DNA of 64,000 bases from a virus, in IMG/VR virus record IMGVR_UViG_3300027868_000008. One strand, 5' to 3'. The notes under the pieces were generated by a model. The model was not told where the DNA came from. It saw only the letters and a program-made list of their open reading frames with translations, and did no database searches. Each line of letters begins with the position of its first letter. Positions within the stretch are counted from its first letter, which is position 1. The translations under genes were made by a program, and so were the position numbers. This document shows positions 1-64,000 of this stretch, one piece after another.

Positions 1-142
1 CGGCCTGCGTCGACCCAAAGTGGCTCGATCCGCACTTTGGGCAGCGGAATGAGCACATGCCTGCGCCGCCCCGTATGCGCACTACCGCATCAACGAGTTC
101 TTGCTGTTCAGGGGTTCTGTCTGCCATCCTCTTTCCTTTGTG

Positions 143-1741
143 CTAGAGTGTGCCGCGGTTGATTCGCTTGCCTGGGAGCCATACGGTGCCATCTGTCATT
201 AGCTGCGTCCACCCGCGTTGGTGGTAGTCACGACGCCTATCAGCGGCGCGACCACGGAACTTTGCATCCCAGCTGTCGTTGAAGTCAATCAGGATGCCAC
301 ACTGCTTATTTGTGCTCGGGTCAATGCGACATACACGACCCGGTAGTTGGATGTTAGAGGTCTCGCTGGCTCCGGCGTCTGCCCGGATAAGTACATTCAG
401 CGAGTCGAAGCTGACGCCGACGGACCAGACGCCCGTAGCAATGCACAGCATCAAGTCGCGTGACTCAAAACGCTGGCGTAGCAGGACGCGTCGCTGCGTC
501 GTCATTGCTTCATCGTCAGCTGTCAACAGGTTGTCACGAATGAGGCGTCTGCGCTTCTCGATGTCAGCCAGGGCGCCCTCGGAATAGCAGAGCTCTGCTT
601 CGGGAAGCACCTTTCGAAGATGCAACGCATGATCCAGTGTGTCTACAAGGATCAGCACCTGTTGGTTGTCTTCGCGGAAGGATCGTGCGGCGCCAGCAAT
701 GGTCTGGTTGCGCCACTGATTGCGCCAGATACCATGGCGTTTCTGTGCCACTAGCGAGCTGTACGGCGCAGCAGGGTTACACTCAATCTCCACGGGCAGC
801 CACTGCACAATGACGGGCGCCACAAGGCTGTTTGCTTCGGCCTCTTGCTGTGTCATCTCGAAGATGCGCGGGCCGAATAGCCCCTCCATGCGATGATGCG
901 CATTGTCCAGGCGCATATCTGGCGTGGCTGTGAACGTGTAGTTGCGCGATGTGCCGTAGTACGCCAGTTGCTCGGACAAGCGGTCAGTCATCAGCTCATG
1001 CCCCTCGTCGGCCAGCAGGAAGTCCGCCGTATGGTCCGAGTGGTGCAGGGAGTCGGCTGTGAAGACGGTCACGCGTCCCGGCCGCTTCTTGCCGCCACCG
1101 ACCTGGCCCACGCTGGGGATCCAGCGGGTCAGCAGGTCGCGTATGCGGCCCACCACGTCCTTCCTCTTCGTCACGATGTCGATCTTGGCCTTGGGGTACA
1201 GTACGCCCATCATAGCCATCACGTACGTCTTGCCGAATGCTGGAGGCGCAACGATCGTGCCGTAGTCATGCATATCGATCTGCGCGAGGCACGCATCTTG
1301 CCGGGGGCGTAGCTCAAATCGCTGGAAGAGCCTGTCCCATTGTGCCTCATAGATGTTCGGCGCCTTCGGCGGGTCCTTGTCGATGTACTCGACTGTAAGG
1401 CCCTGTTCTTGCAGCATACCGCGGATTCGCGGGTAGAAGCCCTTCAAACAGACGAAACGGCCTTTGGCGTCGTACTGGAAGAGGCGCCGCTTCTCGGCCT
1501 TGCGTGGCTGGTGCTCGCCGGTCTTCGGATTGTAGGCCTTAGCACCGAACAAGTGCGTGATGTGTGTGTAGATAAGAGGCTGCTCTAGCGCCCGGTACAC
1601 ACGCGGGTGGAGAGGTTCTTGCCCGTTCGCGGAGACCTCAATGAACGGGCCTCCCTTTCTAACTACCGCCGAATTCGCCATGAAGTCCTTGCATCGTCCA
1701 CCCATTGGAGGGTTGACCGGCTGCGCAGATAGCGGTATCAT
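143..1741 (-). CDS. SF2 DEAD/DEAH-box DNA/RNA helicase
   Basis: 532 aa ORF; Walker A APPAFGKTYVM, DEGH (DEAH-like) box LADEGHE, helicase C-terminal motifs. Confidence 0.8.
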   Translation of the reverse strand: MIPLSAQPVNPPMGGRCKDFMANSAVVRKGGPFIEVSANGQEPLHPRVYRALEQPLIYTHITHLFGAKAYNPKTGEHQPRKAEKRRLFQYDAKGRFVCLKGFYPRIRGMLQEQGLTVEYIDKDPPKAPNIYEAQWDRLFQRFELRPRQDACLAQIDMHDYGTIVAPPAFGKTYVMAMMGVLYPKAKIDIVTKRKDVVGRIRDLLTRWIPSVGQVGGGKKRPGRVTVFTADSLHHSDHTADFLLADEGHELMTDRLSEQLAYYGTSRNYTFTATPDMRLDNAHHRMEGLFGPRIFEMTQQEAEANSLVAPVIVQWLPVEIECNPAAPYSSLVAQKRHGIWRNQWRNQTIAGAARSFREDNQQVLILVDTLDHALHLRKVLPEAELCYSEGALADIEKRRRLIRDNLLTADDEAMTTQRRVLLRQRFESRDLMLCIATGVWSVGVSFDSLNVLIRADAGASETSNIQLPGRVCRIDPSTNKQCGILIDFNDSWDAKFRGRAADRRRDYHQRGWTQLMTDGTVWLPGKRINRGTL

Positions 1742-1787
1742 GATAGCACTTTGCTACCGGCCGCTTGTCTACAAGGTCGCAAAACTT

Positions 1788-1822
1788 AGCCCGCCCCGAC
1801 AGGCGGGCTATCTCTTTCTTTC
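1788..1822. terminator. GC hairpin AGCCCGCC-N6-GGCGGGCT followed by T-rich tract; possible intrinsic terminator between minus-strand genes
   Basis: 8-bp perfect stem, then ATCTCTTTCTTTCG on plus and AAGTTTTG on minus. Confidence 0.45.
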
Positions 1823-1982
1823 GTATGTACCGTGTGGCTTATCGCATGGGGAACATGCAATCCTAGTACGCCCAAATCATCCTGTCAATGGCTCGCCACG
1901 CAGGTCACAGGTGGACCCACATTTTGTATGCAGACGACCCGCTACCCACTAGGTCTTGTGGGTCACTCATCACAGGCATGGC

Positions 1983-2495
1983 TCATGCCTCCTTAGCTGC
2001 AGCATTCAACTTGCGTTGCATATGCTTGCCGATCATCGAGCGATGGTGCTCATGGCCAGAGTAGTCCGGACCAACGAACAACTCAGATACCGCTTCGCAC
2101 GTCGACGCGCGCAGTGTCTTCAAGCAGTCCTCGCAGCCCTGCTTAACCGCCCGTGCCAACTTTTTCGCGTACGCGTCGGTGGCCATGATCTCTGCAGCCC
2201 GTTCACGCGCCTTCTCGGCGATGACGTCACGGATCTCTGACCTGATTTCCCAGCTACCGATCGTCTTTACGATCGCCTCTTGTAGCAATGCGTCTCGCGT
2301 CTCGGTGTCAAGGCCTTCGAGTATCTGTGCTGCGATAGTATCCCGAACGGCTGACTTAATCTCCTCTGGTGTCATCTGTCTGCTTTCGCATGAGTTGATG
2401 TAGTTCGTACGCGGCGATTTCGGACGGGTGCTTGAAGAAGTCGGCAGGACGGAAGAGCGGCGCTTGCTGCTCTGGTGTTGCCTGCGACGCCGCAT
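1983..2495 (-). CDS. hypothetical protein (true start may be internal Met near 2376)
   Basis: ORF only; overlaps upstream ORF by about 140 nt. Confidence 0.3.
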   Translation of the reverse strand: MRRRRQHQSSKRRSSVLPTSSSTRPKSPRTNYINSCESRQMTPEEIKSAVRDTIAAQILEGLDTETRDALLQEAIVKTIGSWEIRSEIRDVIAEKARERAAEIMATDAYAKKLARAVKQGCEDCLKTLRASTCEAVSELFVGPDYSGHEHHRSMIGKHMQRKLNAAAKEA

Positions 2496-3420
2496 ATAGC
2501 TCGCCTAGCCACGTATAACGTAGGAACCTGATGAAGCGTTGCGACGCGCGCAGGTCTGCAATGACGGGATCTGGCCGCACATGCGGCTCCGCTAGCCCGT
2601 AACCCATACGCATACCCCATATACGCCACGCAAAATCGCACGGCGCTACGCCGGTACGGTCGCTGCCTTCCACCGGTATCGGTGTAGTGATCTCAAACAG
2701 TTTGCGTACTGCGCTCTGCTGTTTGAGGTCCTTCCAGCTATGTAGCACCAGCTTGCAGCGGCGGTGGTGGCGCCATTGCGGAAAGTTCGCCACGGTAACG
2801 CCTGCCTGCGTCTTTGGGTTCAGCCCCATTGCCGCTTCCAGCTTACACGAGCGATCCGGTGCGCAGCCATCGATGTACCAGCGCGGATCCAGGATCTGTG
2901 CGAGTAGCCCCGCCACCATCGTCGGGTTGATTCCCTTGATGAACGATAGATGGTGCCACACCGGATGCGCACGCAATAGTTGCTGTGCACGCGGGCTGAG
3001 CTTGCTGTCGGGCCGGGCGTGTCGGCATTGTTGTACCTCTGCGGCCAGCGCATATGCGTGGTAATCCGCAGCTACGACCTCGTGGAGGCCACCCTGGCTT
3101 GGCGCCAAGTGGCATATTGGCATGTAGAGCAGTAACGCCTCCGGGCGCTGCCGCTCTTTTACCGTCTTACAGACGAGTGGCGTAACAACCTTGACGCTTT
3201 GCAACTGGCCATCACGTTTCAGCTCGTATAGCTTCGTGATCAACCTGGCATTGCTGTGGGTACCCACAACATGTACACACGTTGCTGCGCAGAAAATAGG
3301 CCCCTCAAAGAAGTCGTGTATCGCCATCTTGGTGGGCTGCGCATAGCCATCGTGGTCCACGTACCATACGTGGTCGTTGGCAACGTGCATGCGTAGGGCT
3401 AGCGTGTCCGTTGTTGTCAT
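2356..3420 (-). CDS. hypothetical protein
   Basis: 354 aa ORF in operon context, 4-nt overlap with sbcC-like stop; no motif recognised. Confidence 0.5.
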   Translation of the reverse strand: MTTTDTLALRMHVANDHVWYVDHDGYAQPTKMAIHDFFEGPIFCAATCVHVVGTHSNARLITKLYELKRDGQLQSVKVVTPLVCKTVKERQRPEALLLYMPICHLAPSQGGLHEVVAADYHAYALAAEVQQCRHARPDSKLSPRAQQLLRAHPVWHHLSFIKGINPTMVAGLLAQILDPRWYIDGCAPDRSCKLEAAMGLNPKTQAGVTVANFPQWRHHRRCKLVLHSWKDLKQQSAVRKLFEITTPIPVEGSDRTGVAPCDFAWRIWGMRMGYGLAEPHVRPDPVIADLRASQRFIRFLRYTWLGELYAASQATPEQQAPLFRPADFFKHPSEIAAYELHQLMRKQTDDTRGD

Positions 3421-5558
3421 ATCGTCGGCAACGTGATCGTATGGTCAAACAAGTGTTGGATCCTTGGTTCATGTGTTACGAATAGCACCTGCAAGCCGCG
3501 CTCCGCTGATAATTCACGAAGGCGGGCGATGGCTGTTGGAAGGCAGCCCAGATTGTGCTCATCCAGGCCTGCCGTAGGTTCGTCCAGCACAAGGACGCCG
3601 ACCTGCCCAGCAAAAGTTGAGTTCACGGTGACCCGGAAGGCCATAGCCAGCACAATGCGTTCGCCCACAGATAGGCGCTTGTCTGGCTGCACCCTAACAC
3701 CGTCCAAGAAGCGCGCGATGAAGCCTAGACTCTCATCCATCTCCACACGGAACGGTGCCTCGAACGTCTCCAGTACGCTGTTCACCTCGTCGAGCATTGT
3801 CTCGATGTAGGTGTAGGACACCATACGTGGTGACTCATTACGATGGAATACCTGTCGTATGTTTTCCAGGTGTGCCACTGTTTCCCGTGTCCGCTCACCT
3901 TGCTGCGTAATGCGCTGGATGTCGTCCAGTTGCGCCTGCACAGTTGTTACGTTCGCCTCAGCAACAGCGTGTTGCTTTTGCAGCGCAAGCATGGCGGCAT
4001 AGCGCCGGCGTACCGTATCGCGCGCACGTTGTGCTGCCTCCGCGTTTGCCTTCGTATACGGTGGGCTCGTAACAAGCACTGCACGCGCCTCTTCCGTACG
4101 CGCTGCCAACTGTGTCAGTTCGCCCTCTGCCTCGGCTAGCTGTGTAGCATGCGTACTTGATTGTGTTTGCAGCTCAGTAAGTGCTGTGGCAAAACTGTCA
4201 CGTTCGTCAAGGCAGTTGCGCAACACTACACGATCAGTGTCTGGAAGTACCAGCTCAGCCAATGCGTTGCTACGTTGCTCGAGCTGTGCTTGCTCTGTCT
4301 CCCATGTATGCTGCTCTTGGCGGTATACCACCATATCCACCGCATATTGCTTACGTGCGTCGTCCCGTGTGCACAACGGGTCGCGTTCTTGCACGATAGT
4401 AGCTTGCTCGCTCAGCAGCGTTGTACGTCGTGCTTCTGCCTCTGCAAAATCTGGCATGCGCTGTCCGCACGTGGGGCAGTTATCGAGTGACTGCGACAGC
4501 GCACTGAGGGCCACGACCACGCGCGTATGCGCTTCCGTAAGCCAGTCCAATTGCTCCCGCTCGGCATCCGAGAGCGCCGCGCAGGGCTCCTGCGGTACAT
4601 CGACGCCGTTGGCCCATCGTTCGGTGTAGGCCTGTTGGTCCTGCGCAAACTGCTCACGCGTAGCCTTTGTTGCATCGTATGTGCGCCACTGCTGCAGCTT
4701 TCCTTCGGCATTACGTACATCGTCAGCCATAGCAGTTATCGCCAACGCGATGTCGCCGATGTCGGCCGTAAACCGACGAGCAGCTGCTCTTTGCGCAAGC
4801 ACATCATGCCTTTTGCTGCTTTCGGCTCCTGCTGCTTGCAAGACCGTCGCATTCGCCGCTGTGCGTTCGTCGTAGCCCCTGATAATGGCAAGCTGCTGAT
4901 CCATGTATTCGCTAGCGTCAACAACGTCGCGGTAGGCCAAGAGCTCGCCACTGAGGCGGGCGCCTGTCTCTGCGTGCTGCGCCAGTTGTTGACGCAGTTC
5001 ATCCGCATCCAACGTCGTGGTAGGCACCTCGATGTTGCTGAGGAACTCGCCCATTTGGCGCCAGACCTTCTCCGCCTGGTCGATACCAAACAGCGCAGCG
5101 AGTGCTGCAGCACGATCAGCAGGGCGCTGGTCGAACATCTCGTCGATCTTGCGCTGGCGAACGAAGACATAGTCTTGGATCTGGCGCTTAGTCGCGCCCA
5201 GGCGCCGCCACAGCTCCGCATTCATCTCATTGATGGATGATATCTCGGTGTCGCCGATGCATAAGAAATTGGAGCTGTTGTACTTGCCCACGGCCCGCCG
5301 TACGTAGATGATCGAACCGCCGTGCGATAGGTTTGTCTCCACGAACGACGGTGCATCGTCAGCAATGCCCTGGGTAATATCGTCAGCCTTGTTGCGATCG
5401 CCGCCGGCGTCGCCGGTAAGCAACAGCTGCAGGGCGCGCAGGAAATTTGTCTTTCCGCTGCCGTTCGGCCCCACGATGAGGTTGAGGCCTGGTTCCAGCG
5501 TGACATACAAGTCACGGTGCTGGCAAAAGTTCGTCAGTCGGACATCGCCGATGATCAT
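3417..5558 (-). CDS. SbcC/Rad50-like SMC-family ATPase (DNA double-strand break repair)
   Basis: N-terminal Walker A GPNGSGKT, long coiled coils, CPTCGQ zinc-hook-like motif, C-terminal VLVLDEPTAGLD Walker B/D-loop. Confidence 0.85.
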   Translation of the reverse strand: MIIGDVRLTNFCQHRDLYVTLEPGLNLIVGPNGSGKTNFLRALQLLLTGDAGGDRNKADDITQGIADDAPSFVETNLSHGGSIIYVRRAVGKYNSSNFLCIGDTEISSINEMNAELWRRLGATKRQIQDYVFVRQRKIDEMFDQRPADRAAALAALFGIDQAEKVWRQMGEFLSNIEVPTTTLDADELRQQLAQHAETGARLSGELLAYRDVVDASEYMDQQLAIIRGYDERTAANATVLQAAGAESSKRHDVLAQRAAARRFTADIGDIALAITAMADDVRNAEGKLQQWRTYDATKATREQFAQDQQAYTERWANGVDVPQEPCAALSDAEREQLDWLTEAHTRVVVALSALSQSLDNCPTCGQRMPDFAEAEARRTTLLSEQATIVQERDPLCTRDDARKQYAVDMVVYRQEQHTWETEQAQLEQRSNALAELVLPDTDRVVLRNCLDERDSFATALTELQTQSSTHATQLAEAEGELTQLAARTEEARAVLVTSPPYTKANAEAAQRARDTVRRRYAAMLALQKQHAVAEANVTTVQAQLDDIQRITQQGERTRETVAHLENIRQVFHRNESPRMVSYTYIETMLDEVNSVLETFEAPFRVEMDESLGFIARFLDGVRVQPDKRLSVGERIVLAMAFRVTVNSTFAGQVGVLVLDEPTAGLDEHNLGCLPTAIARLRELSAERGLQVLFVTHEPRIQHLFDHTITLPTI

Positions 5559-5809
5559 TTCGTGTCCTCGTAGTACACGCGTCGTGTTGCTAAATTACCG
5601 GCGCGTCGATGGCGTCGCCAGTCAGCCCTGGAGATGCGTCCGCGCGAGCCAGGGCGCAGTCGCGCAAATTGAAGGTCCGGCTTTGGGCACCTGATGGCCC
5701 AGCCACTAAGCAGGAATGTCGTAATGGCGTCGCTACGACTACGTCGTAGTGTCCATACCAGCGGCCTATCGCGCCAGACAACGATCCACCCAAGTGTGTT
5801 ATTCGTCAT
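5555..5809 (-). CDS. small basic hypothetical protein
   Basis: 84 aa; stop overlaps sbcC-like start as ATGA (translational coupling); composition weak. Confidence 0.3.
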   Translation of the reverse strand: MTNNTLGWIVVWRDRPLVWTLRRSRSDAITTFLLSGWAIRCPKPDLQFARLRPGSRGRISRADWRRHRRAGNLATRRVYYEDTK

Positions 5810-6146
5810 CGTCCGCGGCCTCGGTCTCGAGGTAGCCCAGCAGATCCCATGTCTGCGTCAGCGTGCAGTTATCGCCGGGAAGGACACTGGCAGCACGTAC
5901 GTCGCTGATTGCTTCGTAGTCTAGCAGCGTCCAGCCCTCCAGCACACTGAGTGCGGTGCTTTCTGTGATCCAGCGCTCCCACGCGTCATTTGGATCTGGG
6001 TCGTCTGGTAGGTCGTCATGGATGTCGCCACGTGCTACGACATCATACGCTTCAGCCAGCAGCTTGCTAAGCTCGCGCGACTCGTGGACAAGCGCCTTCG
6101 CTAGGCGTAGACACTTCGTGTGTGCGAGGTTGATTGCCTTGCTCAT
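5799..6146 (-). CDS. acidic hypothetical protein
   Basis: 115 aa ORF, D/E rich. Confidence 0.4.
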   Translation of the reverse strand: MSKAINLAHTKCLRLAKALVHESRELSKLLAEAYDVVARGDIHDDLPDDPDPNDAWERWITESTALSVLEGWTLLDYEAISDVRAASVLPGDNCTLTQTWDLLGYLETEAADDDE

Positions 6147-6370
6147 GATTTGCCCAGCCTTGCGGCTGCTTCCCTTTCTACGGCCTTCTTGGCCTTCTCC
6201 AGATCATCGAACGTGGTATTCGCCCAAGACGAATTCATACCCATGCCATAGTAGTACCAGGAACCCGAGCCTGTACGCTCGAGCGTCATTAGTACTTTGT
6301 TGCCCTTACACAGCAAAAGGCCTGTGCTTGGCGCGGCAGCAGAACGCCACGTAAAGCGATGCTTGGCCAT
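6143..6370 (-). CDS. hypothetical protein
   Basis: 75 aa ORF with 4-nt overlap to downstream gene. Confidence 0.35.
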   Translation of the reverse strand: MAKHRFTWRSAAAPSTGLLLCKGNKVLMTLERTGSGSWYYYGMGMNSSWANTTFDDLEKAKKAVEREAAARLGKS

Positions 6371-6400
6371 AATGGCCTCCGCGGTTTGTGGCTGTATACG

Positions 6401-6991
6401 CTAGCGCTTGGCGCGGTTGGTACGTACGCCGCGCGGCTTACGTGCGGTAGGTGCAGCCTCAAGGAGCTCAAGGCTATTGGTGATCTCAGTCCAGAGTGTT
6501 TCCAGCTTGATGTGCGTAGGGCACAGCGCAATCTGATCTACAAACTTGTCTGTTTTCACCTGGAGGTCATGCAGCTGTTTGCCGATTGCATGCTCACGCG
6601 TAAGCAGCATCTCCTCATGCTTACACTGCGCACGCAGGACAGTACGTGCGCCGCCAGGGTAATTTGGGAAATCGGTAGAGTTGCGCGCATGATACGGTAG
6701 CGGCTCATCACGGGTATCGACATCAGGGGCTTTACGTCCAGTTGCGCGCTCCAGTAGTTTTCCTTCAATACTGTCAACCTTAGCGTTCGCAAACGCAACG
6801 TCGGTGCGTGCTTGCTCTAGTTTGCCCATCAGCTCGGCAAGGTCAAGCCGGTTCTCTGCTTGCTTCTGTGCCTTCGCTACGATATCGCGCTTCCATGTGG
6901 GGTTCGCGCCGTTAAGCCGGTCGCGTATCGCATGCGAGTGCTTCAGAAGTCGCGTCTTGAAGTGGTCCTTTTCGGTCTGGGTCAGGCCCAT
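6401..6991 (-). CDS. hypothetical protein
   Basis: 196 aa ORF; N-terminus overlaps sbcD-like C-terminus so true start probably internal. Confidence 0.4.
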   Translation of the reverse strand: MGLTQTEKDHFKTRLLKHSHAIRDRLNGANPTWKRDIVAKAQKQAENRLDLAELMGKLEQARTDVAFANAKVDSIEGKLLERATGRKAPDVDTRDEPLPYHARNSTDFPNYPGGARTVLRAQCKHEEMLLTREHAIGKQLHDLQVKTDKFVDQIALCPTHIKLETLWTEITNSLELLEAAPTARKPRGVRTNRAKR

Positions 6992-8081
6992 TCATGTGTT
7001 CCTTGAAGATGTCAGTAATCTCTGTTTGAATGTCACGAGTGTTTGCCAGGCGTACCGCATCGTCGCGTACTTGTACGTCATCGGCATAGAACTCAGTAAT
7101 ACATCCTGTAAGGCCAGCACGCAATACGGCGTGCTGTCGCCGTGTTGTGTCGGCAGCCTGCTGCGTTGTCGCTACAGGGATTGGAGACAGGAACAGGTGA
7201 GCAGCCTGGCCCACTGTGGTCTCGAGGCGCTTTTTGGCCTCTGGTAAGTCAGCAAGGTACCACACGCGCAGCAGGTTGGTGGCTATGTTAGCGGGCACAC
7301 CTTGCTGCGGTCTACGCGCAGGATGATCCAGCCAGCCCGCAATGAATGCGTCTAGTTCCTCTTGGGAGTGCAACCGTGCCTGGTAGTAACCACGGCTACG
7401 GAGCGCCAACCGTGTGATCGACAGATCGTCGTTCAGGATGAGTGCGTACTTGTCCGGCGGCTCGCCGATATTCTGCATGCAGAGCGGTCCCGGGGACACG
7501 ATCATCTGTCGGCCCTCTTTCTTCACAAGCGTCTTGTGAAAATCACCGGTGATGATCATCTCGACGCTGTCGGGTACGTCTGCAAACCACGCGTCCCCGC
7601 GGTCATGCCCCAGAAAGTCCTTCCAGACTTGGTGCGTGGCCAGCACATTGGCTTCTGCCGGGACACCCTCAAGCGCCTCACGCACAAGCGCCGGTATCTG
7701 GTAGTCCAGAAAGTAGATCACAATGTCAGGGGCCAAACGGAGGAAATCGCCGTGCATATGCGTCGGCCAGCTGTGCAGTGCCGATAACAGCGTAGGCACT
7801 GCTCGCTCGTGTTGACCCTGTATGAAATGCACAGCACGCTCTTGCCGCTGGCACGTGTCCAGGGCTTGCCGCATCGTCAATAGGGCATCAGACTGCTGCA
7901 GCTTCTGCTCGAACAGGTCGCCGAGCAGCAGTATATCGCGCAGATCGTGCTCCTCAGCGAGGGCTAGGACCTGCTGGATACCCCATTCAGTGTCACCCCA
8001 CAGGGCATCGCGGCGGTACCACACACGATCGAGTTTGCGTACGTGCCAATCGGCACTGATGAGGGCTAGCGGTTCTGGCAT
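6912..8081 (-). CDS. SbcD/Mre11-like nuclease (calcineurin-like metallophosphoesterase)
   Basis: Motifs ISADWHV, LLLGDLF, ITGDFH; start chosen at MPEPLALISADWH; directly upstream of the Rad50/SbcC-like gene. Confidence 0.8.
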   Translation of the reverse strand: MPEPLALISADWHVRKLDRVWYRRDALWGDTEWGIQQVLALAEEHDLRDILLLGDLFEQKLQQSDALLTMRQALDTCQRQERAVHFIQGQHERAVPTLLSALHSWPTHMHGDFLRLAPDIVIYFLDYQIPALVREALEGVPAEANVLATHQVWKDFLGHDRGDAWFADVPDSVEMIITGDFHKTLVKKEGRQMIVSPGPLCMQNIGEPPDKYALILNDDLSITRLALRSRGYYQARLHSQEELDAFIAGWLDHPARRPQQGVPANIATNLLRVWYLADLPEAKKRLETTVGQAAHLFLSPIPVATTQQAADTTRRQHAVLRAGLTGCITEFYADDVQVRDDAVRLANTRDIQTEITDIFKEHMNGPDPDRKGPLQDATSEALACDTRPA

Positions 8082-8103
8082 GATTTTGTTCCCATGAACA
8101 AGA

Positions 8104-8469
8104 TTAGAAGGTCTCAAGCATGCGCGTAAATGCTGCCAGCGAGAGCTTCGGATCATCGAAATCGATGACGTTGGGATCCGTGATCTTACGCGGTGCGATC
8201 TGGCCTGGCACGTACGCCAAGACGGTTATGCGTCTGTCTAACAGCATAACCTTTAGCCCCTCTGAAAACGAGTCACGCATGTCAATGAGCCGTCGTGCTT
8301 TCTCCATCACAGCGTCGCTGGGGAGCTTGTCCCAGAAACCGCCGCCAAGCGCTGACTGCGCTGCAGCATTTTCTGCCCCATGCAAAGTCATTGCAATGGG
8401 CATCGCCTGCTGGTCAAGCTCCAGCGCATCTGCATGCATCTGGGCAAAATGGTGTGCGCCCATTATCAA
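8104..8469 (-). CDS. hypothetical protein
   Basis: 121 aa ORF. Confidence 0.4.
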   Translation of the reverse strand: MIMGAHHFAQMHADALELDQQAMPIAMTLHGAENAAAQSALGGGFWDKLPSDAVMEKARRLIDMRDSFSEGLKVMLLDRRITVLAYVPGQIAPRKITDPNVIDFDDPKLSLAAFTRMLETF

Positions 8470-8496
8470 TCCTTCCGTGTTGGGTGATAGCCTAGA

Positions 8497-8850
8497 CTAG
8501 CAGCGCTGCGCACGCATTGCGCCAGCAATTGCCGTCGTGAGTTGTCGTTTCGCCGCTACGGCAAGTTTCTGTGCCTGTGCCGTACTGCCACAACGGACAG
8601 ATTTCGGTGTTCCGATGACTTGGCCGCGGCCGGAAGCAGGCCAGTAATCCGCAATATGCATAGCACCGAGATAGAATTGCCAGTGTCGAAATGCTTTTAC
8701 TGGAAGCAGCTCCGAGGCGGGATCGGTCTGAACGATATGAATCCGCTCAAACGCCAGCTCCGTCATCAGGGACGGCAGCTCCCGTTGAGCTGTCGCCAGA
8801 CGCTGGTGACGGAGTAGCTTCTTCGACGTCGACATTGTGTGGTTGGTCAT
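8497..8850 (-). CDS. hypothetical protein
   Basis: 117 aa ORF, overlaps hldE-like C-terminus. Confidence 0.3.
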   Translation of the reverse strand: MTNHTMSTSKKLLRHQRLATAQRELPSLMTELAFERIHIVQTDPASELLPVKAFRHWQFYLGAMHIADYWPASGRGQVIGTPKSVRCGSTAQAQKLAVAAKRQLTTAIAGAMRAQRC

Positions 8851-10300
8851 AGAGCACGGCTGACGTCGACGTATCGTGTTCGAGCGTCGTGATCAGCACC
8901 TTGCCTCCCCACCCTTCTACCGCCTCGCGCCCTTGTACGATCTTGTCAGCGTACTCTGGGCCTTTGACGAGAAGATCAGGCCGTAGTTGCCGGATCTCCG
9001 GGACCGGTGTATCGCCGTCGAACGGCAGCACCGCATCCACAGCAGGCTGCGCAGCCAGTGCTGCAGCCCGGATACTGTAGGGCTGTAGTGGCGTCCGCTT
9101 GATGCGGGTGGCAGATTTGTCGGTATTCAGCAGTACGCACAGGAAGTCGCACTGCGCACGTGCCTGCCTGAGCATCGAGATATGCCCAGGGTGGAGCACA
9201 TCAAAAACGCCGTTAGCGATACCAAATGTCTGGCCAGCAACAATCAGGGACCGGCGCAGCAGCGGTATTGATACGGGGTCTACTTGCTTCGCGGGTAGAT
9301 GCGCTCTTGAGGACGCGCAATGAATTGCGTGCAAACTGACTGGCTGCGCGCCGATCTGCTCAACAGCAAGCGCACCGGCAATGTTTGCAAACCGCATAAC
9401 CACTTCCGGCGGCATATCCGCAGCTACCCCATACGCTACGGCCGCTGCAACAGTGTCGCCCGCGCCACAGGTATCCAACTCATGTGCGGGTACAGCGGGG
9501 CAGTCAGTAGTAGTACCGTCAGAAGAGGCCCGGATTATGCCACCGCTTCCGAGCGTGACAAACAAGTGCGTGATGTTGTACTTAGCGCGCACCCATGCCG
9601 CAACTGCTTTCATAGTTGTGAGCGCTGAAGACGCTGGTGCAGCCGCCATGAGCTCCAAAGCATTTGGCGTTACAGCATAGGCGCCAGCGTAGTATTCCAT
9701 ATGCGACGGCGTTGGGTCGACAACCACGGGAATCTCGTGTTCCCGTGCAAACGTCATGATGAACTCTAACACAGCCGGCGTACACACGCCCTTGTTGTAG
9801 TCTGAGATCAGGATGACCAGCGGCGTGACTTCATCAAAACACTGACGCAGACGCATCAGCATGGGTTGCGACATGTCGCTGGTAGGCGGGCGCTCATGAT
9901 CATAGCGCGCCACCAACCGGTGATTCGCGTAGACACGGTGCTTGATTGGCGTTGTATACGCCGCTTCTACCGCAACATAGCGCGTAACACCCCGGCCCGC
10001 AGCCGGCTTGTCGAGGTACACGCGGCTGGCGTCGTCCTCGCCGACAACGCTAACAAAGGCTGTTGGCATTGCCAGGTAGGCTAGGCTATCCGCAGCGTTA
10101 GCCGCGCCGCCCGCGCCAACAAACTCGCGCTGGATCATCGTAACGGGTACAGGCGCCGTTTGGTCGAGCCCGCGGATGTTGCCGACGTGGTAGTGGTCCA
10201 GTATGACTGGTCCTACAACTACGGCACGCTGGTTCTTGCCAGGCTGTACGTCCGGCTGTGCCGCGTCTTCTGCTGGATTCGTCATTGAGTCGTCTTTCAC
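8747..10300 (-). CDS. hldE: bifunctional sugar kinase/nucleotidyltransferase, HldE (RfaE)-like: D-beta-D-heptose 7-phosphate kinase plus heptose 1-phosphate adenylyltransferase
   Basis: N-terminal pfkB carbohydrate kinase with DTCGAGDT signature; C-terminal cytidylyltransferase-like domain with GVFDVLHPGHISML (HxGH) motif. Confidence 0.75.
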   Translation of the reverse strand: MKDDSMTNPAEDAAQPDVQPGKNQRAVVVGPVILDHYHVGNIRGLDQTAPVPVTMIQREFVGAGGAANAADSLAYLAMPTAFVSVVGEDDASRVYLDKPAAGRGVTRYVAVEAAYTTPIKHRVYANHRLVARYDHERPPTSDMSQPMLMRLRQCFDEVTPLVILISDYNKGVCTPAVLEFIMTFAREHEIPVVVDPTPSHMEYYAGAYAVTPNALELMAAAPASSALTTMKAVAAWVRAKYNITHLFVTLGSGGIIRASSDGTTTDCPAVPAHELDTCGAGDTVAAAVAYGVAADMPPEVVMRFANIAGALAVEQIGAQPVSLHAIHCASSRAHLPAKQVDPVSIPLLRRSLIVAGQTFGIANGVFDVLHPGHISMLRQARAQCDFLCVLLNTDKSATRIKRTPLQPYSIRAAALAAQPAVDAVLPFDGDTPVPEIRQLRPDLLVKGPEYADKIVQGREAVEGWGGKVLITTLEHDTSTSAVLYDQPHNVDVEEATPSPASGDSSTGAAVPDDGAGV

Positions 10301-10302
10301 TA

Positions 10303-10989
10303 CTAGCGACGTTGCGGTGAGGGTGGGACTAAGCGGAGCACCTTGAAGGTACTATCAGGATAGCGAAACATGAAGTCCTCGTCCAATGTACGACACGGTT
10401 GGAGCGTTGGGTTCGGGACCGTTGGATGCACGCCGTCTGGGATGATCACGAATGGATCCAGATACGGTCCGCCGTTCTCGGGGCTGTTCCATGTCATCGC
10501 AATGGCACCAATGGCGCCGTCGGCAAAGATGTGATACCAGCCGCAAAGGATCTGGCCGTTCTCTGGTATCGTGTCATTCCGTCCTCGCCGGGTCGGGTCG
10601 TCGAGAAGGCCTTTAACAGCAGTCCACTCGTCTATCGGCAGCACCAGCCTGGCAGTATCGTAGCCCGCTTGCTCGTGGATCTTGCCGTCAGACGGTAGCT
10701 GTACCAGCCGCTGCAATGACGCCTTAGCAAGGCTACGGTCGAAGAAGCCCTCGAGCTCGGCACATTGGCCCGTGTAGGGCGTTTGCGCAGCCTCGGGTAC
10801 CTTCTGCGCAGCGGGCGCTGTCGACCGCGCTTCAAGCATTGCTTCCACGTAGTAGCCCATGAATTTGTCGAATTGCGCGCCAGCATGGTCCTGGATAAAG
10901 ATGAGCAAGATATCGCGCTGCTGCTCTACCGTTAGGTCAAACTGCCCCGCAATATCGCGAAGGCGTGCAGCAAGTGGTGATTCAGCCAC
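10303..10989 (-). CDS. hypothetical protein
   Basis: 228 aa ORF in operon. Confidence 0.5.
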   Translation of the reverse strand: MAESPLAARLRDIAGQFDLTVEQQRDILLIFIQDHAGAQFDKFMGYYVEAMLEARSTAPAAQKVPEAAQTPYTGQCAELEGFFDRSLAKASLQRLVQLPSDGKIHEQAGYDTARLVLPIDEWTAVKGLLDDPTRRGRNDTIPENGQILCGWYHIFADGAIGAIAMTWNSPENGGPYLDPFVIIPDGVHPTVPNPTLQPCRTLDEDFMFRYPDSTFKVLRLVPPSPQRR

Positions 10990-11839
10990 GGATTCCTCCG
11001 AAGGATGATAGAAACTTGATCCGGCGTGTTACGTTCAAGTACGCGGCCATGATGTACGGTTCTGCGGTCAGCCACAGCGGCCGGTACTTGAACGCACGGC
11101 CAACAAGCCATGCCAGAGTGAAATCGGTAGGAGCGGTGCGCACGACGTAGGGCCCAGGCAGCTCTGCCTCCCACGCTGGTGGCATCACTGCCACACAACT
11201 GTGCATGGAATACCAGCAGCCATTGCTGCCATCTTCGCTCGTGTATTCGCACGTCCTTGGTGCAAGACCATACAGGTAGAAACCACCGAGTGTTCCACTC
11301 AAGCGTTTCCGACGAAAAGCCGGCGGTACTGCAGCATGTGCTGCCAACACAGGTGTGAGTGTGCCTGCAAGACCGCCAGCGGAATCGAGGTAGAGGCCTG
11401 TCCTGTTGTCGGCCATGTGTCCCTGATAATGCCTATAACTCACGACGCGGACGGCAGGACCGCATTCTGCAAGTAGCTGCCGTAGGCGTGTATAGAGCCC
11501 TGCGATCTTCCGCGCATAGCAGAAGGGGCAGATGCTCAGCGTACACGGCCGCGTCTTCGGCGTGACGTGTACGCTACACGGGGGACAGTTTCGCGCATAT
11601 GCGTGCTTCGTACTGGCGATTGCTGCCCAGCCGCCGTCCAGTAGTTCAGCACATCGTCCTTGCCAACGCCTACGAATGTACTTTATGCGAGACACGAGGT
11701 CAGCATCAGCAACCGTGCTGTTGCGACACAACGGGCTCAGCACGCAGTAGTCCTCGACGCGCATCGTTGGCGACGTTCGTTTGGTGGCGTAGGTGAGGTC
11801 GATTGTGCGCATGAAAAGCACGTCGGGGCCCGGAACCAT
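10982..11839 (-). CDS. hypothetical protein (Cys-rich)
   Basis: 285 aa ORF. Confidence 0.45.
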   Translation of the reverse strand: MVPGPDVLFMRTIDLTYATKRTSPTMRVEDYCVLSPLCRNSTVADADLVSRIKYIRRRWQGRCAELLDGGWAAIASTKHAYARNCPPCSVHVTPKTRPCTLSICPFCYARKIAGLYTRLRQLLAECGPAVRVVSYRHYQGHMADNRTGLYLDSAGGLAGTLTPVLAAHAAVPPAFRRKRLSGTLGGFYLYGLAPRTCEYTSEDGSNGCWYSMHSCVAVMPPAWEAELPGPYVVRTAPTDFTLAWLVGRAFKYRPLWLTAEPYIMAAYLNVTRRIKFLSSFGGIRG

Positions 11840-11896
11840 GCTAGCTGCTAGCCGTCCGTCTACGGTGGCGCGGGCCCCGACGATTCCTGCTCGTTG

Positions 11897-12631
11897 TTAC
11901 TTGCCAGCCATGACCGCGTCGACCGCGGCGCGCCGCTGGCCGTTGGCTTGCCGCGTTTTGGCGGTCTCATAGCCTTTGATTCGTGCTTCGATCGTCTCAC
12001 AGCGCGTTACGGCGCTCTTCATGGTTGCGTAGGCCCGTTTGAGAAGGTCGCGCGCCTCGGTAAGCTGGGCGGTGAGCGACTGCTCGACCTTGCTGGGCGG
12101 TGTTTTGATGGCGCACGGCGCAATCGTGCCTGGGGCGACGGCGGCACACTTGGTGCCGACACCGGCCGCACGACGCGTGCTGCGCTTGTCTTGCTTCGCG
12201 GCTCCGGGGAACTTGGTTGCACCGTTGCGCTGCTTTCGCGACGCCAGCCGCTTCTTCGCCTCGGCGATCAGCGTCTTACACGCGGCGTCGGTAGCGACGG
12301 TTTTCGTGGACCATCCCGCGGCCTGCTTCTGCAGCGCCTGGACGGACGGCATACGGGTCTTCGTAGCCAGCCACGCAAGGCCAAGGCGGCGGAAGCGGGC
12401 GGCCGAGAGCTGGTGCTGTGCGACGCCGCACACGCGGTTGAGGCGCGCTTTCTTGGTGCCTTTCGTCTCCTCCAGCAGCTGCGGAAAAGCCGTGGTCAGT
12501 TGTTGCACGAAGTCAGGCGTCGACATGCCCTTGCGCTCGCAGCGCTGGGCCATGGTCTTGATCTTCTTCATGCGCTTTGCGTCGTGCTTCCGGTTGGTTG
12601 CAATACGCGTCGTGGTGCTCGCCATGCGAGT
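11897..12631 (-). CDS. lysine/arginine-rich basic protein, possible DNA-binding/histone-like
   Basis: Highly basic, Ala/Lys/Thr rich; start at MSKETR or MASTTTR uncertain. Confidence 0.45.
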   Translation of the reverse strand, partial: TRMASTTTRIATNRKHDAKRMKKIKTMAQRCERKGMSTPDFVQQLTTAFPQLLEETKGTKKARLNRVCGVAQHQLSAARFRRLGLAWLATKTRMPSVQALQKQAAGWSTKTVATDAACKTLIAEAKKRLASRKQRNGATKFPGAAKQDKRSTRRAAGVGTKCAAVAPGTIAPCAIKTPPSKVEQSLTAQLTEARDLLKRAYATMKSAVTRCETIEARIKGYETAKTRQANGQRRAAVDAVMAGK

Positions 12632-12782
12632 CTCCTTTGACATCGCCAGCCCCAGGCTGGCCAGACACACCCACCCGGGCGGGTAGGCAGAAATGAAAAG
12701 GACAGCGGAGCCGCCTCGAGAGAATCAGAGAGGCGGTCTCCGCTGTCCAGCTGTTTTGGTGGGCCCTTGCGGGCCGCGACAA

Positions 12783-12798
12783 TCTTGTTCCGCTGAAC
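12783..12798. promoter_or_regulatory. TTGTTCcgctGAACAA palindromic element (copy 1 of 4)
   Basis: 6-bp inverted arms, 4-nt spacer; about 120 nt upstream of basic-protein gene start; flanked by second IR AAGTTCC..GGAACTT. Confidence 0.5.
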
Positions 12799-13033
12799 AA
12801 GTTCCCGGTCAGAACAGGAACTTCTGCGCAATCGCAGTGACGCTAGCGCCCCACAGTACGAAGTGCCGCCACCGCGGTGCCGCTTGCACCAAACCACAAA
12901 CGGTCGGCGTGTACACGGCAGTGACAAAGACACCCAACAGGCAAACAGTCGACTGGAAATCCTCCAAAACGTCCTCCTTCTGGGGGGTGTACGATTACGT
13001 AGTTTGGGTAAGCTGGGTAAGCTCGAGGTATAC

Positions 13034-13138
13034 TACACTCACGTAGTGAGTGTAGCATACTATAGACTACCAAATCGTACAGCCAATTTGGCGTTCGATT
13101 TGGTAGTCTATCGTATAGCCTGATCGGCTATCCGATAG
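13034..13138. promoter_or_regulatory. array of three consecutive inverted repeats in long noncoding region
   Basis: TACACTCAC-gta-GTGAGTGTA; GACTACCAAATCG-N18-CGATTTGGTAGTC; CTATCGTATAGCC-tgatc-GGCTATCCGATAG. Confidence 0.5.
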
Positions 13139-13213
13139 AACCTTCGTCGGAACTCGGAGCTTACGCTCCTCATTCCAACAAAAGCGGGGGTGTTTATGTA
13201 TCTTACGCTAACA

Positions 13214-13386
13214 CCCTAGACTCTCTAGTCTGCCCCATTTGACATTGGGGGCAAACCGGGGTCAGTTTCGGTAGTCTCGACCTCGAGTTGTGACTCAAGA
13301 TCACGACGTGCATCAGAGCACGCACCACGAATGAGTAGGCACCCGAGGACGATTGCTACGATGCAGAGCCAAGCTTCTTTACTCAT
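13214..13386 (-). CDS. small protein with N-terminal signal/lipoprotein-like hydrophobic segment
   Basis: about 56 aa MSKEAWLCIVAIVLGCLLIRGACS...; ATG overlaps upstream stop (TGATGA); below ORF-track length cutoff. Confidence 0.3.
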
Positions 13387-13889
13387 CAGACCTTGTAGGG
13401 GTTACGTGATCCACGAAGCGCCAGGTCATCTCGAGTCATCTCGTAAATCGTGAACTTGGCACACTCGTATGTGATCGGCAGGTCCATTACGATGCGACCC
13501 TGCCATGTGCCGTCTGGGCGGTAGCCCAGCCGTGCCGTATCGCGCCGTACTGTGATGTAGGCGACCCCTGCGGGACGCTGCAGCCTTTCGAAGATACTGG
13601 CTAGAACCTCTAGACGCGTACTTCGATCGGGGATGACGCAAAGCACGTACGTGCACAGCACAACGTCAAAGCGAGTATGCGGCCGCTGCCACGGCGGACC
13701 GTAGTGCGGATCGTAGCCCTCGATATCGATGCTGCGATTGAACAGGTGCTTCACGTCGCCGCCGTAACCGCACCCGTAGTCGAGTACGGTTTGCGTCCTG
13801 TTGATCAGCCCCCGCCCGTACAGCCATCGTGCTGGTGCGGATAGTTTGGCGCGTTTGATGGCACTCCGGTACGTCATGTCGATCGGCAA
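13386..13889 (-). CDS. class I SAM-dependent methyltransferase
   Basis: Motif I VLDYGCGYGGD; 167 aa; target unknown. Confidence 0.7.
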   Translation of the reverse strand: MPIDMTYRSAIKRAKLSAPARWLYGRGLINRTQTVLDYGCGYGGDVKHLFNRSIDIEGYDPHYGPPWQRPHTRFDVVLCTYVLCVIPDRSTRLEVLASIFERLQRPAGVAYITVRRDTARLGYRPDGTWQGRIVMDLPITYECAKFTIYEMTRDDLALRGSRNPYKV

Positions 13890-14872
13890 ACCTCTTGCTC
13901 CTTTTTGTTCACAGAAACAAGATCTGCAGCGGGCTCCTCCTTCACATACGCGTCATGCGCATACGCGTCGAAGGACTCGAGCGCTATACGCAGTTCCCAT
14001 GTGTCACCGGCATGCAGCTTGCCGTTGCGGACCGTGATCTCTTCTGCCATGAAGTTGCAAAAGCGCTGGATCGTGTCCCGACTCCACTGCGAACCCGTGT
14101 TATACATGGACGAACGCGAGGCCGCAGCCGTCTTCTTCCAGTGCTCTTTGAGCTTACGGAAGGCCGGGTGCCGCCTGTGCGCGTTTTTACCGTGCAGCAT
14201 GTTGAGGAGCTTGATCGCTTCCATCGCACCGCCGCAGGCCCCGTACCGTGAGCTACATGACCAATCATGCCGCATTCGGACGTGGTTCCGTACGACGTCG
14301 TACACACTGTACGTCATGGAGACAATGTCGCACACGAGAACGCGCTGCGCTCTTACCTTCTTGCGCGCCTTTGCCCGCAGACGGCGTTTGATGAGATCCG
14401 GGACGTAGTCGATCTGTATGCGGCCGGACATGCCGTTGTGCATGATCTCACAACCTGCTGCTTCCCAGTCAATCTGGATCCGCCTATGGTTGCAGTCCTC
14501 GTCGTAGGTAAGCGCCCTACAGGTGATCGTGCCAAGCTCTTTCGCCAGCGCAAGCGCTTCCAGCGGATTCGTACCGATGTACCACGGTGCTTGCCCCGTA
14601 GCGACGGTGATGCAATCGTGCTGACTCCATGCCGTACGTGATCTGTAGCCATAGTGCCAGTACTCATGCACATACGACAATCGCGGATCTTCACACGGAA
14701 ACTTCTGCTGCAGCTTCGTTAGGCACGTCTCCCGATCATCGCCAAAAACGAGCCTGTTGATGTCAGCATGCAGAGCCGTTTCTTCGTCCCAGAATGGCTC
14801 CCACTTGCGTGTGTCCTCGTCATCCCCTTGGCACGCAAACCCGAGTAGCGGTGTGTCCTGCTCAAAAGACAT
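13874..14872 (-). CDS. hypothetical protein (Cys/His/Trp-rich)
   Basis: 332 aa ORF. Confidence 0.5.
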   Translation of the reverse strand: MSFEQDTPLLGFACQGDDEDTRKWEPFWDEETALHADINRLVFGDDRETCLTKLQQKFPCEDPRLSYVHEYWHYGYRSRTAWSQHDCITVATGQAPWYIGTNPLEALALAKELGTITCRALTYDEDCNHRRIQIDWEAAGCEIMHNGMSGRIQIDYVPDLIKRRLRAKARKKVRAQRVLVCDIVSMTYSVYDVVRNHVRMRHDWSCSSRYGACGGAMEAIKLLNMLHGKNAHRRHPAFRKLKEHWKKTAAASRSSMYNTGSQWSRDTIQRFCNFMAEEITVRNGKLHAGDTWELRIALESFDAYAHDAYVKEEPAADLVSVNKKEQEVCRST

Positions 14873-15502
14873 CAGCCAACGCCGAGCAGGCGCAGGCTCT
14901 CATCAAGCTCCCCAGCCAGCATCTCGACGAGCGCTTTGCCTTCGTCCGTTGCGGCCAGGCGATGCTCTGCGACGGCGGCTTTCGCGCGTCGTTCCAGTGC
15001 GGGCAGGTCGGCCAGCTTCTTGCGCCAGTCCTGCCACGTTGCCTTGTTGTCCGTGAGTTCTTTTTCCAGCTGCGCGCTCTGTGCGGCGAGCGTCGTGACT
15101 TCCTCGCCTCGCAGCACGTTGATGGATACGTTCCAGATGATGGCCGGGTCGCGTGCGCCGAGTTTGAGCGCGCAGCGAAGTTGTGTCTCGTCCGCCGTGA
15201 AGTGGTGCGTGAGCACTGTTTCGACGTCTTTGCACTTGAGCTTGGCTGCCGCCTCGCGCAGCGTGCCCTCTACGTCTGCCAGTGCCTTCTCGGCTTGTGA
15301 CTGCGCCGCAGCTGTCTGCTCTTTGTTGCGCGCCCGAATCTGCTTCTGCAGCGCGGTCTCCTGCTTGCGGCATTCCTGTATGCTCTTCTTGATCGCCTCT
15401 TCGGCGCGCGATAGCAAGATCGCGGCGACGTCGTCCTTGTCCATCTTCAAGCTGACGTCTACGAGGGCGGGCAATGCTTTCTTGTTCTCTTCGTCTGCCA
15501 TT
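14872..15502 (-). CDS. coiled-coil hypothetical protein
   Basis: Start chosen at MADEENKK; heptad-rich. Confidence 0.45.
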
Positions 15503-15506
15503 ATGG

Positions 15507-15821
15507 CTAACTCCTGCCTGGTGCGGCTCCGTGCCGTTTTTGGTGGAACTCCCACCAGATCTTCTTGTCTTGCACAAAGTGCGTTGGGTTCATACCCGTC
15601 GGGACTCCCCGCGGGCCGATTACCAGGATCTTGGTTTCACCCTGATATTGAATAGCCCGGTCAGAGATGACAACGTACTCCGTTGCTTCGTCCCCCGGTG
15701 CAAATCGAAAGTAGACTTTAGCGCCCAGCTTTAGGCGTTTCGCGTCAAAGGTGGTGATGTCCTTATGCGGCAGCTTGATCAGCGCGACATCAGGGCATTT
15801 GTCGACGAGAATTGCGGGCAT
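15507..15821 (-). CDS. hypothetical protein
   Basis: 104 aa ORF, first gene of minus operon next to divergent intergenic region. Confidence 0.45.
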   Translation of the reverse strand: MPAILVDKCPDVALIKLPHKDITTFDAKRLKLGAKVYFRFAPGDEATEYVVISDRAIQYQGETKILVIGPRGVPTGMNPTHFVQDKKIWWEFHQKRHGAAPGRS

Positions 15822-15969
15822 GTGCCTCTCCGATTCAGCAGTGTGATAGTGCTATGTTCGTCGCCATCATAGAAATTCTGTGCTGGCTTGTATTCTGCAT
15901 ACAGTTTGTTATACTCTACACAGTGAGCACTACGGTTGTGCTGATGTAGTCCTGAGTGTGAAAGGAGTA
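15822..15969. promoter_or_regulatory. divergent intergenic region between minus-strand operon and plus-strand operon
   Basis: AT-richer 148 nt; GAAAGGAG RBS before GTG at 15970; small IR AGCAC..GTGCT. Confidence 0.45.
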
Positions 15970-17067
15970 GTGGTGAGCAAGGATAACCCCCTGGAGGAGT
16001 TGGCGGGGCTCCAGCGCGTAGCTGACCTGTCTGACGACGACAAGATTCGGGAGATCCGTCGGCTTGAGTCCAGGCTGGCCAAGGCCAACATTGCCCGTAA
16101 GAACGCAGTAGCCAAGCACAAACAAGCAGAAGCAGATCTGCAGCTCTCGGCAGACCGCGAAGAGTTGCTGCTGGCTACGCAGGACCCAGTAGAGATCGCC
16201 AAGTTCGAGCGATCGCGTATGCGCAAAGGCCGCGGTAAGGCCTCTGCGATCATCTGTGTCAACGATTGGCACATCGAAGAGACCGTCGAAGCGTCCGTGG
16301 TCGACAACTGTAAGTTCAATCTGCGGATCGCCGAAAAGCGCATCAACAACACCTGGGATAAGGCTGAGTGGTTGCTAGACATGCTGCGCAGCATGGCCTC
16401 AATCAAGGAGGTTATCCTCTGGGCCGGCGGCGACATGATCAGCGGCTACATTCATCCTGAGTTGCAGGAGAACAACAGCCTGGGCCCCGCGGAGGCAATC
16501 CAGCTCGTACAAGAGCATCTGGTGCACGGCCTGAACCGCTTCATGAAAGACCCAAAGACGGACTCGGTGGTGTTTGTCACCAGCTTCGGTAACCACGGAC
16601 GTACGACGCGGAAGCGCCGGATCTCCACTGGTTACAAGTCTCATTGGGAATGGGCAGCGTACCACAATGTGGCCAAGCGGTGCCAGGACAATTCCAAATT
16701 CCGGGCCAAAATCGCGGACGGCTACTTCAACAAGCTGCCCGTACAGGGCCACCAGGTCCGCTTCCACCACGGCGACGATATCCGCTACAAGAACGGTGTC
16801 GGTGGCGTGCATGTGCCGCTGCGGCGTGCCATCGGCAACTGGAACCTCAACGAGGGGCTAGCCGCCTTTGACGTGCTTGGGCACTTCCACCAGTACGGCG
16901 ACGACCCGAACTACGTGCTGTGCGGATCGCTGATGGGCTACAACGCGTACGCCCAGAGCATCGCTGCGCCGATGCAGTCGCCATCGCAGACGATCATCGG
17001 GGTCGACTACGAGCACGGCAAGTGGATCACGATGCCCGTCTTCTGCGGAGAATCCCACACCATATGA
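15970..17067 (+). CDS. calcineurin-like metallophosphoesterase with N-terminal coiled coil
   Basis: Motifs GGDMISG, GNHG, GHFHQ; GTG start after GAAAGGAG (track ORF begins 15880). Confidence 0.65.
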   Translation: MVSKDNPLEELAGLQRVADLSDDDKIREIRRLESRLAKANIARKNAVAKHKQAEADLQLSADREELLLATQDPVEIAKFERSRMRKGRGKASAIICVNDWHIEETVEASVVDNCKFNLRIAEKRINNTWDKAEWLLDMLRSMASIKEVILWAGGDMISGYIHPELQENNSLGPAEAIQLVQEHLVHGLNRFMKDPKTDSVVFVTSFGNHGRTTRKRRISTGYKSHWEWAAYHNVAKRCQDNSKFRAKIADGYFNKLPVQGHQVRFHHGDDIRYKNGVGGVHVPLRRAIGNWNLNEGLAAFDVLGHFHQYGDDPNYVLCGSLMGYNAYAQSIAAPMQSPSQTIIGVDYEHGKWITMPVFCGESHTI

Positions 17068-17696
17068 CGTTCCATCGCATCTACGTAGACATGGATGGGG
17101 TGCTATGCGACCTGGTAAAGGCAATCCTTACCGAGCACGGCCGCATGGATCTCTATAATCGCATGCCGCATCGCAAAGTCACCGAATCGATTGACTGGGA
17201 CCGCCACGAGACATGGCTCCCAACGCTTGTAGATGGGCCTACCTTCTGGGCTACGCTGGACCGGTATCCATGGACTGATGAGATCATGCACTTTGCTCGC
17301 GACACCGGTGCCGAAGTGTATGTGCTCACGCGTCCGTTGGACTTGTCACTGTTTGACGCAACCGATATCGGCTACTGCGTCCATGGCAAGATGGCATGGC
17401 TACGCAGGCAATTCGGCGCTGACTTCAAGGACGTAGTGTTCACAGCCGAGAAGCACCTACTGTCACAACCAGGCGTGCTACTCATCGACGATGATGAGCA
17501 GTACATCGAACGCTTTGAGGCTGCAGGTGGTCGCCAGATCATCTTCCCGCAGAGCTACAACAAGTTTCGAGAACGCCTTGGCGACCGCATGGCGGCCGTC
17601 AGGGAGCAGTACAAGCACCTGCGAGGAAACGATGAAGATTGCGATTTGCGGTCCCGGCCAGTGCGGCAAGGACGCGGCGTCCCAGTGGCTAGCTGA
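17064..17696 (+). CDS. HAD-superfamily 5'(3')-deoxyribonucleotidase-like hydrolase
   Basis: N-terminal YVDMDGVLCD (DxDGVL) motif; ATGA overlap with upstream gene. Confidence 0.7.
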   Translation: MTFHRIYVDMDGVLCDLVKAILTEHGRMDLYNRMPHRKVTESIDWDRHETWLPTLVDGPTFWATLDRYPWTDEIMHFARDTGAEVYVLTRPLDLSLFDATDIGYCVHGKMAWLRRQFGADFKDVVFTAEKHLLSQPGVLLIDDDEQYIERFEAAGGRQIIFPQSYNKFRERLGDRMAAVREQYKHLRGNDEDCDLRSRPVRQGRGVPVAS

Positions 17697-18120
17697 CAAT
17701 ACGACACTGTGCTATCATGATAGCACAAGTGAGGCTGCGGCCGGGGTCTGTTTTGACGCCCTGCGCTACAAATACGCCTACGCAGACGCCAAAGAGGCCT
17801 TCGACGACCGCCGGAATCACCGGGAAGAATGGGCGAAGATCATCTGGGATTACAATCGCCCTGACGGTCTCACCCTCTATCGTGGTATGCTAGAGACCAA
17901 TGACATCCTGAACGGTATCCGTCGCGCTGGCGAGCTGCAAGCACTGCTGGACGCAGGCATGCTCGACCTGACGCTCTGGATTGCCCGCGATGTCCCGCGT
18001 GACCCGTCATGTGAGTTGGTAGCTAGCGACTGCGATATCACTGTCCCGAACGACGGGACGCTGGATGCGTTGTTCACCCGGCTTTCCCGTTTCGCTGCCG
18101 TAACACACATGTTGAGGTGA
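17632..18120 (+). CDS. small P-loop NTPase, putative (deoxy)nucleoside monophosphate kinase
   Basis: MKIAICGPGQCGKD Walker A at N-terminus; GAGGA RBS; about 162 aa. Confidence 0.5.
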   Translation: MKIAICGPGQCGKDAASQWLADNTTLCYHDSTSEAAAGVCFDALRYKYAYADAKEAFDDRRNHREEWAKIIWDYNRPDGLTLYRGMLETNDILNGIRRAGELQALLDAGMLDLTLWIARDVPRDPSCELVASDCDITVPNDGTLDALFTRLSRFAAVTHMLR

Positions 18121-18124
18121 CCTG

Positions 18125-18700
18125 ATGGACGTCGGCCTTGGCTGGATATCGGACTTGATGCGTACCCTCGCAAAGGTCTTCCCGCATTTGCTGCACGTGG
18201 ATGCAACGCAGGAAGGCGTCATGTTCTGGTTCCGCCATGCCTATCGCCTAGGGCCCGGCGTTCACTGGTATTGGCCTCCAGTTATGAGGCCGATGGTCCA
18301 TCCGGTCAAACGCGACACACTCAACCTGGCGCCACAATCTTTGCCCTTCAGTGGTGAGCTGCCAGTCGGCATCACGATTTCCGTTACGGTAGTATACACC
18401 ATCACGGATATCATGAAAGCCCTTGTTGACACTTTTGACTTCACGGCGACCATCAGAGATCGCGCGCAAGCCGGTGTCATCCGGTCAGTCATCGGCAAGA
18501 GCGTCGACGAGCTCGTACGTCGGCACCAGCGTGTGAACAACGCGATTACCAAGCGGATCCGTACAGACTTGGAGCCGTTTGGCGTACACGTGGAAGTCGC
18601 CTTCATGAGTGACTTCCATCTCACATCAATGCACAGAGTAATCGGCAGTACGACTATCTTGCCCGTAGCAGATGTTGCTGCTGATCCAGAAGAGGAGTAG
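18125..18700 (+). CDS. hypothetical protein (possible SPFH/band-7-like)
   Basis: 191 aa; weak resemblance only. Confidence 0.35.
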   Translation: MDVGLGWISDLMRTLAKVFPHLLHVDATQEGVMFWFRHAYRLGPGVHWYWPPVMRPMVHPVKRDTLNLAPQSLPFSGELPVGITISVTVVYTITDIMKALVDTFDFTATIRDRAQAGVIRSVIGKSVDELVRRHQRVNNAITKRIRTDLEPFGVHVEVAFMSDFHLTSMHRVIGSTTILPVADVAADPEEE

Positions 18701-18703
18701 AAG

Positions 18704-18970
18704 ATGGCGACCAAGATCGACCCGTTCGCAGAACTGGACCCAACACCCGTACGCATTACGCCGCGTAGACTCAAAGGAGAGCAGAAGGAACTTTGGGATA
18801 AGCTGGCTGAGCGCTTCGGCGACGGCACATACGCCGGCGTGCCCATGCAGGCGCTGTACACGTGGGGACAACGCCACCTGGGCCTGACGTGCTCAATCAG
18901 CTGTTTTCGGGGTCAGCTTCTTCAGGCGGCGTCGGTTCACGGAAATGGATCCGTCGCAGCGCACGCGTAG
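18704..18970 (+). CDS. hypothetical protein
   Basis: 88 aa, GAGGAG RBS. Confidence 0.4.
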   Translation: MATKIDPFAELDPTPVRITPRRLKGEQKELWDKLAERFGDGTYAGVPMQALYTWGQRHLGLTCSISCFRGQLLQAASVHGNGSVAAHA

Positions 18971-19664
18971 CCTCGCAATCGGGCACAACGTCCTGCGGCG
19001 ATATCCTCTGGATAGCGCCAAGAATGCGGCCGCGGAGCCGTTCGAGCTCCGCGGCCCGCCGGTTTAGCTGCTGGTGCGTTGTTACTGCTAGCTGCTCCCG
19101 CGTTTGGGTCGCCTGTACCTGCGTCTGCAACGCGCGCTGACGCACCGCAAGCACCTCCTGCGCCGTATCCATTATGCGGTTCTGCGATAACAGATCTTCC
19201 TCACGCTGCTCGATCGCGCGTTCACGTGCTTCGAGCTCCTTCTGCTGCGTTGCAAGTGCCTCGATCAGCTTGCCGTACTGTTCCTCAGCCTTGCTCATGT
19301 CCGGTCTCGTTCCAAACAGAAGCGGCGTTCGCGTTGCGGCTTGTTTGTGCCAATCTTTCCAGCGAGACCGCACATAAGCCCCGGCGGCGGCAGAAACTGT
19401 CTCGACGTCGCTGCTCTGCCAGCCCTCCCTGTCAACGATGTTCAGCCACACCCACGATGCAAGATCCTCAGCCGCTTCGCGGTGAAAGATACCGTGCTTC
19501 ATTGCGCGGCCAGAGGGCACATGTGTGATCGACCACCTGTCCTTTTTGTTGCGGTGCACGGCCAACGTTTCCTCGGTGCCGGTTACGTAGTAGGCAGCGA
19601 GCGGCATGTCGTTGCCACTTTCGTAGGCAGGCCTGATCGTAACTAGCTTGGGCTCATTTAGCAT
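18897..19664 (-). CDS. coiled-coil hypothetical protein
   Basis: 255 aa ORF; tail-to-tail overlap with plus ORF. Confidence 0.5.
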   Translation of the reverse strand: MLNEPKLVTIRPAYESGNDMPLAAYYVTGTEETLAVHRNKKDRWSITHVPSGRAMKHGIFHREAAEDLASWVWLNIVDREGWQSSDVETVSAAAGAYVRSRWKDWHKQAATRTPLLFGTRPDMSKAEEQYGKLIEALATQQKELEARERAIEQREEDLLSQNRIMDTAQEVLAVRQRALQTQVQATQTREQLAVTTHQQLNRRAAELERLRGRILGAIQRISPQDVVPDCEATRALRRIHFREPTPPEEADPENS

Positions 19665-21762
19665 CTGCCGTCTCGCCCAGTAGCGCTGTGAACTCCTGCT
19701 CTGTGAGCACGGCGATCCCCAACGACTGCGCCTTTGCCAGCTTGCTGCCGGCCTTCTCGCCGGCTACCAGGTAGTCCGTACCCTTCGACAGGCTCGACTG
19801 TGCCGTACCGCCGGCGTCCTTGATGCAGGCCTTGATGCTCTCACGCGAATAGCCGACCAGCTTGCCAGTAGCGCAGATCTTCTTGCCGGCCAGCGGCTGC
19901 GGTCCGGCGGGCAGTATCGACGGGATCTCATCGTTCGAGCCAAGATTGAGTCCAAGTTCCCGTAGATCCTCCAGCAGCTGCTGGTTGCGCTTCAGCGAGA
20001 ACCACTTCGTCAGCGATGTGACCACGGCAGTGCCGATGCCCTCGTACTCCAGCAATTCGGCCTCGGGCGTCTCGCGCAGGCCGTCTATCCCCCCGCAGGT
20101 GGTAGTAAACAGCTCAGAAAGCGTCCGGCCGACGTGCGGAATCGCCAGAGAGGCCAGCAAACGCCAGGATTCGCGTGATTTTGCCCCCTCTAGCGCCTCC
20201 AGCAGCTTCGACGTCCGTTTAGGCCCCATTCGCTCGAGGCCCTCTATGGCCTTCCTGTGGCCTTTCAGGCGCCACAGGTCTGGGAAGGATTTCACGATCT
20301 TCTTCTCGATCAGCCCAGAAACGAGCTTTTCGCCCAGGCCGTCGATGTCCAGCCGGGTGCGCTCGCCCGCGCTCTCGATGAGGCCCTGTAGCTGTGCTGG
20401 GCATTTCAGGGCTGTCGCGGTGCAGCGGACGTGGATGTGACCCGCCCTGCGCCCGGTGACCTTCGTCTTGGCGCTGCACACAGGACACTTGCCCGGGATC
20501 ATCAGTGGCTGCCGGAGCGGCGCCGTGGGCTTCCGCCGGTCTGTCAGGACTGCGCGCACCTTGGGAATCACCTGGCCGGCCCGCTCCACGACGATCGTGT
20601 CGCCCATGCGGATGTCCATGTCCTCGACGTAGTTGAAGTTGTGTAGCGTCGCCTTCTGCAGTACGGCACCAGCAACCTCAACCGGCTCGAAGTAGACTAC
20701 GGGCGTGATGATGCCGGTCTTACCGACCTGCGTCTCCAGCCGAGTAACCTTGGTCTCTTCCTCAAAGAGCTTCCACTTGTAGGCCACGGCCCAGCCAACA
20801 TGCTTGGACGAGTGCCCGATCGTCTTGCGCGCAGCAAAGCTATCGACCTTCAGCACCAGCCCGTCGATCGGGTAGTCCAGCTCGAAGTCCTCTGCTGCCA
20901 TTGCGGCTGTCTTCTTCTGGATCGCCGTGAAGAGCGACTCGAAGGCCATTGGCCCGGTAGCGTCTTGAATGGTCGGGATGCCAAAGGCCTGCAGCGTGCG
21001 CATCAGCGCCCAGTACGACTCACGTATGGACGGCGGGAGGAACGCGATGGCGCCGATGCCGTGCGCAACAAACTGCACCCGGTTTTCAACGATGTCGCCT
21101 GGCCGCTTAGACTTACACGCACCGGTGGTAGCGTTGCGCGAGCAGCTATGCGGCTCTTTCCCCGCGAGTCGCCGCTCTTTCTGGACGGCAGCAAAGTCCT
21201 CGTTACCGATGAACGCCTCGCCCCGAATCTCGATGCGACCGCGTGTGTCCAGCACCAGGGCCGTGCCGCCATCTGGCGGAAGCAGCTCGTGCGGTACGCT
21301 GGCCATCGCGCGGGCATGCGCTGTGATGTCGCTGCCAACTTTGCCGTCGCCGCGAGTAACAGCTTGTTTGAGCATGCCATCCTCGTAGATGAGCGCCACG
21401 GCCATGCCGTCGATCTTGTAGTCGAGGACGTACCGCAGGTCGTCATCTACGGCAGCAGCCGTGCGCGCGTGGAAGGCGCTGAGCCCACCGAGATCGAAGC
21501 TGTTGTCGATGGACAGCATTGGTACTGCGTGCGTGACCTTTGGCAGGCCCTTGAGAGGCTTGCCGCCAACGCGCTGCGTGGGGCTGTCAGGCGAGCACAG
21601 CGCGGGATCCCACAGCTCAAGCGCAACGAGTCGATCCATGAGCGTGTCGTACTGCCGATCAGTGACGTTTTTGATGCCCTCGCAGTAGTATGCGCGGTCG
21701 TGGCGCCGGATCTGGGCGACAAGCCCCGCGTGTTCGCGCACGCCCTGTGTCTTCTTTGCCAT
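19654..21762 (-). CDS. ligA: NAD-dependent DNA ligase
   Basis: Adenylation motif YKIDGMAV (KxDG), OB fold, 4-Cys zinc finger CPVCSAKT..C, HhH region, C-terminal BRCT. Confidence 0.9.
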   Translation of the reverse strand: MAKKTQGVREHAGLVAQIRRHDRAYYCEGIKNVTDRQYDTLMDRLVALELWDPALCSPDSPTQRVGGKPLKGLPKVTHAVPMLSIDNSFDLGGLSAFHARTAAAVDDDLRYVLDYKIDGMAVALIYEDGMLKQAVTRGDGKVGSDITAHARAMASVPHELLPPDGGTALVLDTRGRIEIRGEAFIGNEDFAAVQKERRLAGKEPHSCSRNATTGACKSKRPGDIVENRVQFVAHGIGAIAFLPPSIRESYWALMRTLQAFGIPTIQDATGPMAFESLFTAIQKKTAAMAAEDFELDYPIDGLVLKVDSFAARKTIGHSSKHVGWAVAYKWKLFEEETKVTRLETQVGKTGIITPVVYFEPVEVAGAVLQKATLHNFNYVEDMDIRMGDTIVVERAGQVIPKVRAVLTDRRKPTAPLRQPLMIPGKCPVCSAKTKVTGRRAGHIHVRCTATALKCPAQLQGLIESAGERTRLDIDGLGEKLVSGLIEKKIVKSFPDLWRLKGHRKAIEGLERMGPKRTSKLLEALEGAKSRESWRLLASLAIPHVGRTLSELFTTTCGGIDGLRETPEAELLEYEGIGTAVVTSLTKWFSLKRNQQLLEDLRELGLNLGSNDEIPSILPAGPQPLAGKKICATGKLVGYSRESIKACIKDAGGTAQSSLSKGTDYLVAGEKAGSKLAKAQSLGIAVLTEQEFTALLGETADAK

Positions 21763-21763
21763 G

Positions 21764-22102
21764 CTATGGCTCCTCGTTGTCAGTGTCGTCAGCCAGCACT
21801 ATACTGCTTGGCTCGATGAATGGGTGTTCTGTCTCAGACCACACGGGGTGCGCATTAAGCCACTCCGTTAGCGTACGCGTATAGTCGTATGCAACACCGG
21901 CGGTTGTAATTACCACCCACCCCCTGAATCCGTCGAAAAAGATCGGCCCCAGCGGCATCAGCCCGTTGAAGATCGGATGGTAGAACCACTGTCCTTCCTG
22001 TGGCTGGTACGTTCGCGGGAGCTCGAGCGTCGTCTCGACGATTTTGATCTCACGGCCGTGCAACGCTACAGGCATTTGTACGCCCACCGTGTGCGTTTTC
22101 AT
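21764..22102 (-). CDS. hypothetical protein
   Basis: 112 aa ORF, 2-nt gap to ligase. Confidence 0.45.
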   Translation of the reverse strand: MKTHTVGVQMPVALHGREIKIVETTLELPRTYQPQEGQWFYHPIFNGLMPLGPIFFDGFRGWVVITTAGVAYDYTRTLTEWLNAHPVWSETEHPFIEPSSIVLADDTDNEEP

Positions 22103-23931
22103 GTGGTAACCTCTGCTGCGGGTTCTGCAACAATTGCTGTTGTCCGCGGAATGAGTGCCGCTTCTTGCGGCAGCATCAGCGCTGGATGGTCATCAACGAA
22201 GGTATGTGCAGTCCGTGCTTCGACCGCAGCGGCGCGTGCTTCTGCTAGTTGGTCGTCAGTAAGCGTGTTCTCTGCGCTTGCGTATGCTGCCATTACGCGT
22301 GAGCACTCATACGTGAAGTGTGCTACCGCAAAATCGTTGAATGCCAGGTCGTGGTACCGCTTATAGAATGCAGCGGAATGCACATGTCGCTGACGCGTTG
22401 ACGGGCGGAGATGGCAGTACTCATGCATGAGTAGCGCAGCGTATTTCTGCCACGCGATTGGGCCCGCGCCCAAACGCCGTATGGTATCCCTGTTAAGCGC
22501 TATGACTGACCTTCCGTCAGTCCACGACTCGTTAGGGCCCAGCCCTGCCATAATTTCGCGCATCTCCGGATTCGGCGGACCGAAACGGCCTGTACCGTAT
22601 AGATACTTACGCTTCTCGCGCAGTACCCTGATCACAATGCGCTCAAACGGCATTAGCAGGTCGTCTGATACAAGTGAGCACTTCTTGTCAAGCACGGACT
22701 CGAGGTCGCGCCACGCCACGTAGCTAAGACGCTTCGAGTGCCACTGGCCCAGTATGCGGTTGACTACTGCTACCAGCTCTTGCCCGCTCGCAACGTTGAA
22801 GCGTTCCAGCATCCCGCGATTGAGCACGCAGGCTAGCTTATAGCTTTGGAGACGTGCAACGGTGCCGCCCGAATAGGTGCCTGCATAGGTACCCGCTGGT
22901 GGCAGAGTTACGCGGCCATTTGCCACCTTAAACACTGCGCGCACATTTGGGTTAACGCGTCGTCCGTGGTACATGAAGACGCCCGCGTTCTCAAACTGCC
23001 TGAGTGTCAGCTCCTTGTCGCGTGCCTGATTGACAAGGCGGACACGATCTGCCTCGGTGAGACGACGGCGACGATTTGCAGACACGCGTGCAGCGCGCTC
23101 ACGTTGTTCGCGGTCGCGTGTATCGCGCGTATTGGTATCCCGCTCAACGACATGGGCTGCAATAGCTTTCTTGATCACCTGCCACGTCGGACAGTTCTCC
23201 ATCACGTCATTGCGTGCAAAATTGACCAGGATCGGCTTCTTCGTTACAACGTCGCCGCCGATGCCCAAGTGGAACCGGGTGAAATCCAGTACCTTGATGC
23301 CCTGATTATAGACAACCAGGTTTCCGTATTCCTTGAAACGGATGTCGCCCTCGGGCAGCTCAAGATCCCAGTTGATCTTTGTTGGATCCTTCTGCAGCTG
23401 CAGGTTATTTAGCGTGACAGGTACCCGTGGAAAGCGGATAGCCTGCCGAAGGTTATCGCATGCGCCCCGAAGATCGGTGTGGGACAGTGGCTTGTAGAGC
23501 GCTACGCGTATCTCGCAGCCATCGTGATGCGGCAGTCCGCTGCGCAGGACGTAATCCAGTCCGTCCGTGTTGATGTCGATGTCCATCGCGAAGGTACCGG
23601 AGCGCCACGCGTTTACGCCGTAGGCAAAGAGCTGGCCGCGCCCCATACGAAAGGCCCCAAACTCCTTCTGCTCCCGATCGTCGTGCGGCTGCCCAAAGAC
23701 CTCGAAGTAGTGCTCGACGTCTTCTTGCGAGCGAAATCCCTTCCCGTCGTCCCGGATAGTCAGGCTATCCTGATCGAGCAAGATTGTACATTGTGAGGCA
23801 CCGGCATCGATGGAGTTCATAACGCCCTCGATGATGCCCCTCCACAGGCTGCCGGCCTGGCGCTTGATTACGCTAACCAGCAGCGCGCTGTGTGTCTGAA
23901 AACTACGCCGCTCACTCGTCGGTGTCGCCAT
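22099..23931 (-). CDS. GHKL-family ATPase (HATPase_c_3 / MORC-Hsp90-like) with C-terminal HExxH-containing region
   Basis: N-terminal IIEGVMNSIDAGAS...TIRDDGKGF...GAFRMGRGQLFAYG Bergerat-fold motifs; C-terminal LLMHEYCHL. Confidence 0.65.
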   Translation of the reverse strand: MATPTSERRSFQTHSALLVSVIKRQAGSLWRGIIEGVMNSIDAGASQCTILLDQDSLTIRDDGKGFRSQEDVEHYFEVFGQPHDDREQKEFGAFRMGRGQLFAYGVNAWRSGTFAMDIDINTDGLDYVLRSGLPHHDGCEIRVALYKPLSHTDLRGACDNLRQAIRFPRVPVTLNNLQLQKDPTKINWDLELPEGDIRFKEYGNLVVYNQGIKVLDFTRFHLGIGGDVVTKKPILVNFARNDVMENCPTWQVIKKAIAAHVVERDTNTRDTRDREQRERAARVSANRRRRLTEADRVRLVNQARDKELTLRQFENAGVFMYHGRRVNPNVRAVFKVANGRVTLPPAGTYAGTYSGGTVARLQSYKLACVLNRGMLERFNVASGQELVAVVNRILGQWHSKRLSYVAWRDLESVLDKKCSLVSDDLLMPFERIVIRVLREKRKYLYGTGRFGPPNPEMREIMAGLGPNESWTDGRSVIALNRDTIRRLGAGPIAWQKYAALLMHEYCHLRPSTRQRHVHSAAFYKRYHDLAFNDFAVAHFTYECSRVMAAYASAENTLTDDQLAEARAAAVEARTAHTFVDDHPALMLPQEAALIPRTTAIVAEPAAEVTT

Positions 23932-24367
23932 TATCAGATGTCGGCCGGATTCGAATACGACGGGCTTCCCGAGTGTCGGTGCCTTCGTCTGCGAATACGG
24001 ACGCTTTCGTGTTGTGTGTATGGAAGTATGGATGTCGATAGATAGTACTGTTTTTGGCCGTGTTTTCGACCTTCACGATCGAGTTCAGCATGATTCGCGG
24101 ACCCGCAGCTGCCAAAGGCAAATCGCATACGATCAGATGTGGCGTTTTGCCGGCGCTAAGGCGTACAAATCCCTCTGCAGTATCGCCCCAGGAGCGGCCG
24201 GTACGTACCTGTCCGTAGTGAAAACGATAGTGCTGTGTAGGCGTGTTGCGCCGTATGCAGCGCACGCGCCCCTCAAAGAAGCGGATAAGCACAAGCGGCG
24301 TATCATCGAAGTACAGCTCAGGATGGTAGATGGCCGCTTTAGGTCGAGAAATCGTAGATTGAGACAT
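23912..24367 (-). CDS. hypothetical protein
   Basis: 151 aa ORF. Confidence 0.4.
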   Translation of the reverse strand: MSQSTISRPKAAIYHPELYFDDTPLVLIRFFEGRVRCIRRNTPTQHYRFHYGQVRTGRSWGDTAEGFVRLSAGKTPHLIVCDLPLAAAGPRIMLNSIVKVENTAKNSTIYRHPYFHTHNTKASVFADEGTDTREARRIRIRPTSDNGDTDE

Positions 24368-24989
24368 CGTCTGGTATCCCAGGATAACGCCGTTGAAGCT
24401 TCGTCACCGCACGCCCGTACGTGTCTACAACGTCAAGTCGTGCCTGACGTGCGACCTCGTCGACCAGGACGTTCAGATTGACCCGATCGCGCGCAACGAA
24501 ATGAAAGCTGAGTACGAAACCGCGCTTCTGGTACTCGTTGAATGCGGACCAGAGTTCGCGATGGGACCGTCGTGATGCTGGATGGTTACCAGCTGTTGCG
24601 ATGATCTCTGAATCGGTGATGAGATGCGCCTGCATCTGACGGCCTGCCTGCTGGGCTTCCAGCCGTCGATTGCGTCCTGGTCCGTCTTTACCGGTATACC
24701 AGGACAACGCATGCAGATACGGGAAGAGCTCACCCAGTGTGATCGTCCCTGTGTTCATGGCGCCAAAGAAGAGCTTACGTGCGCCGCTCATCCTGTCGAT
24801 GAGTACCGAGGCCCAGCCTGCTCCTTGCTTCCAGCCCGTGCCGGAGCCGTCCCCTATGATGATTACGTCCCAGTCAGTGATCTTGAGATGAGTCAGGAGG
24901 TCCGCCAAACGCGGAATCCCTGGTAGCTGCACCTTCCGCTTGCCCGGCACCTTGCGGCGCGGCTTCGGCGGACTGTTGCTTGAGGGCAT
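24339..24989 (-). CDS. ribonuclease H (RNase HI-like)
   Basis: VIIIGDGSGTGWKQGAGWASVLI (DGS carboxylate motif) and later HFVARDRVNLNVLVDEVARQA (H..N..aD.LA). Confidence 0.6.
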   Translation of the reverse strand: MPSSNSPPKPRRKVPGKRKVQLPGIPRLADLLTHLKITDWDVIIIGDGSGTGWKQGAGWASVLIDRMSGARKLFFGAMNTGTITLGELFPYLHALSWYTGKDGPGRNRRLEAQQAGRQMQAHLITDSEIIATAGNHPASRRSHRELWSAFNEYQKRGFVLSFHFVARDRVNLNVLVDEVARQARLDVVDTYGRAVTKLQRRYPGIPDDVSIYDFST

Positions 24990-25281
24990 CTATTTCCTTC
25001 TGCAGCGTATCACGTGTCTGCGCTGCCAATGCGAAGTGGGCTGCCATGCCTTCTGTGTGCGTCTGTAGCAGACGCACGGACTGCAAGCACATGCGACCGA
25101 GCAAGTCCGGATCGTGGGGATTGCCTAGCACCAAACACTGGGGCAGGGGGTCACCAACGGACGGATTATAGGTCAATGCGATCGCAACACCATCCAGCTC
25201 TGGCACATCGTCGAGCAGCGTGCGGACAGCCTCTGTGAGGCGCTCAGCAACCTGCTCATTGAATCGTTTACGTTCAGCCAT
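24874..25281 (-). CDS. hypothetical protein
   Basis: Start moved to MAERKRF; palindromic element immediately upstream. Confidence 0.4.
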   Translation of the reverse strand: MAERKRFNEQVAERLTEAVRTLLDDVPELDGVAIALTYNPSVGDPLPQCLVLGNPHDPDLLGRMCLQSVRLLQTHTEGMAAHFALAAQTRDTLQKEIDALKQQSAEAAPQGAGQAEGAATRDSAFGGPPDSSQDH

Positions 25282-25283
25282 AC

Positions 25284-25299
25284 TTGTTCCTGTGAACAA
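25284..25299. promoter_or_regulatory. TTGTTCctgtGAACAA palindromic element (copy 2 of 4)
   Basis: 3 nt upstream of ATG of 24874..25281; followed by AATTGACTAGC. Confidence 0.45.
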
Positions 25300-25305
25300 A
25301 ATTGA

Positions 25306-25641
25306 CTAGCTATTTTCAGGATCGTCCTCGAGCCCCCAGCGGTCAGTATAGAGACCAATGAGGATGGACAAACGAGTAGCCGCCAGAGAGTAGATCGGCA
25401 CCTTGACGATCATACTCCATGGCGGCATCAGCCAAAGGCTGGGTAGATAGAGGAGCACTATGAGCCAGAACGCGACATGATATGAGAGACACAACCGGCA
25501 ACTAGCAAGCTGGGCGACTATGGCGGGCGCCCGCACACTGAGCCAATCACGCGTGTCCTCAAACAGGCCGTCGGGATGGAGCCACGCATTTACGATAGCC
25601 CCGGTTGCAGCAACGATAGCTACAAAATCCAGCCAGCACAT
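25306..25641 (-). CDS. small integral membrane protein
   Basis: 111 aa, 3 hydrophobic segments. Confidence 0.45.
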   Translation of the reverse strand: MCWLDFVAIVAATGAIVNAWLHPDGLFEDTRDWLSVRAPAIVAQLASCRLCLSYHVAFWLIVLLYLPSLWLMPPWSMIVKVPIYSLAATRLSILIGLYTDRWGLEDDPENS

Positions 25642-25829
25642 AGCTACTTATCCTATCATGGTGTGTGTTTCACTGCGTTGTGAAACCCTTCATGACGCAG
25701 TACGCCACGTAGATTGCACCACCCATACAAACAAGCGGTATCAAGGCCGGGAGCCCCTCACAGAGGCTCGCACAGCCGATGCCAACCGCTCCAAATAGGA
25801 TGGCGGTAGTTAGCCAGCTCTTGAACACG

Positions 25830-26066
25830 TTAGTCTTCCGGTCCAATGTGCCACGGGTCGTTCACGTCACCTTCATCGACGCCAGTAGAGGGACGGTCAG
25901 GTGCCGGGAAGCCATCGCGTAGCGTGCCCGGGAGCGGCAATGGCCGATCCAACGGATACGCATGCATCAGACTATCACCGGGGACCATGGTCGGTACTGG
26001 GCGACGGAACGTCGGCCGCAGTCCTGCCCTCTCCAAGAACAACCGCGCATTTCTGGTTACTGCCAT
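25830..26066 (-). CDS. hypothetical protein
   Basis: 78 aa ORF. Confidence 0.3.
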   Translation of the reverse strand: MAVTRNARLFLERAGLRPTFRRPVPTMVPGDSLMHAYPLDRPLPLPGTLRDGFPAPDRPSTGVDEGDVNDPWHIGPED

Positions 26067-26126
26067 AGCGGCTCCAGGCCGAGAGTATGAGGCTTCACAT
26101 TTCAGTAAGCCAGTGCTATCATATCA

Positions 26127-26174
26127 CAGATAGCGGATCACCATCAAGATTAGCCTAGCGGGGCAGATGGTGAT
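26127..26174. promoter_or_regulatory. inverted repeat ATCACCATC-N30-GATGGTGAT in divergent region upstream of terminase gene
   Basis: 9-bp arms, 35 nt upstream of terL ATG. Confidence 0.35.
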
Positions 26175-26210
26175 GATTTGTCGTAAAGTCAGGACGAACA
26201 CGGGGTCAAC

Positions 26211-28091
26211 ATGGACCAGCTGCTCTTCGACGAACCGCATGCGCTAGAGCAAGCGCACCAGCAAATACGGCCACTTCTCGCGGCAAAAGACGCAGATGAC
26301 GTGTCTGCTGGCGACCGCATAGCCGGCCTCACCTCCATGATGGAGAGCGGGCGCATGGATACGCTGGCGCAGGCATTGCCGCTGCTGCTGAACCTCAAAG
26401 GTGAGCCATATTCGCTGATAAATCACTTCCCGTTCGAAGAGATTTTCAGGTTCCGCATGCCGTCATCGCTGACATACAAGACCGGACGCCAGGTCTCCAA
26501 GTCGACGTCACTAGCCGCGCACGGCATCGCCACGTCGATATCCATCCCAGATCTTACTACGCTGTATGTGATGCCGCTGTTCGAGCAAGTGCGCCGCTTC
26601 AGCTCAATGTTCGTGGCACCGTTCATTGACCAGAGCCCGGTACGGCATCTGTGGTCCGGAACCGACACGGTGAACAGCGTACTGCATCGTAGCTTCCGCA
26701 ACCGCTCGAAGATGCTCTTCTCCTTCGCCTTCCTCAATGCGGATCGTGTCCGCGGTATTTCCGCAGACAAGGTCGCCATTGATGAAGTCCAGGATATGAA
26801 TCGCGAGCACCTGCCGATCATCCGTGAGACGATGTCGGCCTCCAAGTGGGCGCTACGGCAGTTCACTGGCACACCCAAGACGCTGGACAATACGCTCGAG
26901 GCGCTGTGGACAGAGTCATCGCAGGCAGAGTGGTTTATCCCGTGTATGCACTGCACCACGCATGGCAGCCCAACATGGAACATCCCGACTATGGAGTTCC
27001 ATCTTGAGAAGATCATCGGACCGTACCACAGCGGGATCAGCGAGGAACACCCCGCGACGATCTGCTTCAAGTGCGGTAAGCCGATATCGCCGCGGATGGG
27101 GCGCTGGGTGCACCGCTACCCAAAACGCGTGTGGGGGTCAGCTGGCTATCACGTGCCGCAGATTATCATGCCGCTGCACTACGCGAAGCCAGACAAGTGG
27201 GCCGAGCTGCTGGCCAAGATGGCCGGTAAAGGTAACACGCCGCTGAATGTTTTCTATAACGAAGTGTTGGGCGAATCGTACGATACAGCTGCCAAGATCG
27301 TCACGCTGACGGAAATCGAAGCAGTGTCGAACCTAGGCCCCAACGACTTCTCAGTGGCCAAAGGCAAGTGTGGTAAGTACCAGATGCGCGTGCTGGGTGT
27401 AGACTGGGGTGGCGGTGGCGAGAAGAAGCTGAGCTTCACGACAGTGGCACTACTTGGCGTCAAACACGACGGCAAGATCGACGTGTTGTGGGGCAAGCGG
27501 CTACTCACGCCGCATGACCATCTACGCGAGGCGCGCGAGATCAAGCAGTACTGGGACGCCTTCCGCCCGACCATGATCTGCCATGACTACACGGGTGCCG
27601 GCTCACTTCGTGAGACGTTCCTGATTCAGTCCGGCGTACCTAGCCGCTGCGTAATGCCATGTATGTACGTACGCTCGGCCAAGCAGCAGCCGTGCTACCA
27701 TGTGGCTCCAACAGTAGATCATCCGCGCTCGCACTACCGCGTGGACAAGAGCCGCTCGTTATTGCTGACATGCGCAATGATCAAGTGTAAGCAGCTGCGG
27801 TTCTTTGACTCCGACTACAGCAGCCAGGAAGACCCCGGACTGATCCGTGACTTCCTGGCGCTCGTCGAAGACAAGGTGACCACGATGGCTGCTGGCGAGA
27901 TCTACCGTATTGACCGGCAGGCAGGCTTCACCGACGACTTTGCACAGGCTGTGAACCTGGGCTGCGTCGGTATCTGGTACCGCACCAAGAAATGGCCACG
28001 GCTGCACGAGATTGCTGCGATCTCTGATGAGCAGCTACGCGCATCTGTGCCGCTGTCTGACTCCGAATGGGACGACGAGCTCATTCAGTAG
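26211..28091 (+). CDS. terL: terminase large subunit (ATPase plus nuclease)
   Basis: Walker A-like GRQVSKST, Walker B VAIDEVQDM, C-terminal RNaseH-like nuclease with VLGVDWGGGG and DYTGAG. Confidence 0.8.
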   Translation: MDQLLFDEPHALEQAHQQIRPLLAAKDADDVSAGDRIAGLTSMMESGRMDTLAQALPLLLNLKGEPYSLINHFPFEEIFRFRMPSSLTYKTGRQVSKSTSLAAHGIATSISIPDLTTLYVMPLFEQVRRFSSMFVAPFIDQSPVRHLWSGTDTVNSVLHRSFRNRSKMLFSFAFLNADRVRGISADKVAIDEVQDMNREHLPIIRETMSASKWALRQFTGTPKTLDNTLEALWTESSQAEWFIPCMHCTTHGSPTWNIPTMEFHLEKIIGPYHSGISEEHPATICFKCGKPISPRMGRWVHRYPKRVWGSAGYHVPQIIMPLHYAKPDKWAELLAKMAGKGNTPLNVFYNEVLGESYDTAAKIVTLTEIEAVSNLGPNDFSVAKGKCGKYQMRVLGVDWGGGGEKKLSFTTVALLGVKHDGKIDVLWGKRLLTPHDHLREAREIKQYWDAFRPTMICHDYTGAGSLRETFLIQSGVPSRCVMPCMYVRSAKQQPCYHVAPTVDHPRSHYRVDKSRSLLLTCAMIKCKQLRFFDSDYSSQEDPGLIRDFLALVEDKVTTMAAGEIYRIDRQAGFTDDFAQAVNLGCVGIWYRTKKWPRLHEIAAISDEQLRASVPLSDSEWDDELIQ

Positions 28092-28707
28092 TTAGCCGGC
28101 TATGAGGTTCCAAGCCGAGGCAAAAAGCACGGCGATGATGCCGGAGCACAGCCCGACAACAAGCCCGCCGGCAATGATGACCATGACGCAACAACCGGTA
28201 TCAACAGGATCACTCATCGGTTTTCTCCGTGGTTTTTGGTGTCTGACGAGTCGTCTCAAAACGGTATCTCCGGTTCAACGTATGTGTCCACTGTCGCGTC
28301 CGTGCTGGGTGTGTCCACAGGAACCGTGGATGGCCCCTTCTCATCCTTGAGGCGGACGCGTCGTGGCTGCCGGGGCGCCTCTTCGCCGCCTTCAAACAGA
28401 TCCAGCAAATGACAGTTAGCCCATATCGAGTCGACGAAGCAGGCCACTATGCAGGCCCAGCCCCAAACCATGCTTCTTGGCATCACGATTTCCTTTGTGT
28501 GTGTGAAATGGCGCTCTCCCGCAGCCACAGAGCCATAGCCCCTATCGCGCTGGTTTGGACATAGCGCGTATATTAGCGAGGAGCGGGTTCCTGCTTGTGG
28601 TCATAGCGAACGCCAAAGCTTGACACAAGAGACAGGGCCGCCGGATGGATTTGCACCATCTACTGGTCAATTACAAATCGACTCCCTCACTAAGTCGGGC
28701 TCGGCGG

Positions 28708-28914
28708 CTAGTAACTTTTGCCAGCAGCGTACCGCTGACGGCGGCTGTGCCGCCCATTGCCGCGATTCCTGCCTTTATAGGTTGGCAGCAACGCGTCGCA
28801 GTTGTTACAGATTAGTCGTAAGTTGCTGAGTGACGAATTGTTTGCACGCCCGTCGATATGGTCCAATACGAGCGGTATAGGCTTGCCCTGCCATTGCTTC
28901 CGTCTGCACAGCAT
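28708..28914 (-). CDS. short HNH endonuclease-like ORF (possibly truncated)
   Basis: LVLDHIDG...N...NLRLICNNCDA resembles HNH core; only 68 aa. Confidence 0.35.
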   Translation of the reverse strand: MLCRRKQWQGKPIPLVLDHIDGRANNSSLSNLRLICNNCDALLPTYKGRNRGNGRHSRRQRYAAGKSY

Positions 28915-28946
28915 GCATTGCCGTCTACACTACACCCGCACACTCA

Positions 28947-29351
28947 TTACACAGTAACCTTTGCGGGGTACTCGGTCCAGGCCTGCTTCCGTATCTCGAG
29001 CTCTGCCACAACAGCCGCCGATGTACTGAACACGTCGCGGAAGCATACCAACTCATGCCGCAGTCCGGCATACCGTTCCACGGTTATTCTAAGACCGTGC
29101 TCGGTAATCGCGTGCGCACAGCGCTCGACAACCCGGCCGGTCTCTATCGTCCAGAACTTGTACGGTAGGCTGGAGATGACATGTTTGTCCGCGGTCTTGA
29201 ACGGAAATGTGGCACGCAGCGTACTGATCTCTTCTTCTGCGGCCTCTATCCACTCCTCCGCCACGGCGATTGCTTTTAGCGCCGTGTCTGACTTGATAGA
29301 GAGCGTGAGCAGCGCCGCAATATCCGTGCCGGTCATTAGAACCTTGCTCAT
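28947..29351 (-). CDS. hypothetical protein
   Basis: 134 aa ORF. Confidence 0.45.
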   Translation of the reverse strand: MSKVLMTGTDIAALLTLSIKSDTALKAIAVAEEWIEAAEEEISTLRATFPFKTADKHVISSLPYKFWTIETGRVVERCAHAITEHGLRITVERYAGLRHELVCFRDVFSTSAAVVAELEIRKQAWTEYPAKVTV

Positions 29352-29412
29352 TCTTTCTCCTTGTCACTGAGTTCCTGTTGCAGCTTGACGCGACGCAAGA
29401 GCTTTATTCGAG

Positions 29413-29497
29413 CGGAACGGGTAGGATTTGAACCTACGTGACTTTCGTCAACTTGTTTTCAAGACAAGGGCCTTTAGCCAGACTCGGCCACCGTTCC
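29413..29497 (-). tRNA. tRNA-Ser (anticodon TGA), type II with long variable arm
   Basis: Hand fold: acceptor GGAACGG/CCGTTCC, anticodon loop CTTGAAA, variable hairpin, T-arm GTAGGTTCAAATCCTAC. Confidence 0.7.
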
Positions 29498-29499
29498 GT

Positions 29500-29620
29500 C
29501 GGCGTGTCGATCAGTGAGTAATCTCGAACCCGACCGACACGCCTTTTGTTGGCGTGCGAAGTTCTCGGCATCCGTTGTTGGCGTCACGGATGAACGACGC
29601 CTATGGTTGCTTCGCACGCC
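29500..29620 (-). ncRNA. structured spacer between tRNA-Ser and tRNA-Val (nested hairpins; possible degenerate tRNA or processing element)
   Basis: GGCGTGTCG..CGACACGCC and GGCGTGCGAAG..CTTCGCACGCC stems; TTCGAGA T-loop-like. Confidence 0.3.
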
Positions 29621-29623
29621 AGT

Positions 29624-29697
29624 AGGCGAGGAGGGACTTGAACCCACGACCGTCCGGATGTAAGCCGGAAGCTCTGCCAGCTGAGCTACTCGCCTAT
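29624..29697 (-). tRNA. tRNA-Val (anticodon TAC)
   Basis: D-arm GCTCAGCTGGCAGAGC, anticodon loop CTTACAT, T-loop TTCAAGT. Confidence 0.6.
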
Positions 29698-29704
29698 CCT
29701 AGAG

Positions 29705-29777
29705 TGGTACGGGGTGGAGTTGAACCGCCGACACCTGGATTTTCAATCCAGTGCTCTACCTGCTGAGCTACCGCACC
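29705..29777 (-). tRNA. tRNA-Phe (anticodon GAA)
   Basis: Acceptor GGTGCGG/CCGTACC, D-arm GCTCAGCAGGTAGAGC, anticodon loop TTGAAAA, T-loop TTCAACT. Confidence 0.7.
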
Positions 29778-30355
29778 TTTTCATCCACGACATAGCCGTG
29801 GTGCTCTAGCACTTCTTTACACAGCTGCAAGAATGCGTCGACAGACATGTCTGCTTTGGCCTTGTTTGCTGCGCTGCAAGCGATACCGAGATTATCTGCC
29901 TCACAGCTACCGCCATCCGCTCGCGGTACGATGTGGTCAAAATGGTACGTTTTTGGTTGCGACAGGTCGATAGGGCGTCCGGTCAAATAACAGGTAGTCG
30001 TCTCCCCGTATTTTTCACGAACAGTGGCTGCTGTGAGCGTATAGCTGCCGCGCTTACCGTAGCGATTACCGTTGACACGTTTACGTTGAAAGTCCCTACG
30101 CTTGTTATGCAGGCGTTGGCTGTCAGTTGTTTTGGCTTCGGGTACATGCTGACGCTTTGCGGGTCGGTTCTTGAAGTTGTCGCACTTCTTGAGCAGGACG
30201 TCATTACGGCGGTAATGCTGCTGGCGGCGCTGCGCTTTGGCTTTCTGTCCCTTGCCGCAATGATATGCAACTGTGCCTTTAGAGCATCCGAGCTCTGCGG
30301 TGATGCGGTTATAGGACCACCCCTTTGCGCGCAGCGCTAGTATCTGTTCTTGCAT
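29768..30355 (-). CDS. HNH homing-type endonuclease with N-terminal HTH
   Basis: N-terminal GWSYNRITAELGCSKGTVAYHC (HTH); C-terminal CYLTGRPIDL...HFDHIVPRADGGS...DNLGIACSAANKAK HNH motif; stop abuts tRNA-Phe 5' end. Confidence 0.75.
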   Translation of the reverse strand: MQEQILALRAKGWSYNRITAELGCSKGTVAYHCGKGQKAKAQRRQQHYRRNDVLLKKCDNFKNRPAKRQHVPEAKTTDSQRLHNKRRDFQRKRVNGNRYGKRGSYTLTAATVREKYGETTTCYLTGRPIDLSQPKTYHFDHIVPRADGGSCEADNLGIACSAANKAKADMSVDAFLQLCKEVLEHHGYVVDEKVR

Positions 30356-30417
30356 ACTTTGCTCCTTACCCCAAGCATAGCATGTTTAGGGTACGAAGAA
30401 AAGAGCAAGAAATTAAG

Positions 30418-30489
30418 CGAGCCATAGAGGAGTCGAACCCCTTCTTGCAGATCCGTAATCTGCCGTGCGATCCATCACACTCATAGCCC
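30418..30489 (-). tRNA. tRNA-Arg (anticodon ACG)
   Basis: Acceptor GGGCTAT/ATGGCTC (two G.U), anticodon loop TTACGGA, T-loop TTCGACT. Confidence 0.55.
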
Positions 30490-30491
30490 AC

Positions 30492-30563
30492 AACCCGGCC
30501 AAGACTTGAACTTGGAACCTCAGGGACCAAAACCCTGCGCTCTGCCAATTGAGCTACCGGGTA
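30492..30563 (-). tRNA. tRNA-Gln (anticodon TTG)
   Basis: D-arm GCTCAATTGGCAGAGC, anticodon stem CAGGG/CCCTG loop TTTTGGT, T-arm CCAAGTTCAAGTCTTGG. Confidence 0.7.
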
Positions 30564-30570
30564 CCGTTGT

Positions 30571-30843
30571 TCATACAGGCCCGTTGGGCAACTTGAAGAT
30601 TGCCAGCGCTGTGCCGATAACACCCGAAAGGACTACGGCCCATCCAGCCGCTCCGTAAGCAACGCACTGGATAAAACTCTCTTCGGTATTCGGGTTCACC
30701 CAGCCGACGAACCCGCACAGCAGCGATAACACCAGTACCACCAGGATACCGATGACGCCGCCAGCGAAGCCGACTAGCGCCGTAATGGCGCGGTCTGTCC
30801 ATACGCTGTTCATCGCATCTCCGTACTGTGGCCAAGTCGCCAC
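30571..30843 (-). CDS. small membrane protein (two TM segments)
   Basis: 90 aa, hydrophobic. Confidence 0.45.
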   Translation of the reverse strand: MATWPQYGDAMNSVWTDRAITALVGFAGGVIGILVVLVLSLLCGFVGWVNPNTEESFIQCVAYGAAGWAVVLSGVIGTALAIFKLPNGPV

Positions 30844-31043
30844 GCTTCGTACCCGGGGTGCTTGTAGCTCCGGTTTCTGTTGGCCATGTACCTGTCCAAG
30901 CTGCTCGCCTGGCAGGACGCCACCTTGACGCTACCAGGCGTAGCGTTGCCGCCCGGGCCCAGGCCCCTGTTTCTGCGCTTCCACTCGTGCTTGTAGGCCT
31001 TCCTGGCCTTCTCCTTGTCAGCTTTCGTCTGCTGCAATGCCAC
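30810..31043 (-). CDS. hypothetical basic protein
   Basis: 77 aa ORF. Confidence 0.3.
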   Translation of the reverse strand: MALQQTKADKEKARKAYKHEWKRRNRGLGPGGNATPGSVKVASCQASSLDRYMANRNRSYKHPGYEAWRLGHSTEMR

Positions 31044-31353
31044 GGTCGCTCTCCTTTTTTAGCTCTGGAAGGGTGAGCATGGCTACGTTCAGCCGTTGCT
31101 CTGTTTCTCTCCGGACGTTCGCCGCGGTCTCCGGCGTAGGGTCATCAAACATGTCCCTGAGGTGGGCGGCACGTTCCCGTCGATACAACGCCTGTAGCGC
31201 TGTGATCTGGCTCTGATGCTTGCGGTTGTCTGCCTCGTAGTTGGCACGCAAGGTCTCGAGAGCAGCGGTAAGCCGTGCAACCTCGCAGGTTTGCTTGACT
31301 AGCGCTTCGCGGCGACGACGGTTAGCGATTGCCTGCTTTATGGCGAAAAGCAT
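31018..31353 (-). CDS. coiled-coil hypothetical protein
   Basis: 111 aa ORF. Confidence 0.4.
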   Translation of the reverse strand: MLFAIKQAIANRRRREALVKQTCEVARLTAALETLRANYEADNRKHQSQITALQALYRRERAAHLRDMFDDPTPETAANVRRETEQRLNVAMLTLPELKKESDRGIAADES

Positions 31354-31583
31354 TGCTTGTCCATCTCCTTGGCCTGGCGCTCAATATCGTCGTTGTGCGC
31401 GCGTCGCCGCCGCCTGAGCAGTTCAGCCGTGTATCGACCACACTCGCACCTGCACATGTGCGCCATTACGACGGGATCCAAATTGTACCGCCAGTTGAAC
31501 TCGTCTTTGGGCTGCCGCAAGAACTGCCACCAGACCCAGATCCGCATCCATAGCGGCGTCCGCTTGTTCCAGATGCGTGTCAT
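31338..31583 (-). CDS. hypothetical protein (Trp/Cys-rich)
   Basis: 81 aa ORF with 4-nt overlaps. Confidence 0.35.
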   Translation of the reverse strand: MTRIWNKRTPLWMRIWVWWQFLRQPKDEFNWRYNLDPVVMAHMCRCECGRYTAELLRRRRRAHNDDIERQAKEMDKQCFSP

Positions 31584-32299
31584 TCATCGGCCTCCCCGGC
31601 AGATTGGTGCGCCGCGGCCCAAGCTTGCTCCTGCTCCGCCAGCTGCTGCTCCAGCTGTCGCTCCAGCTGTTCGATCCTGCGATCCTTGGCTGCAAGCAGC
31701 TCATTGGCCTCATTGGCGATGTCTCGTGCGGGATTCGGGATCTTTACGAGCTCCAGCAGCCGATTGAACTGGGCCGTCATCGCGCGAATACGCGCATCTG
31801 TTGCCGCCTGATGGGCAAGCAGCGCGCCGCGCTCTGCGTCCCAAGTCTTGGGCGTATCCGTATCGGGTGCAACTGCTACCTGCGCACGCACGGCTTCGAG
31901 CGTTACCCCGAGGCCCGTCAGCACCTGGGCCGCGACGCCTTCCTGCTCGCGCAGCAGGCCGATCAGGACCTGCTCGGTGCTCACGTAGTTGAACTCGGTA
32001 ACTCGGGCCTCCCCTTGCGCGTACTCGATGACCCTTTTAGCCCTGGGCGTTTGCGGTAGCTTGCCCACGGTGCCCATGTCGGGCCCGCTATGCATAAGCT
32101 TCTCTACCTCGAGCCGGACTTTCCGCGGATCGACGTCGAGGTTCTTCAGTATGTTGACTGCGACCTCGCCGTCCCCTTTGACCAGCCCAAGCAGGATGTG
32201 CTCGGTGCCGATGTATTCGTGATTGAACCGCTGCGCCTCTTTGTTGGCCCGCTGGAACAACCTCCTCGCATCATCTGTGAACCGCTCGTACATGAGCAT
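31580..32299 (-). CDS. Clp N-terminal (Clp_N) double-repeat domain protein with C-terminal coiled coil
   Basis: Two repeats of ERFTDDARRLFQRANKEAQRFNHEYIGTEHILLGL-type ClpA/B/C N-domain signature; no AAA+ module. Confidence 0.7.
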   Translation of the reverse strand: MLMYERFTDDARRLFQRANKEAQRFNHEYIGTEHILLGLVKGDGEVAVNILKNLDVDPRKVRLEVEKLMHSGPDMGTVGKLPQTPRAKRVIEYAQGEARVTEFNYVSTEQVLIGLLREQEGVAAQVLTGLGVTLEAVRAQVAVAPDTDTPKTWDAERGALLAHQAATDARIRAMTAQFNRLLELVKIPNPARDIANEANELLAAKDRRIEQLERQLEQQLAEQEQAWAAAHQSAGEADE

Positions 32300-32410
32300 C
32301 TCCTTTAGTCATTCAAGTAGGTAAGTGGCGCTCTCAGCCCTCTCTGGTACACACCGCCGCTCCTCAACGCCATCGTCCAGCCCAAGCGGCCCCGTGATCT
32401 GGATTCCCAA

Positions 32411-32485
32411 TAGTCCGGGTAGGATTCGAACCTACAACCGCCCGGTTTTGAGCCGGGCCGCTCTGCCAATTGGACGCACCGGACC
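32411..32485 (-). tRNA. tRNA, anticodon CAA (Leu-type codon UUG) but short variable arm
   Basis: T-arm GTAGGTTCGAATCCTAC, anticodon stem CCCGG/CCGGG loop CTCAAAA, D-loop CAATTGGCAG with 3-bp D-stem. Confidence 0.5.
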
Positions 32486-32489
32486 GTAG

Positions 32490-32563
32490 TGGCCCAGGTG
32501 GGATTCGAACCCACAGCATCCCGGATTTTAAGTCCAGGTGGTCTGCCACTTGCCTACTGGGCA
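32490..32563 (-). tRNA. tRNA, anticodon TAA (Leu-type codon UUA), short variable arm, non-canonical D-arm
   Basis: T-arm GTGGGTTCGAATCCCAC, loop CTTAAAA, variable GATGCT; paralog of 32736..32809. Confidence 0.45.
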
Positions 32564-32568
32564 TCGAG

Positions 32569-32642
32569 TAGGCCGAACAGGAGTCGAACCCGCACTGGCT
32601 AGGCCCTCGACCTAGCGCCTCTGCCAATTGGGCTATCGGCCC
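32569..32642 (-). tRNA. tRNA, anticodon GAG (Leu-type codon CUC), short variable arm
   Basis: Acceptor GGGCCGA/TCGGCCT, D-loop AATTGGCAG, anticodon loop TCGAGGG (C33), T-loop TTCGACT. Confidence 0.4.
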
Positions 32643-32645
32643 CAA

Positions 32646-32735
32646 TGGGAAATGGAGGAGTCGCACCTCTTGGTGACCGCCCGACATAATGCCAACAGAT
32701 TTACAGTCTGCCGTCGGGAACATCGCCCTGCTGAA
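32646..32735 (-). pseudogene. degenerate tRNA-Tyr-like element (anticodon GTA)
   Basis: GTTCCCGA...CAGACTGTAAATCTG matches bacterial tRNA-Tyr 5' half; D-arm truncated, T-loop TGCGACT, acceptor pairing poor. Confidence 0.35.
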
Positions 32736-32809
32736 TGGCTCAGGTGAGATTCGAACTCACAGCATCCCTGGTTCTAAGCCAAGGTGGTCTGCCAGTTGCC
32801 TACCGAGCC
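32736..32809 (-). tRNA. tRNA, anticodon TAG (Leu-type codon CUA), short variable arm
   Basis: Acceptor GGCTCGG/CTGAGCC, loop CTTAGAA, variable GATGCT, T-arm GTGAGTTCGAATCTCAC. Confidence 0.45.
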
Positions 32810-32841
32810 GGCTTCTGCCGGTTCTACGCTGCAGTCAGCTC

Positions 32842-33201
32842 TCAGATGGCCACGGGTGTACCGTCCGGGCCTTCGAGCTGTATCATTGTAGGGCATCGTT
32901 TCGGGATTACAAAGGCCGCAAAGCGAAAACCCTTGCCTTCGGTTGGGCGCTCATGCAGCGCTGTGGCGAAGCTCATGTTGTCGACACCGAGGGGCATTGC
33001 TGGCCCCCAGTAGACAGCATCAAGGTGGTTGGTGTAATGCCCGCCGCTTTTCTTGCAGCTACATGTCCGTGTCTCGCTTCGCAGCTTGACAATGTCGCCG
33101 CAGGCATCACAAAAGAGCAATTTCAAGTGCTGGTTCCTTGCTGCTGTCGTTGATGGTGGGCCTCGACCTCGGCAATGCGTACCTTGCGGCAAGCAGGGCA
33201 A
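32842..33201 (-). CDS. Cys-rich hypothetical protein (start probably internal/alternative)
   Basis: 119 aa ORF; overlaps upstream gene by about 80 nt. Confidence 0.35.
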   Translation of the reverse strand: MPCLPQGTHCRGRGPPSTTAARNQHLKLLFCDACGDIVKLRSETRTCSCKKSGGHYTNHLDAVYWGPAMPLGVDNMSFATALHERPTEGKGFRFAAFVIPKRCPTMIQLEGPDGTPVAI

Positions 33202-33551
33202 AGCGATTTAAGCCATCGCGGCCCGCATGCCTTGACGTCATCAGCACTGCCGCAGACCTCGCAAACCTTGTATGCTTGCGCCTCGGCCGCCGATATTAGA
33301 TCGTGGACTGCTGAGCTAGCGGCGCCAACGTAGAAGCGCAGGCCGCCGAACTTCTCCTTAATCTGGAAGATCGCGACGTCCTCGCTGTTAGGCTGCGCCG
33401 TAATGTCGGCGCACAGCTTGTCGAGCAGGTCGTACCACCCGTCGCCGCAACCAACTCCGTCCACCATACGCGTTTGTTGCGTATCGCCGTGGCGGTCGCG
33501 GAAGAGCCCCGGGTACTTAGTGAACAGTTGCTGCTCCAGTTCCTCTCTCAT
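33123..33551 (-). CDS. hypothetical protein (CxxC pairs)
   Basis: 142 aa ORF. Confidence 0.45.
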   Translation of the reverse strand: MREELEQQLFTKYPGLFRDRHGDTQQTRMVDGVGCGDGWYDLLDKLCADITAQPNSEDVAIFQIKEKFGGLRFYVGAASSAVHDLISAAEAQAYKVCEVCGSADDVKACGPRWLKSLCPACRKVRIAEVEAHHQRQQQGTST

Positions 33552-33722
33552 CTCGAATCCTCACTCTCCTTAGGTTACGTAAAGGCGGTGATGCCTGCGA
33601 CACACGGTTGAAGTGGCCCGCAGACCAGCGATTGCACCACTTAATCAGGTACGGCGCGCTGAGTTTGATGTCTGGATGTTCGTGGTCATGGCCTTTGCTC
33701 AGGTCAATGGCTTTGAGCGAGA

Positions 33723-34313
33723 TCATGTCCACATGGACCGGTAAATGGCAACAAGCCTGTGCATGTGTCGCTTCAGCGAGTTCTCCACGGCTATGTCATA
33801 GAAGCTGTACCACTCTGACAGCTCCTTAGCGCGCTGCGCGTCTTCGGGTATGCCATACGTCGGTTTCCACTGGCATATCCCGGGCCTATCGGGTATGTCC
33901 TGAAAGTGGCTAATCAGGTCGAGCTTCTCTCGTTCTTCGTGGATGTACTCAGCGAGCTCCTCGTACCTCTTGTTGTACTTCTTGTGCCACCAGTCATAGA
34001 GCTCCTGCATCTCGTCGCGGACGTACTTCTCTTCGCCGGCCACAGTGATCATGTGCGCATTCTCGCCGTACCACTCTACGTGGCCATCAGGGCCGCACTC
34101 TCCTTCGATGAACTGCGACAGTATCTCGAACATCATGTGTGGCAAGATGACGCAGCGGTCATGCCAGGTGTGCGACAGGTACCGTGGCTTGATCGTGGTG
34201 TGGCGCTTCCATGCCCAGCACTTGAAGCTGTACCACAGGTTTGCCGGGTGATACCATGGCCGGCAGATACGCTTGAAGCCCTTCCAGAATCCGTCAGCAA
34301 TCACTACGTCCAT
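33723..34313 (-). CDS. hypothetical protein (Trp/His-rich)
   Basis: 196 aa ORF. Confidence 0.45.
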   Translation of the reverse strand: MDVVIADGFWKGFKRICRPWYHPANLWYSFKCWAWKRHTTIKPRYLSHTWHDRCVILPHMMFEILSQFIEGECGPDGHVEWYGENAHMITVAGEEKYVRDEMQELYDWWHKKYNKRYEELAEYIHEEREKLDLISHFQDIPDRPGICQWKPTYGIPEDAQRAKELSEWYSFYDIAVENSLKRHMHRLVAIYRSMWT

Positions 34314-34628
34314 GGTTTACTCCTCTTTGGGTAGGGGCGCATTCTCCCAGCCATTAACATGGCACATCTGAGCAGCTGCACAGTATAGGCATCGGCGGCG
34401 GGGTGGCAGTGATCCAAGGATCTTCACCCATTCGTGAAAACCCAGGCGGCACAGCACCCACTGAATAGCAGCACCAATATGGTTAGTCATCTGTGTTTGG
34501 TGGGCGGCTTCCGGAAACTCCACTTCGGGTCGAAGCCCTTGGCCTCAACGTCAGATCCTGCCCCGCCGACGCGATTACGTCGTAGTAGTCCTTGAAGTCG
34601 CTGATGATCTGCATGCTTTCCTCGCAGG

Positions 34629-34932
34629 TTAGGCTTTGCCGGCGTTTTCGAGCACCTCAGTGAGGGTTTGTGCGTTTAGTGAGTAGATAATTGCTGCATG
34701 TACCCGCTTGCAGTAGGCCTCCGAGCCTGCCGCCAAAATGATTTGGCAATCGTCTACGCTGCGGAACCAGGCGCGGATGATCCACAGATCTGGGTCATTA
34801 ACCGACAGGCCAGGCGGCATGTTGTCTACATCATGCGGCGCCTTGTTTGCCGTATCGTACGCGTCGATAGTGATCAGATCGAAGCCATTGAGATCAGTCA
34901 GTGTGTCACCCTCAAGGGCGATCCAGTTTGCC
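34629..34932 (-). CDS. hypothetical protein
   Basis: Start moved to MANWIALEG with AAAAAGGAGAG RBS; track ORF N-terminus runs through tRNA-Pro. Confidence 0.45.
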
Positions 34933-34973
34933 ATGTGTCTCTCCTTTTTGTAGTGATTGTAAAGTCGGGCATG

Positions 34974-35047
34974 CTGGATTTGAACCAGCGCCTTCCTGCT
35001 CCCAGAGCAGGCGGGATACCAGGCTTCCCCAATGCCCGAGAAATACC
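34974..35047 (-). tRNA. tRNA-Pro (anticodon TGG)
   Basis: Acceptor CGGGCAT/ATGCCCG, D-stem GGGA/TCCC, loop TCTGGGA, T-arm GCTGGTTCAAATCCAGC. Confidence 0.75.
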
Positions 35048-35054
35048 CGGGGCT

Positions 35055-35089
35055 CCCCTTCGGTAGGAAGGAGCCCCGGGCCAAACCAC
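35055..35089. terminator. strong GC hairpin CCCGGGGCTCC-N13-GGAGCCCCGGG
   Basis: 11-bp perfect stem; on minus strand followed by TATTTCT; between palindromic element and tRNA-Pro. Confidence 0.4.
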
Positions 35090-35112
35090 GAATGGTCGTA
35101 GTTTCGTTGATT

Positions 35113-35128
35113 TTGTTCAGCTGAACAA
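35113..35128. promoter_or_regulatory. TTGTTCagctGAACAA palindromic element (copy 3 of 4)
   Basis: Perfect 16-bp palindrome; flanks GATTTTG...GGTTCAGCTAGAC resemble copy 4. Confidence 0.5.
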
Positions 35129-35989
35129 GGTTCAGCTAGACTCGCGTCGTCTCCGCAACGTCTCTTCCTCCAGCTTGTGGATCCATCTGTGGATCTCCAT
35201 TGCAAAAGTCTCTGATGGTGGGTAGAAAGCCCGGAAGCCCCGGGCGTGGCGTGGTAGTGCGCTACTAGCTGAACAGGGCCTCAAAGGCCTCAACGGCTGC
35301 AGGCTGCGGTCCGCGCGACACAGTGCCGCGTGGGCGCGAAATTGCGCGACGATTCCGTCGTGCTGGTCGCCGAGTAGGACCAACGCTCCGGAAGGTTTGT
35401 CGTGCGACCCAGCAATCTTCACAAAGGTCGCCGTACGGGCCAGTAGGCTGGCCACACTTACATGGCATCAGAAGTCTTCGGTCCTCTCTGGGTTGTAGAA
35501 AAAGGCGCTGCTTGGATGCGCGCCCTGGGCTGTACTAACCCTCTGGGCATCCATGAACACTTTCGACACACGGCCAGCCGACGATGTTGCCCCATAGGTG
35601 TTCAGAACCGGACTGAATCAACGGGTTCGGATCGGACTGGCCTTCCCCTACTATGCGTGATTCCTGTCGGATTGCCTTTCGGCCAGCGTCTGTAGAAAGA
35701 AGCGTCGGCTTGGCCCTCGGGGTCCTCAGAAAGGCCCTCTCTCCAAGCACAGATGCTTCGGGTTGCGCCGACTGTCGCAGAGCCCTTACATCCGTTTTTA
35801 AGCCGCTCGCGAACATAGTCCCGCTACCGTCGGCGATAGGGACGAGTTCTGTTCGCTTGAGCTCACTTGCCAGTAGACACGACACTTTACGTACGAAAGA
35901 GTGGAGCATACGTGTTTTGGCAAGAACACGTATGCTCGTATATACTGTAGAGGGAGTAGTGTCTCAAAAATCGGTTCGGCTTGCACAAG

Positions 35990-36570
35990 CGCCGGTGGCG
36001 CTTGGCCGGGATTCGAACCCGTTACAGACCTCCATGCCTTCTCGTTTAGTCAAAGGTCACCGATAAGTGCCCCTGCCGGGTTCGAACCGGCGTCTCCGGG
36101 TGTCCGCCCGGTGTCCTGCCCATTGGACGATTAAGGGACTGGAGTCCGCCCCACGCTAACCTAGTGGAGCGGACTGGTTTCGATACTAGCACTGATGCGT
36201 GCCACATCCTGTATCCGTTTAAGCCGTGGTTTTAGTCTGTCAAACAGATTGTATTACCGTTATACGACCCGGGCTTGTGGGTTGGTTAGCGAGTGCCCGG
36301 GGGAGAGAATCGAACTCCCATCCATGTGTTGTCATGGCACGGCGCTTGATGATGTGGCTGACTGTATCGGGGTTGTCAGCTTGGAGCGAGAATCTGGGTC
36401 TGATGGGCAATGCCTTGCCTCGACCACTGGGCTAGCCGGTGTGATTGTGACCTGACATCCTCATGGAACGTCAGGGAGTATGTTAGTCACCGGCCCTGGG
36501 ACTCGAACCCAGGCTCAAAGGCATGCGCCTCTTAGCCTCAATCTCAGTCTAAGCTTCGAAAAGCCATCAG
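35990..36570 (-). ncRNA. unresolved cluster of tRNA-like / structured RNA elements
   Basis: Minus-strand T-loop signatures at about 36005-36025, 36078-36096, 36301-36317 and 36490-36507; complementary acceptor halves could not be paired by eye. Confidence 0.3.
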
Positions 36571-37325
36571 CCTTCCGGCTGTGGCGTTGCTCCTTCGCAA
36601 ATGAAGTCGAAGATCGGCTTGCCGACCTTGTACGACGTAACTTCCATTTCGTTGGCCTTCTGTCGGGCGAACTTGACTGCGTCGTGCAGCTTCGTCACCC
36701 GCTCGACCATTTCACTGCGCTTCTGCGCCTGCATTGCGCCGGACAGGTGGACGGTGTGCCACCAACCGACGATCTCGTCCTCGTGGAACTCGTTGACCTG
36801 GGCCGGATGATGCTCCGTAGCCTCGGACAATACGTGCGCCTTCGGGACGCGCTTGGTTTTGCTTGTCTCCTCCGTCTTCGACTTGAAGCAGCCGTGCTCG
36901 GTGCTCCATACCCACTCCTTCTCCGGCGGCAGAAGCGGTAGCTTCGAGATGAACGTCCGGATGTCTTCCAACTGCTTGTCCAGGAAGAGCAGATTGGTAA
37001 CCGGAACGTCGCGCAGGATGACCTTGCCGTTGACGACAACATGGGCCGTCGCAGTGCAGTTGTTATAGTCTTGTGTGGCGACCGTGTCAAACAGGTCTGT
37101 CATGGCATCCGCCACCTGCTTGACCGCATGTGCGACCTGCATCTGCACGCCACGGGACTCCGGCGGAAGATCTACGCCCTCGTCATCGATGGGCCTGTAC
37201 TCGCGGGTGATGCCTGAGAACAGGGTGTCCTTCTGGATCCTGTGGTACACCTCGGTGATCTTCGCCTGGGTGCGTTTCTTCTTGCCGTTCGTTACGGCGA
37301 CAATCTGACTCAACTTTGTGGGCAT
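36567..37325 (-). CDS. hypothetical protein
   Basis: Start at MPTKLSQIV; 252 aa. Confidence 0.5.
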   Translation of the reverse strand: MPTKLSQIVAVTNGKKKRTQAKITEVYHRIQKDTLFSGITREYRPIDDEGVDLPPESRGVQMQVAHAVKQVADAMTDLFDTVATQDYNNCTATAHVVVNGKVILRDVPVTNLLFLDKQLEDIRTFISKLPLLPPEKEWVWSTEHGCFKSKTEETSKTKRVPKAHVLSEATEHHPAQVNEFHEDEIVGWWHTVHLSGAMQAQKRSEMVERVTKLHDAVKFARQKANEMEVTSYKVGKPIFDFICEGATPQPEG

Positions 37326-37335
37326 TGTGGCCCTC

Positions 37336-37605
37336 CTACTGCTGCTGCTCAACTTCTGGGTTGGCCGACTCTTGGCCTACTGTAACCTCGGTGGTGTTTC
37401 CCCGAGTGTCGCTGCGTACTCGCAGGTTGTCAATGGCTTCGGCTGCCGCGTAGTAGTGCCCCATAGCGAAGCCAGCCATCGCGCTGGCGTAGCTATTGAT
37501 ACGGCGCATACCGCCCGACCAGGTCTCAAAGTCATCAAGTTGGTAGTCTTCTGCTGGCGGTTCTCGCCAAAGACGTGACAGGGTCCAGCGGATAACCGCG
37601 TACAC
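37336..37605 (-). CDS. hypothetical protein
   Basis: 89 aa ORF. Confidence 0.35.
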   Translation of the reverse strand: MYAVIRWTLSRLWREPPAEDYQLDDFETWSGGMRRINSYASAMAGFAMGHYYAAAEAIDNLRVRSDTRGNTTEVTVGQESANPEVEQQQ

Positions 37606-37716
37606 CCGCCATAGCCACCATTTCGGTTGGTACCGCAGTTGCCGCCATGCCTTGATGTACCATGGCTGGAACTGGTGCCACAGTCAAACACCCACATTTG
37701 CTGGGCGAAACGTAAA

Positions 37717-37789
37717 CAGCCCGCTCAGGACTTGAACCTGAAACACCATGCTCCAGAGGCATGCGCTCTGCCGATTGAGCTAGCGGGCG
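37717..37789 (-). tRNA. tRNA-Gln (anticodon CTG)
   Basis: D-arm GCTCAATCGGCAGAGC, anticodon stem CATGC/GCATG loop CTCTGGA, T-arm TCAGGTTCAAGTCCTGA. Confidence 0.6.
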
Positions 37790-37994
37790 ATGCTATAACG
37801 CCGTCCGAAGTCGGAATTGGCTTCGGGGCCTTGTATGCCCCTACGCCAATCACCCCTCGGCCATCCGGTTGCGACCCCTCCGCGCTCGCCATAAGCCGAC
37901 GTTACAGGAGGACAATTCTAACCATAGCATGTTTTAAGTGGTTACTGGTTGTCCCTGGCTCCCCGGCACTGTGTGCCGGCGGTGTGTGTGTATG

Positions 37995-38069
37995 TGACCC
38001 GTGGGGGATTTGAACCCCGCGTTGCCGGCGTGAAAGGCCGGTGTCCTAGACCGACTAGACGAACGGGCC
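37995..38069 (-). tRNA. tRNA-Glu (anticodon TTC)
   Basis: Acceptor GGCCCGT/ACGGGTC, anticodon stem CCGGC/GCCGG loop CTTTCAC, T-loop TTCAAAT. Confidence 0.65.
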
Positions 38070-38072
38070 AGG

Positions 38073-38143
38073 CAAGACGGCAAGGAGTCGAACCTCATCT
38101 TTGCAGTTTGGAACCGCAAGCCGCTCCCAGGCGGACCGCCTTT
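38073..38143 (-). tRNA. tRNA-Trp (anticodon CCA)
   Basis: Acceptor AAGGCGG/CCGTCTT, D-stem CCGC/GCGG, loop TTCCAAA, T-loop TTCGACT. Confidence 0.55.
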
Positions 38144-38234
38144 TCTTTACATCAAGGTCTTGAAATGATTGAACAGCACCAGCCGCGGCGCCGGTGGCAG
38201 GGCCACGGATACGGCTTTCGGCCTACGATTACGG

Positions 38235-38420
38235 TCATGATCTACTGCAGGCCCCGCATATGGAGCAGAGCAGCGGCCAGTTGCTTTCTTTGCCCTGCGG
38301 CCAGTCACGGAACATCCAGCGGTGTTGGCAATGGTCCTGCGTACGACGCGACAACACCACAACGCCCACGATCCCGCACGCACCGCGGTAGAATCGATGC
38401 ACTACTTTTCTCATCACTGT
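38235..38420 (-). CDS. small Cys-rich hypothetical protein
   Basis: 60 aa; GAAAGGAG RBS; immediately downstream of tRNA-Asp on minus strand. Confidence 0.4.
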   Translation of the reverse strand, partial: TVMRKVVHRFYRGACGIVGVVVLSRRTQDHCQHRWMFRDWPQGKESNWPLLCSICGACSRS

Positions 38421-38430
38421 ACTCCTTTCA

Positions 38431-38500
38431 GCGCCCCCAGGAGAATTGAACTCCTGCCTCCGCGTCGACAGCGCGGCGCCCTACCATTAGGCTAGGGGGC
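38431..38500 (-). tRNA. tRNA-Asp (anticodon GTC)
   Basis: D-stem GCCT/GGGC, anticodon stem CCGCG/CGCGG loop CTGTCGA, T-arm AGGAGTTCAATTCTCCT. Confidence 0.55.
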
Positions 38501-38501
38501 C

Positions 38502-38529
38502 GACTCGAACACGCCTTGACGTTCGAGTC
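38502..38529. terminator. hairpin GACTCGAAC-N10-GTTCGAGTC between small basic-protein gene and tRNA-Asp
   Basis: 9-bp perfect inverted repeat. Confidence 0.35.
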
Positions 38530-38542
38530 TGTCCGTACGTTC

Positions 38543-38761
38543 CTAGCGCCGCTTCTCTTTCTGCTTGGCCTTGGCGTCCTTCTTCGCGTCCTTCGCGGAC
38601 ACCTTTGGCTTCTTGGGAGCGGCCTTGATGACGTCTTTGCCGCAGGAGGTACATCGTTCCCCGCCTACGGTCCCCACGCGTGTTCTGTTCACCACACGCA
38701 TGCCAGGACCGTATCTGTCATCCTGCCACGCATTACGGCAAACGCATTTCGTAATCGGCAT
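38543..38761 (-). CDS. small zinc-ribbon protein with lysine-rich basic tail
   Basis: 72 aa; C..C...C..C pattern then KKPKVSAKDAKKDAKAKQKEKRR; AAGGAG RBS. Confidence 0.55.
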   Translation of the reverse strand: MPITKCVCRNAWQDDRYGPGMRVVNRTRVGTVGGERCTSCGKDVIKAAPKKPKVSAKDAKKDAKAKQKEKRR

Positions 38762-38931
38762 CCGGGTCTCCTTTGTTGTGATTGTTAAGAGCGGATCGGG
38801 TTTGCACCGATACTTGTGGACGTACGAGAGTAGTCTCGTGGCGCTCCATACCCACGCTGCTGGCTCCTACGGCGCGTTATCATAGGCCTACATATGGCCC
38901 ACACTTGCCGGGCTTGCCACCGCTCTGAGGT

Positions 38932-39004
38932 CGGACGAGAAGGAGTTGAACCTCCGACTTCATCCTTATCAGGGATGCGCTCTACCAACTGAGCTATCGT
39001 CCGC
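38932..39004 (-). tRNA. tRNA-Ile (anticodon GAT)
   Basis: Acceptor CGGACGA/TCGTCCG, D-arm GCTCAGTTGGTAGAGC, loop CTGATAA, T-loop TTCAACT. Confidence 0.7.
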
Positions 39005-39138
39005 AGGCAGCAAGCAGCCGGCTCGACCAGCTGCTTGCCGCCATCAAAGATGTCAAAACACGAAGTTGCCTCAAAAAGTTGGCAGGCGGCCCGAGCACAT
39101 CGAGCCGCCTGCCGGGTCCTCCAACCCTAGGAGAAATT

Positions 39139-40032
39139 CTAGCGGCCGCGCCCGCCTGCAGCTGCGCGTGCCTGTGTTTCAACAGCGGCCTGGAGCGTAG
39201 ACAGTGCCTGACGGTTCGAGGAAGCCTCGACTGCCGCCGTAGCGACGTCCTTTGCGTCCTTCTGTGCTGTTGCCAGCTGATCCGCGAGCATTTCGATACG
39301 TGTCTGGAGCGATTGGACGTCGCCCGTCAGGTTCGTAATCGTTGCGGCTGCCAGCTGTGCTGCGGACTCGGCGTCCTTCTTCAGCAGCGCGCGCTCATGG
39401 CCAAATCCAGCCGTAAGCGTCTTGGTGGCCGCGTCCGTGGCCTCTTTTGCGGCTGTGGCGACCAGGTCCTCGATGCCGTCGACCTTGGTTTGCAGCTCTT
39501 CGGCTTTCTCTTCGCGCTCGGCGACGACGGCAACACGCGCGGCCAGATCCCTGTTGACGTCTTCCGTCCTGACTGCCTCTGCGCGTTGTGCCGTCGTGCG
39601 CGCGTCGTCAGCTTCTGCTGCAATGCGTTCTAGCCTACGGCCCTGCGCATATGTATGCTCTTCGCCGCGACGCTGCCACTCCTGGTCCTGCTCGGACCGG
39701 CGCAACGCAAACGCCTTGTCGGTGGCGGCCGCTGTCTCCGCAGCGCGCTCCTCCTCCTCTTCGATCTGCTGCTTGATGTTGGCAAGCGTGTCAGCATCCA
39801 TCTCGATCGAGTGGATCTCTTTTAGCTCATCCTTGCGGGCGGAGATCGCTGTCTCCAGCTGGGTGAGCTCTTCGATCTTGGTGGCCATGGACACGCCAAC
39901 GCCGGCTAGCGTGCCCTGCACGCTTACCTGTAGGTCGTTGAGCTGATCGAGTGTCTTCTTAACGTCGGCTTCCGACGTAGCAGCGAGCGCCGCTGCTGTT
40001 TCCACTGTTGTGCGCTTTTTGGCTCGTGCCAT
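39139..40032 (-). CDS. long coiled-coil protein (Ala/Glu/Gln-rich)
   Basis: 297 aa; AAGGAG RBS. Confidence 0.5.
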   Translation of the reverse strand: MARAKKRTTVETAAALAATSEADVKKTLDQLNDLQVSVQGTLAGVGVSMATKIEELTQLETAISARKDELKEIHSIEMDADTLANIKQQIEEEEERAAETAAATDKAFALRRSEQDQEWQRRGEEHTYAQGRRLERIAAEADDARTTAQRAEAVRTEDVNRDLAARVAVVAEREEKAEELQTKVDGIEDLVATAAKEATDAATKTLTAGFGHERALLKKDAESAAQLAAATITNLTGDVQSLQTRIEMLADQLATAQKDAKDVATAAVEASSNRQALSTLQAAVETQARAAAGGRGR

Positions 40033-40095
40033 CTCTGGAATCTACTCCTTTGGTGCACAATGAAAAACGGGCGACCAACACGGTCGCCCTGAAAG

Positions 40096-40168
40096 TGGCG
40101 CGGGGCAGACTCGAACTGCCGACTGCGTGGTTATGAGCCACGTGAGCTACCAACTGCTCTACCGCGCT
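40096..40168 (-). tRNA. tRNA-Met (anticodon CAT) with A1:C72 mismatch
   Basis: D-arm GAGCAGTTGGTAGCTC, anticodon stem CGTGG/CCACG loop CTCATAA, T-arm GGCAGTTCGAGTCTGCC. Confidence 0.65.
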
Positions 40169-40178
40169 ACGTTCACTC

Positions 40179-40466
40179 CTATTCTGGATGGTGCATGATA
40201 GTGTGGCAGTTCATGCATAGGATATCACACTTATCGACCTCAGCTTGAAGCATGGCCAGGCTGAAAGACCTGTTGGTCATCTGCTCGACGTTAGCCGTCT
40301 TCTCAGCAGGGACTCTGTGATGATAACACAGCGCCCGCCAGTCGTCAAAGCCACAGAGCTTACAGGCCTTGCCTTGTTTATGCTCACGTATGAACGTGCG
40401 ATTGCGCGCACAACAGCCGAGAGATTGCTGGTTTCTGGGGCAAAATCTACCCCTATCTACATGCAA
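40179..40466 (-). CDS. HNH endonuclease
   Basis: CKLCG...YHHRV...N...CDILCMNCH, canonical CxxC...HH...N...CxxCH. Confidence 0.75.
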   Translation of the reverse strand: MHVDRGRFCPRNQQSLGCCARNRTFIREHKQGKACKLCGFDDWRALCYHHRVPAEKTANVEQMTNRSFSLAMLQAEVDKCDILCMNCHTIMHHPE

Positions 40467-40795
40467 GAGCTATTGACAGCAGAACGGTGGGTCGCAACAC
40501 TTACGGGGTAAAACTGAATATCTGTGTCCCATGCGATCAATTTCTCATCTGCGAGTCGCACAAAGCAGGGGAGGCAGACGACGCGGTTGCGGTACTCGCT
40601 GGGCACAACCGCAGCCCATACGTCATCAGGCACGTCAAACCCAACAGGGTTTGGGTGATAGCAGAGCTTGCAGATTTCTCGTGACAACCCCCCGTAGGGT
40701 TGCCTAACACCTAGTTCCTGATCGAAGGAGGCTGACATGACGTACCGTCGAAAACGTGGAAGCGACACATGGCACTGGTGCAAGAATTGCTCCAA
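40457..40795 (-). CDS. putative zinc-binding hypothetical protein
   Basis: CKLCYH...CLPC; 10-nt overlap with HNH gene; start uncertain. Confidence 0.4.
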   Translation of the reverse strand: MEQFLHQCHVSLPRFRRYVMSASFDQELGVRQPYGGLSREICKLCYHPNPVGFDVPDDVWAAVVPSEYRNRVVCLPCFVRLADEKLIAWDTDIQFYPVSVATHRSAVNSSCM

Positions 40796-40923
40796 CTGGC
40801 CGACATCCGATTACGAAGGGAGTGCACGTGTACTTGCGAGGTACGTCTCTTTGTTTGCCTGGTAGTGCTTAGCGGCGTAGGCTTTCGGATCGCTGGCTGG
40901 CATGCGATACCTTGGTTAGAGTC

Positions 40924-40952
40924 ACATGCAGTGACTCTAACCTACCAGCAAC
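40924..40952. repeat. perfect palindrome GGTTAGAGTCAC-atgca-GTGACTCTAACC
   Basis: 12-bp arms, 5-nt loop, intergenic downstream of neuB-like stop. Confidence 0.45.
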
Positions 40953-40969
40953 GAACTTGCAACCCCACA

Positions 40970-41887
40970 TCATGTGCGCCGTAAGCGCGGGTCGAACGTG
41001 CTAGAAGTACCAAGATACTGTGTTCCGTACGCCTGGTCAACTAGAAACGGCTTTTCTGCGTCCGACATCCCGAAATCTGCTTCGGGAACATCCTTCGCCT
41101 CCAGCTCAACTATTGCCAGATCGTCACTGTGGACCGCGTCTGCCAGCGCCCTGAACTCCGCGGGCTCCAGGCTGCAATCGATGTGATGGACGAATGAGTG
41201 GCGGGACAGGCAGAAATGCCGCTCGACCATCTCAGCGCCCAGCTGTGCAGCCATGATTGATGACTTGATGCCCATCTCGTGCCCTGAGTAGCCAATACGG
41301 ATCCTATCTGACCCGAATAACCGCTTCAGCGTAGGGATGTTCTCCAGCCGAAGATAGAGGTCCGGGCACGGGTACACAGCGACACAGTGCAGGATCCAGA
41401 GCTTCTTGTGCTCCTCGAATATCGCGATCACCTGCTCGATCTCAGGCAGCGTGCAGCCAGCAACTGACAGCACGACCTCCCATGATACCGGCGTCTCTGC
41501 CGCAATCTGTCGCAGGACTTCTGGCTTATGCGCGTTCGTGGATGAGACCTTGATGCGCCGCCGTACTGAGTTTCCACGCAGGAATGCCATACTATCTGCA
41601 GTCTGCGCGGTAGCATACCACGGGATGTCCGCATAGCGGCACTCTGCGCTGAAGCGGTGCCAGTCACCATCATCGAGCTCGAACATGGTCCGATAGTCCC
41701 GATAGGTCTTCCCGAACGGGCTGGAATAGGGACTGTTCAGCTTTTCGGGGGTGTAGAACGACTTCACGTGCTTCTTCTGCATCTTGATGGTATCAGCGCC
41801 GGCCTGCTTGGCCGCTTTGACCATGCGGAGCAACAGCCCCATATGGCCCATGTGGTTTGTCGTAAACTCGGCTACGAGCTCAACCAT
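40970..41887 (-). CDS. neuB: N-acetylneuraminate (nonulosonic acid) synthase, NeuB/PseI/LegI family
   Basis: N-terminal VAEFTTNHMGHMGLLLRMVKAAKQAGADTIKMQK matches the NeuB TIM-barrel signature; 305 aa. Confidence 0.7.
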   Translation of the reverse strand: MVELVAEFTTNHMGHMGLLLRMVKAAKQAGADTIKMQKKHVKSFYTPEKLNSPYSSPFGKTYRDYRTMFELDDGDWHRFSAECRYADIPWYATAQTADSMAFLRGNSVRRRIKVSSTNAHKPEVLRQIAAETPVSWEVVLSVAGCTLPEIEQVIAIFEEHKKLWILHCVAVYPCPDLYLRLENIPTLKRLFGSDRIRIGYSGHEMGIKSSIMAAQLGAEMVERHFCLSRHSFVHHIDCSLEPAEFRALADAVHSDDLAIVELEAKDVPEADFGMSDAEKPFLVDQAYGTQYLGTSSTFDPRLRRT

Positions 41888-42066
41888 TGTCTGCCTCCCG
41901 TATCGGAACTACGTCACCGGCTGCAAGCAACGCAGCTGTATGTTGCTGTTCCGCCTTACGCTGTTTCTCGAGCTCTTTGATCCGCGCCTCTTTCTGGCGG
42001 ATGACTGCTTTGGCCTCTCGTACAGCTGCTGCCGTCTCCCGTTCCTGCTGGCCAAGATAGTAGGCA

Positions 42067-42723
42067 TTACCACCTCCCGTGTCTTGAGTACAGCGCCTCC
42101 GGCGTGAGCTCTTCCAGGTCTGCTCGGATCTTGTCTTCGATAACGGCCCGCGCTTCTGCGTGGATACAGATCTGTTCTGCCTTTGCATGCGGGATAACCA
42201 GTACGCCATCGTTATCTGCAAAGATGATGTCGTTAGGCTGTGCTCGGACCGTTGGACTGAGCCAAATCGGTTTTTGCCATGCACGAATTTGCCACCGACC
42301 GTACGCATCTACCGGCGTTACGCCCAAGCAATAGACGGGAAACTTGATCTGCCGGATCATGCGCGCATCGCGGGTATGGCCACGAATGACAGCACCAACA
42401 GCGCCAGCCTTACGTGCTAGCCTAGCCGAAATGTCGCCGTAGTGCGCAACGCTCAGGTCGTCACCGCCGTCGATCACCTGTACGCAGCCGGGCGTCATTT
42501 CCTGTAGCATCGTAAGTCGCACACTGTCGTCGAGTAGTTTATCGTCGGCTAGGTGCTGTCCCACACACGTAAACGCAGGGCCAACAAGCGGCCGCGGGGC
42601 GTGTCGCCCTAGCGGTTTGATAGTCGTACCCGGCGTGAAATTTCGTAGGTCCATGTCGAAGTACATCGTGTCATAGACCACGCCAGCATACAGCCGGCGC
42701 AGACGCTCAACTACTGTCTGCAC
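42067..42723 (-). CDS. RraA/MenG-like family protein (RNase E inhibitor RraA or class II oxo-acid aldolase fold)
   Basis: VIDGGDDLSVAHYGDISARLARKAGAVGAVIRGHTRD...FPVYCLGVTP family motifs. Confidence 0.6.
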   Translation of the reverse strand: MQTVVERLRRLYAGVVYDTMYFDMDLRNFTPGTTIKPLGRHAPRPLVGPAFTCVGQHLADDKLLDDSVRLTMLQEMTPGCVQVIDGGDDLSVAHYGDISARLARKAGAVGAVIRGHTRDARMIRQIKFPVYCLGVTPVDAYGRWQIRAWQKPIWLSPTVRAQPNDIIFADNDGVLVIPHAKAEQICIHAEARAVIEDKIRADLEELTPEALYSRHGRW

Positions 42724-43459
42724 GTGGGTCTCCTGGTTTCAGTGGAAACGCTGATAGCATTGGGTCAGCGGCAGCTGTAAACGCACCCTCGACACCGACG
42801 TCAAAGGCATCTGCATAGCGCTGGAGTAGCTCTGGATCGTCTTCTGTACGCAGACGGCGTACGAGATCCGGCATAGCACACCAGCACAGTTGGGTCGTAC
42901 ATGGCTGCCCAAGCCAACTGCCGTCAAGGATCTTGGCGAACAGCAGCTTCTCTTTCAGCATCATGTGCGGAAACCCAGCGTCAACATACGGGGTCCGCGC
43001 ATCGTAGTAGTGTGGTTGCTCGGGTACCGTCGAATCGAAGCCAAACAGTTTGAGTACGTCTGGCTTGAAGACCTTCATAGCCATAGCCACGGCAATGAAG
43101 CCTGTAGACGGACAAAGCTTGAGTCTGAAGGCTAGCCGCTTCCAGTACTCGTGCGTAAGCCACCGTATCGGCTGCATGTCAGCGAGCTTGTTGAACTCTC
43201 GCAGATTCCGCTTGCCGTTTACGGTGTTGTGCATTATCTGCGTCGGGCCGTGCGTGTACCAGTGCTCACAGTAGAGATCAGCAGGCCTGCTGTCCCACCC
43301 ATAAGGGTCACCAAACCAGGCGACCGCGTGGGTACGCTTACCCGCGTCCTCGGCAGCGTGCGCCCAAAAGGCCTTGATACGGACGACCTTGTCCGCATTG
43401 TCGATGCTCTTGCCCTTGCCGGCCGCAGATGGGCCGTTTGCTACAACAGAGACGATCAT
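42707..43459 (-). CDS. GT42/CstII-like nonulosonic acid (sialyl) transferase
   Basis: N-terminal VVANGPS (cf CstII IIAGNGPS); STGFIAVAMAMKVFKPDVLKLFGFD aligns with CstII TSGVYMCAVAIALGYKEIYLSGIDF; downstream His in FPHMM. Confidence 0.55.
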   Translation of the reverse strand: MIVSVVANGPSAAGKGKSIDNADKVVRIKAFWAHAAEDAGKRTHAVAWFGDPYGWDSRPADLYCEHWYTHGPTQIMHNTVNGKRNLREFNKLADMQPIRWLTHEYWKRLAFRLKLCPSTGFIAVAMAMKVFKPDVLKLFGFDSTVPEQPHYYDARTPYVDAGFPHMMLKEKLLFAKILDGSWLGQPCTTQLCWCAMPDLVRRLRTEDDPELLQRYADAFDVGVEGAFTAAADPMLSAFPLKPGDPRADSS

Positions 43460-43467
43460 AGTAGTAC

Positions 43468-44172
43468 CTAGTGCTTGGTTAGTGCATTCTGCCCGCGTGC
43501 GATTAGATCGGCAATGTCGAAGTCTTCTTCTGTGTTGATATCGATAGCCTCGAGGGCGTCGACGAAGATCATAGAGACGTTAGGCATCGGTGTGCGGCAG
43601 CGTGTGCGCATCAACGCCTCGCTGGTGACTACGTACAGCGCGGTGGTGTCCCAAACCGTCTCAGGTACAGTTTGGCTGTTGGGTAGGGGTTTCAAGTTGT
43701 AACACGGCTGGCAGATATCCTGGACGGGGAGGCCCCGACGATGCCAGCGGAGCAGGTGTGCTTTGCATACCAGGAATGCACCGTCATAGTCGTGATAAAC
43801 GACTTCCTTTATCGCCTTGCTGATCGTCTCCGGACGCACAAACGGACTGGTACAGAGGTACTGCACATAGATCCTTGCCGGTATACGTGACATGGTGTCG
43901 AGCAACAGATGGTTGCCGTCCGTGCTGTTTGTGTCCAGCTGCGACGACCGGCGTATGACGTGCGCGCACTCGTCTGTCTCTACGCTTGCGCGGATCTCGG
44001 GGCAGTCCGTATCGAGAAACACCTTGTCGATCTCGGGGACGCTCCGCAACTTGTTAAAGGCCCTGGCGGCCAATGGCGGACCCTGTCCGCCGAGTACACG
44101 CATGTTCTTTCCAGGCACGCGTGTACTGGTGCCCTTTGCCGGCACGACGCCGACGACCTTAAACTTCTTCAT
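43468..44172 (-). CDS. neuA: acylneuraminate cytidylyltransferase (CMP-nonulosonic acid synthetase), NeuA family
   Basis: Start at MKKFKVVGVVPAKGTSTRVPGKNM, matching CMP-NeuAc synthetase P-loop (VIPARGGSKRIPRKNI). Confidence 0.65.
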   Translation of the reverse strand: MKKFKVVGVVPAKGTSTRVPGKNMRVLGGQGPPLAARAFNKLRSVPEIDKVFLDTDCPEIRASVETDECAHVIRRSSQLDTNSTDGNHLLLDTMSRIPARIYVQYLCTSPFVRPETISKAIKEVVYHDYDGAFLVCKAHLLRWHRRGLPVQDICQPCYNLKPLPNSQTVPETVWDTTALYVVTSEALMRTRCRTPMPNVSMIFVDALEAIDINTEEDFDIADLIARGQNALTKH

Positions 44173-44440
44173 CTGGCTCCTTCTCCGCGGCGTCGGGGAC
44201 ACTTTGTAGGTGGTTGCGTGTTGCCGACAGGATCTGGCGGACATGTGATACCTGTTCAACGGTGACGCGATTGGCTGTCTCAAGCTTAGCGATATGCACC
44301 AGCTCTGCGACATCGCTACGTGCGGCGCAGATGAAACTAGCGATATCGCGGTCTACCGGAAAGCGTGGCAGTACCTTTTCCAGCGCATACAGCCGTTTAT
44401 GCGCCGCCCTACACAGCTTCAGCATATTACGCGCATTCAT
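44159..44440 (-). CDS. hypothetical protein
   Basis: Start at MNARNMLKL. Confidence 0.35.
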   Translation of the reverse strand: MNARNMLKLCRAAHKRLYALEKVLPRFPVDRDIASFICAARSDVAELVHIAKLETANRVTVEQVSHVRQILSATRNHLQSVPDAAEKEPDEEV

Positions 44441-47235
44441 CGCGAACCCCCAATCACCCGTAGGCGCTGTTGCTGATGGGCCTGGCATAGGTCAACCTGC
44501 CGGCTCCACCATGATTCGATAATGAACCACCCTGTCTCGCCATTATACTGGCATTCGCAGTCCAGCGCATTGGCAGCCCGCAGTGCGTCGGTGATACGCC
44601 CCGGGTCCGGAAGTGGCAGATAACGCTGCGTGGTAGCACGTGCGAGCATCTCGCGGCCGATGAAGACCCCAGGCGCACGCGTACCGTCATCGACTTTGAC
44701 GATGGCGGCTGTGCCCGCATCGGCGTCATAGCCCGCTTGCTCCGTACGTAGAACCCCGTCCATTACAAAGCGACATACCAGCGAAACGAAGCGCACCGCC
44801 TGGCTGCTTGGATCGTCGGTCTCGTCGTCAATGAGCGTATGTGCGCTCTGGATGAAGTCACTATCTCCGTACGGCGCCATCATGTGCGCCATGTCATCCA
44901 ATACTCGGTGGCCTTCGCTACCGGCGTCAGACTCCAGCAGCAGCTTGCGTTTGGCCACGCGTTCAAGCCACATCGGTATGACGTGCCTACCGTACAGTTG
45001 GACCTCTGGTCCTGGCTCAACTGGGTCAGTGCAGCGGACAAACCGCCACGGATCCAGCATGCCGGCGAGATCTGCCTGATACTTGTCAAGATACGTCATC
45101 ACGTTGCGCAGGAAGTCGCCGTTAAGCCAGTTACCGAGGATCGTCCTGCTGCATCCGCGTGTAAGTGTCAGGTACAGCGGCCACCGGTGCCGTGTTGTGA
45201 TTTGTGTGAGCTGGTTAGCGAGGCGCACTCCGTAGCGCCCGCCTGTGCTCATGCCAGAGAGCTCGCAGCAACCAGCAGCCGTGGCGGCGGCGTGCCCAAC
45301 CATCAACGCGCCGTGACCCACTACCCCGATACCGCGTACTGGTTGGCCCGTAGCTGGCGCAATGATGTTGGCCCCCAGACAGCCCATAGCCGCCCAGAAG
45401 ATGCGATTGGACGGCGTATCGCGCGTGATCATTGCAATGTCTGCTGGTGGGATACTGGGCGGCGTCAGGTTGCGGCCGGGCGTCCACTCGTCAACGGTAT
45501 GGGCTGCGGCTTCGCTGACCGAGCCGCCCAGGTGCACAGCGAACTGCGGCAGCAGGAACTGCGAGTCTCGCGGCTTCCAGCCAAAACGGCCGTCCTCATT
45601 GATGACCGTTGGTGTATAGAAAGCACGAGCAACGTCCATGAGGTGAACAGTCCAGCCCCGGCGAACAGTCACAAGCTTCTTCGCCTTGGCCAACAGCTTC
45701 TTCTTGAGCCACTCACCCGGGTTCTTGTCGACCTTCGACATGGGCTCCGTGAACTCGATTTGCTCCTCTTGGTAGAGTATGCGTCCGTGATAGTAGGCTT
45801 CAGCGTTTTCGTCGTCATCGCGGCAGATCACCTTCTCGACGCGGATTACAGCGTCTGAGATGCACTCGCTGGTCTTCTGCAGGAACCAGCCCGCCTCGGA
45901 CTCAGTGATTCGCTTCCCGCGGACTATGACAGAACTGAGCAGCCGTACGTCGTGCCGATGCCGGTCGAGGAGCTCCCGTACTTGCGGTGCGCAAGTTGCC
46001 TTGAAGTACTGCATGCGCCCAGGCGGCATGTTCATCTGCTGCAGCAGCGTCACTGCGGCAGCCTCTGGCAGTACGCGTAGCTGCGTCTCCAGGACCTCTG
46101 TCCAGTGCCGTGCGCGTTTCTGGATGTGCCGCAGCCAGAGCTGCATCGGCTGCTGTTGCAAGTCCAGCAAATGCCTGCTGATGTAGATCAGGCCGTCAGC
46201 GCGCGCAGCCATGTCAAACAGATCCGGCGACAGCTTTGCTCCCCAGAAGATGAATTTCTTGTCGGGACGTGCGCCCCAGATATCGTGGGATACGAGGCGC
46301 CACTCATGGGCGCGGCGTCTGACGCGTGCTGGGTACGTTCCGACAATCGGCAGCGGCAGCTCTGAGTCACGCATGAATCGTGCTTGCATCTTCAACGCCT
46401 GCAGCGGATCGTTCATCACGAAGATCGTGTTCTGGAACCACTCAGTGTGTGCTGTTGGCGCATCCATCACGTCGTACATGCAGCAGCCAATTTCTGTTGA
46501 GGGGTCTGCTGCTGCCCGTGTGTTCGTGTCTACGACCTTGAAGGCGTAGTCCTTGTCAGGCTTGCCCTTCCGCCCCAAGAACAAGACGCCGGCACATCGC
46601 CCCGGGAGATCGTGAAAAGGCACAGAAAGCACGTCGTGCCAAGCCTTACCCGGAAACAGCGTGCCATGTGGAGTGGTCGCGTAGCTCTGTTTCTCCGTGA
46701 CGGTGGGCGCAAATGTGCGCAGCGCCCGCAACCGCGGCACGCCACCCATAAATCGGCCCATCCGCGACTTCCAGTACTGCCGGTGCTGATCTTTCGGGAG
46801 CCCCAGCTGATGCAGGAGCCCGGCGACCTGCAGACCGCTCCCTAGCCGCTTCCGGCCCGCTATCGCCAGCAGGCGGCACCTCTCCTGCATTCCAGGGCAC
46901 TCGTAGGCGTAAGCCTCGATGGCGTCTAGGGTAAGCGTTGTCCCGGAGAACGGCGCCCCATGGCCCGTTAGCTTGTGAATCGCCTGTGGGAGGTCGCAAT
47001 CCCAGGTAGCAGCCGCCAGCTCGATCATATCGCCCGCAGAGCGGCAGTCAGGACAGTAGTGCCAGTTTCCGCCGAATTTGGTATCATCATAGATGTGAAG
47101 GCGGTGTCCGTGGCACAATGGGCACTGCACCATCAGCGGCATGGAGCCGGTGGTGGCCTTAACCCCAAGCAATGGTAGTACTTGGTGCCAACCGACATAT
47201 GCGTTGAGTGAACGTCGTTGTTGTCGTTGTCGCAT
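44437..47235 (-). CDS. large 932-aa protein with N-terminal DnaG-type CHC2 zinc finger (putative primase or primase-associated)
   Basis: QCPLCHGHRLHIYDD...WHYCPDCRSAGDMIEL matches zf-CHC2; rest unrecognised; no Walker A seen. Confidence 0.5.
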   Translation of the reverse strand: MRQRQQRRSLNAYVGWHQVLPLLGVKATTGSMPLMVQCPLCHGHRLHIYDDTKFGGNWHYCPDCRSAGDMIELAAATWDCDLPQAIHKLTGHGAPFSGTTLTLDAIEAYAYECPGMQERCRLLAIAGRKRLGSGLQVAGLLHQLGLPKDQHRQYWKSRMGRFMGGVPRLRALRTFAPTVTEKQSYATTPHGTLFPGKAWHDVLSVPFHDLPGRCAGVLFLGRKGKPDKDYAFKVVDTNTRAAADPSTEIGCCMYDVMDAPTAHTEWFQNTIFVMNDPLQALKMQARFMRDSELPLPIVGTYPARVRRRAHEWRLVSHDIWGARPDKKFIFWGAKLSPDLFDMAARADGLIYISRHLLDLQQQPMQLWLRHIQKRARHWTEVLETQLRVLPEAAAVTLLQQMNMPPGRMQYFKATCAPQVRELLDRHRHDVRLLSSVIVRGKRITESEAGWFLQKTSECISDAVIRVEKVICRDDDENAEAYYHGRILYQEEQIEFTEPMSKVDKNPGEWLKKKLLAKAKKLVTVRRGWTVHLMDVARAFYTPTVINEDGRFGWKPRDSQFLLPQFAVHLGGSVSEAAAHTVDEWTPGRNLTPPSIPPADIAMITRDTPSNRIFWAAMGCLGANIIAPATGQPVRGIGVVGHGALMVGHAAATAAGCCELSGMSTGGRYGVRLANQLTQITTRHRWPLYLTLTRGCSRTILGNWLNGDFLRNVMTYLDKYQADLAGMLDPWRFVRCTDPVEPGPEVQLYGRHVIPMWLERVAKRKLLLESDAGSEGHRVLDDMAHMMAPYGDSDFIQSAHTLIDDETDDPSSQAVRFVSLVCRFVMDGVLRTEQAGYDADAGTAAIVKVDDGTRAPGVFIGREMLARATTQRYLPLPDPGRITDALRAANALDCECQYNGETGWFIIESWWSRQVDLCQAHQQQRLRVIGGSR

Positions 47236-47262
47236 CTAGTCCTCCGGTACAGGAGCCCCAAT

Positions 47263-48486
47263 ATGTCCACCGTAATCGATCAGACGGACGACCGCAACGG
47301 TCAAGAGCTACACCGTATCGCAGCATTGTACCCGCTGCCTGACTTTGTCAAGAATGCGAACTCCGACGACGTGTGCGGTACTGACGACCTCCCACCGCAC
47401 CTGTTTGCCGACATAACGCGCCGGCGCTTTCCGATTCACACCGGACCAGCCACGCTGATCTCATCGGTGTTTTTCTATGAGAAGAAGGCCGAAATGCCAA
47501 GCGGCCGTGCCCAGCTGCTGGAGCAGAATCTGCTCAAAGCCGCCAAGTACTTCCGCATCGGCGGCTACCTCAAGACGATCCAGGAGAAAGCTGCAGCGCT
47601 TCAAACGCCCGAGCCGGTTACGCTGGAAGACGACACGTTCGCTATCGTATTCAAGCACACTGATGGCACAAAGGAACGCCACTACCCGATGCGGAATCCG
47701 CGGGAAGTGAAGACCGCAGCGGCCTGGCTTGAGGCCCGCCGCGATCTACTGCCCTTCGAGGATCGCCGGCAGGTCGCCGACAAGATCCTGCAGAAGGCCG
47801 CACAACTGGGCGCCGACGTCAGCGCACACCGCGATATGCTGGAGAAAACCGCCGGTATGGGCGGCTGCGCCAGCAAGGACGCCGCAGCGCTGATCCGTAC
47901 GCGCGTGCGCATCCTGGGCAATACCCTCAAGCCGACGCCGATCCAGCAAGAGCTGGAAAAACTGGCTCGACTGTGTGAGGAGTCCCCAGCTATTGCCGTG
48001 CAGCATTTTGCCCCGCTGACGAAGATCGCCAGCATCATCGACCAGTTCGATCGCGAGCACGGCTTGAATCGCCGGTACGACGACACCGTTGAACGCCCGG
48101 AGGACGTGCTGTTTGGCGTCACCACGAAGATCGCTGCCGAGGTCTCTGACGAGCTGATCGGCTCGCTGACTGGCAACTACTACAAACGCGCGGACCTGCA
48201 AGCGGTGCCGGTCCGTGATCTCGCAGACACGCTTGGCGAGGACTTTGCCGACGCGATCAGCACTGCTGGTGCCTGGGTAGACACCGAGAAGCTGGCCACG
48301 ATCGTGCCTACGCTGCCCCGGGACGACGCAGAGCAGTTCGACGAGGTCGTTGCTGCTGCTGGCATTCGTCCCTTTGCGCAGAAATCTGCATCCGTAGGTC
48401 GTGCAATTCCTGCAGAGGATCACGCAGCCATTGCAGCTGCGCACAATCCTACCCCCGGCGGCCTTTGGGATCGCCTGGGAAAATGA
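47263..48486 (+). CDS. hypothetical protein
   Basis: 407 aa from MSTVIDQ with GGAG RBS; divergent from primase-like gene, about 27 nt apart. Confidence 0.55.
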   Translation: MSTVIDQTDDRNGQELHRIAALYPLPDFVKNANSDDVCGTDDLPPHLFADITRRRFPIHTGPATLISSVFFYEKKAEMPSGRAQLLEQNLLKAAKYFRIGGYLKTIQEKAAALQTPEPVTLEDDTFAIVFKHTDGTKERHYPMRNPREVKTAAAWLEARRDLLPFEDRRQVADKILQKAAQLGADVSAHRDMLEKTAGMGGCASKDAAALIRTRVRILGNTLKPTPIQQELEKLARLCEESPAIAVQHFAPLTKIASIIDQFDREHGLNRRYDDTVERPEDVLFGVTTKIAAEVSDELIGSLTGNYYKRADLQAVPVRDLADTLGEDFADAISTAGAWVDTEKLATIVPTLPRDDAEQFDEVVAAAGIRPFAQKSASVGRAIPAEDHAAIAAAHNPTPGGLWDRLGK

Positions 48487-48590
48487 GCGTGAACAGTACG
48501 TACATACCGTAGCCAGCAACAAGCACTACGATGCCGAAGGTGAGACCAGACGGATGGTCTTTGGCAGCTAGGAGTAGTTGTGTGATCATG
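48456..48590 (-). CDS. small hydrophobic membrane peptide
   Basis: about 44 aa MITQLLLAAKDHPSGLTFGIVVLVAGYGMYVLFTLIFPGD...; GGAGAG RBS; ATGA overlap with upstream gene. Confidence 0.3.
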
Positions 48591-48822
48591 CGTGGCTGCT
48601 CTCCTCTGTATCCGCCTCGAAGTCATTGTCATCGTCGGCGAAGTCCCAATCGTCATCGAAGTCGTCATCGAAATCGGCGTCTTCTGCGGCAGTATTGGGC
48701 CTAGGCCCATCAGTCAGTGCGGGATCTTCGGGATCCTGCGGTGTCTGCGCTATGCGTAGCATTGGAAGCACGTCATCGCTGAGCGCCGTCGCATCGTTCT
48801 CGTCATCCGTGCGTACTGTCAT
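48586..48822 (-). CDS. highly acidic small protein
   Basis: 78 aa with DFDDDFDDDWDFADDDNDFEADTEE; AGGAGA RBS. Confidence 0.5.
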   Translation of the reverse strand: MTVRTDDENDATALSDDVLPMLRIAQTPQDPEDPALTDGPRPNTAAEDADFDDDFDDDWDFADDDNDFEADTEESSHA

Positions 48823-48900
48823 AGATACATCTCCTGGGTAAGGGGGAACGTGTCCACGGGCCCGGGGGCGATATTGCCCCCGGGCTGCGGATCACCGTCG

Positions 48901-49827
48901 TCAAGAATTGGTGGCTTCGGCGCCGGGTATGGCCGGAACCATGGTCGTAAGCGTTGGATCGGCTGTGACTTCCTGTATCACATGCTGCGGCGCCTGGTGT
49001 CCAAGTATGGCATCACCGCGCGCAATCCTGTCCATTGCCGCTTGCACTGTTGCCTTGTCATGTGGTAGCGCAGGCCGCGCAGCAATGCTTGCTGCTACAC
49101 TTTCGCGGGTCGGCTGGTGTTCCAACGGAAGCGCTGCCTGTAGCGGCACAGCTGGTGCCATCTTGGCAACATGCTGATCGACCGCAGCGATTACCACGTC
49201 GTTGACGCGTGACTCGCGGTTGTCGAACCAGATGGCGTTGCGGATGCTGTGAAGCACAGCTGGCTGGCTGTAGTACGGGAAACGTGGGACCCAAAGGCGA
49301 CGCCTACAGGTCGAACAACGCGTACCGGTTACAGGTAGCTCGTGCGCGCAGCCGCGCCGCTTGCCGCATATGAAATCCCACGGGGGCTCTGCCTTGCGCT
49401 GCGTAGCTAACGACGCATTTGGCCGCATGTAGGTCGGGATCGGCAGTTCGTGGAGATCTTCGGCGAAATCGCGTGGGACCTCTACGGCTGTGCGGAGTGC
49501 ACGCGCCTGACCGATGTATCTGTTCCACCGATCCATCTCGTTGCAGTAGGCGCCGCCAGCGCATAGTGTGCCGTCAGGCAGGAAGAACGCCAGGCCAAGA
49601 CCGGCCAACCGGCCAGTAAGGCCTGCTTGCTGCGACCGCAGCGTAAGGATCGGGGTGCCGTCATGGCGTGAGCCAATCTGTACCACGTACCGCATGTAGA
49701 CGTGACCGTTTAGTACGAGGTCACGCAGTGAACTCATCGCCTGCTTACTGGCTTGTATGTACGCGGATCGTGACCCGGAATGCACACACGCAGCATTGAA
49801 CGCTGTTTGAAGCTCTTGTAGTGTCAA
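48901..49827 (-). CDS. hypothetical protein
   Basis: 308 aa ORF. Confidence 0.5.
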   Translation of the reverse strand: MTLQELQTAFNAACVHSGSRSAYIQASKQAMSSLRDLVLNGHVYMRYVVQIGSRHDGTPILTLRSQQAGLTGRLAGLGLAFFLPDGTLCAGGAYCNEMDRWNRYIGQARALRTAVEVPRDFAEDLHELPIPTYMRPNASLATQRKAEPPWDFICGKRRGCAHELPVTGTRCSTCRRRLWVPRFPYYSQPAVLHSIRNAIWFDNRESRVNDVVIAAVDQHVAKMAPAVPLQAALPLEHQPTRESVAASIAARPALPHDKATVQAAMDRIARGDAILGHQAPQHVIQEVTADPTLTTMVPAIPGAEATNS

Positions 49828-49880
49828 CTGTGTCTCCTTGAAGTGGCATCTGCACGGTTGCTTACAACCGCTGAGCCGAA

Positions 49881-50795
49881 TTACGTTTTGACGTCAGGGT
49901 TATGCCTGTCCGTCTTGATTCGTCGTAGTGCGCGCCCGCCTGCCTGCAACTTACGTTTTCGTCGCTGTGGCCGCCCACCCAGGGCGCGTCGCGCAATGTT
50001 AGTTAGTTTCCGCCTGAGCAACCACTGCCGCAACCGTGTCCACGTTGGCTTGCCCAGGCGTTTGCAACGCTCACGCAGCTGCCACAAATTGTCGACAGTC
50101 ACATGCGTGAAGTCGTTGCCAGGTGTGGGTTGTACAGTAGCAACCAGATTACGGAAGTCAACTGCGCCATCTACGCGCATGAACGTCGGCCAGTTGCGTT
50201 CCATCTCCGTGCATACCTCGTGGCTGATGTCTTTGCAAGTATGCCCGATATGCGTGTAGATGTTGACGGCCTTCCCATTCACGTATCCGTAATTGCGAGT
50301 CCCGTGCTGCCATCCGCTCATCAGCTTCATGCCGTGCCAGCGCCCGGTTATGCTGTATGTCAGCTCGTCTTCAGGCAGAAGTAGCAGCATGAGCGGCGTA
50401 AGCATGCCTGACGTAGCCGTATACGGATGGCAAAGAATTCCTTGCCCAGTCGCAAATCGCGAAGAGCTTAGATACTCCTCCTTGTCCGTGCAGGCTACAC
50501 GATACGCACCGTCTCCTGGCGGACACGGATACCGTGGATGCCGACGCTCGTAGTCTTGCAGGCGCCCTAGCTCTTGCTCTCTGGCCTTTACGCCCATCCC
50601 CTCTGACGTGATACCGCGACACGGCGTAATCAACTCGAGCGCGCTGGGCTCGTCTACTAGCCGGGCACGGTACTTGCTGCGGAGCTGCGCGGTGACCTCA
50701 TCGATGCCCGTGGGACTGACCGCGCGCTGGCGCACAAGCGGCACCGGCTGCACTGCATCTTCGGCTTGTAGCTTTTCCCGTTCTCCCCTGGACAT
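49881..50795 (-). CDS. hypothetical protein
   Basis: 304 aa ORF. Confidence 0.5.
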   Translation of the reverse strand: MSRGEREKLQAEDAVQPVPLVRQRAVSPTGIDEVTAQLRSKYRARLVDEPSALELITPCRGITSEGMGVKAREQELGRLQDYERRHPRYPCPPGDGAYRVACTDKEEYLSSSRFATGQGILCHPYTATSGMLTPLMLLLLPEDELTYSITGRWHGMKLMSGWQHGTRNYGYVNGKAVNIYTHIGHTCKDISHEVCTEMERNWPTFMRVDGAVDFRNLVATVQPTPGNDFTHVTVDNLWQLRERCKRLGKPTWTRLRQWLLRRKLTNIARRALGGRPQRRKRKLQAGGRALRRIKTDRHNPDVKT

Positions 50796-51373
50796 ACTAG
50801 CCTCCCGGCTACAAATTTCGTTATGGTGTCACGCTTGTTGCGGAAGACCAGATCAGTATAGGCTGGAACACTGTCATCGTGTTCCAGCTGCAGGAAGGCT
50901 ACGCGTATGCTAGGCCACACCGGCGGTGCGCCATCCTGGCTATGCGTATCCTTATCTGCTGACCACCACAAGCGTACGTTAGGCAGTTGCGATAAATCGC
51001 GTAGCGCTGCTACCATTCGCGGTATGCGCCATGAGCGGGTAAACAAGAAGAATGTTGCACCCGGACACTGCTTGGCGATCCGTACCCACTTGCGGATGTA
51101 AGCCGCACTGTAGAGATCGCCACTGACATGGACCCTAAGAACCTTTACCTTTTGCTGCTTGATCTCAGCAACCATCTGCGGCACAAAACTCGACTGCTTC
51201 GACAGTGTGAAGTTGCGGCGATGACTCGCCTTCACTGTACACATGTGGAAGAAGCCCTTTGTGGCATAGCAGACAGACGCACATGCCTCTGTTTCTCCCG
51301 GGCAGCTCGTGTGTGCTGGCAGGGAGAAGGTGTGCATGTTTCCGAGCTTGGTGTTACCTCGTTGTAACATCAT
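50657..51373 (-). CDS. phage Gp37/Gp68-like (DUF5131) three-Cys-motif protein
   Basis: N-terminal TKLGNMHTFSLPAHTSCPGETEACASVCYA resembles Gp37/Gp68 family signature. Confidence 0.45.
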   Translation of the reverse strand: MMLQRGNTKLGNMHTFSLPAHTSCPGETEACASVCYATKGFFHMCTVKASHRRNFTLSKQSSFVPQMVAEIKQQKVKVLRVHVSGDLYSAAYIRKWVRIAKQCPGATFFLFTRSWRIPRMVAALRDLSQLPNVRLWWSADKDTHSQDGAPPVWPSIRVAFLQLEHDDSVPAYTDLVFRNKRDTITKFVAGRLVCPGENGKSYKPKMQCSRCRLCASARSVPRASMRSPRSSAASTVPG

Positions 51374-51478
51374 ACCTCTTTGCTACTGGTCAGAGGCACG
51401 CCTAAGCCCGCGGCTTCGGCATCACCCCTCAAAAATCAAGTAGCAGTCGAGGTTCAGGTTCTTAGGGTCGAGTCTTCG

Positions 51479-51856
51479 TTAGGAACGTCTCCTGATGTGG
51501 ACTCTACGTGGCTGTCGCTCACTGAAGTCGAGCTGTGGCCGCTTAGCCTGCAACCAGGAAGTCGGCGCAGGCACGAAGTCATCTACGGGTGTCATGTCGG
51601 CGTACTCTACGGCCAATGACTCCGTACAGTGCCTACATATCCGCGGTTTGGGTGTGCCGTCCTTGTGCTTCTTCCGAATGGCCCAGCCGCGGCAGTCGCA
51701 GGTCAGAACACCGTCGGACCACAGGATGGTCAGGTACTTAGTCAACCCGTTTGACGAGGTTGTCTCCTTGACCTTAGAGGGGTCACGACCGCGGCCCTGC
51801 GGACTTCCCGCAGCATACTTCTTGCCGTTACGGAAAGTCCATTCAAGCTGGTGCGC
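51479..51856 (-). CDS. SWIM-type zinc finger protein
   Basis: Start at MAHQLEWTF after GGAGGCACAAG; LTCDCRGW...ICRHC fits CxCxnCxH. Confidence 0.5.
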   Translation of the reverse strand, partial: AHQLEWTFRNGKKYAAGSPQGRGRDPSKVKETTSSNGLTKYLTILWSDGVLTCDCRGWAIRKKHKDGTPKPRICRHCTESLAVEYADMTPVDDFVPAPTSWLQAKRPQLDFSERQPRRVHIRRRS

Positions 51857-52194
51857 CATCTTGTGCCTCCGTCGGTTGTGGCATACGCGCTTTACGGCGT
51901 TCACGCATATGCCGCAGGACCCGCAGTTTTTCTCCCGCACAGCGATCGCACAAGCAATCTGGTGCGCAGATCGTACCCAACACAGCTCCTTGCTTATCAC
52001 CGGCAGCGTGCTCCATGAGCTCGAGTTCGGCACGGGCGGTCGCGAGTGCGCGCTGTGTCCGCCGTAGGATTTCGCTGGCGTGTCGTTTCGCGTGGCGCAC
52101 ACCTAAGCTCGCCAGCATATACCCCAAAATGCCGCCAATAACGCAGCCAACGAGGAGCAACAACATCAAGTCGAAGTCAGTTACTAGTCGCATC
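51843..52194 (-). CDS. small membrane-anchored protein
   Basis: Start at MRLVTDFDLMLLLLVGCVIGGILGYMLASL with identical GGAGGCACAAGATG initiation context. Confidence 0.45.
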
Positions 52195-52377
52195 TTGTGC
52201 CTCCGTTGTAGGTGGTTTTTGTTGATGCGCATGCAACATTGCGCGCACTTGTACGGCTGCCGCCTGTACGTCCTCTTCAATCGCAGCGATGCGTTGGCCG
52301 AGGATAGCCTGGCGTTTCTCGAATAAGCGCTCCAGCTTTGCGGCTGTGGCTGCCGCTTTACGCAGCCGGAGGTGCAT
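52177..52377 (-). CDS. small coiled-coil protein
   Basis: 66 aa. Confidence 0.35.
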   Translation of the reverse strand: MHLRLRKAAATAAKLERLFEKRQAILGQRIAAIEEDVQAAAVQVRAMLHAHQQKPPTTEAQDATSN

Positions 52378-52452
52378 CGATACGCGTGTCGCTATCAGCG
52401 CTACGAAGGCGCCAACGAAAAGCCTACAAAGAGCAACCCAATTACGTCGGCG

Positions 52453-53556
52453 TTAGTCACCATCTGCATTTGCGCGTCTCCTGATACGGATACCACGGAA
52501 ACGGCGTACGGCTGTGGCTGCTGCTTTGACGTCAGCAGCTTCGTCGCGTACGCCACGTAAGCCGGCAGCCAGTCTTGCGCCTACCTCCGCATCAGAGTTG
52601 AGTTGCTGCGGTGTGACGGCGTCTAGGCGCTTACGGCACTTGCCGATGCGCTTGACTAGCTCCGGTCCGGTAAGAAAAGCAAAGCCCTCAACCATCTCAA
52701 AGGCGCGGCGCACCTGCTCCAGCGTGCCGTTACGCACGACACGGTTTGTGTCTTGCAGCGCCTCTAGCAGGTTGTCTGCCGCTTTGCACAGCATTTCACG
52801 CGGCTCCTTGGACATGTCGTCAAGCATCCGCTGCGTAAACTTGTGCATCTGATCATGGGCCTCAGTGACCAGCTCAGCAGCTTGCTCATCCGTGAGCTCA
52901 CGCGTCTCCACCTGGGTACGCGCCTTCTCGAGGATCTCCAGCGCCGCTGCTACAGTTTCCTCGCTTTCAGCGTCTATGCTGAGCGCGCGGATCGTCAACT
53001 CGAGCACGTCAAGGTCGTCGCTGCGGATGTTTCCAGGGCCACCCATCGGGATGATCGCCCAGACGATGCTGAACTTTTCAGCGACCTCGTCAGCAGCGGG
53101 CAGCCGCTTCGCTGCCTTCTTATACAGTGCATCGCTCAGGCGGTCCTTCAGCTGTGCCAAGATTTCGGTGTACTCCGCAACGAACTCATCGCGGATTGTT
53201 TCCATCTCGGTACGCATCTTCTGGAGGCCAGCAAAGACCTCAGTAGCGCGCACAACGGGCAGGACAGAGATACCCTTCGCTTCAAAGCGCACAGACGCCT
53301 GATCCAGCAGTTTACGGGCGCGCCCTTCCCAGTTGACAATCCGCTTACGCCACGTAGCGGGCATCAGTGTCCACCGAGGATCACTCCGAAACTCCTTGTC
53401 GATCTCCTCGGTTGTGTCGTCGCCGTTTGCGACCTCCACGACTGCATCTGCGATCTGGTATGTCATCTTGGGCCAACTGATCGAGAGTGTGACCAAGAAA
53501 ACATGACGGGTAACTTTCTCCAGTAGTGGCAGCTGCGCGTCTGTAGCATCAGCCAT
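52453..53556 (-). CDS. hypothetical protein
   Basis: Start at MADATDAQ; about 367 aa. Confidence 0.5.
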   Translation of the reverse strand: MADATDAQLPLLEKVTRHVFLVTLSISWPKMTYQIADAVVEVANGDDTTEEIDKEFRSDPRWTLMPATWRKRIVNWEGRARKLLDQASVRFEAKGISVLPVVRATEVFAGLQKMRTEMETIRDEFVAEYTEILAQLKDRLSDALYKKAAKRLPAADEVAEKFSIVWAIIPMGGPGNIRSDDLDVLELTIRALSIDAESEETVAAALEILEKARTQVETRELTDEQAAELVTEAHDQMHKFTQRMLDDMSKEPREMLCKAADNLLEALQDTNRVVRNGTLEQVRRAFEMVEGFAFLTGPELVKRIGKCRKRLDAVTPQQLNSDAEVGARLAAGLRGVRDEAADVKAAATAVRRFRGIRIRRRANADGD

Positions 53557-53607
53557 TGCATTATTTCCTAGGCCATGGTGGCATGTATGCAACAGAAAGG
53601 ATGCCAC

Positions 53608-54084
53608 ATGACTACCAAGTTATGTCGACGTTGCCACCGGCGGCGGCAACTGAAATACTTTACGCGAGACCGTCGGAGCCCCGACGGCCTTGCATACTAC
53701 TGCCGTGACTGTAAACGGGAGTACTCACGTGCATTTTTCGAAAGGCGCCCCGAACGGCGCCGGCAGTATAATGCAGCACGCGCCCCTCGCGATCCCGCCG
53801 AAAAGCGACTATCCGGACGTAAATCGATGCTAAAGCAGTATGGCCTTACCGTCGAAGCCTATGAGAAGTTGGCACAGGATCAGCACCATAAGTGCGCCAT
53901 CTGTAACCAACCCGAAACAGCTACTTATGCCAGCAGGCCTCGTCGCCTTGCAGTGGACCATAACCATACTACGTCACAGCTGCGAGCATTGCTGTGTTAC
54001 CGTTGCAACTCGCTGTTAGGTTACGGGCAAGAGAGTCCGGCCATCCTGCGCGCAGCCGCAGACTACCTGGAAAAACACGCTTAA
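53608..54084 (+). CDS. recombination endonuclease VII (Holliday junction resolvase, T4 gp49-like)
   Basis: HHKCAICNQ...LAVDHNHTTSQLRALLCYRCNSLLGY matches Endonuclease_7 signature; AAAGGA RBS. Confidence 0.85.
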   Translation: MTTKLCRRCHRRRQLKYFTRDRRSPDGLAYYCRDCKREYSRAFFERRPERRRQYNAARAPRDPAEKRLSGRKSMLKQYGLTVEAYEKLAQDQHHKCAICNQPETATYASRPRRLAVDHNHTTSQLRALLCYRCNSLLGYGQESPAILRAAADYLEKHA

Positions 54085-54452
54085 CTGCCAATAGGCTCCG
54101 GAAGGTTATGGGCTCCTAGCCAGTCACGCTCGGCTATTATAGCTGCTGCGTGGCTGACATACGGGCCCAATACTGCGCCACCCACCGGGAGCATGTCTGC
54201 CCACCAGTGGTTGGTCAACTCCTCATCGTCCTTGAAGCAGCGCGTCCGCTCGTCCGACGTACGGCTGACATGGCCGTAGAGTACCAGCCATTCGCGCGCA
54301 TCGTGCGACAGCGACGACCAGGTTTCCACATGCGAGTTCCGCCACGTTTTGACCTTCGGGCCGATGACAGCGCCAACGGCCTCGGAAGCCGGATCCACCA
54401 GGTGTTTGGCAGATCCGTCCTTCTCGACGATCAGCTCAACTGATCTCGTCAT
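54081..54452 (-). CDS. hypothetical protein
   Basis: 123 aa ORF. Confidence 0.45.
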   Translation of the reverse strand: MTRSVELIVEKDGSAKHLVDPASEAVGAVIGPKVKTWRNSHVETWSSLSHDAREWLVLYGHVSRTSDERTRCFKDDEELTNHWWADMLPVGGAVLGPYVSHAAAIIAERDWLGAHNLPEPIGS

Positions 54453-54592
54453 GTCGCTCCTCTCGTTGTAATGCGCTGCACCCGTCCGCAGTTCTTACTA
54501 CGCTTGTGCGAATGCGGACTGCAGCTCTTTGGTTTCAACGATCTCGTCGTTGTGGTCTAGGCACACGCCCAGTAGCCACTGTAGCAGACGGA

Positions 54593-54798
54593 TCATTGCT
54601 GTTGCTCGGCCTTGATCTCCACCTGCTCGGGTGGCTCATAGGCCTCTTGCGTATCATTCGATGCGATGACGGCGCCGAAGCAGCCCTCAAACGCAGCCGA
54701 GATGGTCCGGCACTTGCCGCCGGCTACACCGATTACGTGTGTCTCTGTTTCGCCGTTAGGCTTCACAGTGATTTCGATTCGTTGCTCAGATGCCACGA
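54593..54798 (-). CDS. hypothetical protein (GTG start)
   Basis: AGGAGA RBS 8 nt before GTG at 54798; track ORF N-terminus reads through the palindromic element. Confidence 0.4.
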
Positions 54799-54805
54799 GG
54801 TCGTT

Positions 54806-54819
54806 CTCCTGATTCTGTT
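54806..54819. promoter_or_regulatory. TGTTCagctGAACA palindromic element (copy 4 of 4)
   Basis: Perfect 14-bp palindrome; flanks GATTCTG...GATTGGGCTAGAC mirror copy 3; between stop of 54838..55251 and RBS of 54593..54798. Confidence 0.5.
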
Positions 54820-54837
54820 CAGCTGAACAAGATTGGG

Positions 54838-55251
54838 CTAGACGCCGCCCCATCCGTCGCTGCAGGTGCTATCTCCACTGACCTCGTAATCGCCGCCCAG
54901 CGGGATCACACACTTAATCGAACCGTCGGCAAGCTGGGTCTCCTCGAAGTCGAGGTCCCTGGCTTCGGCCATGGCCTTGGCGGCCTCTACGGCATAGCCT
55001 TGCTTGAGCGAGTCGAGATGCTTCTCGTCGCCCCAGCGGCCGCCGTAGTTGTCAAAGGTGCACTCGCCGGTCTCCTGGTTGATGGTCACCGGGTAGTGCC
55101 ATTCAGGCAGCTGGACCTGGTGTCCGGTGCCCCTGACCGAGCCCTTACCCTTGCCGATACCGAGGTAGCTGGCGCCTGGTATACGCTTGACGGCCTTCTT
55201 CAGCGCATCTGCGTCCTTGATCTCACTCTTTCTGCGAGTCGTGTGGCTCAC
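54838..55251 (-). CDS. hypothetical protein
   Basis: 137 aa ORF. Confidence 0.45.
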   Translation of the reverse strand: MSHTTRRKSEIKDADALKKAVKRIPGASYLGIGKGKGSVRGTGHQVQLPEWHYPVTINQETGECTFDNYGGRWGDEKHLDSLKQGYAVEAAKAMAEARDLDFEETQLADGSIKCVIPLGGDYEVSGDSTCSDGWGGV

Positions 55252-55259
55252 AAAATCTC

Positions 55260-56960
55260 CTAGTTGTTTGCTGGATCACTCTTGGCAGCGCTGCGTCGAG
55301 TACTGACTCCGCGGGCTGCACGTGACTTGGTGGTATTCTGCAGGCGCTCCCCGTTCACGGGGTAGGTATTCTCCTGGCAGAACTTTCGGATGGCGGTGAC
55401 CGATTCGACGTTGAGACGGGAGACCGGCGAAATTTCTGCCGCGGCCGCCATCAGCTCCTCAATCGTTGGCTCGATATCAGCGATACCTGGGGGTGTGCCC
55501 TTCTTGCCCTTGTCTTCCCATGCGGACATTCTGTCGTCATAGGCGTCGTTACGGGCAGAAATGACAGTCTCCTCCAGCTCAGCCCCTGTGTACTCGTTGG
55601 TCTTGGTGACCACGCGCTTCAGGTGCTTGTCGTAGTTGTCGGGCTCGCAGTGCTGCAGCCTGAGATGAATCTTCAGGATCTCCGCACGCTCATCCGGGGT
55701 TGGCAGATCGGTCGACCATACTCGATCGAAACGGCCAGGACGTAGCAACTCTTCGGGCACGCCGGCGGTCCGGTTCATCGTCACCATGACGAATGTCCGG
55801 TTTTCGTCGCTGCCCATGTCCCGTTCGCTGAGCCAGTTCAAGAAGTAGCTCAATACGCGGGAGGCTACACCACTGTCCGCGGCTTGCCCTTCGTGGGCGC
55901 CGCCGAACGACTTGTCGATCTCGTCCACCATGAGAAACGCATTCGGCATGGCTTTCACCATCGCCAGGGCGTCCCTGATCTTCGCCTCGGATCCGCCGAC
56001 ATACTTATCGAACATGGAACCGATGTCAAGCAGAACCAGGTCCAGTCCCAACGCTTTGGCCGCTGTCTTTGCGACATGCGTCTTGCCCGTGCCTGGTGGG
56101 CCGATGAGTACGGCTCCCCGCGGCAGCGAGAGTTTCACGGTGCGAGCGTGCCGCGTGTACGCACGGGCACGGCGCCTCAGCCACTCAAGAAATCTGCTGA
56201 AGCCGCCTACAGTCTCGACATCCGGGATGTGTTCATTCGGGATGAACCTCAAGCCGTCGATCTTGCGGATCACTTTGGCCTTCTCGGCTGCGATGACGTT
56301 CAGGACCCCGTCGTTGAGGCCGCCGCACGTCGCAACAGCGAAGGCAAAGATACGCGCAGCTTCCTCAGCAGTGGTACCGAGCAGCGACCGTACGACCTTC
56401 TCTTTCAGCTCCGGCGCGCACTTCGCCGCCTTCTTGCCCTTGTTGCCCTTCTTGACGGAGTCGAGGATGAAGTCGACCACGTCGACCTCCATCTCGTCGT
56501 AAGTCGGCAGGTCGTAGTCGATGACATCGCAGTACTCTGCAATGCAGGGGTGCGGCGTCGGGGTATCGGACAGCAAGCAGATCACGCGTGTCTGCTTGTC
56601 GTTGCACAGCGCATGCGTAGTGCAGAGCTCAGAGAGTGCCCGCCGCAATGACAGGTTTTTGGGGCCCTCTCCGTTGAGGTACTTGTGCAGATCCTTCATG
56701 AGGATCAGGGCGTTACCGCCGATCTGGTCTCGGCACTGCAGCAGCGCCATCTGCGGATCAAGTACCTTGCTGTCCCACGTTGCGCCAGCGACGTTGTTCC
56801 AGCTGTGCCACTGGAGGTCATTGTCGGCTTGCTTGTTGTAGATCTCCACAAGCTGCTTGATCTGCCGCTCTGCGCGGCCCTCGTCGCCATTCAGGTAAAC
56901 CCAAATGATCGTAGACCCACTGTCGATTTTGTCCATAAACGTTTGGCTAAACGTTGCCAT
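55260..56960 (-). CDS. AAA+ ATPase (classic AAA clade, FtsH/Cdc48-like module)
   Basis: Walker A GPPGTGKT, Walker B FLMVDEID, second region of homology; AGGAG RBS. Confidence 0.8.
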   Translation of the reverse strand: MATFSQTFMDKIDSGSTIIWVYLNGDEGRAERQIKQLVEIYNKQADNDLQWHSWNNVAGATWDSKVLDPQMALLQCRDQIGGNALILMKDLHKYLNGEGPKNLSLRRALSELCTTHALCNDKQTRVICLLSDTPTPHPCIAEYCDVIDYDLPTYDEMEVDVVDFILDSVKKGNKGKKAAKCAPELKEKVVRSLLGTTAEEAARIFAFAVATCGGLNDGVLNVIAAEKAKVIRKIDGLRFIPNEHIPDVETVGGFSRFLEWLRRRARAYTRHARTVKLSLPRGAVLIGPPGTGKTHVAKTAAKALGLDLVLLDIGSMFDKYVGGSEAKIRDALAMVKAMPNAFLMVDEIDKSFGGAHEGQAADSGVASRVLSYFLNWLSERDMGSDENRTFVMVTMNRTAGVPEELLRPGRFDRVWSTDLPTPDERAEILKIHLRLQHCEPDNYDKHLKRVVTKTNEYTGAELEETVISARNDAYDDRMSAWEDKGKKGTPPGIADIEPTIEELMAAAAEISPVSRLNVESVTAIRKFCQENTYPVNGERLQNTTKSRAARGVSTRRSAAKSDPANN

Positions 56961-57004
56961 TGCTACTCCTGAGGCATGCGCCTCTTATCTGAGTGTTATG
57001 CCGG

Positions 57005-58279
57005 CTAGGTTGCTGGCTCTTCTGTGTCTGACCGCTCCCGTAAGCGGATACGGCGTGGTTGTCTTTCCGTTGTAGCGGGTGCTGTTGTTGGCTCTGCTGT
57101 CTCCCAGGGCCGTTCACGTAGGGTGCGCAGGGCGTCCCTGATCTCGATTACCGATGTTTCAACCGCGTAGTGCTCCTGCAAGTACTCTTTCAGCTCCGTG
57201 TACGGTATACCCAGGCGTCGACTGTGGCAGTAGGATGCCAGAGCATTACGCAACCTGGCGTCAAATACTGCATCGCCGGCGCGTATAAGGAAACCCAGGA
57301 TGCCGATAAACTGCCGACAACGCGCACGGTGTGTCTGCTCTGTTTCGATGGTGTGTACCGCTGCTGCAAGCATGTTGGTGGTGTTAGAGAGATCACGGTC
57401 CGAGCGTTGCGTGTCAGTTGAAATCATGTCCTGCAATGTGGTCTGCAAACGCAAATCGGGCGTAATGCCTACAGAGCCGCGTACGATGTTGCGGACCATT
57501 GACATGGAGCGGCCGCTGGTAGCAACACAGTGCTGACACCACTCTGTGAAGCTGGCACGAATTGAATCGTCGTTGACGGCGTGCGCGTTGGCGTGTATGC
57601 CACCAGTGACGCTGCCCATGACCTCTTCGAAATGCCGTATGGCTGCAGTAATGCTCACACGGTCAAGCTCGATCTCAGTGTGGGCTAGCTCTGTGCGCAG
57701 TGTTTGGTTTGCAAGGTAGCATGCGCGTACGATGCGCTGCTGGCGCGTTAGCGTGAACCACTCCAGCAACGGTCCGCGTATCATGCTTATCCAGCCCGGG
57801 TGGCGTACTACAAGCGGCATCTCTACAGTGAACCATAGGCCCGCTAGCAGATTGATGCAGATGTGGACCGCTATTGCGTCCTCAGGCATGCCCTCAGGCG
57901 CATTCCGTACAGGCGAGTGCACTACAAGTACGTCACCGGGGTAGAGCATAAGCACCGGAGGACCTGGGCGCCTAGAGCCATAAACAGACCACGTCAAACC
58001 GTGCATGTCATAGCTAGCGTTGCACGGCTGCTCTACTTCCAGTATCTGCCGCGCCCAGCGCGTATTTGCGGGCAGCAGCGTCTCTGATGTGGCTCGCATA
58101 CCGCTGGGCAGCGATGTCAGGCGCGCATGCAGTCGCCGCGTTGCAACCCGCTCCGGATAGGCACGTAACGACACATCAATGGTGCTGCCATCGTGCTGTC
58201 TGTATCGCCGCCGTGCGTCGCGATGCGGCGTGGGTGGCGACGTAGTATACGCCGCAGTTGCGTCTCCTGTTCTGGGCAT
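57005..58279 (-). CDS. hypothetical protein
   Basis: 424 aa ORF. Confidence 0.5.
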   Translation of the reverse strand: MPRTGDATAAYTTSPPTPHRDARRRYRQHDGSTIDVSLRAYPERVATRRLHARLTSLPSGMRATSETLLPANTRWARQILEVEQPCNASYDMHGLTWSVYGSRRPGPPVLMLYPGDVLVVHSPVRNAPEGMPEDAIAVHICINLLAGLWFTVEMPLVVRHPGWISMIRGPLLEWFTLTRQQRIVRACYLANQTLRTELAHTEIELDRVSITAAIRHFEEVMGSVTGGIHANAHAVNDDSIRASFTEWCQHCVATSGRSMSMVRNIVRGSVGITPDLRLQTTLQDMISTDTQRSDRDLSNTTNMLAAAVHTIETEQTHRARCRQFIGILGFLIRAGDAVFDARLRNALASYCHSRRLGIPYTELKEYLQEHYAVETSVIEIRDALRTLRERPWETAEPTTAPATTERQPRRIRLRERSDTEEPAT

Positions 58280-58308
58280 GGCTGTCCTTTGCCCAGGACA
58301 GCCCCGGG

Positions 58309-59019
58309 CTAAGCTGGTTTGAGTTCGTTGCTCCGTTGCTCCGTGCGGCGCAAGCCTATGAGGAGCTGCTTGACAGCGTCCTCGGCATCACCGTCCTCGA
58401 GTTGCAGAGCTTCCAGAGCTTCAAGCACGGCACGCAGCCGGCCCTTGACAATTACGTTGATCTCATCGGTTTTGGCCGTCTCCTTGTCGTAGATCGCGTT
58501 GAACATAGACGGATCATCAGAGAACTCCATCTGCACCTGCGCCCAGTCCTGGCTATCGCCAAGGCCAAGCCGCAGAATGTCAGGCGGGATCAGGATACCC
58601 TCGTCCCGTAGAACGGCCCCGATGTACTGGAGGATCTTCTGAGCGAAGGGTTCCTCGTCATTTGGTTCTGGTGGCCAGATCAGGATCGCCTCGGTGAGCC
58701 CCCAAGCGACCTCGACAGCGTCCGCCGGATCAAAGACCGCCGGATCGAAGCTGCCGTTGTACAGTACGTTGCAAGTACGAATGAAGTCGGGAAGGCTGAC
58801 GTAAAAGGCGTCACTGGTGACTAGCTCGACCGCCGCCATAAGCCTGTTGAAGCACGGTGGCGGCAGCTGCTGACCGAGCGCCTCCTCCATCTCCATGCTG
58901 ATTGTTTGGGGGTCCCATGCCACGAACTTCGGTCCCAGGCAGTCCGAAGCCAGTACTAGCAGGACGGTTGCCGGCGTGTTGGGGTCCAGCAATAGTTTCC
59001 GGATCTGGGCGTTGATCAT
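58309..59019 (-). CDS. hypothetical protein
   Basis: 236 aa; overlaps next ORF by 209 nt in another frame. Confidence 0.4.
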   Translation of the reverse strand: MINAQIRKLLLDPNTPATVLLVLASDCLGPKFVAWDPQTISMEMEEALGQQLPPPCFNRLMAAVELVTSDAFYVSLPDFIRTCNVLYNGSFDPAVFDPADAVEVAWGLTEAILIWPPEPNDEEPFAQKILQYIGAVLRDEGILIPPDILRLGLGDSQDWAQVQMEFSDDPSMFNAIYDKETAKTDEINVIVKGRLRAVLEALEALQLEDGDAEDAVKQLLIGLRRTEQRSNELKPA

Positions 59020-59500
59020 CCTTGGCTCCTTGCTGCGTACGTAGCCACTCTTTACGTGCGGGTAGCGCCAGGTTATACGAAATGCCTTCGAATGTCGTTG
59101 GTGCCTCGTCCAACCGTTGGCACAGCATCAGATCAAAACAACCCTTCACGCCGGTGATCGAGACCAGCCGGCGGTCGGCAATCGCGATGACTCGTGGCGG
59201 TAGCTGGGCAAGCGGGTCCTTCTCAAGGATCTTGCCGTACGTCCGCCCGATGTCCATCAACGGTACCGGATACATCTGGACCAGGCCTAAGAACGCGTCC
59301 TGCGGAAATATCTTGCGGGGCGTGATGTAGGCAAAGGCCCAGATAATAACGGCCTCCCGAAACGGAATCGGTAGTGTCGGTGGTAGCCCTGTCAGCGGGG
59401 TCGTGCCTGTTCTCAGGGCGTTCAAAATCGCGTGCACGGGCATCATATGCTGCCGAAGGAACGTATTCGGCCCAAGCACTTGCTGCAGTTCGAGGTTCAT
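58811..59500 (-). CDS. hypothetical protein (C-terminal 70 aa low-complexity, likely not all coding)
   Basis: 229 aa ORF. Confidence 0.35.
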   Translation of the reverse strand: MNLELQQVLGPNTFLRQHMMPVHAILNALRTGTTPLTGLPPTLPIPFREAVIIWAFAYITPRKIFPQDAFLGLVQMYPVPLMDIGRTYGKILEKDPLAQLPPRVIAIADRRLVSITGVKGCFDLMLCQRLDEAPTTFEGISYNLALPARKEWLRTQQGAKDDQRPDPETIAGPQHAGNRPASTGFGLPGTEVRGMGPPNNQHGDGGGARSAAAATVLQQAYGGGRASHQ

Positions 59501-59787
59501 GCTTTGTTTGCGTATGTGAACTCAGCGCGGAAGCCCACCACTGTGGTATTGGGGTCCAGCGCGGTTGCGTCGTTGATGATCTCGCCGTCTGTACCGATAG
59601 GCCCGATAACCGGGGGCGCGCATAGCCCGCCCATGCCGAAGCCAAAGGAGGCTGCAGCTTCCTGTGCCATCTGCCGTGTCGCTACAGCGTCCAGCTCGTC
59701 GCGTGTGGCGCCGTCGAGGGTAATGAGGAGCTTGTTGGCTCCCACACCGGGGATAACGCCGGATCTCTGATTGTTGATAACTGGCAT
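59497..59787 (-). CDS. hypothetical protein
   Basis: Start at MPVINNQ after GGAGGAACAG. Confidence 0.45.
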   Translation of the reverse strand: MPVINNQRSGVIPGVGANKLLITLDGATRDELDAVATRQMAQEAAASFGFGMGGLCAPPVIGPIGTDGEIINDATALDPNTTVVGFRAEFTYANKA

Positions 59788-59949
59788 CTGTTCCTCCAAG
59801 GCTATTCTACCGCATGACAGCCTAGACGCTCCAGGCTGAATCTACGATAGTATGCCCCCTTTTGGGTGGCATTACAACCGGTACAGCACCAATAGGTAAG
59901 AAAAGGGCTGGGAACTCTCGTCCCAACCCTGCTCTTTCATTACACGGGC

Positions 59950-61062
59950 TTAAGAAGGCAGGGGCTGGGAGCGCGTGGTATCAACAGTTGTTGATGCGCC
60001 CACAGACCCGGCCTCACGGCCCGCGATCTCCGCCGTTTCCGGCGGGGGTAATGCCGGCACATCGCCGGCGGGTTGTTGGTTGTCATGGCGTGCCATCGCG
60101 TGCGCGTACATGCTATCGTATCCACGATCCGCTACCTCCCTCTTCGACAGCTGGAGAAAACTGGCGTCGAAAAAGCCTTCTTTGGTTAGAGGTAACATCT
60201 GTGGCAGACACGTAGCACACACATGCATTGCACGCGCTGGGCCGTTATCACCGAGCTTCCCCATGACTAACGCGCACTCTGCGCTTTCGCCACTCTTGCA
60301 CTCCTTGTCTTTGTTGGCAAGGCATTGTCGCTTACCGGGCTCAACCCACTTCTGCGGGATGAGGCCAGCAAACAACTCGTCATTGCCGAGGACGGTGTTG
60401 TGCACGGCACGGATGTCATGTGCAGAGTTCTGCGTGAACTCGAGGAGTTCGCGCAGAACTCGCATTGTCGTTGCACTGTACTTGTGGAGGTCCATGAGCT
60501 TACCGCTAGCGGCGACAACGTCACTGGCGCCCTCGTTTATGCGTGTCAGCTGCTCCGTCAGCACCCCTACCTGCGCGAAGCCCACGCCCTCGTACTTGTT
60601 GCACTTGGCCTGGAGCCGCGCAATCTCCTTAATGTGTACCGCCTCCGCGGCCTTCGCCCGGTCGAGCTCATCGCGCATCTGCGCCGGGGAGATGATCTTC
60701 TCCCCTCTGTGCTCCTTCAGGTAGCCCGCAAACCCTGCGACGGCCTCATCGTGGTCTTGAAGGACCTTCCGTTCCTCCTTACGACCAGGATACTGCCGCC
60801 ACACGCGCATGGTCAGCAGCATAGTAACCACAACCAGCGGGATACCGTACACACAAAACAGCGCCGAAATGGGTGTGTTCTGCAGCCGCGCATTAACACC
60901 GATCAGCACGAAGCCACAGGCTGGCAGCACAGTTGGCACAAGCCATTTGCGGTGATACGTCTCGCTGACCCACGCCTTGAACCACGCTTCCAGAGCGATA
61001 CGCATTTCGCTCTTCTCCGTCTTTTTCGTCTGATCCACTGGGATATCTAGTCCACCACTCAT
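59950..61062 (-). CDS. membrane-anchored protein (two N-terminal TM helices, large C-terminal domain)
   Basis: 370 aa. Confidence 0.5.
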   Translation of the reverse strand: MSGGLDIPVDQTKKTEKSEMRIALEAWFKAWVSETYHRKWLVPTVLPACGFVLIGVNARLQNTPISALFCVYGIPLVVVTMLLTMRVWRQYPGRKEERKVLQDHDEAVAGFAGYLKEHRGEKIISPAQMRDELDRAKAAEAVHIKEIARLQAKCNKYEGVGFAQVGVLTEQLTRINEGASDVVAASGKLMDLHKYSATTMRVLRELLEFTQNSAHDIRAVHNTVLGNDELFAGLIPQKWVEPGKRQCLANKDKECKSGESAECALVMGKLGDNGPARAMHVCATCLPQMLPLTKEGFFDASFLQLSKREVADRGYDSMYAHAMARHDNQQPAGDVPALPPPETAEIAGREAGSVGASTTVDTTRSQPLPS

Positions 61063-61667
61063 GATTCACCTCCACCGGGTGGTCGGGCCACCCTAAAGTT
61101 TCAGGATACGGGCACGACAGCCCTGCGTAGCTCGCCACACACAGCGTGCAGCGAAGCATAGCGGTCACTCGATTCTCTCTGCTTGCAGGGCGTTTTATCA
61201 AGTGACAGGGCCTGCGCTCGCTCAAAAGGTCCGCTATCCATTGCGGGTGTCAATTGAGCAAACACAGAGTTGTACGTTATCTGTCATGCCAGTATCCCTA
61301 GCCCAAGGCGCAGGCCGTTTGCATCAACAAAGTGGCCGTTGCTTGTTGGGCGGTGTACGGGATAAGAACATTGCAGAACCGGCAGACGTGGGCGCCGAAG
61401 AGCCCTTCGCCTAACACGGTCCTACAATACAAGCCCCGACTCCGACGGGGGTGTACGAAAACCCCTCCGTGCATGTCGCCACACACGGAGGGTGTGACCT
61501 ACGGGCCACGGCGACTTCCGGTCTAGGACCGCCATCGCTCGCGTGAGCAAGCAAACTTTGGTCCGAACGGTGCCCCCGTGATACCTACCGTCACGACACA
61601 TTATAATGCCCGGAAAACAGTCGTATTTTACCCACATACCCGGGCGATACGACGCGTTTGCGGGCAG

Positions 61668-62438
61668 TTATGACGCAGCAACAACGCTCTCTGCCCACGC
61701 GCTAGCTGTAGTCGCATGACGCGTGGCCGCTTCGTCATCAGCGCTGTCGTTGTCATCGTCGTCATCGTCGTAGACATCGCTGCTGATTGGATCATACATG
61801 GTGTCAAAATCATCGAAGGTTCTCCGTCCGCGCGTGGCGTCGATCTCATTCTTCGCTGCCGCAAATGCTTCGGGCGAGATAGTTGGATCTTCGCCGCCCG
61901 CGCGCCGCAGCACACCGGCGTCGATCACTGCTTTGCGCACCGTAGATACATTCATGATGATATCTTCGCCGGCCAACGCAACCGCGGTCGCGCCGCAGCC
62001 CAGCTCGCAGTCTTCTCCCTCACCGGTGTACAGCTCCACTGCCCTTGCCCGCTCTTCGTCTGTATGCTGCAACGGTGGCTTGCCCACGTTGTGATCATGT
62101 ACCGCCGCCTCGCCGAACTCTGCGCGCACAGCGGCGTACACCGCACCGCAGCCAACCTCGTGATCGTGTGCCACTTTTGTCACGGCCACATCGTCTTCGT
62201 AAAACTGCTTCGCCATAGCTGTACGCGTATCTGGGGCCATGCCGCCTACACGACGTGGCACCTTTTTCTCGTTAAGGGTGCGGGTAACTACGAACGTCCC
62301 GTACCCAACTTTCTTCGCCACCTTCCTGATAGTTAGCTCCTCGTCCCGGTACAGCGTCACAATCCTGCTCTGTACCTCTTCCGGGACAATTACGATACGC
62401 GCTATCGGTTTGCGCCTTTTCGACGGCATGTGCATGCT
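61668..62438 (-). CDS. putative HTH transcriptional regulator with acidic C-terminal tail
   Basis: Start at MHMPSKRRK (GGGAGA RBS); ELTIRKVAKKVGYGTFVVTRTL helix-turn-helix; poly-Asp tail. Confidence 0.5.
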   Translation of the reverse strand, partial: SMHMPSKRRKPIARIVIVPEEVQSRIVTLYRDEELTIRKVAKKVGYGTFVVTRTLNEKKVPRRVGGMAPDTRTAMAKQFYEDDVAVTKVAHDHEVGCGAVYAAVRAEFGEAAVHDHNVGKPPLQHTDEERARAVELYTGEGEDCELGCGATAVALAGEDIIMNVSTVRKAVIDAGVLRRAGGEDPTISPEAFAAAKNEIDATRGRRTFDDFDTMYDPISSDVYDDDDDDNDSADDEAATRHATTASAWAESVVAAS

Positions 62439-62634
62439 TTTCTCCCGTCCGTGTGAGTTTGTCAAGGAACCCGTACATACGGTCATACGCGCCCCACAAA
62501 ACGATCGTAGCTAGAATGGCTGCAAGCGGCATGGCACCAATGATCAAAGCGATGATCCCTAGCAACATGCCGCTTGCAACTATCACACACCAACAAAGGA
62601 GTGTGATTATTGTCTGCCTTACCGCACTACTCAA
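62272..62634 (-). CDS. small membrane protein
   Basis: N-terminal two TM helices; C-terminal portion overlaps next gene and may not be coding. Confidence 0.35.
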   Translation of the reverse strand: MSSAVRQTIITLLCWCVIVASGMLLGIIALIIGAMPLAAILATIVLWGAYDRMYGFLDKLTRTGEKHAHAVEKAQTDSAYRNCPGRGTEQDCDAVPGRGANYQEGGEESWVRDVRSYPHP

Positions 62635-63295
62635 TGGTCTTGTACGGCTTCCGTGTCACGTCCAGTCCGTGACGCGCACGCTCCTCATTGACGTCTTCTG
62701 CGATCTCCGTCACCGTGTCCGGTGGCGCAAACGCAATGACGTGGTGCAGCACATAGCCGGTCCTTGCGATCTCCTTCACATCAAGGTACAGGATCTGCAC
62801 TGTCCGTAGCATGTACGCCGTAGGGTGGCGCTGATCACCCAACCGCTCCTCGAGCGTACCGGTGTGGTACGGGTTGAGGATACTGAATGACAACAGCCAT
62901 GCAAAGTCCCTGTCTAGCACCGCATCGGGCGTGTCGACATATGCGAACAACCTACCAAGCCGTTGCATCGCCGCATTTTGCGGCGTGTACCATTTGGCTT
63001 GCGCACCTAAGGCGTGACGATTCACACCGTGCGCAAGGTGGGCCTGCATGGCGCGGATCCCGTTCTCGGTTGGCAGGCGGACCCAGCCATCCAAGTACGC
63101 CGCTGCGGGGTGGCGATGCAAGTACGTCTCGAAGTTGAAGGCGCGCTGACTCGGCAGCTTCAGCACCCTGAAGGTAGCCTGGTCCGCGGCCGATGTCACA
63201 TAGGGCGCTACTGGTTCGACTGTGAGGTCCAGCGCGTCTTGCGCCAGGACTGCGCCTGGCGCTATGGCCAGCCACATAAGCAGAAAGGTACGCAT
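62627..63295 (-). CDS. secreted hypothetical protein (signal peptide)
   Basis: MRTFLLMWLAIAPGAVLAQD signal-peptide-like N-terminus. Confidence 0.5.
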   Translation of the reverse strand: MRTFLLMWLAIAPGAVLAQDALDLTVEPVAPYVTSAADQATFRVLKLPSQRAFNFETYLHRHPAAAYLDGWVRLPTENGIRAMQAHLAHGVNRHALGAQAKWYTPQNAAMQRLGRLFAYVDTPDAVLDRDFAWLLSFSILNPYHTGTLEERLGDQRHPTAYMLRTVQILYLDVKEIARTGYVLHHVIAFAPPDTVTEIAEDVNEERARHGLDVTRKPYKTIE

Positions 63296-63332
63296 GTCTC
63301 AGCTCCTAGGGGTTGGGAGGGTAAAAAACGAA

Positions 63333-63620
63333 TCACGTCGTTCGGTAGAGGTGCGGCGGGCGAGGATTCTCGCTGTGCGTCCCGCTTTCGTCCTGTCTTG
63401 CACAGAGCTCAACGTGTCGGGCGTCTGAGCAGGGCGTATGGCGCCCGGCGGCCCGATAGCGCTTGTCGTGGCAGCGCTTGTTCCAGTCTGTCTCAAAGCT
63501 GTTGTCCGCGGCCGTCAACTCACCGCAGTCGACGCACGGGCCAAGCATAACGTCATCCAAAAGCACAGGCATAATTGCACGCCTTATACGGGTAAGGAAG
63601 AGGGTGACACTAGACGACAT
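63333..63620 (-). CDS. small Cys/His-containing hypothetical protein
   Basis: 95 aa ORF. Confidence 0.3.
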   Translation of the reverse strand: MSSSVTLFLTRIRRAIMPVLLDDVMLGPCVDCGELTAADNSFETDWNKRCHDKRYRAAGRHTPCSDARHVELCARQDESGTHSENPRPPHLYRTT

Positions 63621-63668
63621 CAGGTTATAATGCCGTGATTCTGGTGCGCGTTAAGAGACCACAAACGC

Positions 63669-63998
63669 TCAAATCACGCGCGTTTGCGGCTGGCCGCGGC
63701 GGTCCCGATAACGGACCTTGAGAAGGGCAATACCCAGCTTCTTCTTGATGTCTTCGCGCTGAGGCGTATCAAGTCCGACTATGCGAAGCTTAAAAGCGTT
63801 GTAGTCGATTGGAGGCGGCACGCGTCTAGCCTGGCGGTTAGCGCGGCGCCGACAGCGACGACAATTGTGGCGCGCGGTGACCTTTGTGGTGCCCAGCTCC
63901 TCCCGTGGCGGGTCCTGGCAGAAGCCATACGTTTGGAACGCTGGCTCGCGTATCATGCGGTCAATGACCGGTGGCGACAACAGCAGACGTGTAGCCAT
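63669..63998 (-). CDS. arginine-rich hypothetical protein
   Basis: 109 aa ORF. Confidence 0.35.
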   Translation of the reverse strand: MATRLLLSPPVIDRMIREPAFQTYGFCQDPPREELGTTKVTARHNCRRCRRRANRQARRVPPPIDYNAFKLRIVGLDTPQREDIKKKLGIALLKVRYRDRRGQPQTRVI

Positions 63999-64000
63999 GG

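Follow-up and report, generated by a model that had tools for sequence, protein, structure and literature searches.

The window analysed in this study, a stretch of 64 kb of viral DNA, carries on its minus strand a gene for an HldE-like bifunctional protein located among genes of DNA replication, recombination and repair (Table 1). The open reading frame occupies exactly positions 8747-10300, as given by the initial annotation, which had left the strand unstated. Read mechanically, the frame opens with GTG at 10300 and encodes 517 aa; the public gene call for a 100%-identical protein (P0001) begins at the ATG at 10285 and yields 512 aa, which is probably the true start. The GC content of the gene is 59.2% vs 58.2% for the window, indicating a native composition.

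Table 1. Features at and around the HldE-like gene (positions in the 64-kb window; residues refer to the 512-aa product)
Feature	Coordinates	Strand	Remarks
SbcC/Rad50-like ATPase	3417..5558	-	AAA_23 and SMC_N matches
SbcD/Mre11-like phosphoesterase	6912..8156	-	Metallophos_2, E 5e-4; orthologues in all relatives
Conserved small gene	8497..8850	-	~105-117 aa; directly downstream, overlaps the 3' end of the HldE-like gene
HldE-like bifunctional gene	8747..10285	-	512 aa (probable start); PfkB + cytidylyltransferase-type fusion
Acidic low-complexity C-terminal tail	8750..8851	-	residues 479-512; overlaps the start of the next gene
Cytidylyltransferase-type nucleotidyltransferase domain	8852..9220	-	residues ~356-478; CTP_transf_like, TIGR02199, HldC 5x9q
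PfkB-type sugar(-phosphate) kinase domain	9341..10225	-	residues ~21-315; Pfam PfkB, TIGR02198, HldA 4e84
gpA	10303..10989	-	228 aa; directly upstream of the HldE-like gene in 9/10 relatives
gpB	10982..11812	-	~276 aa; four-Cys zinc ribbon (NCPPC...C...CPFC); weak HUH/Rep-like fold
NT5C-type HAD phosphatase	17067..17696	+	Pfam NT5C 3.7e-11; phrog_2643 1.4e-16; intact DMDGV motif

The Pfam search of the 517-aa frame identified an N-terminal PfkB kinase domain (residues 26-320, E 1.4e-30) and a C-terminal cytidylyltransferase-type domain (CTP_transf_like, residues 361-456, E 7e-13) in a single polypeptide. This agrees with the fusion that the initial annotation had read from the motifs DTCGAGDT and GVFDVLHPGHISML, both of which were found. 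The C-terminal tail is 10-34 aa long in the 15 members of the phage clade described below, whereas the median length in bacterial homologues, most of which have no acidic tail, is 9 aa.

The assignment to the HldE/RfaE family, proposed before from the letters of the sequence, was upheld by curated models. The NCBIfam HldE model gave the best match over the full length of the protein (E 8e-79; model positions 10-468 of 475), and no other curated family came close to HldE in either half. The kinase half reached 204 bits with rfaE_dom_I vs 73 bits with ribokinase and 18 bits with nucleoside kinase, and the nucleotidyltransferase half reached 126 bits with rfaE_dom_II vs at most 47 bits with other cytidylyltransferase-type models, such as GCT (39 bits) and PPAT/CoaD (26 bits). 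Since both rfaE domain models far outscored the ribokinase and PPAT/CoaD models, the affinity to ribokinase or adenosine kinase, or to FAD synthetase or CoaD, that had been named as evidence against an HldE was not found. The closest solved structures in the PDB were HldA (4e84, E 1e-32) and HldC (5x9q, E 5.7e-22), and the protein aligned end to end with E. coli HldE at 32% identity over 460 aa (E 1e-57).

The scores, however, stayed below the equivalog cut-offs: 265.4 bits vs 521 for NF008454 (HldE), 204.5 vs 345 for TIGR02198 (rfaE_dom_I) and 125.6 vs 181.5 for TIGR02199 (rfaE_dom_II), that is, 51-69% of the three curated cut-offs. By its sequence, the protein thus appears to be a divergent HldE variant and not a typical HldE.

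The catalytic motifs of both domains are intact. In the kinase domain these are the GG dipeptide at 59-60, NxxE as TPNALE at 206-211 and GAGD with the catalytic Asp277; in the nucleotidyltransferase domain it is HPGH at 365-368. The latter domain also has the HldC-type sugar-1-phosphate motifs ANG, NTD, K-R, GDTP and KGP. Residues G59, G274, G276, D277, H365, G367 and H368 are invariant in all 13 aligned clade members, and the motifs that hold them are retained in L018 and L022 as well, except that L022 has GA for GG. NxxE is kept in 11 of the 13 (N208 and E211 individually in 11-12). Among the HldC motifs, whose roles in binding the sugar-1-phosphate were proposed by a docking study (PMC7993394), Asn, Asp, Lys, Thr and Pro at the key positions are conserved, but Gly residues are changed; the motif residues retained include N358, N387/D389, T426/P427 and K441/G442. 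These motifs cannot fix the identity of the sugar, since HldC itself also accepts beta-glucose-1-P (PMC7993394).

In the phage clade, kinase motifs that the bacterial enzymes conserve are replaced. The window protein carries GPVILD, LDQTAP and DPTP. In the clade, (I/L)SPEAP has become LDQTAP, with D41 and T43 in 13/13 members, DPKG has become DPxP, and GDxMLD has become GPxxxD in 12 of the 13; in addition, GT is changed to GA, and KG..RP to K-RxP with a loop two residues shorter. The bacterial forms are kept by E. coli HldE, by Burkholderia HldA and by 93-100% of 107 bacterial homologues, and GDxMLD, (I/L)SPEAP and DPKG are common to all bona fide heptose-7-P kinases compared. As these motifs are replaced, the sugar may not be heptose. 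The architecture and the family proposed for the protein hold, but ADP-heptose is no more than a plausible product, because the scores are below cut-off and the protein belongs to a phage-only clade with replaced kinase motifs. A change of R110 to Tyr was also considered as a specificity marker and dropped, since this position is Leu in HldA and His in E. coli HldE.

The HldE-like gene belongs to a monophyletic clade known only from phage contigs, here called the 'DQT' subfamily. In the NJ tree, the 15 phage sequences formed a single clade with no bacterial member inside, and the mean distance from the phage clade to bacteria was 1.53 vs 0.71 among bacteria. When 1.84 billion representatives were searched exhaustively with a profile, about 11 clusters scored 414-843 bits, and bacterial sequences then levelled off at no more than 378 bits; about 20 representatives carry the DQT signature. 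The nearest non-phage matches of the protein were from Alphaproteobacteria and Planctomycetes at 35-38% identity. A search of 50,697 deposited phage records yielded no DNA nearly identical to the window, and no full-length homologue of the protein apart from those in a fragment of 5.5 kb and in a Salmonella contig that had been mis-filed.

The position of the gene is likewise conserved. Ten distinct related phage contigs (11-226 kb, GC 51-59%) share the order gpB, gpA, HldE-like gene, small ORFs, SbcD, SbcC and helicase, and the location among recombination and repair genes noted by the initial annotation was confirmed by the SbcC and SbcD-like genes of the window. Across these relatives, the identity of the HldE-like proteins (34-48%) is in line with that of other core genes (SbcD 43-55%, SbcC 42-52%), and L028, a more distant relative, has the same block without the HldE-like gene. 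The gene is inherited vertically at a fixed position in a family of large uncultured phages and is not a stray metabolic pick-up.

Among the immediate neighbours, the small downstream gene had no match in Pfam or PHROG, and its orthologues in L001 and L003 were detected by tblastn at 48% identity (E 3e-28 and 8e-25). The gpB gene opens the conserved triad, and gpB and gpA are translationally coupled upstream of the HldE-like gene; neither is a sugar enzyme. The gpA protein is confined to this phage family, has no recognisable sugar-enzyme fold, and is swapped for an unrelated 434-aa protein in L029. That protein and a 395-aa protein encoded beside the HldE-like gene of L022 are unrelated to each other or to gpA and had no match in Pfam or PHROG. 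A conserved 332-aa family at 13874-14872 gave no match in a PDB profile search, and none of the defence and anti-defence models was matched.

Regarding the rest of a heptose pathway, no GmhA (SIS), GmhB-type HAD, HldD or GT9 heptosyltransferase was detected by Pfam in the window, where every non-overlapped ORF of at least 150 aa was scanned, or in flanks of 10 kb in the related contigs, which bears out the earlier statement that no GmhA, GmhB or heptosyltransferase lies nearby. The window represents about one-third of the probable genome, the genomes being probably 150-226 kb in size, and the host could supply the partner steps. Related genomes include IMGVR_UViG_3300017991_000049 (226 kb), 3300018080_000104 (195 kb) and 3300025133_006513 (153 kb). 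The sole glycosyltransferase in the window and these flanks is GT29-like and lies 33 kb from the HldE-like gene, in a sialic-acid module of NeuB, the GT29-like transferase and a CMP-sugar synthetase at 40970-44313; no relative of this NeuB was found in IMG/VR. Both this module and the SAM methyltransferase (13386-13889), which the initial annotation had tied to the HldE-like gene, are present as described, but the tie amounts to co-residence in the window.

For the missing phosphatase step, the only candidate within reach, and a purely conjectural one, is the NT5C-type HAD protein, whose family annotation is 5'(3')-deoxyribonucleotidase. It lies about 7 kb from the HldE-like gene in the relatives and is present in L001, L010, L012 and L013. 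A relationship of this protein to the phage phosphatase AfhF was considered and rejected, as tblastn retrieved only phage proteins of the 5'-deoxyribonucleotidase type.

Several known systems are comparable with the window protein. E. coli HldE resembles the window protein in its two domains, in their order and in the linker between them, and shares GG, NxxE, GAGD and HxGH, and most of the HldC sugar-1-phosphate motifs are retained; in contrast to HldE, the window protein has sub-cut-off scores, DQT in place of SPE, DPxP in place of DPKG and the acidic tail, and its gene, which is part of the replication block of a phage, has no gmhA, gmhB, hldD or waaC close by. Burkholderia HldA (4E84) and HldC (5X9Q) carry as separate proteins the two activities predicted for the fused window protein. 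D277 is the counterpart of the catalytic Asp in the alignment with HldA. The HldA motifs GDVMLD and RISPEAP are both altered in the phage clade. In cyanophages S-CAM1 and S-T4, a stand-alone nucleotidyltransferase matches only the nucleotidyltransferase half, at 32-33% identity. HldE-annotated auxiliary metabolic genes (AMGs) have been reported on viral metagenomic contigs, for example on cave-pool contig 252 (PMC11671562); they share the family annotation by name only, without clade, motif or synteny analysis.

A parallel in function comes from phage DNA glycosylation, in which AfhE (kinase and pyrophosphorylase) together with the phosphatase AfhF makes UDP-arabinose; these are gp52:53 and gp51 in RB69 and gp82 and gp81 in DLP3, and the pathway runs through isomerase, kinase, phosphatase and nucleotidyltransferase, with the HAD phosphatase in between (PMC13326640). 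Like the window protein, AfhE combines an anomeric sugar-phosphate kinase and a nucleotidyltransferase in one phage protein encoded among nucleotide-metabolism genes. However, AfhE is built of NTP_transferase and an APH-like kinase, with unrelated folds in the opposite order, and its cluster partners (arabinose-5-P isomerase, HAD phosphatase, ThyA-like 5hoC synthase and GT-B transferases) are not clustered with the window gene. AfhE is thus a functional analogue only, and the window protein is not of the AfhE type.

Based on this evidence, we consider it fairly probable that the gene encodes an HldE-family kinase/nucleotidyltransferase, predicted to be active, which makes an ADP-heptose-like activated sugar for phage-specific glycosylation. 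The PfkB domain would phosphorylate the anomeric hydroxyl of a sugar phosphate with ATP, a separate phosphatase would then remove the distal phosphate, and the cytidylyltransferase-type domain would couple a nucleotide to the sugar-1-phosphate; this nucleotide would most likely be AMP, derived from ATP. The fixed place of the HldE-like gene among genes for DNA replication and repair makes it probable that the phage produces an activated sugar of its own, and vertical inheritance at one position in the replication/recombination block argues for a phage-specific role; the DQT subfamily would accordingly not be a recently host-derived booster of LPS synthesis. Phage DNA, the proteins of the virion and the envelope of the host are all conceivable acceptors.

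An ordinary AMG, that is, a true ADP-heptose synthase taken from a Gram-negative host and topping up LPS-core or S-layer heptose via host GmhA and GmhB, appears unlikely. In its favour, HldE is the best family for both domains, the catalytic motifs are intact, the lack of phage gmhA and gmhB would be expected of a host-dependent AMG, the closest non-phage matches are bacterial (the Alphaproteobacteria and Planctomycetes above), and the earlier HldE-annotated genes on viral contigs were read in this way (PMC11671562). On the other hand, motifs common to all bacterial enzymes compared are replaced, and the 50,697 phage records hold no full-length homologue beyond the two exceptions given. The capture from a host was not recent, because the phage sequences form a monophyletic group and lie at twice the distance from bacterial HldE that separates the bacterial sequences from one another. 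AMGs are usually located in variable islands, whereas this gene holds a fixed place in the replication block over contigs that have diverged to 34-48% identity. A salvage of nucleotide cofactors, for example by a riboside kinase and NMN adenylyltransferase that would rebuild NAD+ for the phage ligase or against NAD-depleting defences, is very improbable. An NAD-dependent ligase does lie 9 kb from the HldE-like gene, the kinase motifs GAQP and DPxP are ribokinase-like, and there is a weak PHROG match to nicotinamide-nucleotide adenylyltransferase (E 4e-4), but this covers 40 residues around the shared HxGH, no NMNAT model was among the NCBIfam matches, the scores of both rfaE domains exceed those of the alternatives by the margins given above, and the HldC-type motifs NSD, xxTP and KG are kept.

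Within the favoured reading of phage-specific glycosylation, a narrower case is that the enzyme supplies the donor with which the phage glycosylates its own DNA: a transferase from another part of the genome would move a heptose-like sugar, activated with ADP, onto a modified base. This is rather improbable, although the surrounding block of replication, recombination and nucleotide metabolism holds the NT5C nucleotidase, a dNMP-kinase-like gene and NDK (in the relatives), a set typical of phages with replaced bases. The AfhE/AfhF pair offers a precedent for a kinase/nucleotidyltransferase that feeds DNA glycosylation, and the terminase shows a distant relationship to the terminases of SPO1/SP8-type phages, whose DNA contains hydroxymethyluracil. 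Against this, neither the window nor the flanks yielded a thymidylate-synthase-like hydroxylase or hydroxymethylase or a DNA glycosyltransferase, adjacency to repair genes is weak evidence, and we know of no ADP-sugar-dependent DNA glycosyltransferase. A more specific version is still more doubtful, namely that sugar specificity has shifted in the DQT subfamily and that a heptose-like or unusual activated sugar is put on the phage's own DNA, with the NT5C-type HAD as the phosphatase and the transferase among the ORFans of the family; if true, it would be the first DNA hypermodification fed by an ADP-sugar, or the first with heptose.

So far, HldE has been regarded as an enzyme of the bacterial envelope, and its viral copies have been dismissed as LPS helpers. 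The retention of an old and altered HldE throughout a family of large uncultured phages suggests that these phages have their own need for an activated heptose-like sugar. Should the sugar be attached to DNA or to the virion, phage glycosylation and anti-restriction chemistry would gain a new donor pathway, parallel to the recently elucidated one for UDP-arabinose. For annotation pipelines, DQT together with DPxP provides a simple sequence marker to separate the subfamily from true HldE. At present, such pipelines call DQT-subfamily proteins HldE or give them no name.

The open reading frame named in the initial annotation was found on the minus strand. Both of the motifs quoted for it are present, and Pfam shows the reported architecture: a PfkB kinase domain (E 1.4e-30) with a cytidylyltransferase-like domain (E 7e-13) C-terminal to it. 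The feature is real and its architecture was correctly described. Counted from the first GTG, the product has 517 aa; the called start of the 100%-identical public protein is the ATG at 10285, which gives 512 aa. The GC content of the gene is 59.2% vs 58.2% for the window, and its composition matches the surroundings.

HldE was the top match of 18,950 NCBIfam models, with a full-length alignment (E 8e-79). For the half corresponding to the heptose kinase, the score was 204 bits against 73 bits for ribokinase, and the adenylyltransferase half scored 126 bits against at most 47 for other cytidylyltransferase-type models. The nearest solved structures were Burkholderia HldA (1e-32) and HldC (6e-22), and the alignment to E. 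coli HldE covered 460 residues at 32% identity. Since the HldE models outscored their competitors, HldA and HldC were nearest, and E. coli HldE aligned, the HldE-type assignment stands, and the closer affinity to other kinase or nucleotidyltransferase families considered in the initial annotation was not found. All three curated NCBIfam cut-offs were missed widely (265 vs 521, 204 vs 345, and 126 vs 181), and under NCBI rules the name HldE would be withheld from the phage protein.

All or nearly all members of the phage clade keep the GG dipeptide, NxxE (TPNALE), GAGD (its Asp lines up with the HldA catalytic Asp), and HxGH. They also keep the Asn, Asp, Lys, Thr, and Pro residues within five motifs of HldC to which docking work assigned a proposed role in heptose-1-phosphate binding (PMC7993394). 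This conservation across the clade makes both halves look catalytically competent and under selection, and the protein is very probably an active enzyme of the HldE family, a kinase/nucleotidyltransferase that produces a nucleotide-activated sugar. Other motifs depart from the residues shared by E. coli HldE, by HldA, and by 93–100% of 107 bacterial homologues. The bacterial (I/L)SPEAP is replaced by (L/I/T)DQTAP in every clade member compared, DPKG by DPxP in every member compared except P0012 (DPNV), and GDxMLD by GPxxxD in most members; in the core clade, GKxGT is replaced by GA and the KG..RP loop is shortened by two residues. GxSTT becomes Dx(S/H)T in the 13 aligned members and in contig L018, and not in L022. 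Several of the phage forms (GAQP, DPxP) resemble ribokinase, and the sugar pocket of the phage clade may be altered. A change of R110 to Tyr was dropped as a marker because HldA and E. coli also differ at this position.

A search of 5.8 billion proteins returned 12 relatives at 36–48% identity, then hundreds of bacterial HldE proteins at about 35%. The 15 phage sequences grouped by neighbour joining into a single clade with no bacterial members, at a phage–bacterial distance of 1.53 vs 0.71 among the bacterial enzymes, or about twofold. When 1.84 billion cluster representatives were searched exhaustively with a clade-profile HMM, about 11 clusters scored 414–843 bits, and below this step the bacterial sequences levelled off at 378 bits or lower; the DQT signature was present in about 20 of the best 150 representatives. 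An acidic C-terminal tail of 10–34 residues occurs in the phage clade, and most bacterial enzymes have no such tail. In 50,697 deposited phage records, no full-length homologue was found apart from a mis-filed Salmonella contig and a 5.5-kb fragment. The phage proteins are a distinct new subfamily of a known enzyme kind.

The order of the locus was identical in ten distinct related contigs (L001, L003, L010, L011, L012, L013, L018, L020, L022, and L029; 11–226 kb, GC 51–59%) from hypersaline, marine, and freshwater metagenomes: gpB (a zinc-ribbon protein of about 276 aa), gpA (about 228 aa), the HldE-like gene, one or two small ORFs, SbcD, a protein of about 216 aa, SbcC, a protein of about 346 aa, a helicase, and a DnaB-like ATPase. 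The first three genes abut or overlap in the window. The small ORF at 8497-8850 (117 aa) is a genuine conserved gene, whose counterparts in related contigs have a DYWPASGR motif; the public annotation of the identical contig omits it. Identities of the HldE-like proteins across contigs (34–48%) lie within the range of other block genes, which fits vertical descent. The more distant relative L028 carries a gpB-like gene, SbcD, SbcC, and the helicase and lacks the HldE-like gene, which is therefore dispensable for block function. L028 also contains a ribonucleotide reductase gene split by what is probably an intein or homing endonuclease insertion. Both gpA and gpB are restricted to this phage family; their AlphaFold models have pLDDT 81 and 77, respectively, and that of gpA gave no convincing match. 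Neither protein is a recognisable glycosyltransferase, isomerase, or phosphatase. A CsrA homologue is encoded in most relatives, often beside the small ORFs 3' of the HldE-like gene; none was detected at this locus or elsewhere in the window (tblastn E > 0.8).

Features of the window and of related contigs (L-numbers)
Feature	Position	Strand	Remark
Conserved gene, ~105-117 aa	8497-8850	minus	overlaps final ~80-100 nt of HldE-like gene, different frame
HldE-like gene	8747-10300	minus
ORFan family, 332 aa	13874-14872	minus	invariant Cys, Asp, Asn; lysine-rich C-terminal tail
NT5C-type HAD phosphatase	17067-17696	plus	intact DMDGV motif; conserved in relatives
dNMP-kinase-like ORF	17491-18120	plus	adjoins NT5C-type 5'-deoxyribonucleotidase
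GHKL ATPase protein, 610 aa	22099-23931	minus	N-terminal HATPase_c_3 (5.6e-7), no further recognisable domain; adjoins NAD-dependent ligase
gpA-type large terminase	26211-28091
16 tRNA genes	29412-40168	all minus	~11-kb stretch
tRNA call	30417-30507		four-base anticodon; overlaps tRNA-Gln
NeuB, RraA-like, GT29-like sialyltransferase, CMP-sugar synthetase, adjoining 932-aa ORF	40970-47235	minus
GT29-like protein	42707-43459
CsrA homologues, 57-86 aa	L001 11722-11898; L003 11713-11889; L011 11728-11910; L013 11716-11889; L029 4283-4543	opposite to HldE-like gene	just after HldE-like gene
Ribonucleotide reductase large subunit	L028 2215-4824		split by LAGLIDADG domain

Genes annotated as HldE on viral contigs appear in earlier work as LPS auxiliary genes, named there without analysis (PMC11671562). 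Recent capture as an LPS helper gene is disfavoured by the constant location within the replication block, by the age of the phage clade, and by its altered motifs, and for these reasons we favour a use specific to the phage. As a working analogy, the AfhE/AfhF route by which phages make UDP-arabinose to glycosylate DNA comes closest (PMC13326640); its folds are unrelated to the HldE-like protein. Candidate acceptors of the activated sugar are the host envelope, virion proteins, and, with low probability, DNA.

Concerning pathway partners, the initial annotation saw no GmhA, GmhB, or heptosyltransferase nearby, and this was upheld: the window ORFs and the scanned flanks of relatives contained no SIS isomerase, GmhB, HldD, or GT9 heptosyltransferase, nor a thymidylate-synthase-like enzyme. 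The only HAD phosphatase in these scans was the NT5C-type protein, of a deoxyribonucleotidase family, which could provide the missing middle (phosphatase) step. The public call of the dNMP-kinase-like gene is cut to 77 aa, its orthologues having about 162 aa, and relatives also carry NDK. The combination of dNMP-kinase-like, NT5C, and NDK genes is common in base-replacing phages and provides a circumstantial hint of a non-canonical nucleotide pool. The sole glycosyltransferase in the scans was the GT29-like protein, an unusual enzyme in a phage. As the NeuB module directly adjoins the 932-aa ORF, which has a weak DNA-primase PHROG match (E 4e-4), it is also placed among DNA-metabolism rather than structural genes. 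No relatives of the window NeuB were found in IMG/VR.

The window is phage DNA, carrying in addition to the terminase an NAD-dependent ligase, SbcC, SbcD, an SF2 helicase, endonuclease VII, and a GP88-family protein. It has no close deposited phage: megablast against deposited phages gave no match, and the terminase is at most 31% identical to those of Vibrio phage D181, Salmonella phage Arash, and SPO1-like phages. The 332-aa ORFan family, without a match in Pfam, PHROGs, or PDB sequences, was found in most relatives. The tRNA genes include four for tRNA-Leu.

Follow-up and report, generated by a model that had tools for sequence, protein, structure and literature searches.

Streptomyces phage phiC31 and phage P1 each pair one phage repressor with many operators scattered in early-gene intergenic regions, namely the conserved inverted repeats (CIRs) of phiC31, which are 17-bp palindromes bound by the phiC31 repressor, and the C1 operators of P1. 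Both phages are temperate, their repressors are identified, and promoters have been identified for most of the sites. The SAS of Cluster K mycobacteriophages is reportedly a 13-bp motif that lacks symmetry and occurs strictly at translation starts. Cluster O mycobacteriophages such as Corndog carry 17-bp dyad repeats, TGTTCGG-N3-CCGAACA (PMC4351075). At the stoperators of the Cluster A phages L5, Bxb1 and TipsytheTRex, a stoperator protein halts the elongating polymerase rather than acting at promoters (PMC9283540, PMC6550527). The LexA motif of Verrucomicrobia, TGTTC-N4-GAACA, was characterized in V. spinosum by EMSA and mutagenesis, and single-base changes in TGTTC abolish binding of the V. 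spinosum LexA (PMC4951493). PeSL cassettes have been described in T4-type phages (PMC2839356, PMC4122927). Here, we describe a palindromic motif, TTGTTC-N4-GAACAA, that recurs at gene and tRNA boundaries in a large uncultivated phage, IMG/VR record IMGVR_UViG_3300027868_000008, and in its relatives. The analysis covers a stretch of 64,000 nucleotides (the window); the DNA at hand for this lineage amounts to only ~65 kb of a genome that is probably at least 150 kb.

The motif recurs at gene and tRNA boundaries

The window holds four exact copies of the motif, at 8086, 12785, 25284 and 35113, and two copies with one mismatch, at 54815 and 13905, giving six sites in total with a spacing of ~5-10 kb (Table 1). 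The number of exact copies expected by chance is 0.00 (100 dinucleotide shuffles). TTGTTC-N4-GAACAA is the sole 6-N(0-8)-6 palindrome with more than two copies in the window, two being the maximum reached in the shuffles, and 4 of the window's 12 TTGTTC hexamers have a GAACAA partner at exactly 4 nt. Five of the six sites are non-coding, compared with a non-coding share of the window of at most ~19% (P ~0.001).

A sequence-only reading had listed four sites. The recurrence that it described is real, but the exact copy at 8086-8101 and the one-mismatch copy at 13905-13920 had been overlooked. Its copies at 25284-25299 and 35113-35128 are both exact and correctly placed; the exact copy assigned to 12783-12798 exists but occupies 12785-12800, and the one assigned to 54806-54819 spans 54815-54830, with a mismatch in the outermost position (CTGTTCAGCTGAACAA on the + strand). 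The extended flanks that it noticed as common to the 35113 and 54815 sites (GATT.TGTTCAGCTGAACAAG.TT..GCTAGAC) are likewise real. Two possibilities that it had raised against itself do not describe the data: coding sequence does not hold the motif at comparable frequency, and the 16-mer does not belong to a longer dispersed repeat, as conservation ends 4 nt outside it.

Table 1 Motif copies and neighboring structures in the window, with orthologous sites in relatives
Feature	Position	Strand	Sequence or context	Orthologous sites
Exact copy	8086..8101		minus sense: aatc TTGTTC ATGG GAACAA aatc ATG	L002 9984, L003 9975, L001 9981, L107 3594
Intrinsic-terminator-like hairpin, strong	12690..12748	-	perfect 11-nt arms, longer stem, then TTTTCATTT	
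Small GC hairpin, GCAA loop	12762..12775	-	9 nt downstream (gene sense) of site 12785	
Exact copy	12785..12800		gene sense: TTGTTC AGCG GAACAA gatt; within 600-nt gene-free stretch	
One-mismatch copy	13905..13920		gene sense: gatc TTGTTT CTGT GAACAA aAAGGAG	
Exact copy	25284..25299		gene sense: aatt TTGTTC ACAG GAACAA gt ATG	L075 8744, L079 8987, L061 2590, L057 8970, L073 8712, L064 6608
Two stable hairpins	35045..35104	-	between site 35113 and tRNA-Pro; z = -5.0	
Exact copy, perfect 16-bp palindrome	35113..35128		TTGTTCAGCTGAACAA; ORF-poor tRNA region	
One-mismatch copy	54815..54830		gene sense: aatc TTGTTC AGCT GAACAG aatc AGGAGA ... GTG	L088 12140, L083 12149, L089 13006

Within the minus-strand gene array, the 16-mer fills gaps of 22-24 nt between stop and start codons. 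At 8086, it occupies the 22 nt separating the stop of a 119-aa gene (8104) from the ATG (8081) of an SbcD-like nuclease gene, gene boundaries that independent gene calls on identical contigs confirmed, and its spacer together with the next G forms an SD-like GGG(A). At 25284, the gap measures 24 nt and runs from the stop of gene 25306-25641 to the ATG (25281) of a 135-aa gene, the first of an RNase H-like/GHKL-ATPase/ligase gene array; here the spacer supplies an SD-like AGG. The 54815 site begins 7 nt past the stop of a DUF1257-like gene (54838), 18 nt upstream of the GTG start (54796) of a DUF2997 gene. The 13905 site falls within the terminal codons of gene 13874-14872, and the TTG start (13889) of a methyltransferase gene follows 15 nt further on; the protein upstream of the site is conserved up to residue 331 of 332, and the methyltransferase gene is lineage-specific, with no ortholog in the relatives.

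Structured sequence follows the two remaining sites. An extra GTTC-N7-GAAC dyad (12801-12815) abuts the 12785 site upstream, and the strong hairpin at 12690-12748 stands between this site and the ATG (12625) of a 242-aa basic-protein gene; the whole leader around the hairpin folds with z = -4.5. Relative L003 displays a similar layout at 4707, the motif being followed by GATT, a GC hairpin and an A-run. At 35113, a third half-site (AGCTGAAC) lies directly upstream and tRNA-Pro (35038) 74 nt downstream; the second of the intervening hairpins has a 12-bp GC stem followed by TATTTCT. The gene contexts initially assigned were roughly right, the 25284 site lying 2 nt before an ATG, the 54815 site 4 nt before AGGAGA and the 35113 site before tRNA-Pro. 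The 12785 site is indeed upstream of the basic-protein gene, but at 159 nt from its ATG rather than ~120, and a terminator separates the two.

The motif is kept at orthologous junctions and changes in concert

Relatives whose proteins are only 35-70% identical keep the motif at three orthologous junctions: upstream of SbcD, upstream of the 135-aa gene, and between DUF1257 and DUF2997. It is absent from relatives with a large terminase at most 53% identical. The conserved element is a dyad of ~24 bp, AATY-TTGWTC-A-NN-T-GAWCAA-RATT, in which the flanks are symmetric too (AATY/RAT) and the spacer tends to begin with A and end with T. Across 36 gene-oriented sites, information content is limited to -4 to +3 around the 16-mer, with nothing promoter-like conserved beside it and nothing conserved upstream. 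The spacer is SD-like in 16 of the 18 sites that have a start codon within 5 nt versus 4 of the 21 others (Fisher P = 1.7e-5). In three relatives, the motif fills the tRNA-Thr/tRNA-Lys spacer, and in another it lies 4 nt before tRNA-Gly; together with the tRNA-Pro site, these copies indicate that the motif is not tied to translation.

The half-site changes in concert across each genome, from TTGTTC in the window to TTATTC in one other lineage and TTCATC in a further one, the two arms altering together. All six window sites are of the TTGTTC type, whereas lineage 3300017992_000015 has TTATTC as left arm in 6/6 sites and GAATAA as right arm in 4/6, and lineage 3300021075_000003 has TTCATC/GATGAA in three of four. 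Closely related phages (large terminase 72-79% identical) carry TTATTC, TTCATC or a mixed TTGWTC at the same junctions. A copy within coding sequence (W-N-F-V-L-M-N-K) follows the lineage change to TTATTC..GAATAA by a V-to-I substitution and a synonymous change. Taken together, the data show the sites to be real, non-coding, dyad-symmetric, kept at orthologous junctions, and co-evolving genome-wide with the phage lineage.

A predicted operator and its alternatives

We propose, with a probability of roughly 0.55, that the element is an operator, that is, a dyad-symmetric protein-recognition site on double-stranded DNA for a predicted homodimeric and likely phage-encoded regulator. We infer that a protein dimer encoded by the phage reads the motif and acts on transcription at or through the junctions. 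Such a sequence-specific homodimer, most likely a phage product, would bind the dyad, with AATY-TTGTTC-A-NN-T-GAACAA-RATT as the presumed ideal form, and the copies directly before selected genes, tRNAs and short structured leaders would constitute a dispersed phage-specific regulon, interspersed in gene arrays that are co-directional and otherwise densely packed. The 4-nt spacer would not be read by the regulator and may be co-opted as a Shine-Dalgarno sequence where a start codon abuts. One guess is that a bound repressor blocks read-through or occludes a non-canonical internal start, providing temporal control; alternatively, the bound protein might be an activator.

The idea of a dimeric-regulator operator marking a phage-specific regulon had already been put forward, and its core holds because of the non-coding placement, the orthologous conservation, the symmetric lineage-wide change of half-sites, and the absence of both comparable coding frequency and a longer repeat. 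Its promoter and its regulator found no support. No sigma-70-type promoter was detected next to any site, leaving the notion of an operator at a promoter unproven; with nothing conserved upstream either, what an operator would control is not visible. The HTH protein at 61668 that had been nominated as regulator is an unlikely candidate: the HTH_32 match of the 61668-62486 product is sub-threshold (Pfam), and its gene belongs to a lineage-specific insert (59950-63295), which is missing from the fetched relatives even though these carry the motif. Besides this weak match, Pfam revealed only an HTH-HNH endonuclease as a DNA-binding candidate in the window, and no motif-binding protein was pinpointed.

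The motif could instead be a promoter or core element for phage-encoded or phage-modified machinery, possibly acting via a dimeric activator, each junction starting a new transcript, including tRNAs and short structured RNAs. Sites immediately precede an SD, a start codon or tRNAs, and in two relatives the motif comes after an intrinsic terminator, either so directly that a further promoter would not fit in between (L003 3683) or at a distance of 13 nt (L030 13193). In the window, sites 12785 and 35113 are followed by structured RNAs of ~60-100 nt ending in terminators; both this layout and the one in the two relatives are more readily explained by a transcription start than by a roadblock. 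The motif also precedes lineage-specific genes (the methyltransferase at 13905, NDK at L001 2293, an extra gene at L060 9005), and concerted genome-wide change is equally expected of promoters co-evolving with a phage polymerase or sigma factor. We nevertheless consider a start signal rather unlikely: a polymerase or sigma factor, being asymmetric, would not be expected to go with dyad symmetry and symmetric half-site changes, no RNA polymerase or sigma factor was found in the window, and the motif is missing from the divergent intergenic regions 15822-15879 and 25642-26210, which must hold primary promoters. Moreover, one fixed start point would not suit all sites, because roughly half of them have the SD within the spacer and the rest have it 2-4 nt beyond the motif. 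A reader of host origin, with the sites serving as SOS boxes of the host LexA repressor and phage repair and replication genes being induced by DNA damage, appears distinctly unlikely. The 14-bp core TGTTC-N4-GAACA, intact in five of the six window sites, and its spacing are identical to the V. spinosum motif; predicted Verrucomicrobia boxes are likewise found 0-10 nt from start codons and arranged in tandem with additional half-sites, the latter a feature of the 12785 and 35113 sites too; and the downstream genes include an SbcD/SbcC/helicase array and the RNase H-like/ligase array. However, LexA specificity is constant across a phylum, whereas the half-site differs even between phages with large terminases 72-79% identical, and the phage flanks (T/A, AATY) are invariant where Verrucomicrobia boxes vary, e.g. 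GTGTTC..GAACAC; this lineage drift combined with conserved flanks argues against host LexA. Sites also stand before tRNAs, there is no lexA or recA nearby, and nothing indicates a Verrucomicrobia host: the MAGs that contain distant relatives belong to mixed taxa, and the named NeuB homologues are from Polyangiaceae, Geminicoccaceae and Burkholderiaceae.

The symmetric co-variation of the arms counts against the operator, since it is equally predicted if the element works as a nucleic-acid hairpin, either an RNA hairpin that exposes or hides the ribosome-binding site, for coupling or control of translation or as a processing signal, or a DNA hairpin promoter like those of phage N4. Arm positions are 92.5% complementary, and two-sided changes (G-C to A-T or C-G) exceed those in shuffles (12 double changes versus 4.1, with 0/500 shuffles reaching the observed value). 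In addition, both one-mismatch window copies would correspond to G-U pairs in the sense RNA, and the loop holds an SD-like sequence when the start codon abuts. Yet 11 of 38 sites have a broken central pair in this 6-bp A/U-rich stem, as do 5 of the 7 non-coding sites of one lineage, suggesting that sequence and not pairing is constrained; copies within one genome indeed share one sequence, beyond mere pairing. The minimum-free-energy fold uses the palindrome in only 3/6 window sites, and for four of the six the z-score is no more than ~1.5 SD away from the mean of the shuffles, the exceptions being 35113 (z = -3.7) and 25284 (z = -2.3), which fold better than shuffled sequence. With copies between tRNAs, in coding sequence and far from any start codon, no U-run, and no giant virion RNA polymerase in the window, we regard a hairpin as very unlikely. 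There is hardly any probability that the motif is a short boundary linker, mainly a PeSL-like recombination substrate for swapping gene modules among co-infecting relatives. Three of the six window sites do border lineage-specific genes (methyltransferase, basic protein, tRNA-Pro region), the same conserved gene and motif are followed by differing lineage-specific genes in three lineages, and the extra gene in L060 comes immediately after the motif. But half of the sites separate conserved core genes and keep their junction in every lineage, a motif of 16-24 bp offers little length for homologous exchange, its drift within each lineage would prevent exchange with the others, and inserted genes are not flanked by motif pairs.

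Comparison with known systems

The phiC31 CIRs and P1 C1 operators have no sequence similarity to the present motif, but resemble the proposed regulon in that a single phage repressor would serve many dispersed intergenic operators. Like the Cluster K SAS/ESAS, the motif is a conserved repeat which, in a subset of genes, includes or adjoins the ribosome-binding site (PMC3203893); unlike SAS, it has dyad symmetry and is found as well at tRNAs, within a coding sequence, and in leaders at 90-160 nt from the start. It shares with the Verrucomicrobia LexA box the 5-bp arms, the 4-bp spacer, the proximity to start codons and the tandem half-sites (PMC4951493), and departs from it by its invariant flanks (T/A, AATY), by arm drift between close relatives, and by the tRNAs and unrelated genes downstream.

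By analogy, the motif belongs with the dyad repeats of Cluster O and the stoperators of Cluster A. As in Cluster O, it is a short dyad-symmetric element, dispersed in a lytic-looking genome, mostly intergenic, and without recognizable promoters, for which a dimeric DNA-binding protein is predicted. Arms begin with TGTTC in both, in a 7-N3-7 arrangement in Corndog (TGTTC-N7-GAACA) versus 6-N4-6 here (TGTTC-N4-GAACA). Corndog has more than 30 copies, which show no close linkage to start codons and of which one third are intragenic (PMC4351075), whereas the present sites mostly lie 0-18 nt from an SD, a start codon or a tRNA; the Corndog host and phage lineage are unrelated to those of the present phage. 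Stoperators are asymmetric 13-bp sites in fixed orientation to transcription, bound by a monomeric immunity repressor in temperate phages, in contrast to the dyad symmetry seen here; the available DNA revealed neither a repressor nor an integrase, nor any other sign of lysogeny. Stoperators and the present motif nonetheless have in common many copies of one short site, placed in short intergenic gaps of co-directional arrays. Stoperators are read by one phage-encoded protein and their sequence co-evolves with it between related phages, as is predicted for the reader of the present motif.

A spaced palindrome recurs at gene and tRNA boundaries

The phage DNA has ~58% G+C and 16 tRNA genes, and its mostly minus-strand genes include those for a helicase, SbcC-like and SbcD-like nucleases, an HldE-like enzyme, an exonuclease, an NAD-dependent ligase, a GHKL ATPase, the large terminase, a primase-like protein of 932 aa, an AAA/DUF1257-like/DUF2997 trio and a NeuB/CMP-sugar/GT29 cluster. 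Rfam detected only tRNAs in the window. No close relative was found in the GenBank phage collection by near or protein-level search; a clade of relatives was found among IMG/VR contigs of 54-226 kb. Assemblies from JGI, ENA and Logan contain the window sequence as well; the longest contig with it, of 65.5 kb, ends ~160 nt beyond the window start.

A pattern search of the window identified four exact copies of TTGTTC-N4-GAACAA (8086, 12785, 25284 and 35113), and none was found in 100 dinucleotide-preserving shuffles. A mismatch-tolerant search added 13905 and 54815 (CTGTTC...GAACAA, + strand), for a density of ~6 copies per 64 kb. The half-sites themselves are scarce in the window (12 TTGTTC and 14 GAACAA), four TTGTTC being paired with GAACAA, all at exactly 4 nt and none at any other spacing. 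Other palindromes of the 6-N(0-8)-6 form reach at most two copies each, which is also the shuffle maximum. The sequence-only reading, which had listed four copies, was right about the recurrence, but it placed two of them wrongly (12783 for 12785, 54806-54819 for 54815-54830), took the inexact copy at 54815 as exact, and overlooked two copies, one exact (8086) and one near (13905).

Non-coding DNA holds five of the six sites, although it makes up at most ~19% of the window (binomial P ~0.001), and the gene boundaries around the sites match independent gene calls on identical public contigs. Alignment of all six with 100-nt flanks led us to reject the idea that the sites belong to some longer repeat dispersed through the DNA or are what is left of a mobile element: similarity ends at ~24 bp, beyond which only GTCTAGC is common to 35113 and 54815. 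At 54815, this heptamer is the Val-stop of the upstream gene, whose orthologues keep the stop as TAG or TAA.

Positions of the palindrome and neighbouring features (window coordinates unless a relative's DNA is named by its L handle; site sequences in gene sense)
Feature	Position	Sequence or context
Site, SbcD-like gene	8086	stop(8104)-2 nt-TTGTTC ATGG GAACAA-aatc-ATG(8081)
Site, basic protein of 242 aa	12785	inside 600-nt gene-free stretch; gene starts at ATG (12625)
Structures between site 12785 and ATG (12625)	12690-12748 (terminator)	small GCAA-loop hairpin, strong intrinsic terminator, two further hairpins
Site, methyltransferase gene	13905	TTGTTT CTGT GAACAA-a-AAGGAG...TTG(13889); overlaps upstream gene's last codons
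Site	25284	stop(25306)-6 nt-TTGTTC ACAG GAACAA-gt-ATG(25281)
Site, tRNA-Pro	35113	perfect 16-bp palindrome; ORF-poor tRNA region; then two stable hairpins, then tRNA-Pro
Site, DUF2997 gene	54815	stop(54838)-7 nt-TTGTTC AGCT GAACAG-aatc-AGGAGA-8 nt-GTG(54796)
24-mer form of site		AATCTTGTTCAGCTGAACAAGATT
SbcD-like junction	L002	TTGTTC CGGA GAACAA g-ATG
SbcD-like junction	L003	TTGTTC AGGA GAACAA a-ATG
SbcD-like junction	L001	TTGTTC AGGA GATCAA aatt-ATG
SbcD-like junction	L107	TTATTC AGGA GAATAA a-ATG
Junction upstream of 135-aa gene	L075, L079, L061, L073, L057, L064
DUF1257-like/DUF2997 junction	L088, L083, L089
Coding-sequence copy	L001 17255-17270; L002 19609-19624 (= L108 12013); L003 18587-18602; L107 12028-12043
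Trio (53608-56960 region)	55260-56960; 54838-55251; 54593-54796	AAA ATPase; DUF1257-like; DUF2997
24-nt inverted repeat	13057-13080 / 13093-13116	in gene-free stretch 12626-13225
15-nt inverted repeat	13028-13042 / 13046-13060	in gene-free stretch 12626-13225
Sigma-70-like match	13086-13059	minus strand, in gene-free stretch 12626-13225
Second motif, GTCTAGGCTRTCA	8485-8497 (-); 59815-59827 (-)	exactly two copies
tRNA array	29412-40168	sixteen tRNA genes, minus strand
HTH-HNH endonuclease	29768-30355	within tRNA array
NeuB	40970-41887
RraA-like protein	42067-42723
GT29 sialyltransferase-like protein	42707-43459
CMP-sugar synthetase-like protein	43468-44313

Several other features of the window were recorded. 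The gene-free stretch around 12785, with its inverted repeats, is a possible origin or major regulatory region; its counterpart in the relative L003 (about 4300-4700) is likewise non-coding and richer in A+T. The ~1.5 kb that separates site 35113 from the DUF7873 gene (35085-36566) has no convincing ORF, and several of its frames give tRNA-like 'GFEP' strings, which suggests tRNA genes in decay or non-coding RNAs of another kind; Rfam had no match there at the gathering threshold. Within the tRNA array, ARAGORN assigns a 4-nt anticodon to a tRNA at 30417-30507 that overlaps tRNA-Gln, and Rfam scores 30418-30489 as tRNA. The two copies of the second short motif are both intergenic, 25-30 nt before minus-strand start codons, with looser copies at 13209-13221 and elsewhere; at two mismatches its count is borderline (6 versus 2.0 in shuffles). 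The nonulosonic (sialic-like) acid cluster at 40970-44313 is absent from the fetched relatives, and its NeuB is 50-56% identical to homologues named Polyangiaceae, Geminicoccaceae and Burkholderiaceae.

The palindrome is conserved at the same junctions in diverged relatives

Orthologous proteins of the motif-bearing relatives are only 35-70% identical, yet the same junctions carry the motif: upstream of the SbcD-like gene, upstream of a gene for a 135-aa protein, and between the second and third genes of the AAA/DUF1257-like/DUF2997 trio, which it parts in all lineages examined. Intergenic DNA free of constraint would no longer be recognisable at this divergence. The conserved trio adjoins an Endonuclease VII gene (53608-54084) that runs on the opposite strand. 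Other genes of the relatives have sites in front of them too. In three relatives (L060, L065, L067), the motif exactly fills the tRNA-Thr/tRNA-Lys spacer, and in L073 it lies 4 nt before tRNA-Gly. Perfect copies at about 9.9, 91 and 151.5 kb of one 153-kb relative indicate that it is scattered across the whole of that genome. The motif is absent from relatives whose large terminase is at most 53% identical.

A further copy lies in coding sequence, as W-N-F-V-L-M-N-K in a ~237-aa gene between the helicase and DnaB-like genes, and is kept in three relatives despite non-preferred codons (TTT GTT). In IMGVR_UViG_3300017992_000015, the lineage with TTATTC half-sites, the copy reads W-E-L-I-L-M-N-K, both arms being altered via a V-to-I and a synonymous change. 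This ~237-aa gene sits just past the start of the window's contig. Public contigs with the window sequence all stop about 160 nt after the helicase gene (window 1-160, L105), a point at which relatives continue into a replication module (237-aa gene, DnaB-like, primase-like, family A DNA polymerase); the stop could be an assembly break or the genome end.

The motif is packed against translation starts but not defined by them

Alignment of 36 sites in gene direction limited the information content to positions -4 to +3 around the 16-mer (AATY TTGWTC A NNN GAWCAA AAT), with no conserved position further upstream or downstream. The flanks are symmetric too (AATY/RAT.), and spacers without an abutting start codon tend to A..T, which argues that the ideal site, as judged from the alignment, is a palindrome of ~24 bp whose 3' side has been eroded by the demands of coding and ribosome binding. 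In other respects the spacer is free, except for a likeness to Shine-Dalgarno (SD) sequences near start codons. With a start codon at most 5 nt from the motif, the spacer and the next G are SD-like (AGGA-G, CGGA-G, ACAG-G, ATGG-G) in 16 of 18 sites, as against 4 of 21 among all remaining sites (Fisher P = 1.7e-5); sites without an abutting start have a separate SD 2-4 nt after the motif. The SD-like spacers indicate that transcripts of the start-abutting sites include the spacer. We conclude that the motif is packed tightly against the translation start but is not defined by it.

Half-sites change in concert across whole genomes

Is the palindrome read as sequence, or does it act through pairing? 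Over 38 sites, 92.5% of arm positions are complementary, and double-sided arm changes exceed those in shuffles (12 versus 4.1). However, an RNA hairpin was rejected as the main explanation, on the grounds of inconsistent folds and of a central pair that is non-complementary in 11 of the 38 sites (29%; TTGATC/GAACAA or TTGTTC/GATCAA). Predicted folds employ the palindrome at only half of the window sites, one lineage has the central pair broken in five of seven non-coding sites, and a stem of 6 bp that is A/T-rich and mismatched at its centre would be unstable.

The half-site variants sort genome by genome, not site by site. All six window sites are of the TTGTTC type; in 3300017992_000015, the left arm is TTATTC in 6/6 sites and the right arm GAATAA in 4/6; and in 3300021075_000003, three of four sites are TTCATC/GATGAA. 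Such a concerted, dyad-symmetric, genome-wide change is, at the level of sequence, the signature of a trans-acting reader that would have two identical subunits and a drifted specificity.

A protein-bound operator is the preferred reading

Taken together, these results lead us to regard the palindrome as a dyad operator read by a protein, with a probability of roughly 0.55. The operator and regulon idea of the sequence-only reading is supported for the most part by the placement, the junction conservation and the concerted half-site change. The best-supported explanation is an operator for a homodimeric sequence-specific DNA-binding protein, most likely phage-encoded, since phages with large terminases 72-79% identical already differ in specificity. 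Our leading guess is that the bound protein would act by roadblock or occlusion, gating the downstream genes and tRNAs in time, given that no promoter is visible and that the sites lie within co-directional arrays.

The main rival is a promoter or activator site, which we retain because two arrangements fit a start signal better: an intrinsic terminator precedes the motif and then the gene in relatives (L003 3683 and L030 13193), and the motif precedes a structured RNA and then a terminator in the window. By contrast, dyad symmetry speaks against a conventional asymmetric promoter, and no one start point is compatible with both SD classes. A sigma-70 promoter was rejected, as no promoter-like match (-35/-10 hexamers, 16-18 nt spacing) occurs at any of the six sites and no position upstream of -4 is conserved. 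An N4-type promoter, with an extrudable hairpin of 5-7 bp, a 3-nt loop and a giant virion RNA polymerase as reader, was discarded as well: the loop here is of 4 nt (or 2), and central pairing is often broken; no giant virion RNA polymerase was found in the window, where the largest ORF is the 932-aa protein, with a weak primase match. An intrinsic terminator was rejected too: none coincides with any window site, and the stem consists of four A-T and two G-C pairs followed by AAT and no T-rich run. We consider it unlikely that the palindrome is the start signal of an undescribed phage transcription mode, in which a homodimeric specificity factor encoded by the phage, or else an extruded hairpin, would set initiation at about one site per 5-10 kb. 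Marked genes, tRNAs and short structured RNAs would then each form a transcription unit of their own, with the ribosome-binding site supplied by the same 16 bases.

It is also unlikely that the sites are SOS boxes bound by a host LexA of the Verrucomicrobia type, whose motif, TGTTC-N4-GAACA, was validated by EMSA and mutagenesis (PMC4951493). This 14-bp core is identical in the palindrome and intact in five of the six window sites, Verrucomicrobia boxes likewise lie 0-10 nt from start codons and in tandem, and some downstream genes act in repair or replication (SbcD, ligase array). The exact match makes this hypothesis cheap to test. However, single-base changes in the arms abolish binding by this LexA in EMSA (PMC4951493), and orthologous sites in close relatives, being TTATTC/GAATAA, TTCATC/GATGAA or mixed TTGATC, should not bind it. 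Phage sites also have invariant extra flanks where those of Verrucomicrobia boxes vary, and tRNAs, a methyltransferase and DUF2997 are downstream of sites too. No link between the phage and Verrucomicrobia was found: a GTDB scan with the large-terminase profile returned only distant relatives (at most 50% identity), in MAGs of mixed taxa, and none of the named NeuB homologues is from Verrucomicrobia. No LexA homologue was detected in the fetched DNA with E. coli LexA as tblastn probe.

Candidates for the binding protein

Under the preferred reading of a protein-bound operator, we searched the window, outside which most of the lineage's genome lies, for the binder. The HTH protein (61668-62486) proposed as regulator by the sequence-only reading fared poorly: it has only a sub-threshold HTH_32 match and no orthologues in the fetched relatives. 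Its three-gene block (59950-63295) is lineage-specific, between conserved genes (59497-59799 and 63669-63998), and is replaced in relatives that carry the motif, making this protein an unlikely reader. The replacements are unrelated small genes, whose products are a protein of 103 aa, a Cys-rich one of 75 aa and one of ~320 aa that has a predicted membrane segment, a coiled coil and a Cys-rich C-terminus. Essentially all window proteins were scanned with Pfam and PHROGs, which yielded no convincing DNA-binding candidate. The 135-aa protein encoded downstream of the best-conserved site was rejected, being acidic and devoid of a DNA-binding signature.

Known sites of similar appearance were also compared. 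The 16-bp parS consensus, TGTTNCACGTGAAACA, has TGTT.C in common with the palindrome's arms, but the palindrome halves are 2 bp closer; a ParB site was rejected for this spacing, and the window showed no ParB or ParA domain. On grounds of spacing or conserved positions, FNR/CRP boxes (TTGA-N6-TCAA), IHF sites and the Bacteroidetes -7 element were dismissed.

Comparison with known phage elements

Contigs of this clade reach 150-226 kb, with no cultured relative and almost no annotated regulators; a cis-element conserved at orthologous junctions offers a handle on gene expression. The three natural variants, TTGTTC, TTATTC and TTCATC, open the way to a search for the cognate protein by co-variation and to the study of regulator/operator co-evolution.

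Queries of the literature with the motif sequence returned primer matches only. The stoperators of Cluster A phages (PMC9283540) are alike in their many copies, short intergenic gaps, co-directional arrays and co-evolution with a phage protein, which for the palindrome is inferred. However, stoperators are asymmetric, fixed in orientation and bound by a monomer, the immunity repressor, whereas the palindrome is dyad-symmetric including its flanks. The start-associated sequences of Cluster K (PMC3203893) share the tie to ribosome-binding sites but lack symmetry and occur strictly at starts; the palindrome also occurs at tRNAs, 92-159 nt from start codons and in coding sequence. PeSL cassettes of T4-type phages (PMC2839356, PMC4122927) occupy the same position, at boundaries of variable genes. 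The closest counterpart is the dyad repeat of Cluster O mycobacteriophages, the same kind of element from a different family: a 17-bp TGTTCGG-N3-CCGAACA present over 30 times in each genome, about one copy in three being inside a gene, without promoter association, with a dimeric protein predicted as binder and with a function that is not known (PMC4351075). The two differ in spacing, arm length and copy number, and 5/6 of the copies here are non-coding. The palindrome is a second independent example beside these unexplained dyads, and its clearer positional rules may make function testable. What is new here is such an element in an uncharacterised phage clade, one whose positional rules are unusually clear and whose specificity comes in three natural variants.

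Follow-up and report, generated by a model that had tools for sequence, protein, structure and literature searches.

The window, that is, the whole 64,000-nucleotide stretch of viral DNA analysed here (IMG/VR record IMGVR_UViG_3300027868_000008), carries a phage tRNA array of at least 16 tRNAs on the minus strand (29412..40168), detected with ARAGORN and Rfam. Four of them, located at 32411-32809 and also on the minus strand, have leucine anticodons: tRNA-Leu(CAA) (32411..32485, 75 nt), tRNA-Leu(UAA) (32490..32563, 74 nt; 32489-32563 in ARAGORN), tRNA-Leu(GAG) (32569..32642, 74 nt; the ARAGORN extent, 32568-32642, has one extra 3' base) and tRNA-Leu(UAG) (32736..32809, 74 nt). The preliminary description of this DNA had reported four tRNAs with these anticodons, and ARAGORN and Rfam agree on them. 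It had also proposed scoring with a covariance model, and had considered that automated folding might place the anticodons elsewhere. All four genes score well above the 29-bit gathering score of Rfam RF00005 (CAA, 47.1 bits; UAA, 44.1; GAG, 42.9; UAG, 43.4), with E-values of 6e-7 to 9e-6 in the 64-kb window and matches to model positions 1-71 of 71, and the two tools give the same anticodon position in each case. Note that most other tRNAs of the array score higher (52-72 bits) than these four (about 43-47 bits).

Besides the four Leu genes, the array contains Ser(UGA), Val(UAC), Phe(GAA), Arg(ACG)-like, Gln(UUG), Pro(UGG), Gln(CUG), Glu(UUC), Trp(CCA), Asp(GUC), Ile(GAU) and Met(CAU) tRNAs, with small ORFs interspersed among the tRNA genes. 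The spacers between the CAA, UAA and GAG genes are of just 4-5 nt each, and CCA is encoded neither in the UAG gene nor elsewhere in the set. The 93-nt spacer between GAG and UAG holds a degenerate tRNA-like sequence (32647..32728, minus strand), seen as a sub-threshold Rfam match, which has an intact anticodon arm, CAGA-CUGUAAA-UCUG, with the Tyr anticodon GUA. We considered it as a hidden tRNA-Tyr and rejected it: its match to the tRNA-Sec model (15.9 bits, E = 0.51) is below threshold, ARAGORN makes no call in the spacer even at relaxed thresholds, and the spacer folds no better than shuffled sequence (z = +0.69). This element may be a decayed tRNA and was not counted as a functional part.

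Since their total length is only 74-75 nt, the four Leu genes are without a long variable arm, and none has the long variable stem-loop (>10 nt) of type-II tRNALeu. The variable loops are all of 5 nt (CAA, CGGUU; UAA, AUGCU; GAG, CCAGU; UAG, AUGCU). The preliminary description was thus right about the short loops, although not about their range of 5-6 nt. The GATGCT that it had noticed is indeed shared by the UAA and UAG genes, but not as a 6-nt loop: since its G pairs with position 26 as the sixth pair of the anticodon stem, the loop proper is AUGCU. Common to all four genes are A73 and G18G19, two of the identity elements singled out for inspection at the outset, together with U8, AA at 14/15 and the U48 that ends the variable loop, while G3·U70 occurs in none. 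The T-loop is intact and the anticodon loop has 7 nt in each of them, the acceptor, anticodon and T stems are well paired, and the four anticodons are complementary, none being repeated.

The UAA and UAG genes are paralogues (62/74 nt identical, 84%) and belong to what we call family B. The UAG gene has a G1:C72 pair, A73, a 6-bp anticodon stem, the anticodon loop CUUAGAA (with A37) and the T-loop UUCGAAU. It is identical at 71 of 74 nt to the Leu(tag) genes of the metagenome tRNA arrays L225, L238, L242 and L246, and what separates it from these relatives includes a compensated T-stem pair. The UAA gene, with A73 and the anticodon loop CUUAAAA, carries a U1·C72 mismatch and is the only member of family B in which 1:72 is unpaired. 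This mismatch could impair processing by RNase P or binding of EF-Tu, and the UAA copy may have lost part of its function through it. In both paralogues the D-stem is weak, with two Watson-Crick pairs, and the D-arm layout of tRNALeu is degraded.

The GAG gene, a member of family A, has G1·U72, A73, the variable loop CCAGU and two G·U pairs in the T-stem. Its D-arm, GCCC-AAUUGGCAG-AGGC, shows a C13·A22 mismatch and a AAUUGGCAG loop. Over its full length it is 78.7% identical to the 74-nt Leu(gag) gene of phage Myrna, tRNA-Leu gene 82. Position 33 is a near-universal U in tRNAs; the anticodon loop of the GAG gene, UCGAGGG, has C33 there, followed by G37. The same C33 loop recurs in L011 and in many array genes. 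Since about one in two of the type-I Leu(GAG) genes carried in arrays has C33, this base is maintained and is no random defect.

A third family, A-like, is represented by the CAA gene, which has G1·U72, A73, the anticodon loop CUCAAAA, the variable loop CGGUU, a D-stem of 3 bp (C10:G25, G11:C24, U12·G23) and an enlarged AAUUGGCAG loop. Its acceptor and T arms are shared with the tRNA-Leu(caa) of Pseudomonas phage KoPa-4, and the metagenome genes closest to it are type-I Leu(taa) with the D-arm UACGCCAAYUGGCAGAGCGG. As occurs in the long-arm tRNALeu of our data set, of which L009 tag (GUGA-AAUUGGUAG-ACAC) is an example, the D-arms of GAG and CAA have a stem of 3 bp, are mismatched at 13·22 and carry an AAYNGGYAG loop. 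The D-arms had been described as atypical in all four genes; this stands for UAA and UAG, while those of GAG and CAA follow the tRNALeu layout. Compared with type-II tRNALeu, the genes of the window have in common A73, G1·U72 or G1:C72 and, in GAG and CAA, the D-arm; they differ in the variable loop, of 5 nt here against 13 or more. Family B, in addition, has lost most of the D-stem pairing and gained the sixth pair of the anticodon stem.

The tRNA bodies were then sought with the anticodon left free, families A and B being searched by sequence pattern: family A in bacterial genomes, and family B, with the pattern TAGGCAA N0-3 GGNAGACCA N18-19 ATGCTGTGNGTTCGAATC, in viral contigs and metagenomes. 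For family A, 122 matches were obtained from at least 120 loci of bacterial genomes, and 122/122 have a Leu anticodon (uaa 67, caa 26, uag 22, cag 3, gag 3, aag 1). These genes are of 73-77 nt, with A73 in 109 of 110 unique sequences, and in most loci they are the single tRNA in 8 kb. By record label, about 106 of the at least 120 loci are from Actinomycetota, including a Streptomyces Leu(caa) (L132). For family B there were 16 matches in 11 viral contigs, all with Leu anticodons; the metagenomes added 85 unique matches, from at least 119 loci (85/85 Leu). Viral matches overall were likewise exclusively Leu (24/24), with the tRNA bodies present in 19 viral contigs; note that the Leu-only counts treat three ARAGORN 'SeC(tca)' calls as mis-registered CAA. 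The reading of these three (L016, L018 and L183) as opal suppressors was discarded, since a gap-free comparison with the Leu(caa) of L020 gives the anticodon CAA: they share its loop, with a 31·39 mismatch, and the call is a register error of ARAGORN.

The two families differ in context. Family B sits almost exclusively in arrays (111 of the 119 metagenome loci hold at least 3 tRNAs), and among the viral contigs and metagenome loci scanned it was never found as a chromosomal singleton. In the metagenome arrays, type-I-length Leu genes number 202 unique sequences against 38 of type-II length, across the five main anticodons. The GAG gene of the window fits a pattern shared with chromosomal genes, the CAA gene is only A-like, and the UAA and UAG genes are of a kind found in viral and array contexts.

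These scans bear on one of the possibilities raised by the preliminary description, that the tRNAs receive another amino acid in place of leucine, the UUR, CUC and CUA codons being mistranslated or reassigned. Their structure is indeed unlike that of the textbook bacterial tRNALeu, and the relatives that have been characterised biochemically do not include family B. Disagreement between body and anticodon has a precedent in the tRNAProX of Streptomyces. Another is reported for the V-arm tRNAs of nematodes (PMC3333845). However, several hundred independent genes with the bodies seen here have only Leu anticodons, which is the opposite of the body/anticodon mismatch that defines mistranslating tRNAs. 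Moreover, A73 is present in all four genes and G3·U70 in none. SerRS and bacterial TyrRS need a long arm, and most other synthetases of the A73 type read the anticodon; here the determinants of the other synthetases are missing and the anticodon is a leucine one. In line with this, the closest relative that has been assayed is charged with leucine (PMC6614811). Recoding is, in our judgement, extremely unlikely.

A further possibility is that the four genes, or some of them, are pseudogenes in decay or tRNA-like RNAs with another use, for example as processing signals or regulatory fragments. Several features would fit: the U1·C72 of the UAA gene, unique in family B; the C33 and wobble-rich T-stem of GAG; Rfam scores under those of the neighbouring tRNAs; and the decayed tRNA-like relic in the same cluster. 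In addition, thermodynamic folding by itself fails to give the complete cloverleaf for the GAG and UAG genes, while the minimum free energy fold of CAA is near the cloverleaf, with acceptor, anticodon and T arms formed (z = -2.46). Against this, T-loops, 7-nt anticodon loops, A73 and the main stems are kept in all four, and the signs of a pseudogene, broken stems and lost core nucleotides, are absent from CAA and UAG; UAA has its U1·C72, and the C33 of GAG is conserved in many independent genes. A set of complementary anticodons without repeats, and compensatory substitutions in close relatives, including the T-stem pair of UAG, also speak against decay.

In support of this, both families show covariation. 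In family B, 97.5% of the stem cells are paired and double changes occur in 15 of 21 pairs; the extra pair, 26:44, covaries as well (CG 16, AU 2, UA 2, GC 1), and none of 500 shuffles reached the observed pairing or covariation score. In family A, 99.1% of the cells are paired, with double changes in 17 of 20 pairs. In these counts the D-stem columns, being invariant, are uninformative, and in family A they are partly fixed by the search pattern. Pairs were counted for each family separately and the joint alignment of A and B was left out: because of the extra pair in B, MAFFT had placed the 3' side of the anticodon stem one column apart in the two families. At the level of the families, then, the stems and their compensatory changes argue against the pseudogene or regulatory-RNA reading, which for the genes of the window we regard as very unlikely. 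The covariation comes from tRNA families and not from syntenic relatives, since no orthologous array was at hand.

Short-arm bacterial tRNALeu has been described before. The chromosomal type-I tRNALeu(CAA) of Streptomyces coelicolor, with the variable loop ACAGC, is leucylated in vitro by the LeuRS of this species (ScoLeuRS), for which a loop of 5 nt is the minimum for good activity and U8-A14 is a reported identity element; an attempt to knock out its gene failed (Fan et al. 2019, Nucleic Acids Res, PMC6614811). A short-loop tRNALeu(UAG) has also been noted in a Mycobacterium tRNA cluster (PMC6582537). In the searchable literature, short-arm bacterial tRNALeu appears only for S. coelicolor and in this passing remark on one Mycobacterium cluster. 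The genes of the window resemble the S. coelicolor tRNA in the 5-nt loop (ACAGC there, CCAGU in GAG), A73, U8-A14 and G18G19, the comparison with the ScoLeuRS identity elements being at the level of sequence. The GAG gene and the Streptomyces Leu(caa) of L132 fit the same family A pattern. The S. coelicolor tRNA coexists with long-arm isoacceptors and a single LeuRS; it is chromosomal and has one anticodon, whereas the window has four anticodons in a phage array, the two being compared here by description and not by alignment. The scaffold of UAA and UAG is more derived than the S. coelicolor type-I tRNALeu.

Animal mitochondria also have a type-I tRNALeu. The likeness to it is one of architecture and not of membership, and no specific sequence relationship was seen. 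Streptomyces type-I tRNALeu can be charged by human mitochondrial LeuRS but not by that of E. coli (PMC6614811). Conversely, ScoLeuRS does not charge human mitochondrial tRNALeu(UUR) (PMC6614811), so the mitochondrial and Streptomyces identity sets differ.

Closer counterparts are found in cultured actinophages, in which homologues of 74-76 nt, members of the sequence families described here, are routinely annotated as tRNA-Leu and lie in tRNA arrays. These phages include Myrna and Phabba of Mycobacterium, Pumpernickel of Microbacterium, Yappy of Curtobacterium and Forza of Gordonia, among others. The Leu(caa) of Yappy resembles the UAA and UAG genes in having the D-arm of family B and the AUGCU loop, and it shares their T-arm. 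When the UAG and GAG genes were used singly in blastn, all cultured hosts were actinobacteria, one more match being an uncultured virus; blastn of the UAG gene against plasmids gave no match. Compared with the cultured actinophages, the four-anticodon combination and the U1·C72 are specific to the window. Thus the four genes are real compact leucine tRNAs of an already described kind: the proposal that they were novel type-I Leu tRNAs was correct as to type, but S. coelicolor, Mycobacterium and the actinophages provide precedents.

The phage itself is only distantly related to Myrna, Phabba, Pumpernickel, Yappy and Forza, none of which gave a megablast match, and no match to the cluster was found by megablast among 50,697 phage records. 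The phage context is marked by a large terminase (26211-28091), an NAD-dependent ligase (19654-21762) and an SbcC-like protein (3417-5558). The terminase shares 28-31% identity with its counterparts in unrelated large phages. Similarity to actinophage proteins is weak: 38-45% identity for a DUF7873 protein (to Gordonia, Rhodococcus and Arthrobacter phage proteins) and 47% for the neighbouring Clp_N protein of 239 aa (to Myrna and Phabba proteins), with which a protein scan of the viral contigs found no match. No LeuRS-like domain was detected among the large ORFs tested in the window; a 932-aa ORF (44437-47235), considered as a LeuRS candidate, was rejected, as it has no Pfam or PHROG match.

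With good confidence we interpret the four genes as type-I leucine elongator tRNAs of compact form, to which an anticodon-blind host LeuRS would attach leucine. They would be expressed from the array transcript, probably a polycistronic precursor, and processed by host enzymes; since CCA is not encoded, the host CCA-adding enzyme must act on them. Bacterial LeuRS recognises tRNALeu independently of the anticodon, and the host leucyl-tRNA synthetase would therefore be expected to charge all four. Function depends on a permissive host LeuRS, since the E. coli enzyme cannot charge Streptomyces type-I tRNALeu. Together, the four would read UUG, UUA, CUC/CUU and CUA, leaving CUG to the host tRNALeu(CAG); CAG is the only Leu anticodon missing from the array set. 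The preliminary description had taken UUG, UUA, CUC and CUA to be rare codons in a high-GC host. In this phage, with a G+C content of 58%, they make up about 48% of the Leu codons, and 62% with CUU, that is, all but CUG; these values, and with them the codon-supply benefit, come from a crude ORF set and from phage codons only. The effect would be additional capacity for leucine decoding in phage translation late in infection, and possibly also when host tRNAs are depleted or attacked. As to their origin, the GAG gene would descend from the type-I tRNALeu that Actinomycetota normally carry as one chromosomal copy, while UAA and UAG would be duplicates of an array-borne scaffold whose anticodon was switched within the leucine box. 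Counting against the interpretation as leucine elongators are the derived core of family B (a D-stem with just two Watson-Crick pairs and an anticodon stem of 6 bp), the U1·C72 of UAA, the C33 and two T-stem G·U pairs of GAG, and the lower Rfam scores.

Another possibility could be that the compact Leu tRNAs are kept mainly as substitutes that are not recognised by host tRNA-targeting toxins (anticodon nucleases, VapC-type RNases or MenT-type nucleotidyltransferases), codon supply being secondary. Escape from such toxins would then account for the short variable loop, for the changes in the D-arm and for the C33 of GAG. Since the tRNAs would still be charged with leucine, this reading overlaps with that of leucine elongators. 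It is consistent with the near restriction of family B to tRNA arrays, with the excess there of type-I-length over type-II-length Leu genes and with the maintenance of C33 in array-borne type-I Leu(GAG). Escape of phage tRNAs with anticodon-loop changes from tRNA-targeting defences has been both proposed and shown (PMC10264068, PMC11555353). For the mycobacterial toxin MenT3, the long variable loop of tRNASer is a recognition element, but this toxin has no preference for tRNALeu (PMC11541572). Furthermore, since actinobacterial hosts have type-I tRNALeu on their own chromosomes, a short arm is not enough to mark a tRNA as foreign or protected. In these analyses the cluster could be linked to no defence or anti-defence gene, and no toxin is known to target tRNALeu through its variable arm. 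We consider evasion unlikely as the main reason for keeping these tRNAs, while giving it some weight.

A more specific proposal, which we hold to be decidedly doubtful, is that family B is a Leu tRNA lineage restricted to phages and arrays whose remodelled core, together with C33, is an adaptation that keeps charging by LeuRS while escaping host enzymes. The core features concerned, the two Watson-Crick D-stem pairs, the covarying sixth anticodon-stem pair and the invariant AUGCU, can only speculatively be assigned this role. It is just as tentative that the lineage spread across all leucine anticodons by duplication and anticodon switching, and that the enzymes escaped were those that attack or modify cellular tRNALeu.

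Taken by itself, the window carries little weight, as its four genes are ordinary phage-array genes that annotation pipelines already call tRNA-Leu. The finding of short arms was correct but mostly ordinary, since compact tRNALeu is normal in Actinomycetota and their phages. Short-arm tRNALeu thus looks like a regular feature of this group, and not a curiosity of Streptomyces, and readers of such genomes need not take it as an anomaly. Since Streptomyces type-I tRNALeu is not a substrate for the LeuRS of E. coli, the four genes are also a weak clue to the host of this uncultured phage, which most likely is an actinobacterium with a LeuRS that tolerates compact tRNALeu. Finally, the family B scaffold and the C33 of the GAG gene would be cheap substrates for testing what a bacterial LeuRS needs in its tRNA, and for asking whether host defences shape the tRNAs of phages.

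ARAGORN and the Rfam tRNA model called the same four leucine tRNA genes, all on the minus strand: tRNA-Leu(caa) at 32411-32485 (47.1 bits), tRNA-Leu(taa) at 32489-32563 (44.1 bits), tRNA-Leu(gag) at 32568-32642 (42.9 bits) and tRNA-Leu(tag) at 32736-32809 (43.4 bits). The covariance-model scores all exceed the gathering score of 29 (E-values of 6e-7 to 9e-6 for the whole window), and the residue-level Rfam alignments place the four anticodons where ARAGORN does. At 74-75 nt, these genes have no space for a long variable arm. The preliminary description, which had read four tandem tRNAs with CAA, TAA, GAG and TAG anticodons and no long arm, was thus borne out. The CAA, UAA and GAG genes are only 4-5 nt apart, 93 nt separate GAG from UAG, and none of the four encodes the CCA end. 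The array to which they belong (29412-40168) comprises at least 16 tRNAs, every one of them on the minus strand. The phage nature of the window, which has a G+C content of 58%, is indicated by its genes for a large terminase, a NAD-dependent ligase, an SbcC-like protein and a helicase.

The four genes are type-I Leu-decoding tRNAs, as had been proposed among other options, but not novel ones. They resemble the chromosomal type-I tRNALeu(CAA) of S. coelicolor, a known short-loop leucine tRNA with the 5-nt loop ACAGC (Fan et al., PMC6614811). The single S. coelicolor LeuRS leucylates this tRNA as well as the long-arm isoacceptors; good leucylation needs a variable loop of at least five nucleotides, and U8-A14 matters (PMC6614811). 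Human mitochondrial LeuRS charges it and E. coli LeuRS does not, this ability being conferred by the leucine-specific domain of the enzyme (PMC6614811). Moreover, a tRNALeu(UAG) with a short loop has been remarked on in a Mycobacterium tRNA cluster (PMC6582537), and a study of the M. tuberculosis toxin MenT3 singled out long variable loops for only three tRNALeu species (PMC11541572). Within the literature searched, we found no paper on compact leucine tRNAs in phages or on their breadth across Actinomycetota.

Megablast against phage records gave no match, and a sensitive blastn search matched short annotated tRNA-Leu genes of cultured phages, namely Mycobacterium phage Myrna (76 and 74 nt), Curtobacterium phage Yappy (75 nt), Microbacterium phage Pumpernickel (76, 75 and 75 nt) and Pseudomonas phage KoPa-4 (78 nt, CCA counted in). 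Note that Myrna also carries a 72-nt gene annotated as tRNA-Ser, to which ARAGORN gives a CUA anticodon. Two body families were defined: family A (UAGCCCAA..GGCAGAGGC ... CAGUGCGGGUUCGACUCC), which includes the window GAG gene, and family B (UAGGCAA..GGCAGACCA ... AUGCUGUGGGUUCGAAUC), which includes the UAA and UAG genes (84% identity between the two). The UAG gene matches genes in four metagenome tRNA arrays at 71 of 74 positions, the differences including a compensated T-stem pair. The CAA gene has acceptor and T arms in common with the KoPa-4 caa gene, and the metagenome relatives nearest to it make up a third, A-like family, whose D-arm is UACGCCAAYUGGCAGAGCGG.

Public collections were then scanned with patterns for both bodies in which the anticodon stem-loop was left as free N. 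The family A pattern was found in 8 viral contigs and at least 120 bacterial genome loci. All 122 bacterial matches listed (73-77 nt) have a Leu anticodon (uaa 67, caa 26, uag 22, cag 3, gag 3, aag 1), and 109 of the 110 unique sequences among them have A73. By record title, about 106 of the 120 records listed are Actinomycetota, with Gordonia, Nocardia, Rhodococcus, Corynebacterium, Mycobacterium, Amycolatopsis, Micromonospora, Nocardioides, Microbacteriaceae, Acidimicrobiales, Bifidobacterium and Streptomyces Leu(caa) among the matches; the others are chiefly Planctomycetota and a few other MAGs. Most family A genome loci listed have a single tRNA per 8 kb, which marks them as ordinary chromosomal genes, whereas family B lies in arrays. 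Its pattern gave 16 matches in 11 viral contigs and also hit no fewer than 119 metagenome loci, 111 of the 119 listed having three or more tRNAs; among those of at least 4 kb, 37 of 46 have five or more. Each of the 85 unique metagenome matches listed has a Leu anticodon (uag 32, cag 24, caa 10, gag 10, uaa 7, aag 1; the remaining one, labelled 'SeC(tca)' by ARAGORN, is a CAA read out of register). Such a body, seen with Leu anticodons alone and with all five main ones, fits an anticodon-blind LeuRS and is the opposite of a recoding tRNA. Charging with another amino acid, which the preliminary description had entertained, is thus extremely improbable: A73 is present, G3·U70 is absent, SerRS and TyrRS would find no long arm, and anticodon-reading enzymes would meet Leu anticodons. 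Family A compact Leu genes also occur in dense arrays (10-20 tRNAs within 8 kb) in a Rhodocyclaceae MAG (L135), a Myxococcota MAG (L129) and Actinokineospora soli (L076); two of these are MAGs of non-actinobacterial phyla, and the arrays could represent prophages, mobile tRNA arrays or phage contigs assigned to the wrong bin.

The tRNA structures of both families are under selection. In 21 family B sequences, 97.5% of cells are paired and 15 of 21 pairs changed on both sides, with a covariation score of 0.72 (0.20 in shuffles, and no more than 0.13 with partners slid). For the 50 family A sequences, from phages and bacteria, 99.1% of cells are paired and 17 of 20 pairs show double changes (0.78 against 0.19). 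The D-stem columns are invariant in both families, partly fixed by the search pattern in family A, and are neutral evidence. In the UAA and UAG genes, the shared GATGCT had been taken as a 6-nt variable loop; its first base instead forms a pair with the base preceding the anticodon stem, giving a 6-bp anticodon stem and the 5-nt loop AUGCU. In support of this, the extra pair covaries among the 21 family B relatives (CG 16, AU 2, UA 2, GC 1), and Rfam aligns these two bases as an inserted pair. The D-arms had been called atypical, which holds for UAA and UAG, where G10:C25 and G11:C24 are followed by two non-standard pairs in the Rfam alignment, but not for GAG and CAA. In the latter, a 3-bp stem and a 13·22 mismatch enclose an AAYNGGYAG loop (GCCC-AAUUGGCAG-AGGC in GAG), a leucine-type D-arm built as in long-arm tRNALeu of the same data (L009 tag, 87 nt, GUGA-AAUUGGUAG-ACAC; L008 caa, 85 nt, GCGA-AAUUGGUAG-ACGC). 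That some or all of the four are pseudogenes or, as also suggested earlier, regulatory RNAs is very unlikely, since covariation contradicts it for the families; it may still apply to the UAA copy, whose U1·C72 is the sole unpaired 1:72 cell of family B.

The spacer between Leu(GAG) and Leu(UAG) (32647-32728, minus) holds a tRNA-like relic with an intact anticodon arm, CAGA-CUGUAAA-UCUG (GUA, a Tyr anticodon), a T-arm-like GAGG-UGCGACU-CCUC, a partly paired acceptor and a truncated D region; the Rfam tRNA-Sec model scores it at 15.9 bits (E = 0.51), ARAGORN makes no call, and it folds no better than shuffled sequence. A 91-nt 'tRNA-???(gatg)' reported by default ARAGORN over tRNA-Gln(UUG) was resolved by Rfam (38.7 bits) and relaxed ARAGORN as a tRNA-Arg(ACG)-like gene of 69-72 nt with a 3-bp D-stem (30418-30489, minus), directly 3' of tRNA-Gln(UUG). 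A stretch at 36070-36137 (minus) is weakly tRNA-like (Rfam, 32.8 bits, just over threshold in a sensitive search): its anticodon loop has 6 nt and its acceptor stem is mismatched. It probably represents a degenerate member of the array. Bacterial tRNATyr is usually long-armed, about 85 nt, and in the same phage arrays (viral contigs L014, L016, L018, L020 and L023) tRNA-Tyr(GUA) genes measure only 73-80 nt, so variable-arm shortening there may extend beyond leucine. A jumbo-phage-sized 226-kb contig (L022/L191; IMGVR_UViG_3300017991_000049 = Ga0180433_10000027) has five compact Leu genes (caa, uaa, uag, cag, gag) adjoining tRNA-Pro(UGG); the window order is likewise Pro, Leu(UAG), Leu(GAG), Leu(UAA), Leu(CAA), and this contig may be a distant relative. 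The window also encodes a NeuB-family (sialic or nonulosonic acid synthase-like) protein (40970-41887, minus) and a match to a PHROG family annotated heptose kinase/adenylyltransferase (8747-10300, minus), sugar-metabolism genes reported as adjoining the array. Its largest uncharacterised protein, a 932-aa ORF (44437-47235, minus), matched neither Pfam nor PHROG at the thresholds used.

U33 is near-universal in tRNA anticodon loops, and the GAG gene has C33 (UCGAGGG). C33 recurs in compact tRNALeu(GAG) of the window (32569-32642), of comparison loci L011, L079 and L135 and of many metagenome loci (e.g. L167, L178, L246, L252), in loops UCGAGGG, UCGAGAG or CCGAGAA. Its recurrence in about half of array-borne type-I Leu(GAG) genes implies that it is maintained, and it looks like a conserved lineage trait, not an error. 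This frequency (as UCGAGAG or CCGAGAA), the near confinement of family B to arrays and the excess of compact over long-arm Leu genes in the arrays of the family B loci listed (202 versus 38) would also suit an escape of compact Leu tRNAs from host tRNA-targeting enzymes, which is compatible with leucine charging. We consider such evasion unlikely, because no toxin is known to pick tRNALeu by its long arm and the hosts themselves own compact tRNALeu.

On the best-supported reading, the four genes would be elongator tRNAs that the host LeuRS charges with leucine; the large ORFs of the window yielded no LeuRS. Together they would read UUG, UUA, CUC/CUU and CUA. The sole Leu anticodon absent is CAG, which reads CUG, the most frequent Leu codon; a rough collection of 75 ORFs gives CUG 38%, CUC 21%, CUU 14%, UUG 14%, CUA 11% and UUA 2%, so the four tRNAs would cover about 62% of the phage's own leucine codons. 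Family B genes for CUN codons mostly retain A37, the UUR-type base, and not G37, which fits recent anticodon switching on a duplicated scaffold. The host is likely actinobacterial, judging by sequence relatives: the closest tRNA relatives of UAG and GAG in cultured phages all have actinobacterial hosts, and two neighbouring proteins are, among cultured matches, most similar to proteins of Gordonia, Rhodococcus, Arthrobacter and Mycobacterium phages (38-47% identity). Against a firm host call, the terminase reaches only 28-31% identity with any cultured match.

Finally, three aspects of these tRNAs appear modestly new: the breadth of compact tRNALeu across Actinomycetota, the family B scaffold, nearly confined to arrays and with a sixth anticodon-stem pair, and the conserved C33 of tRNALeu(GAG).
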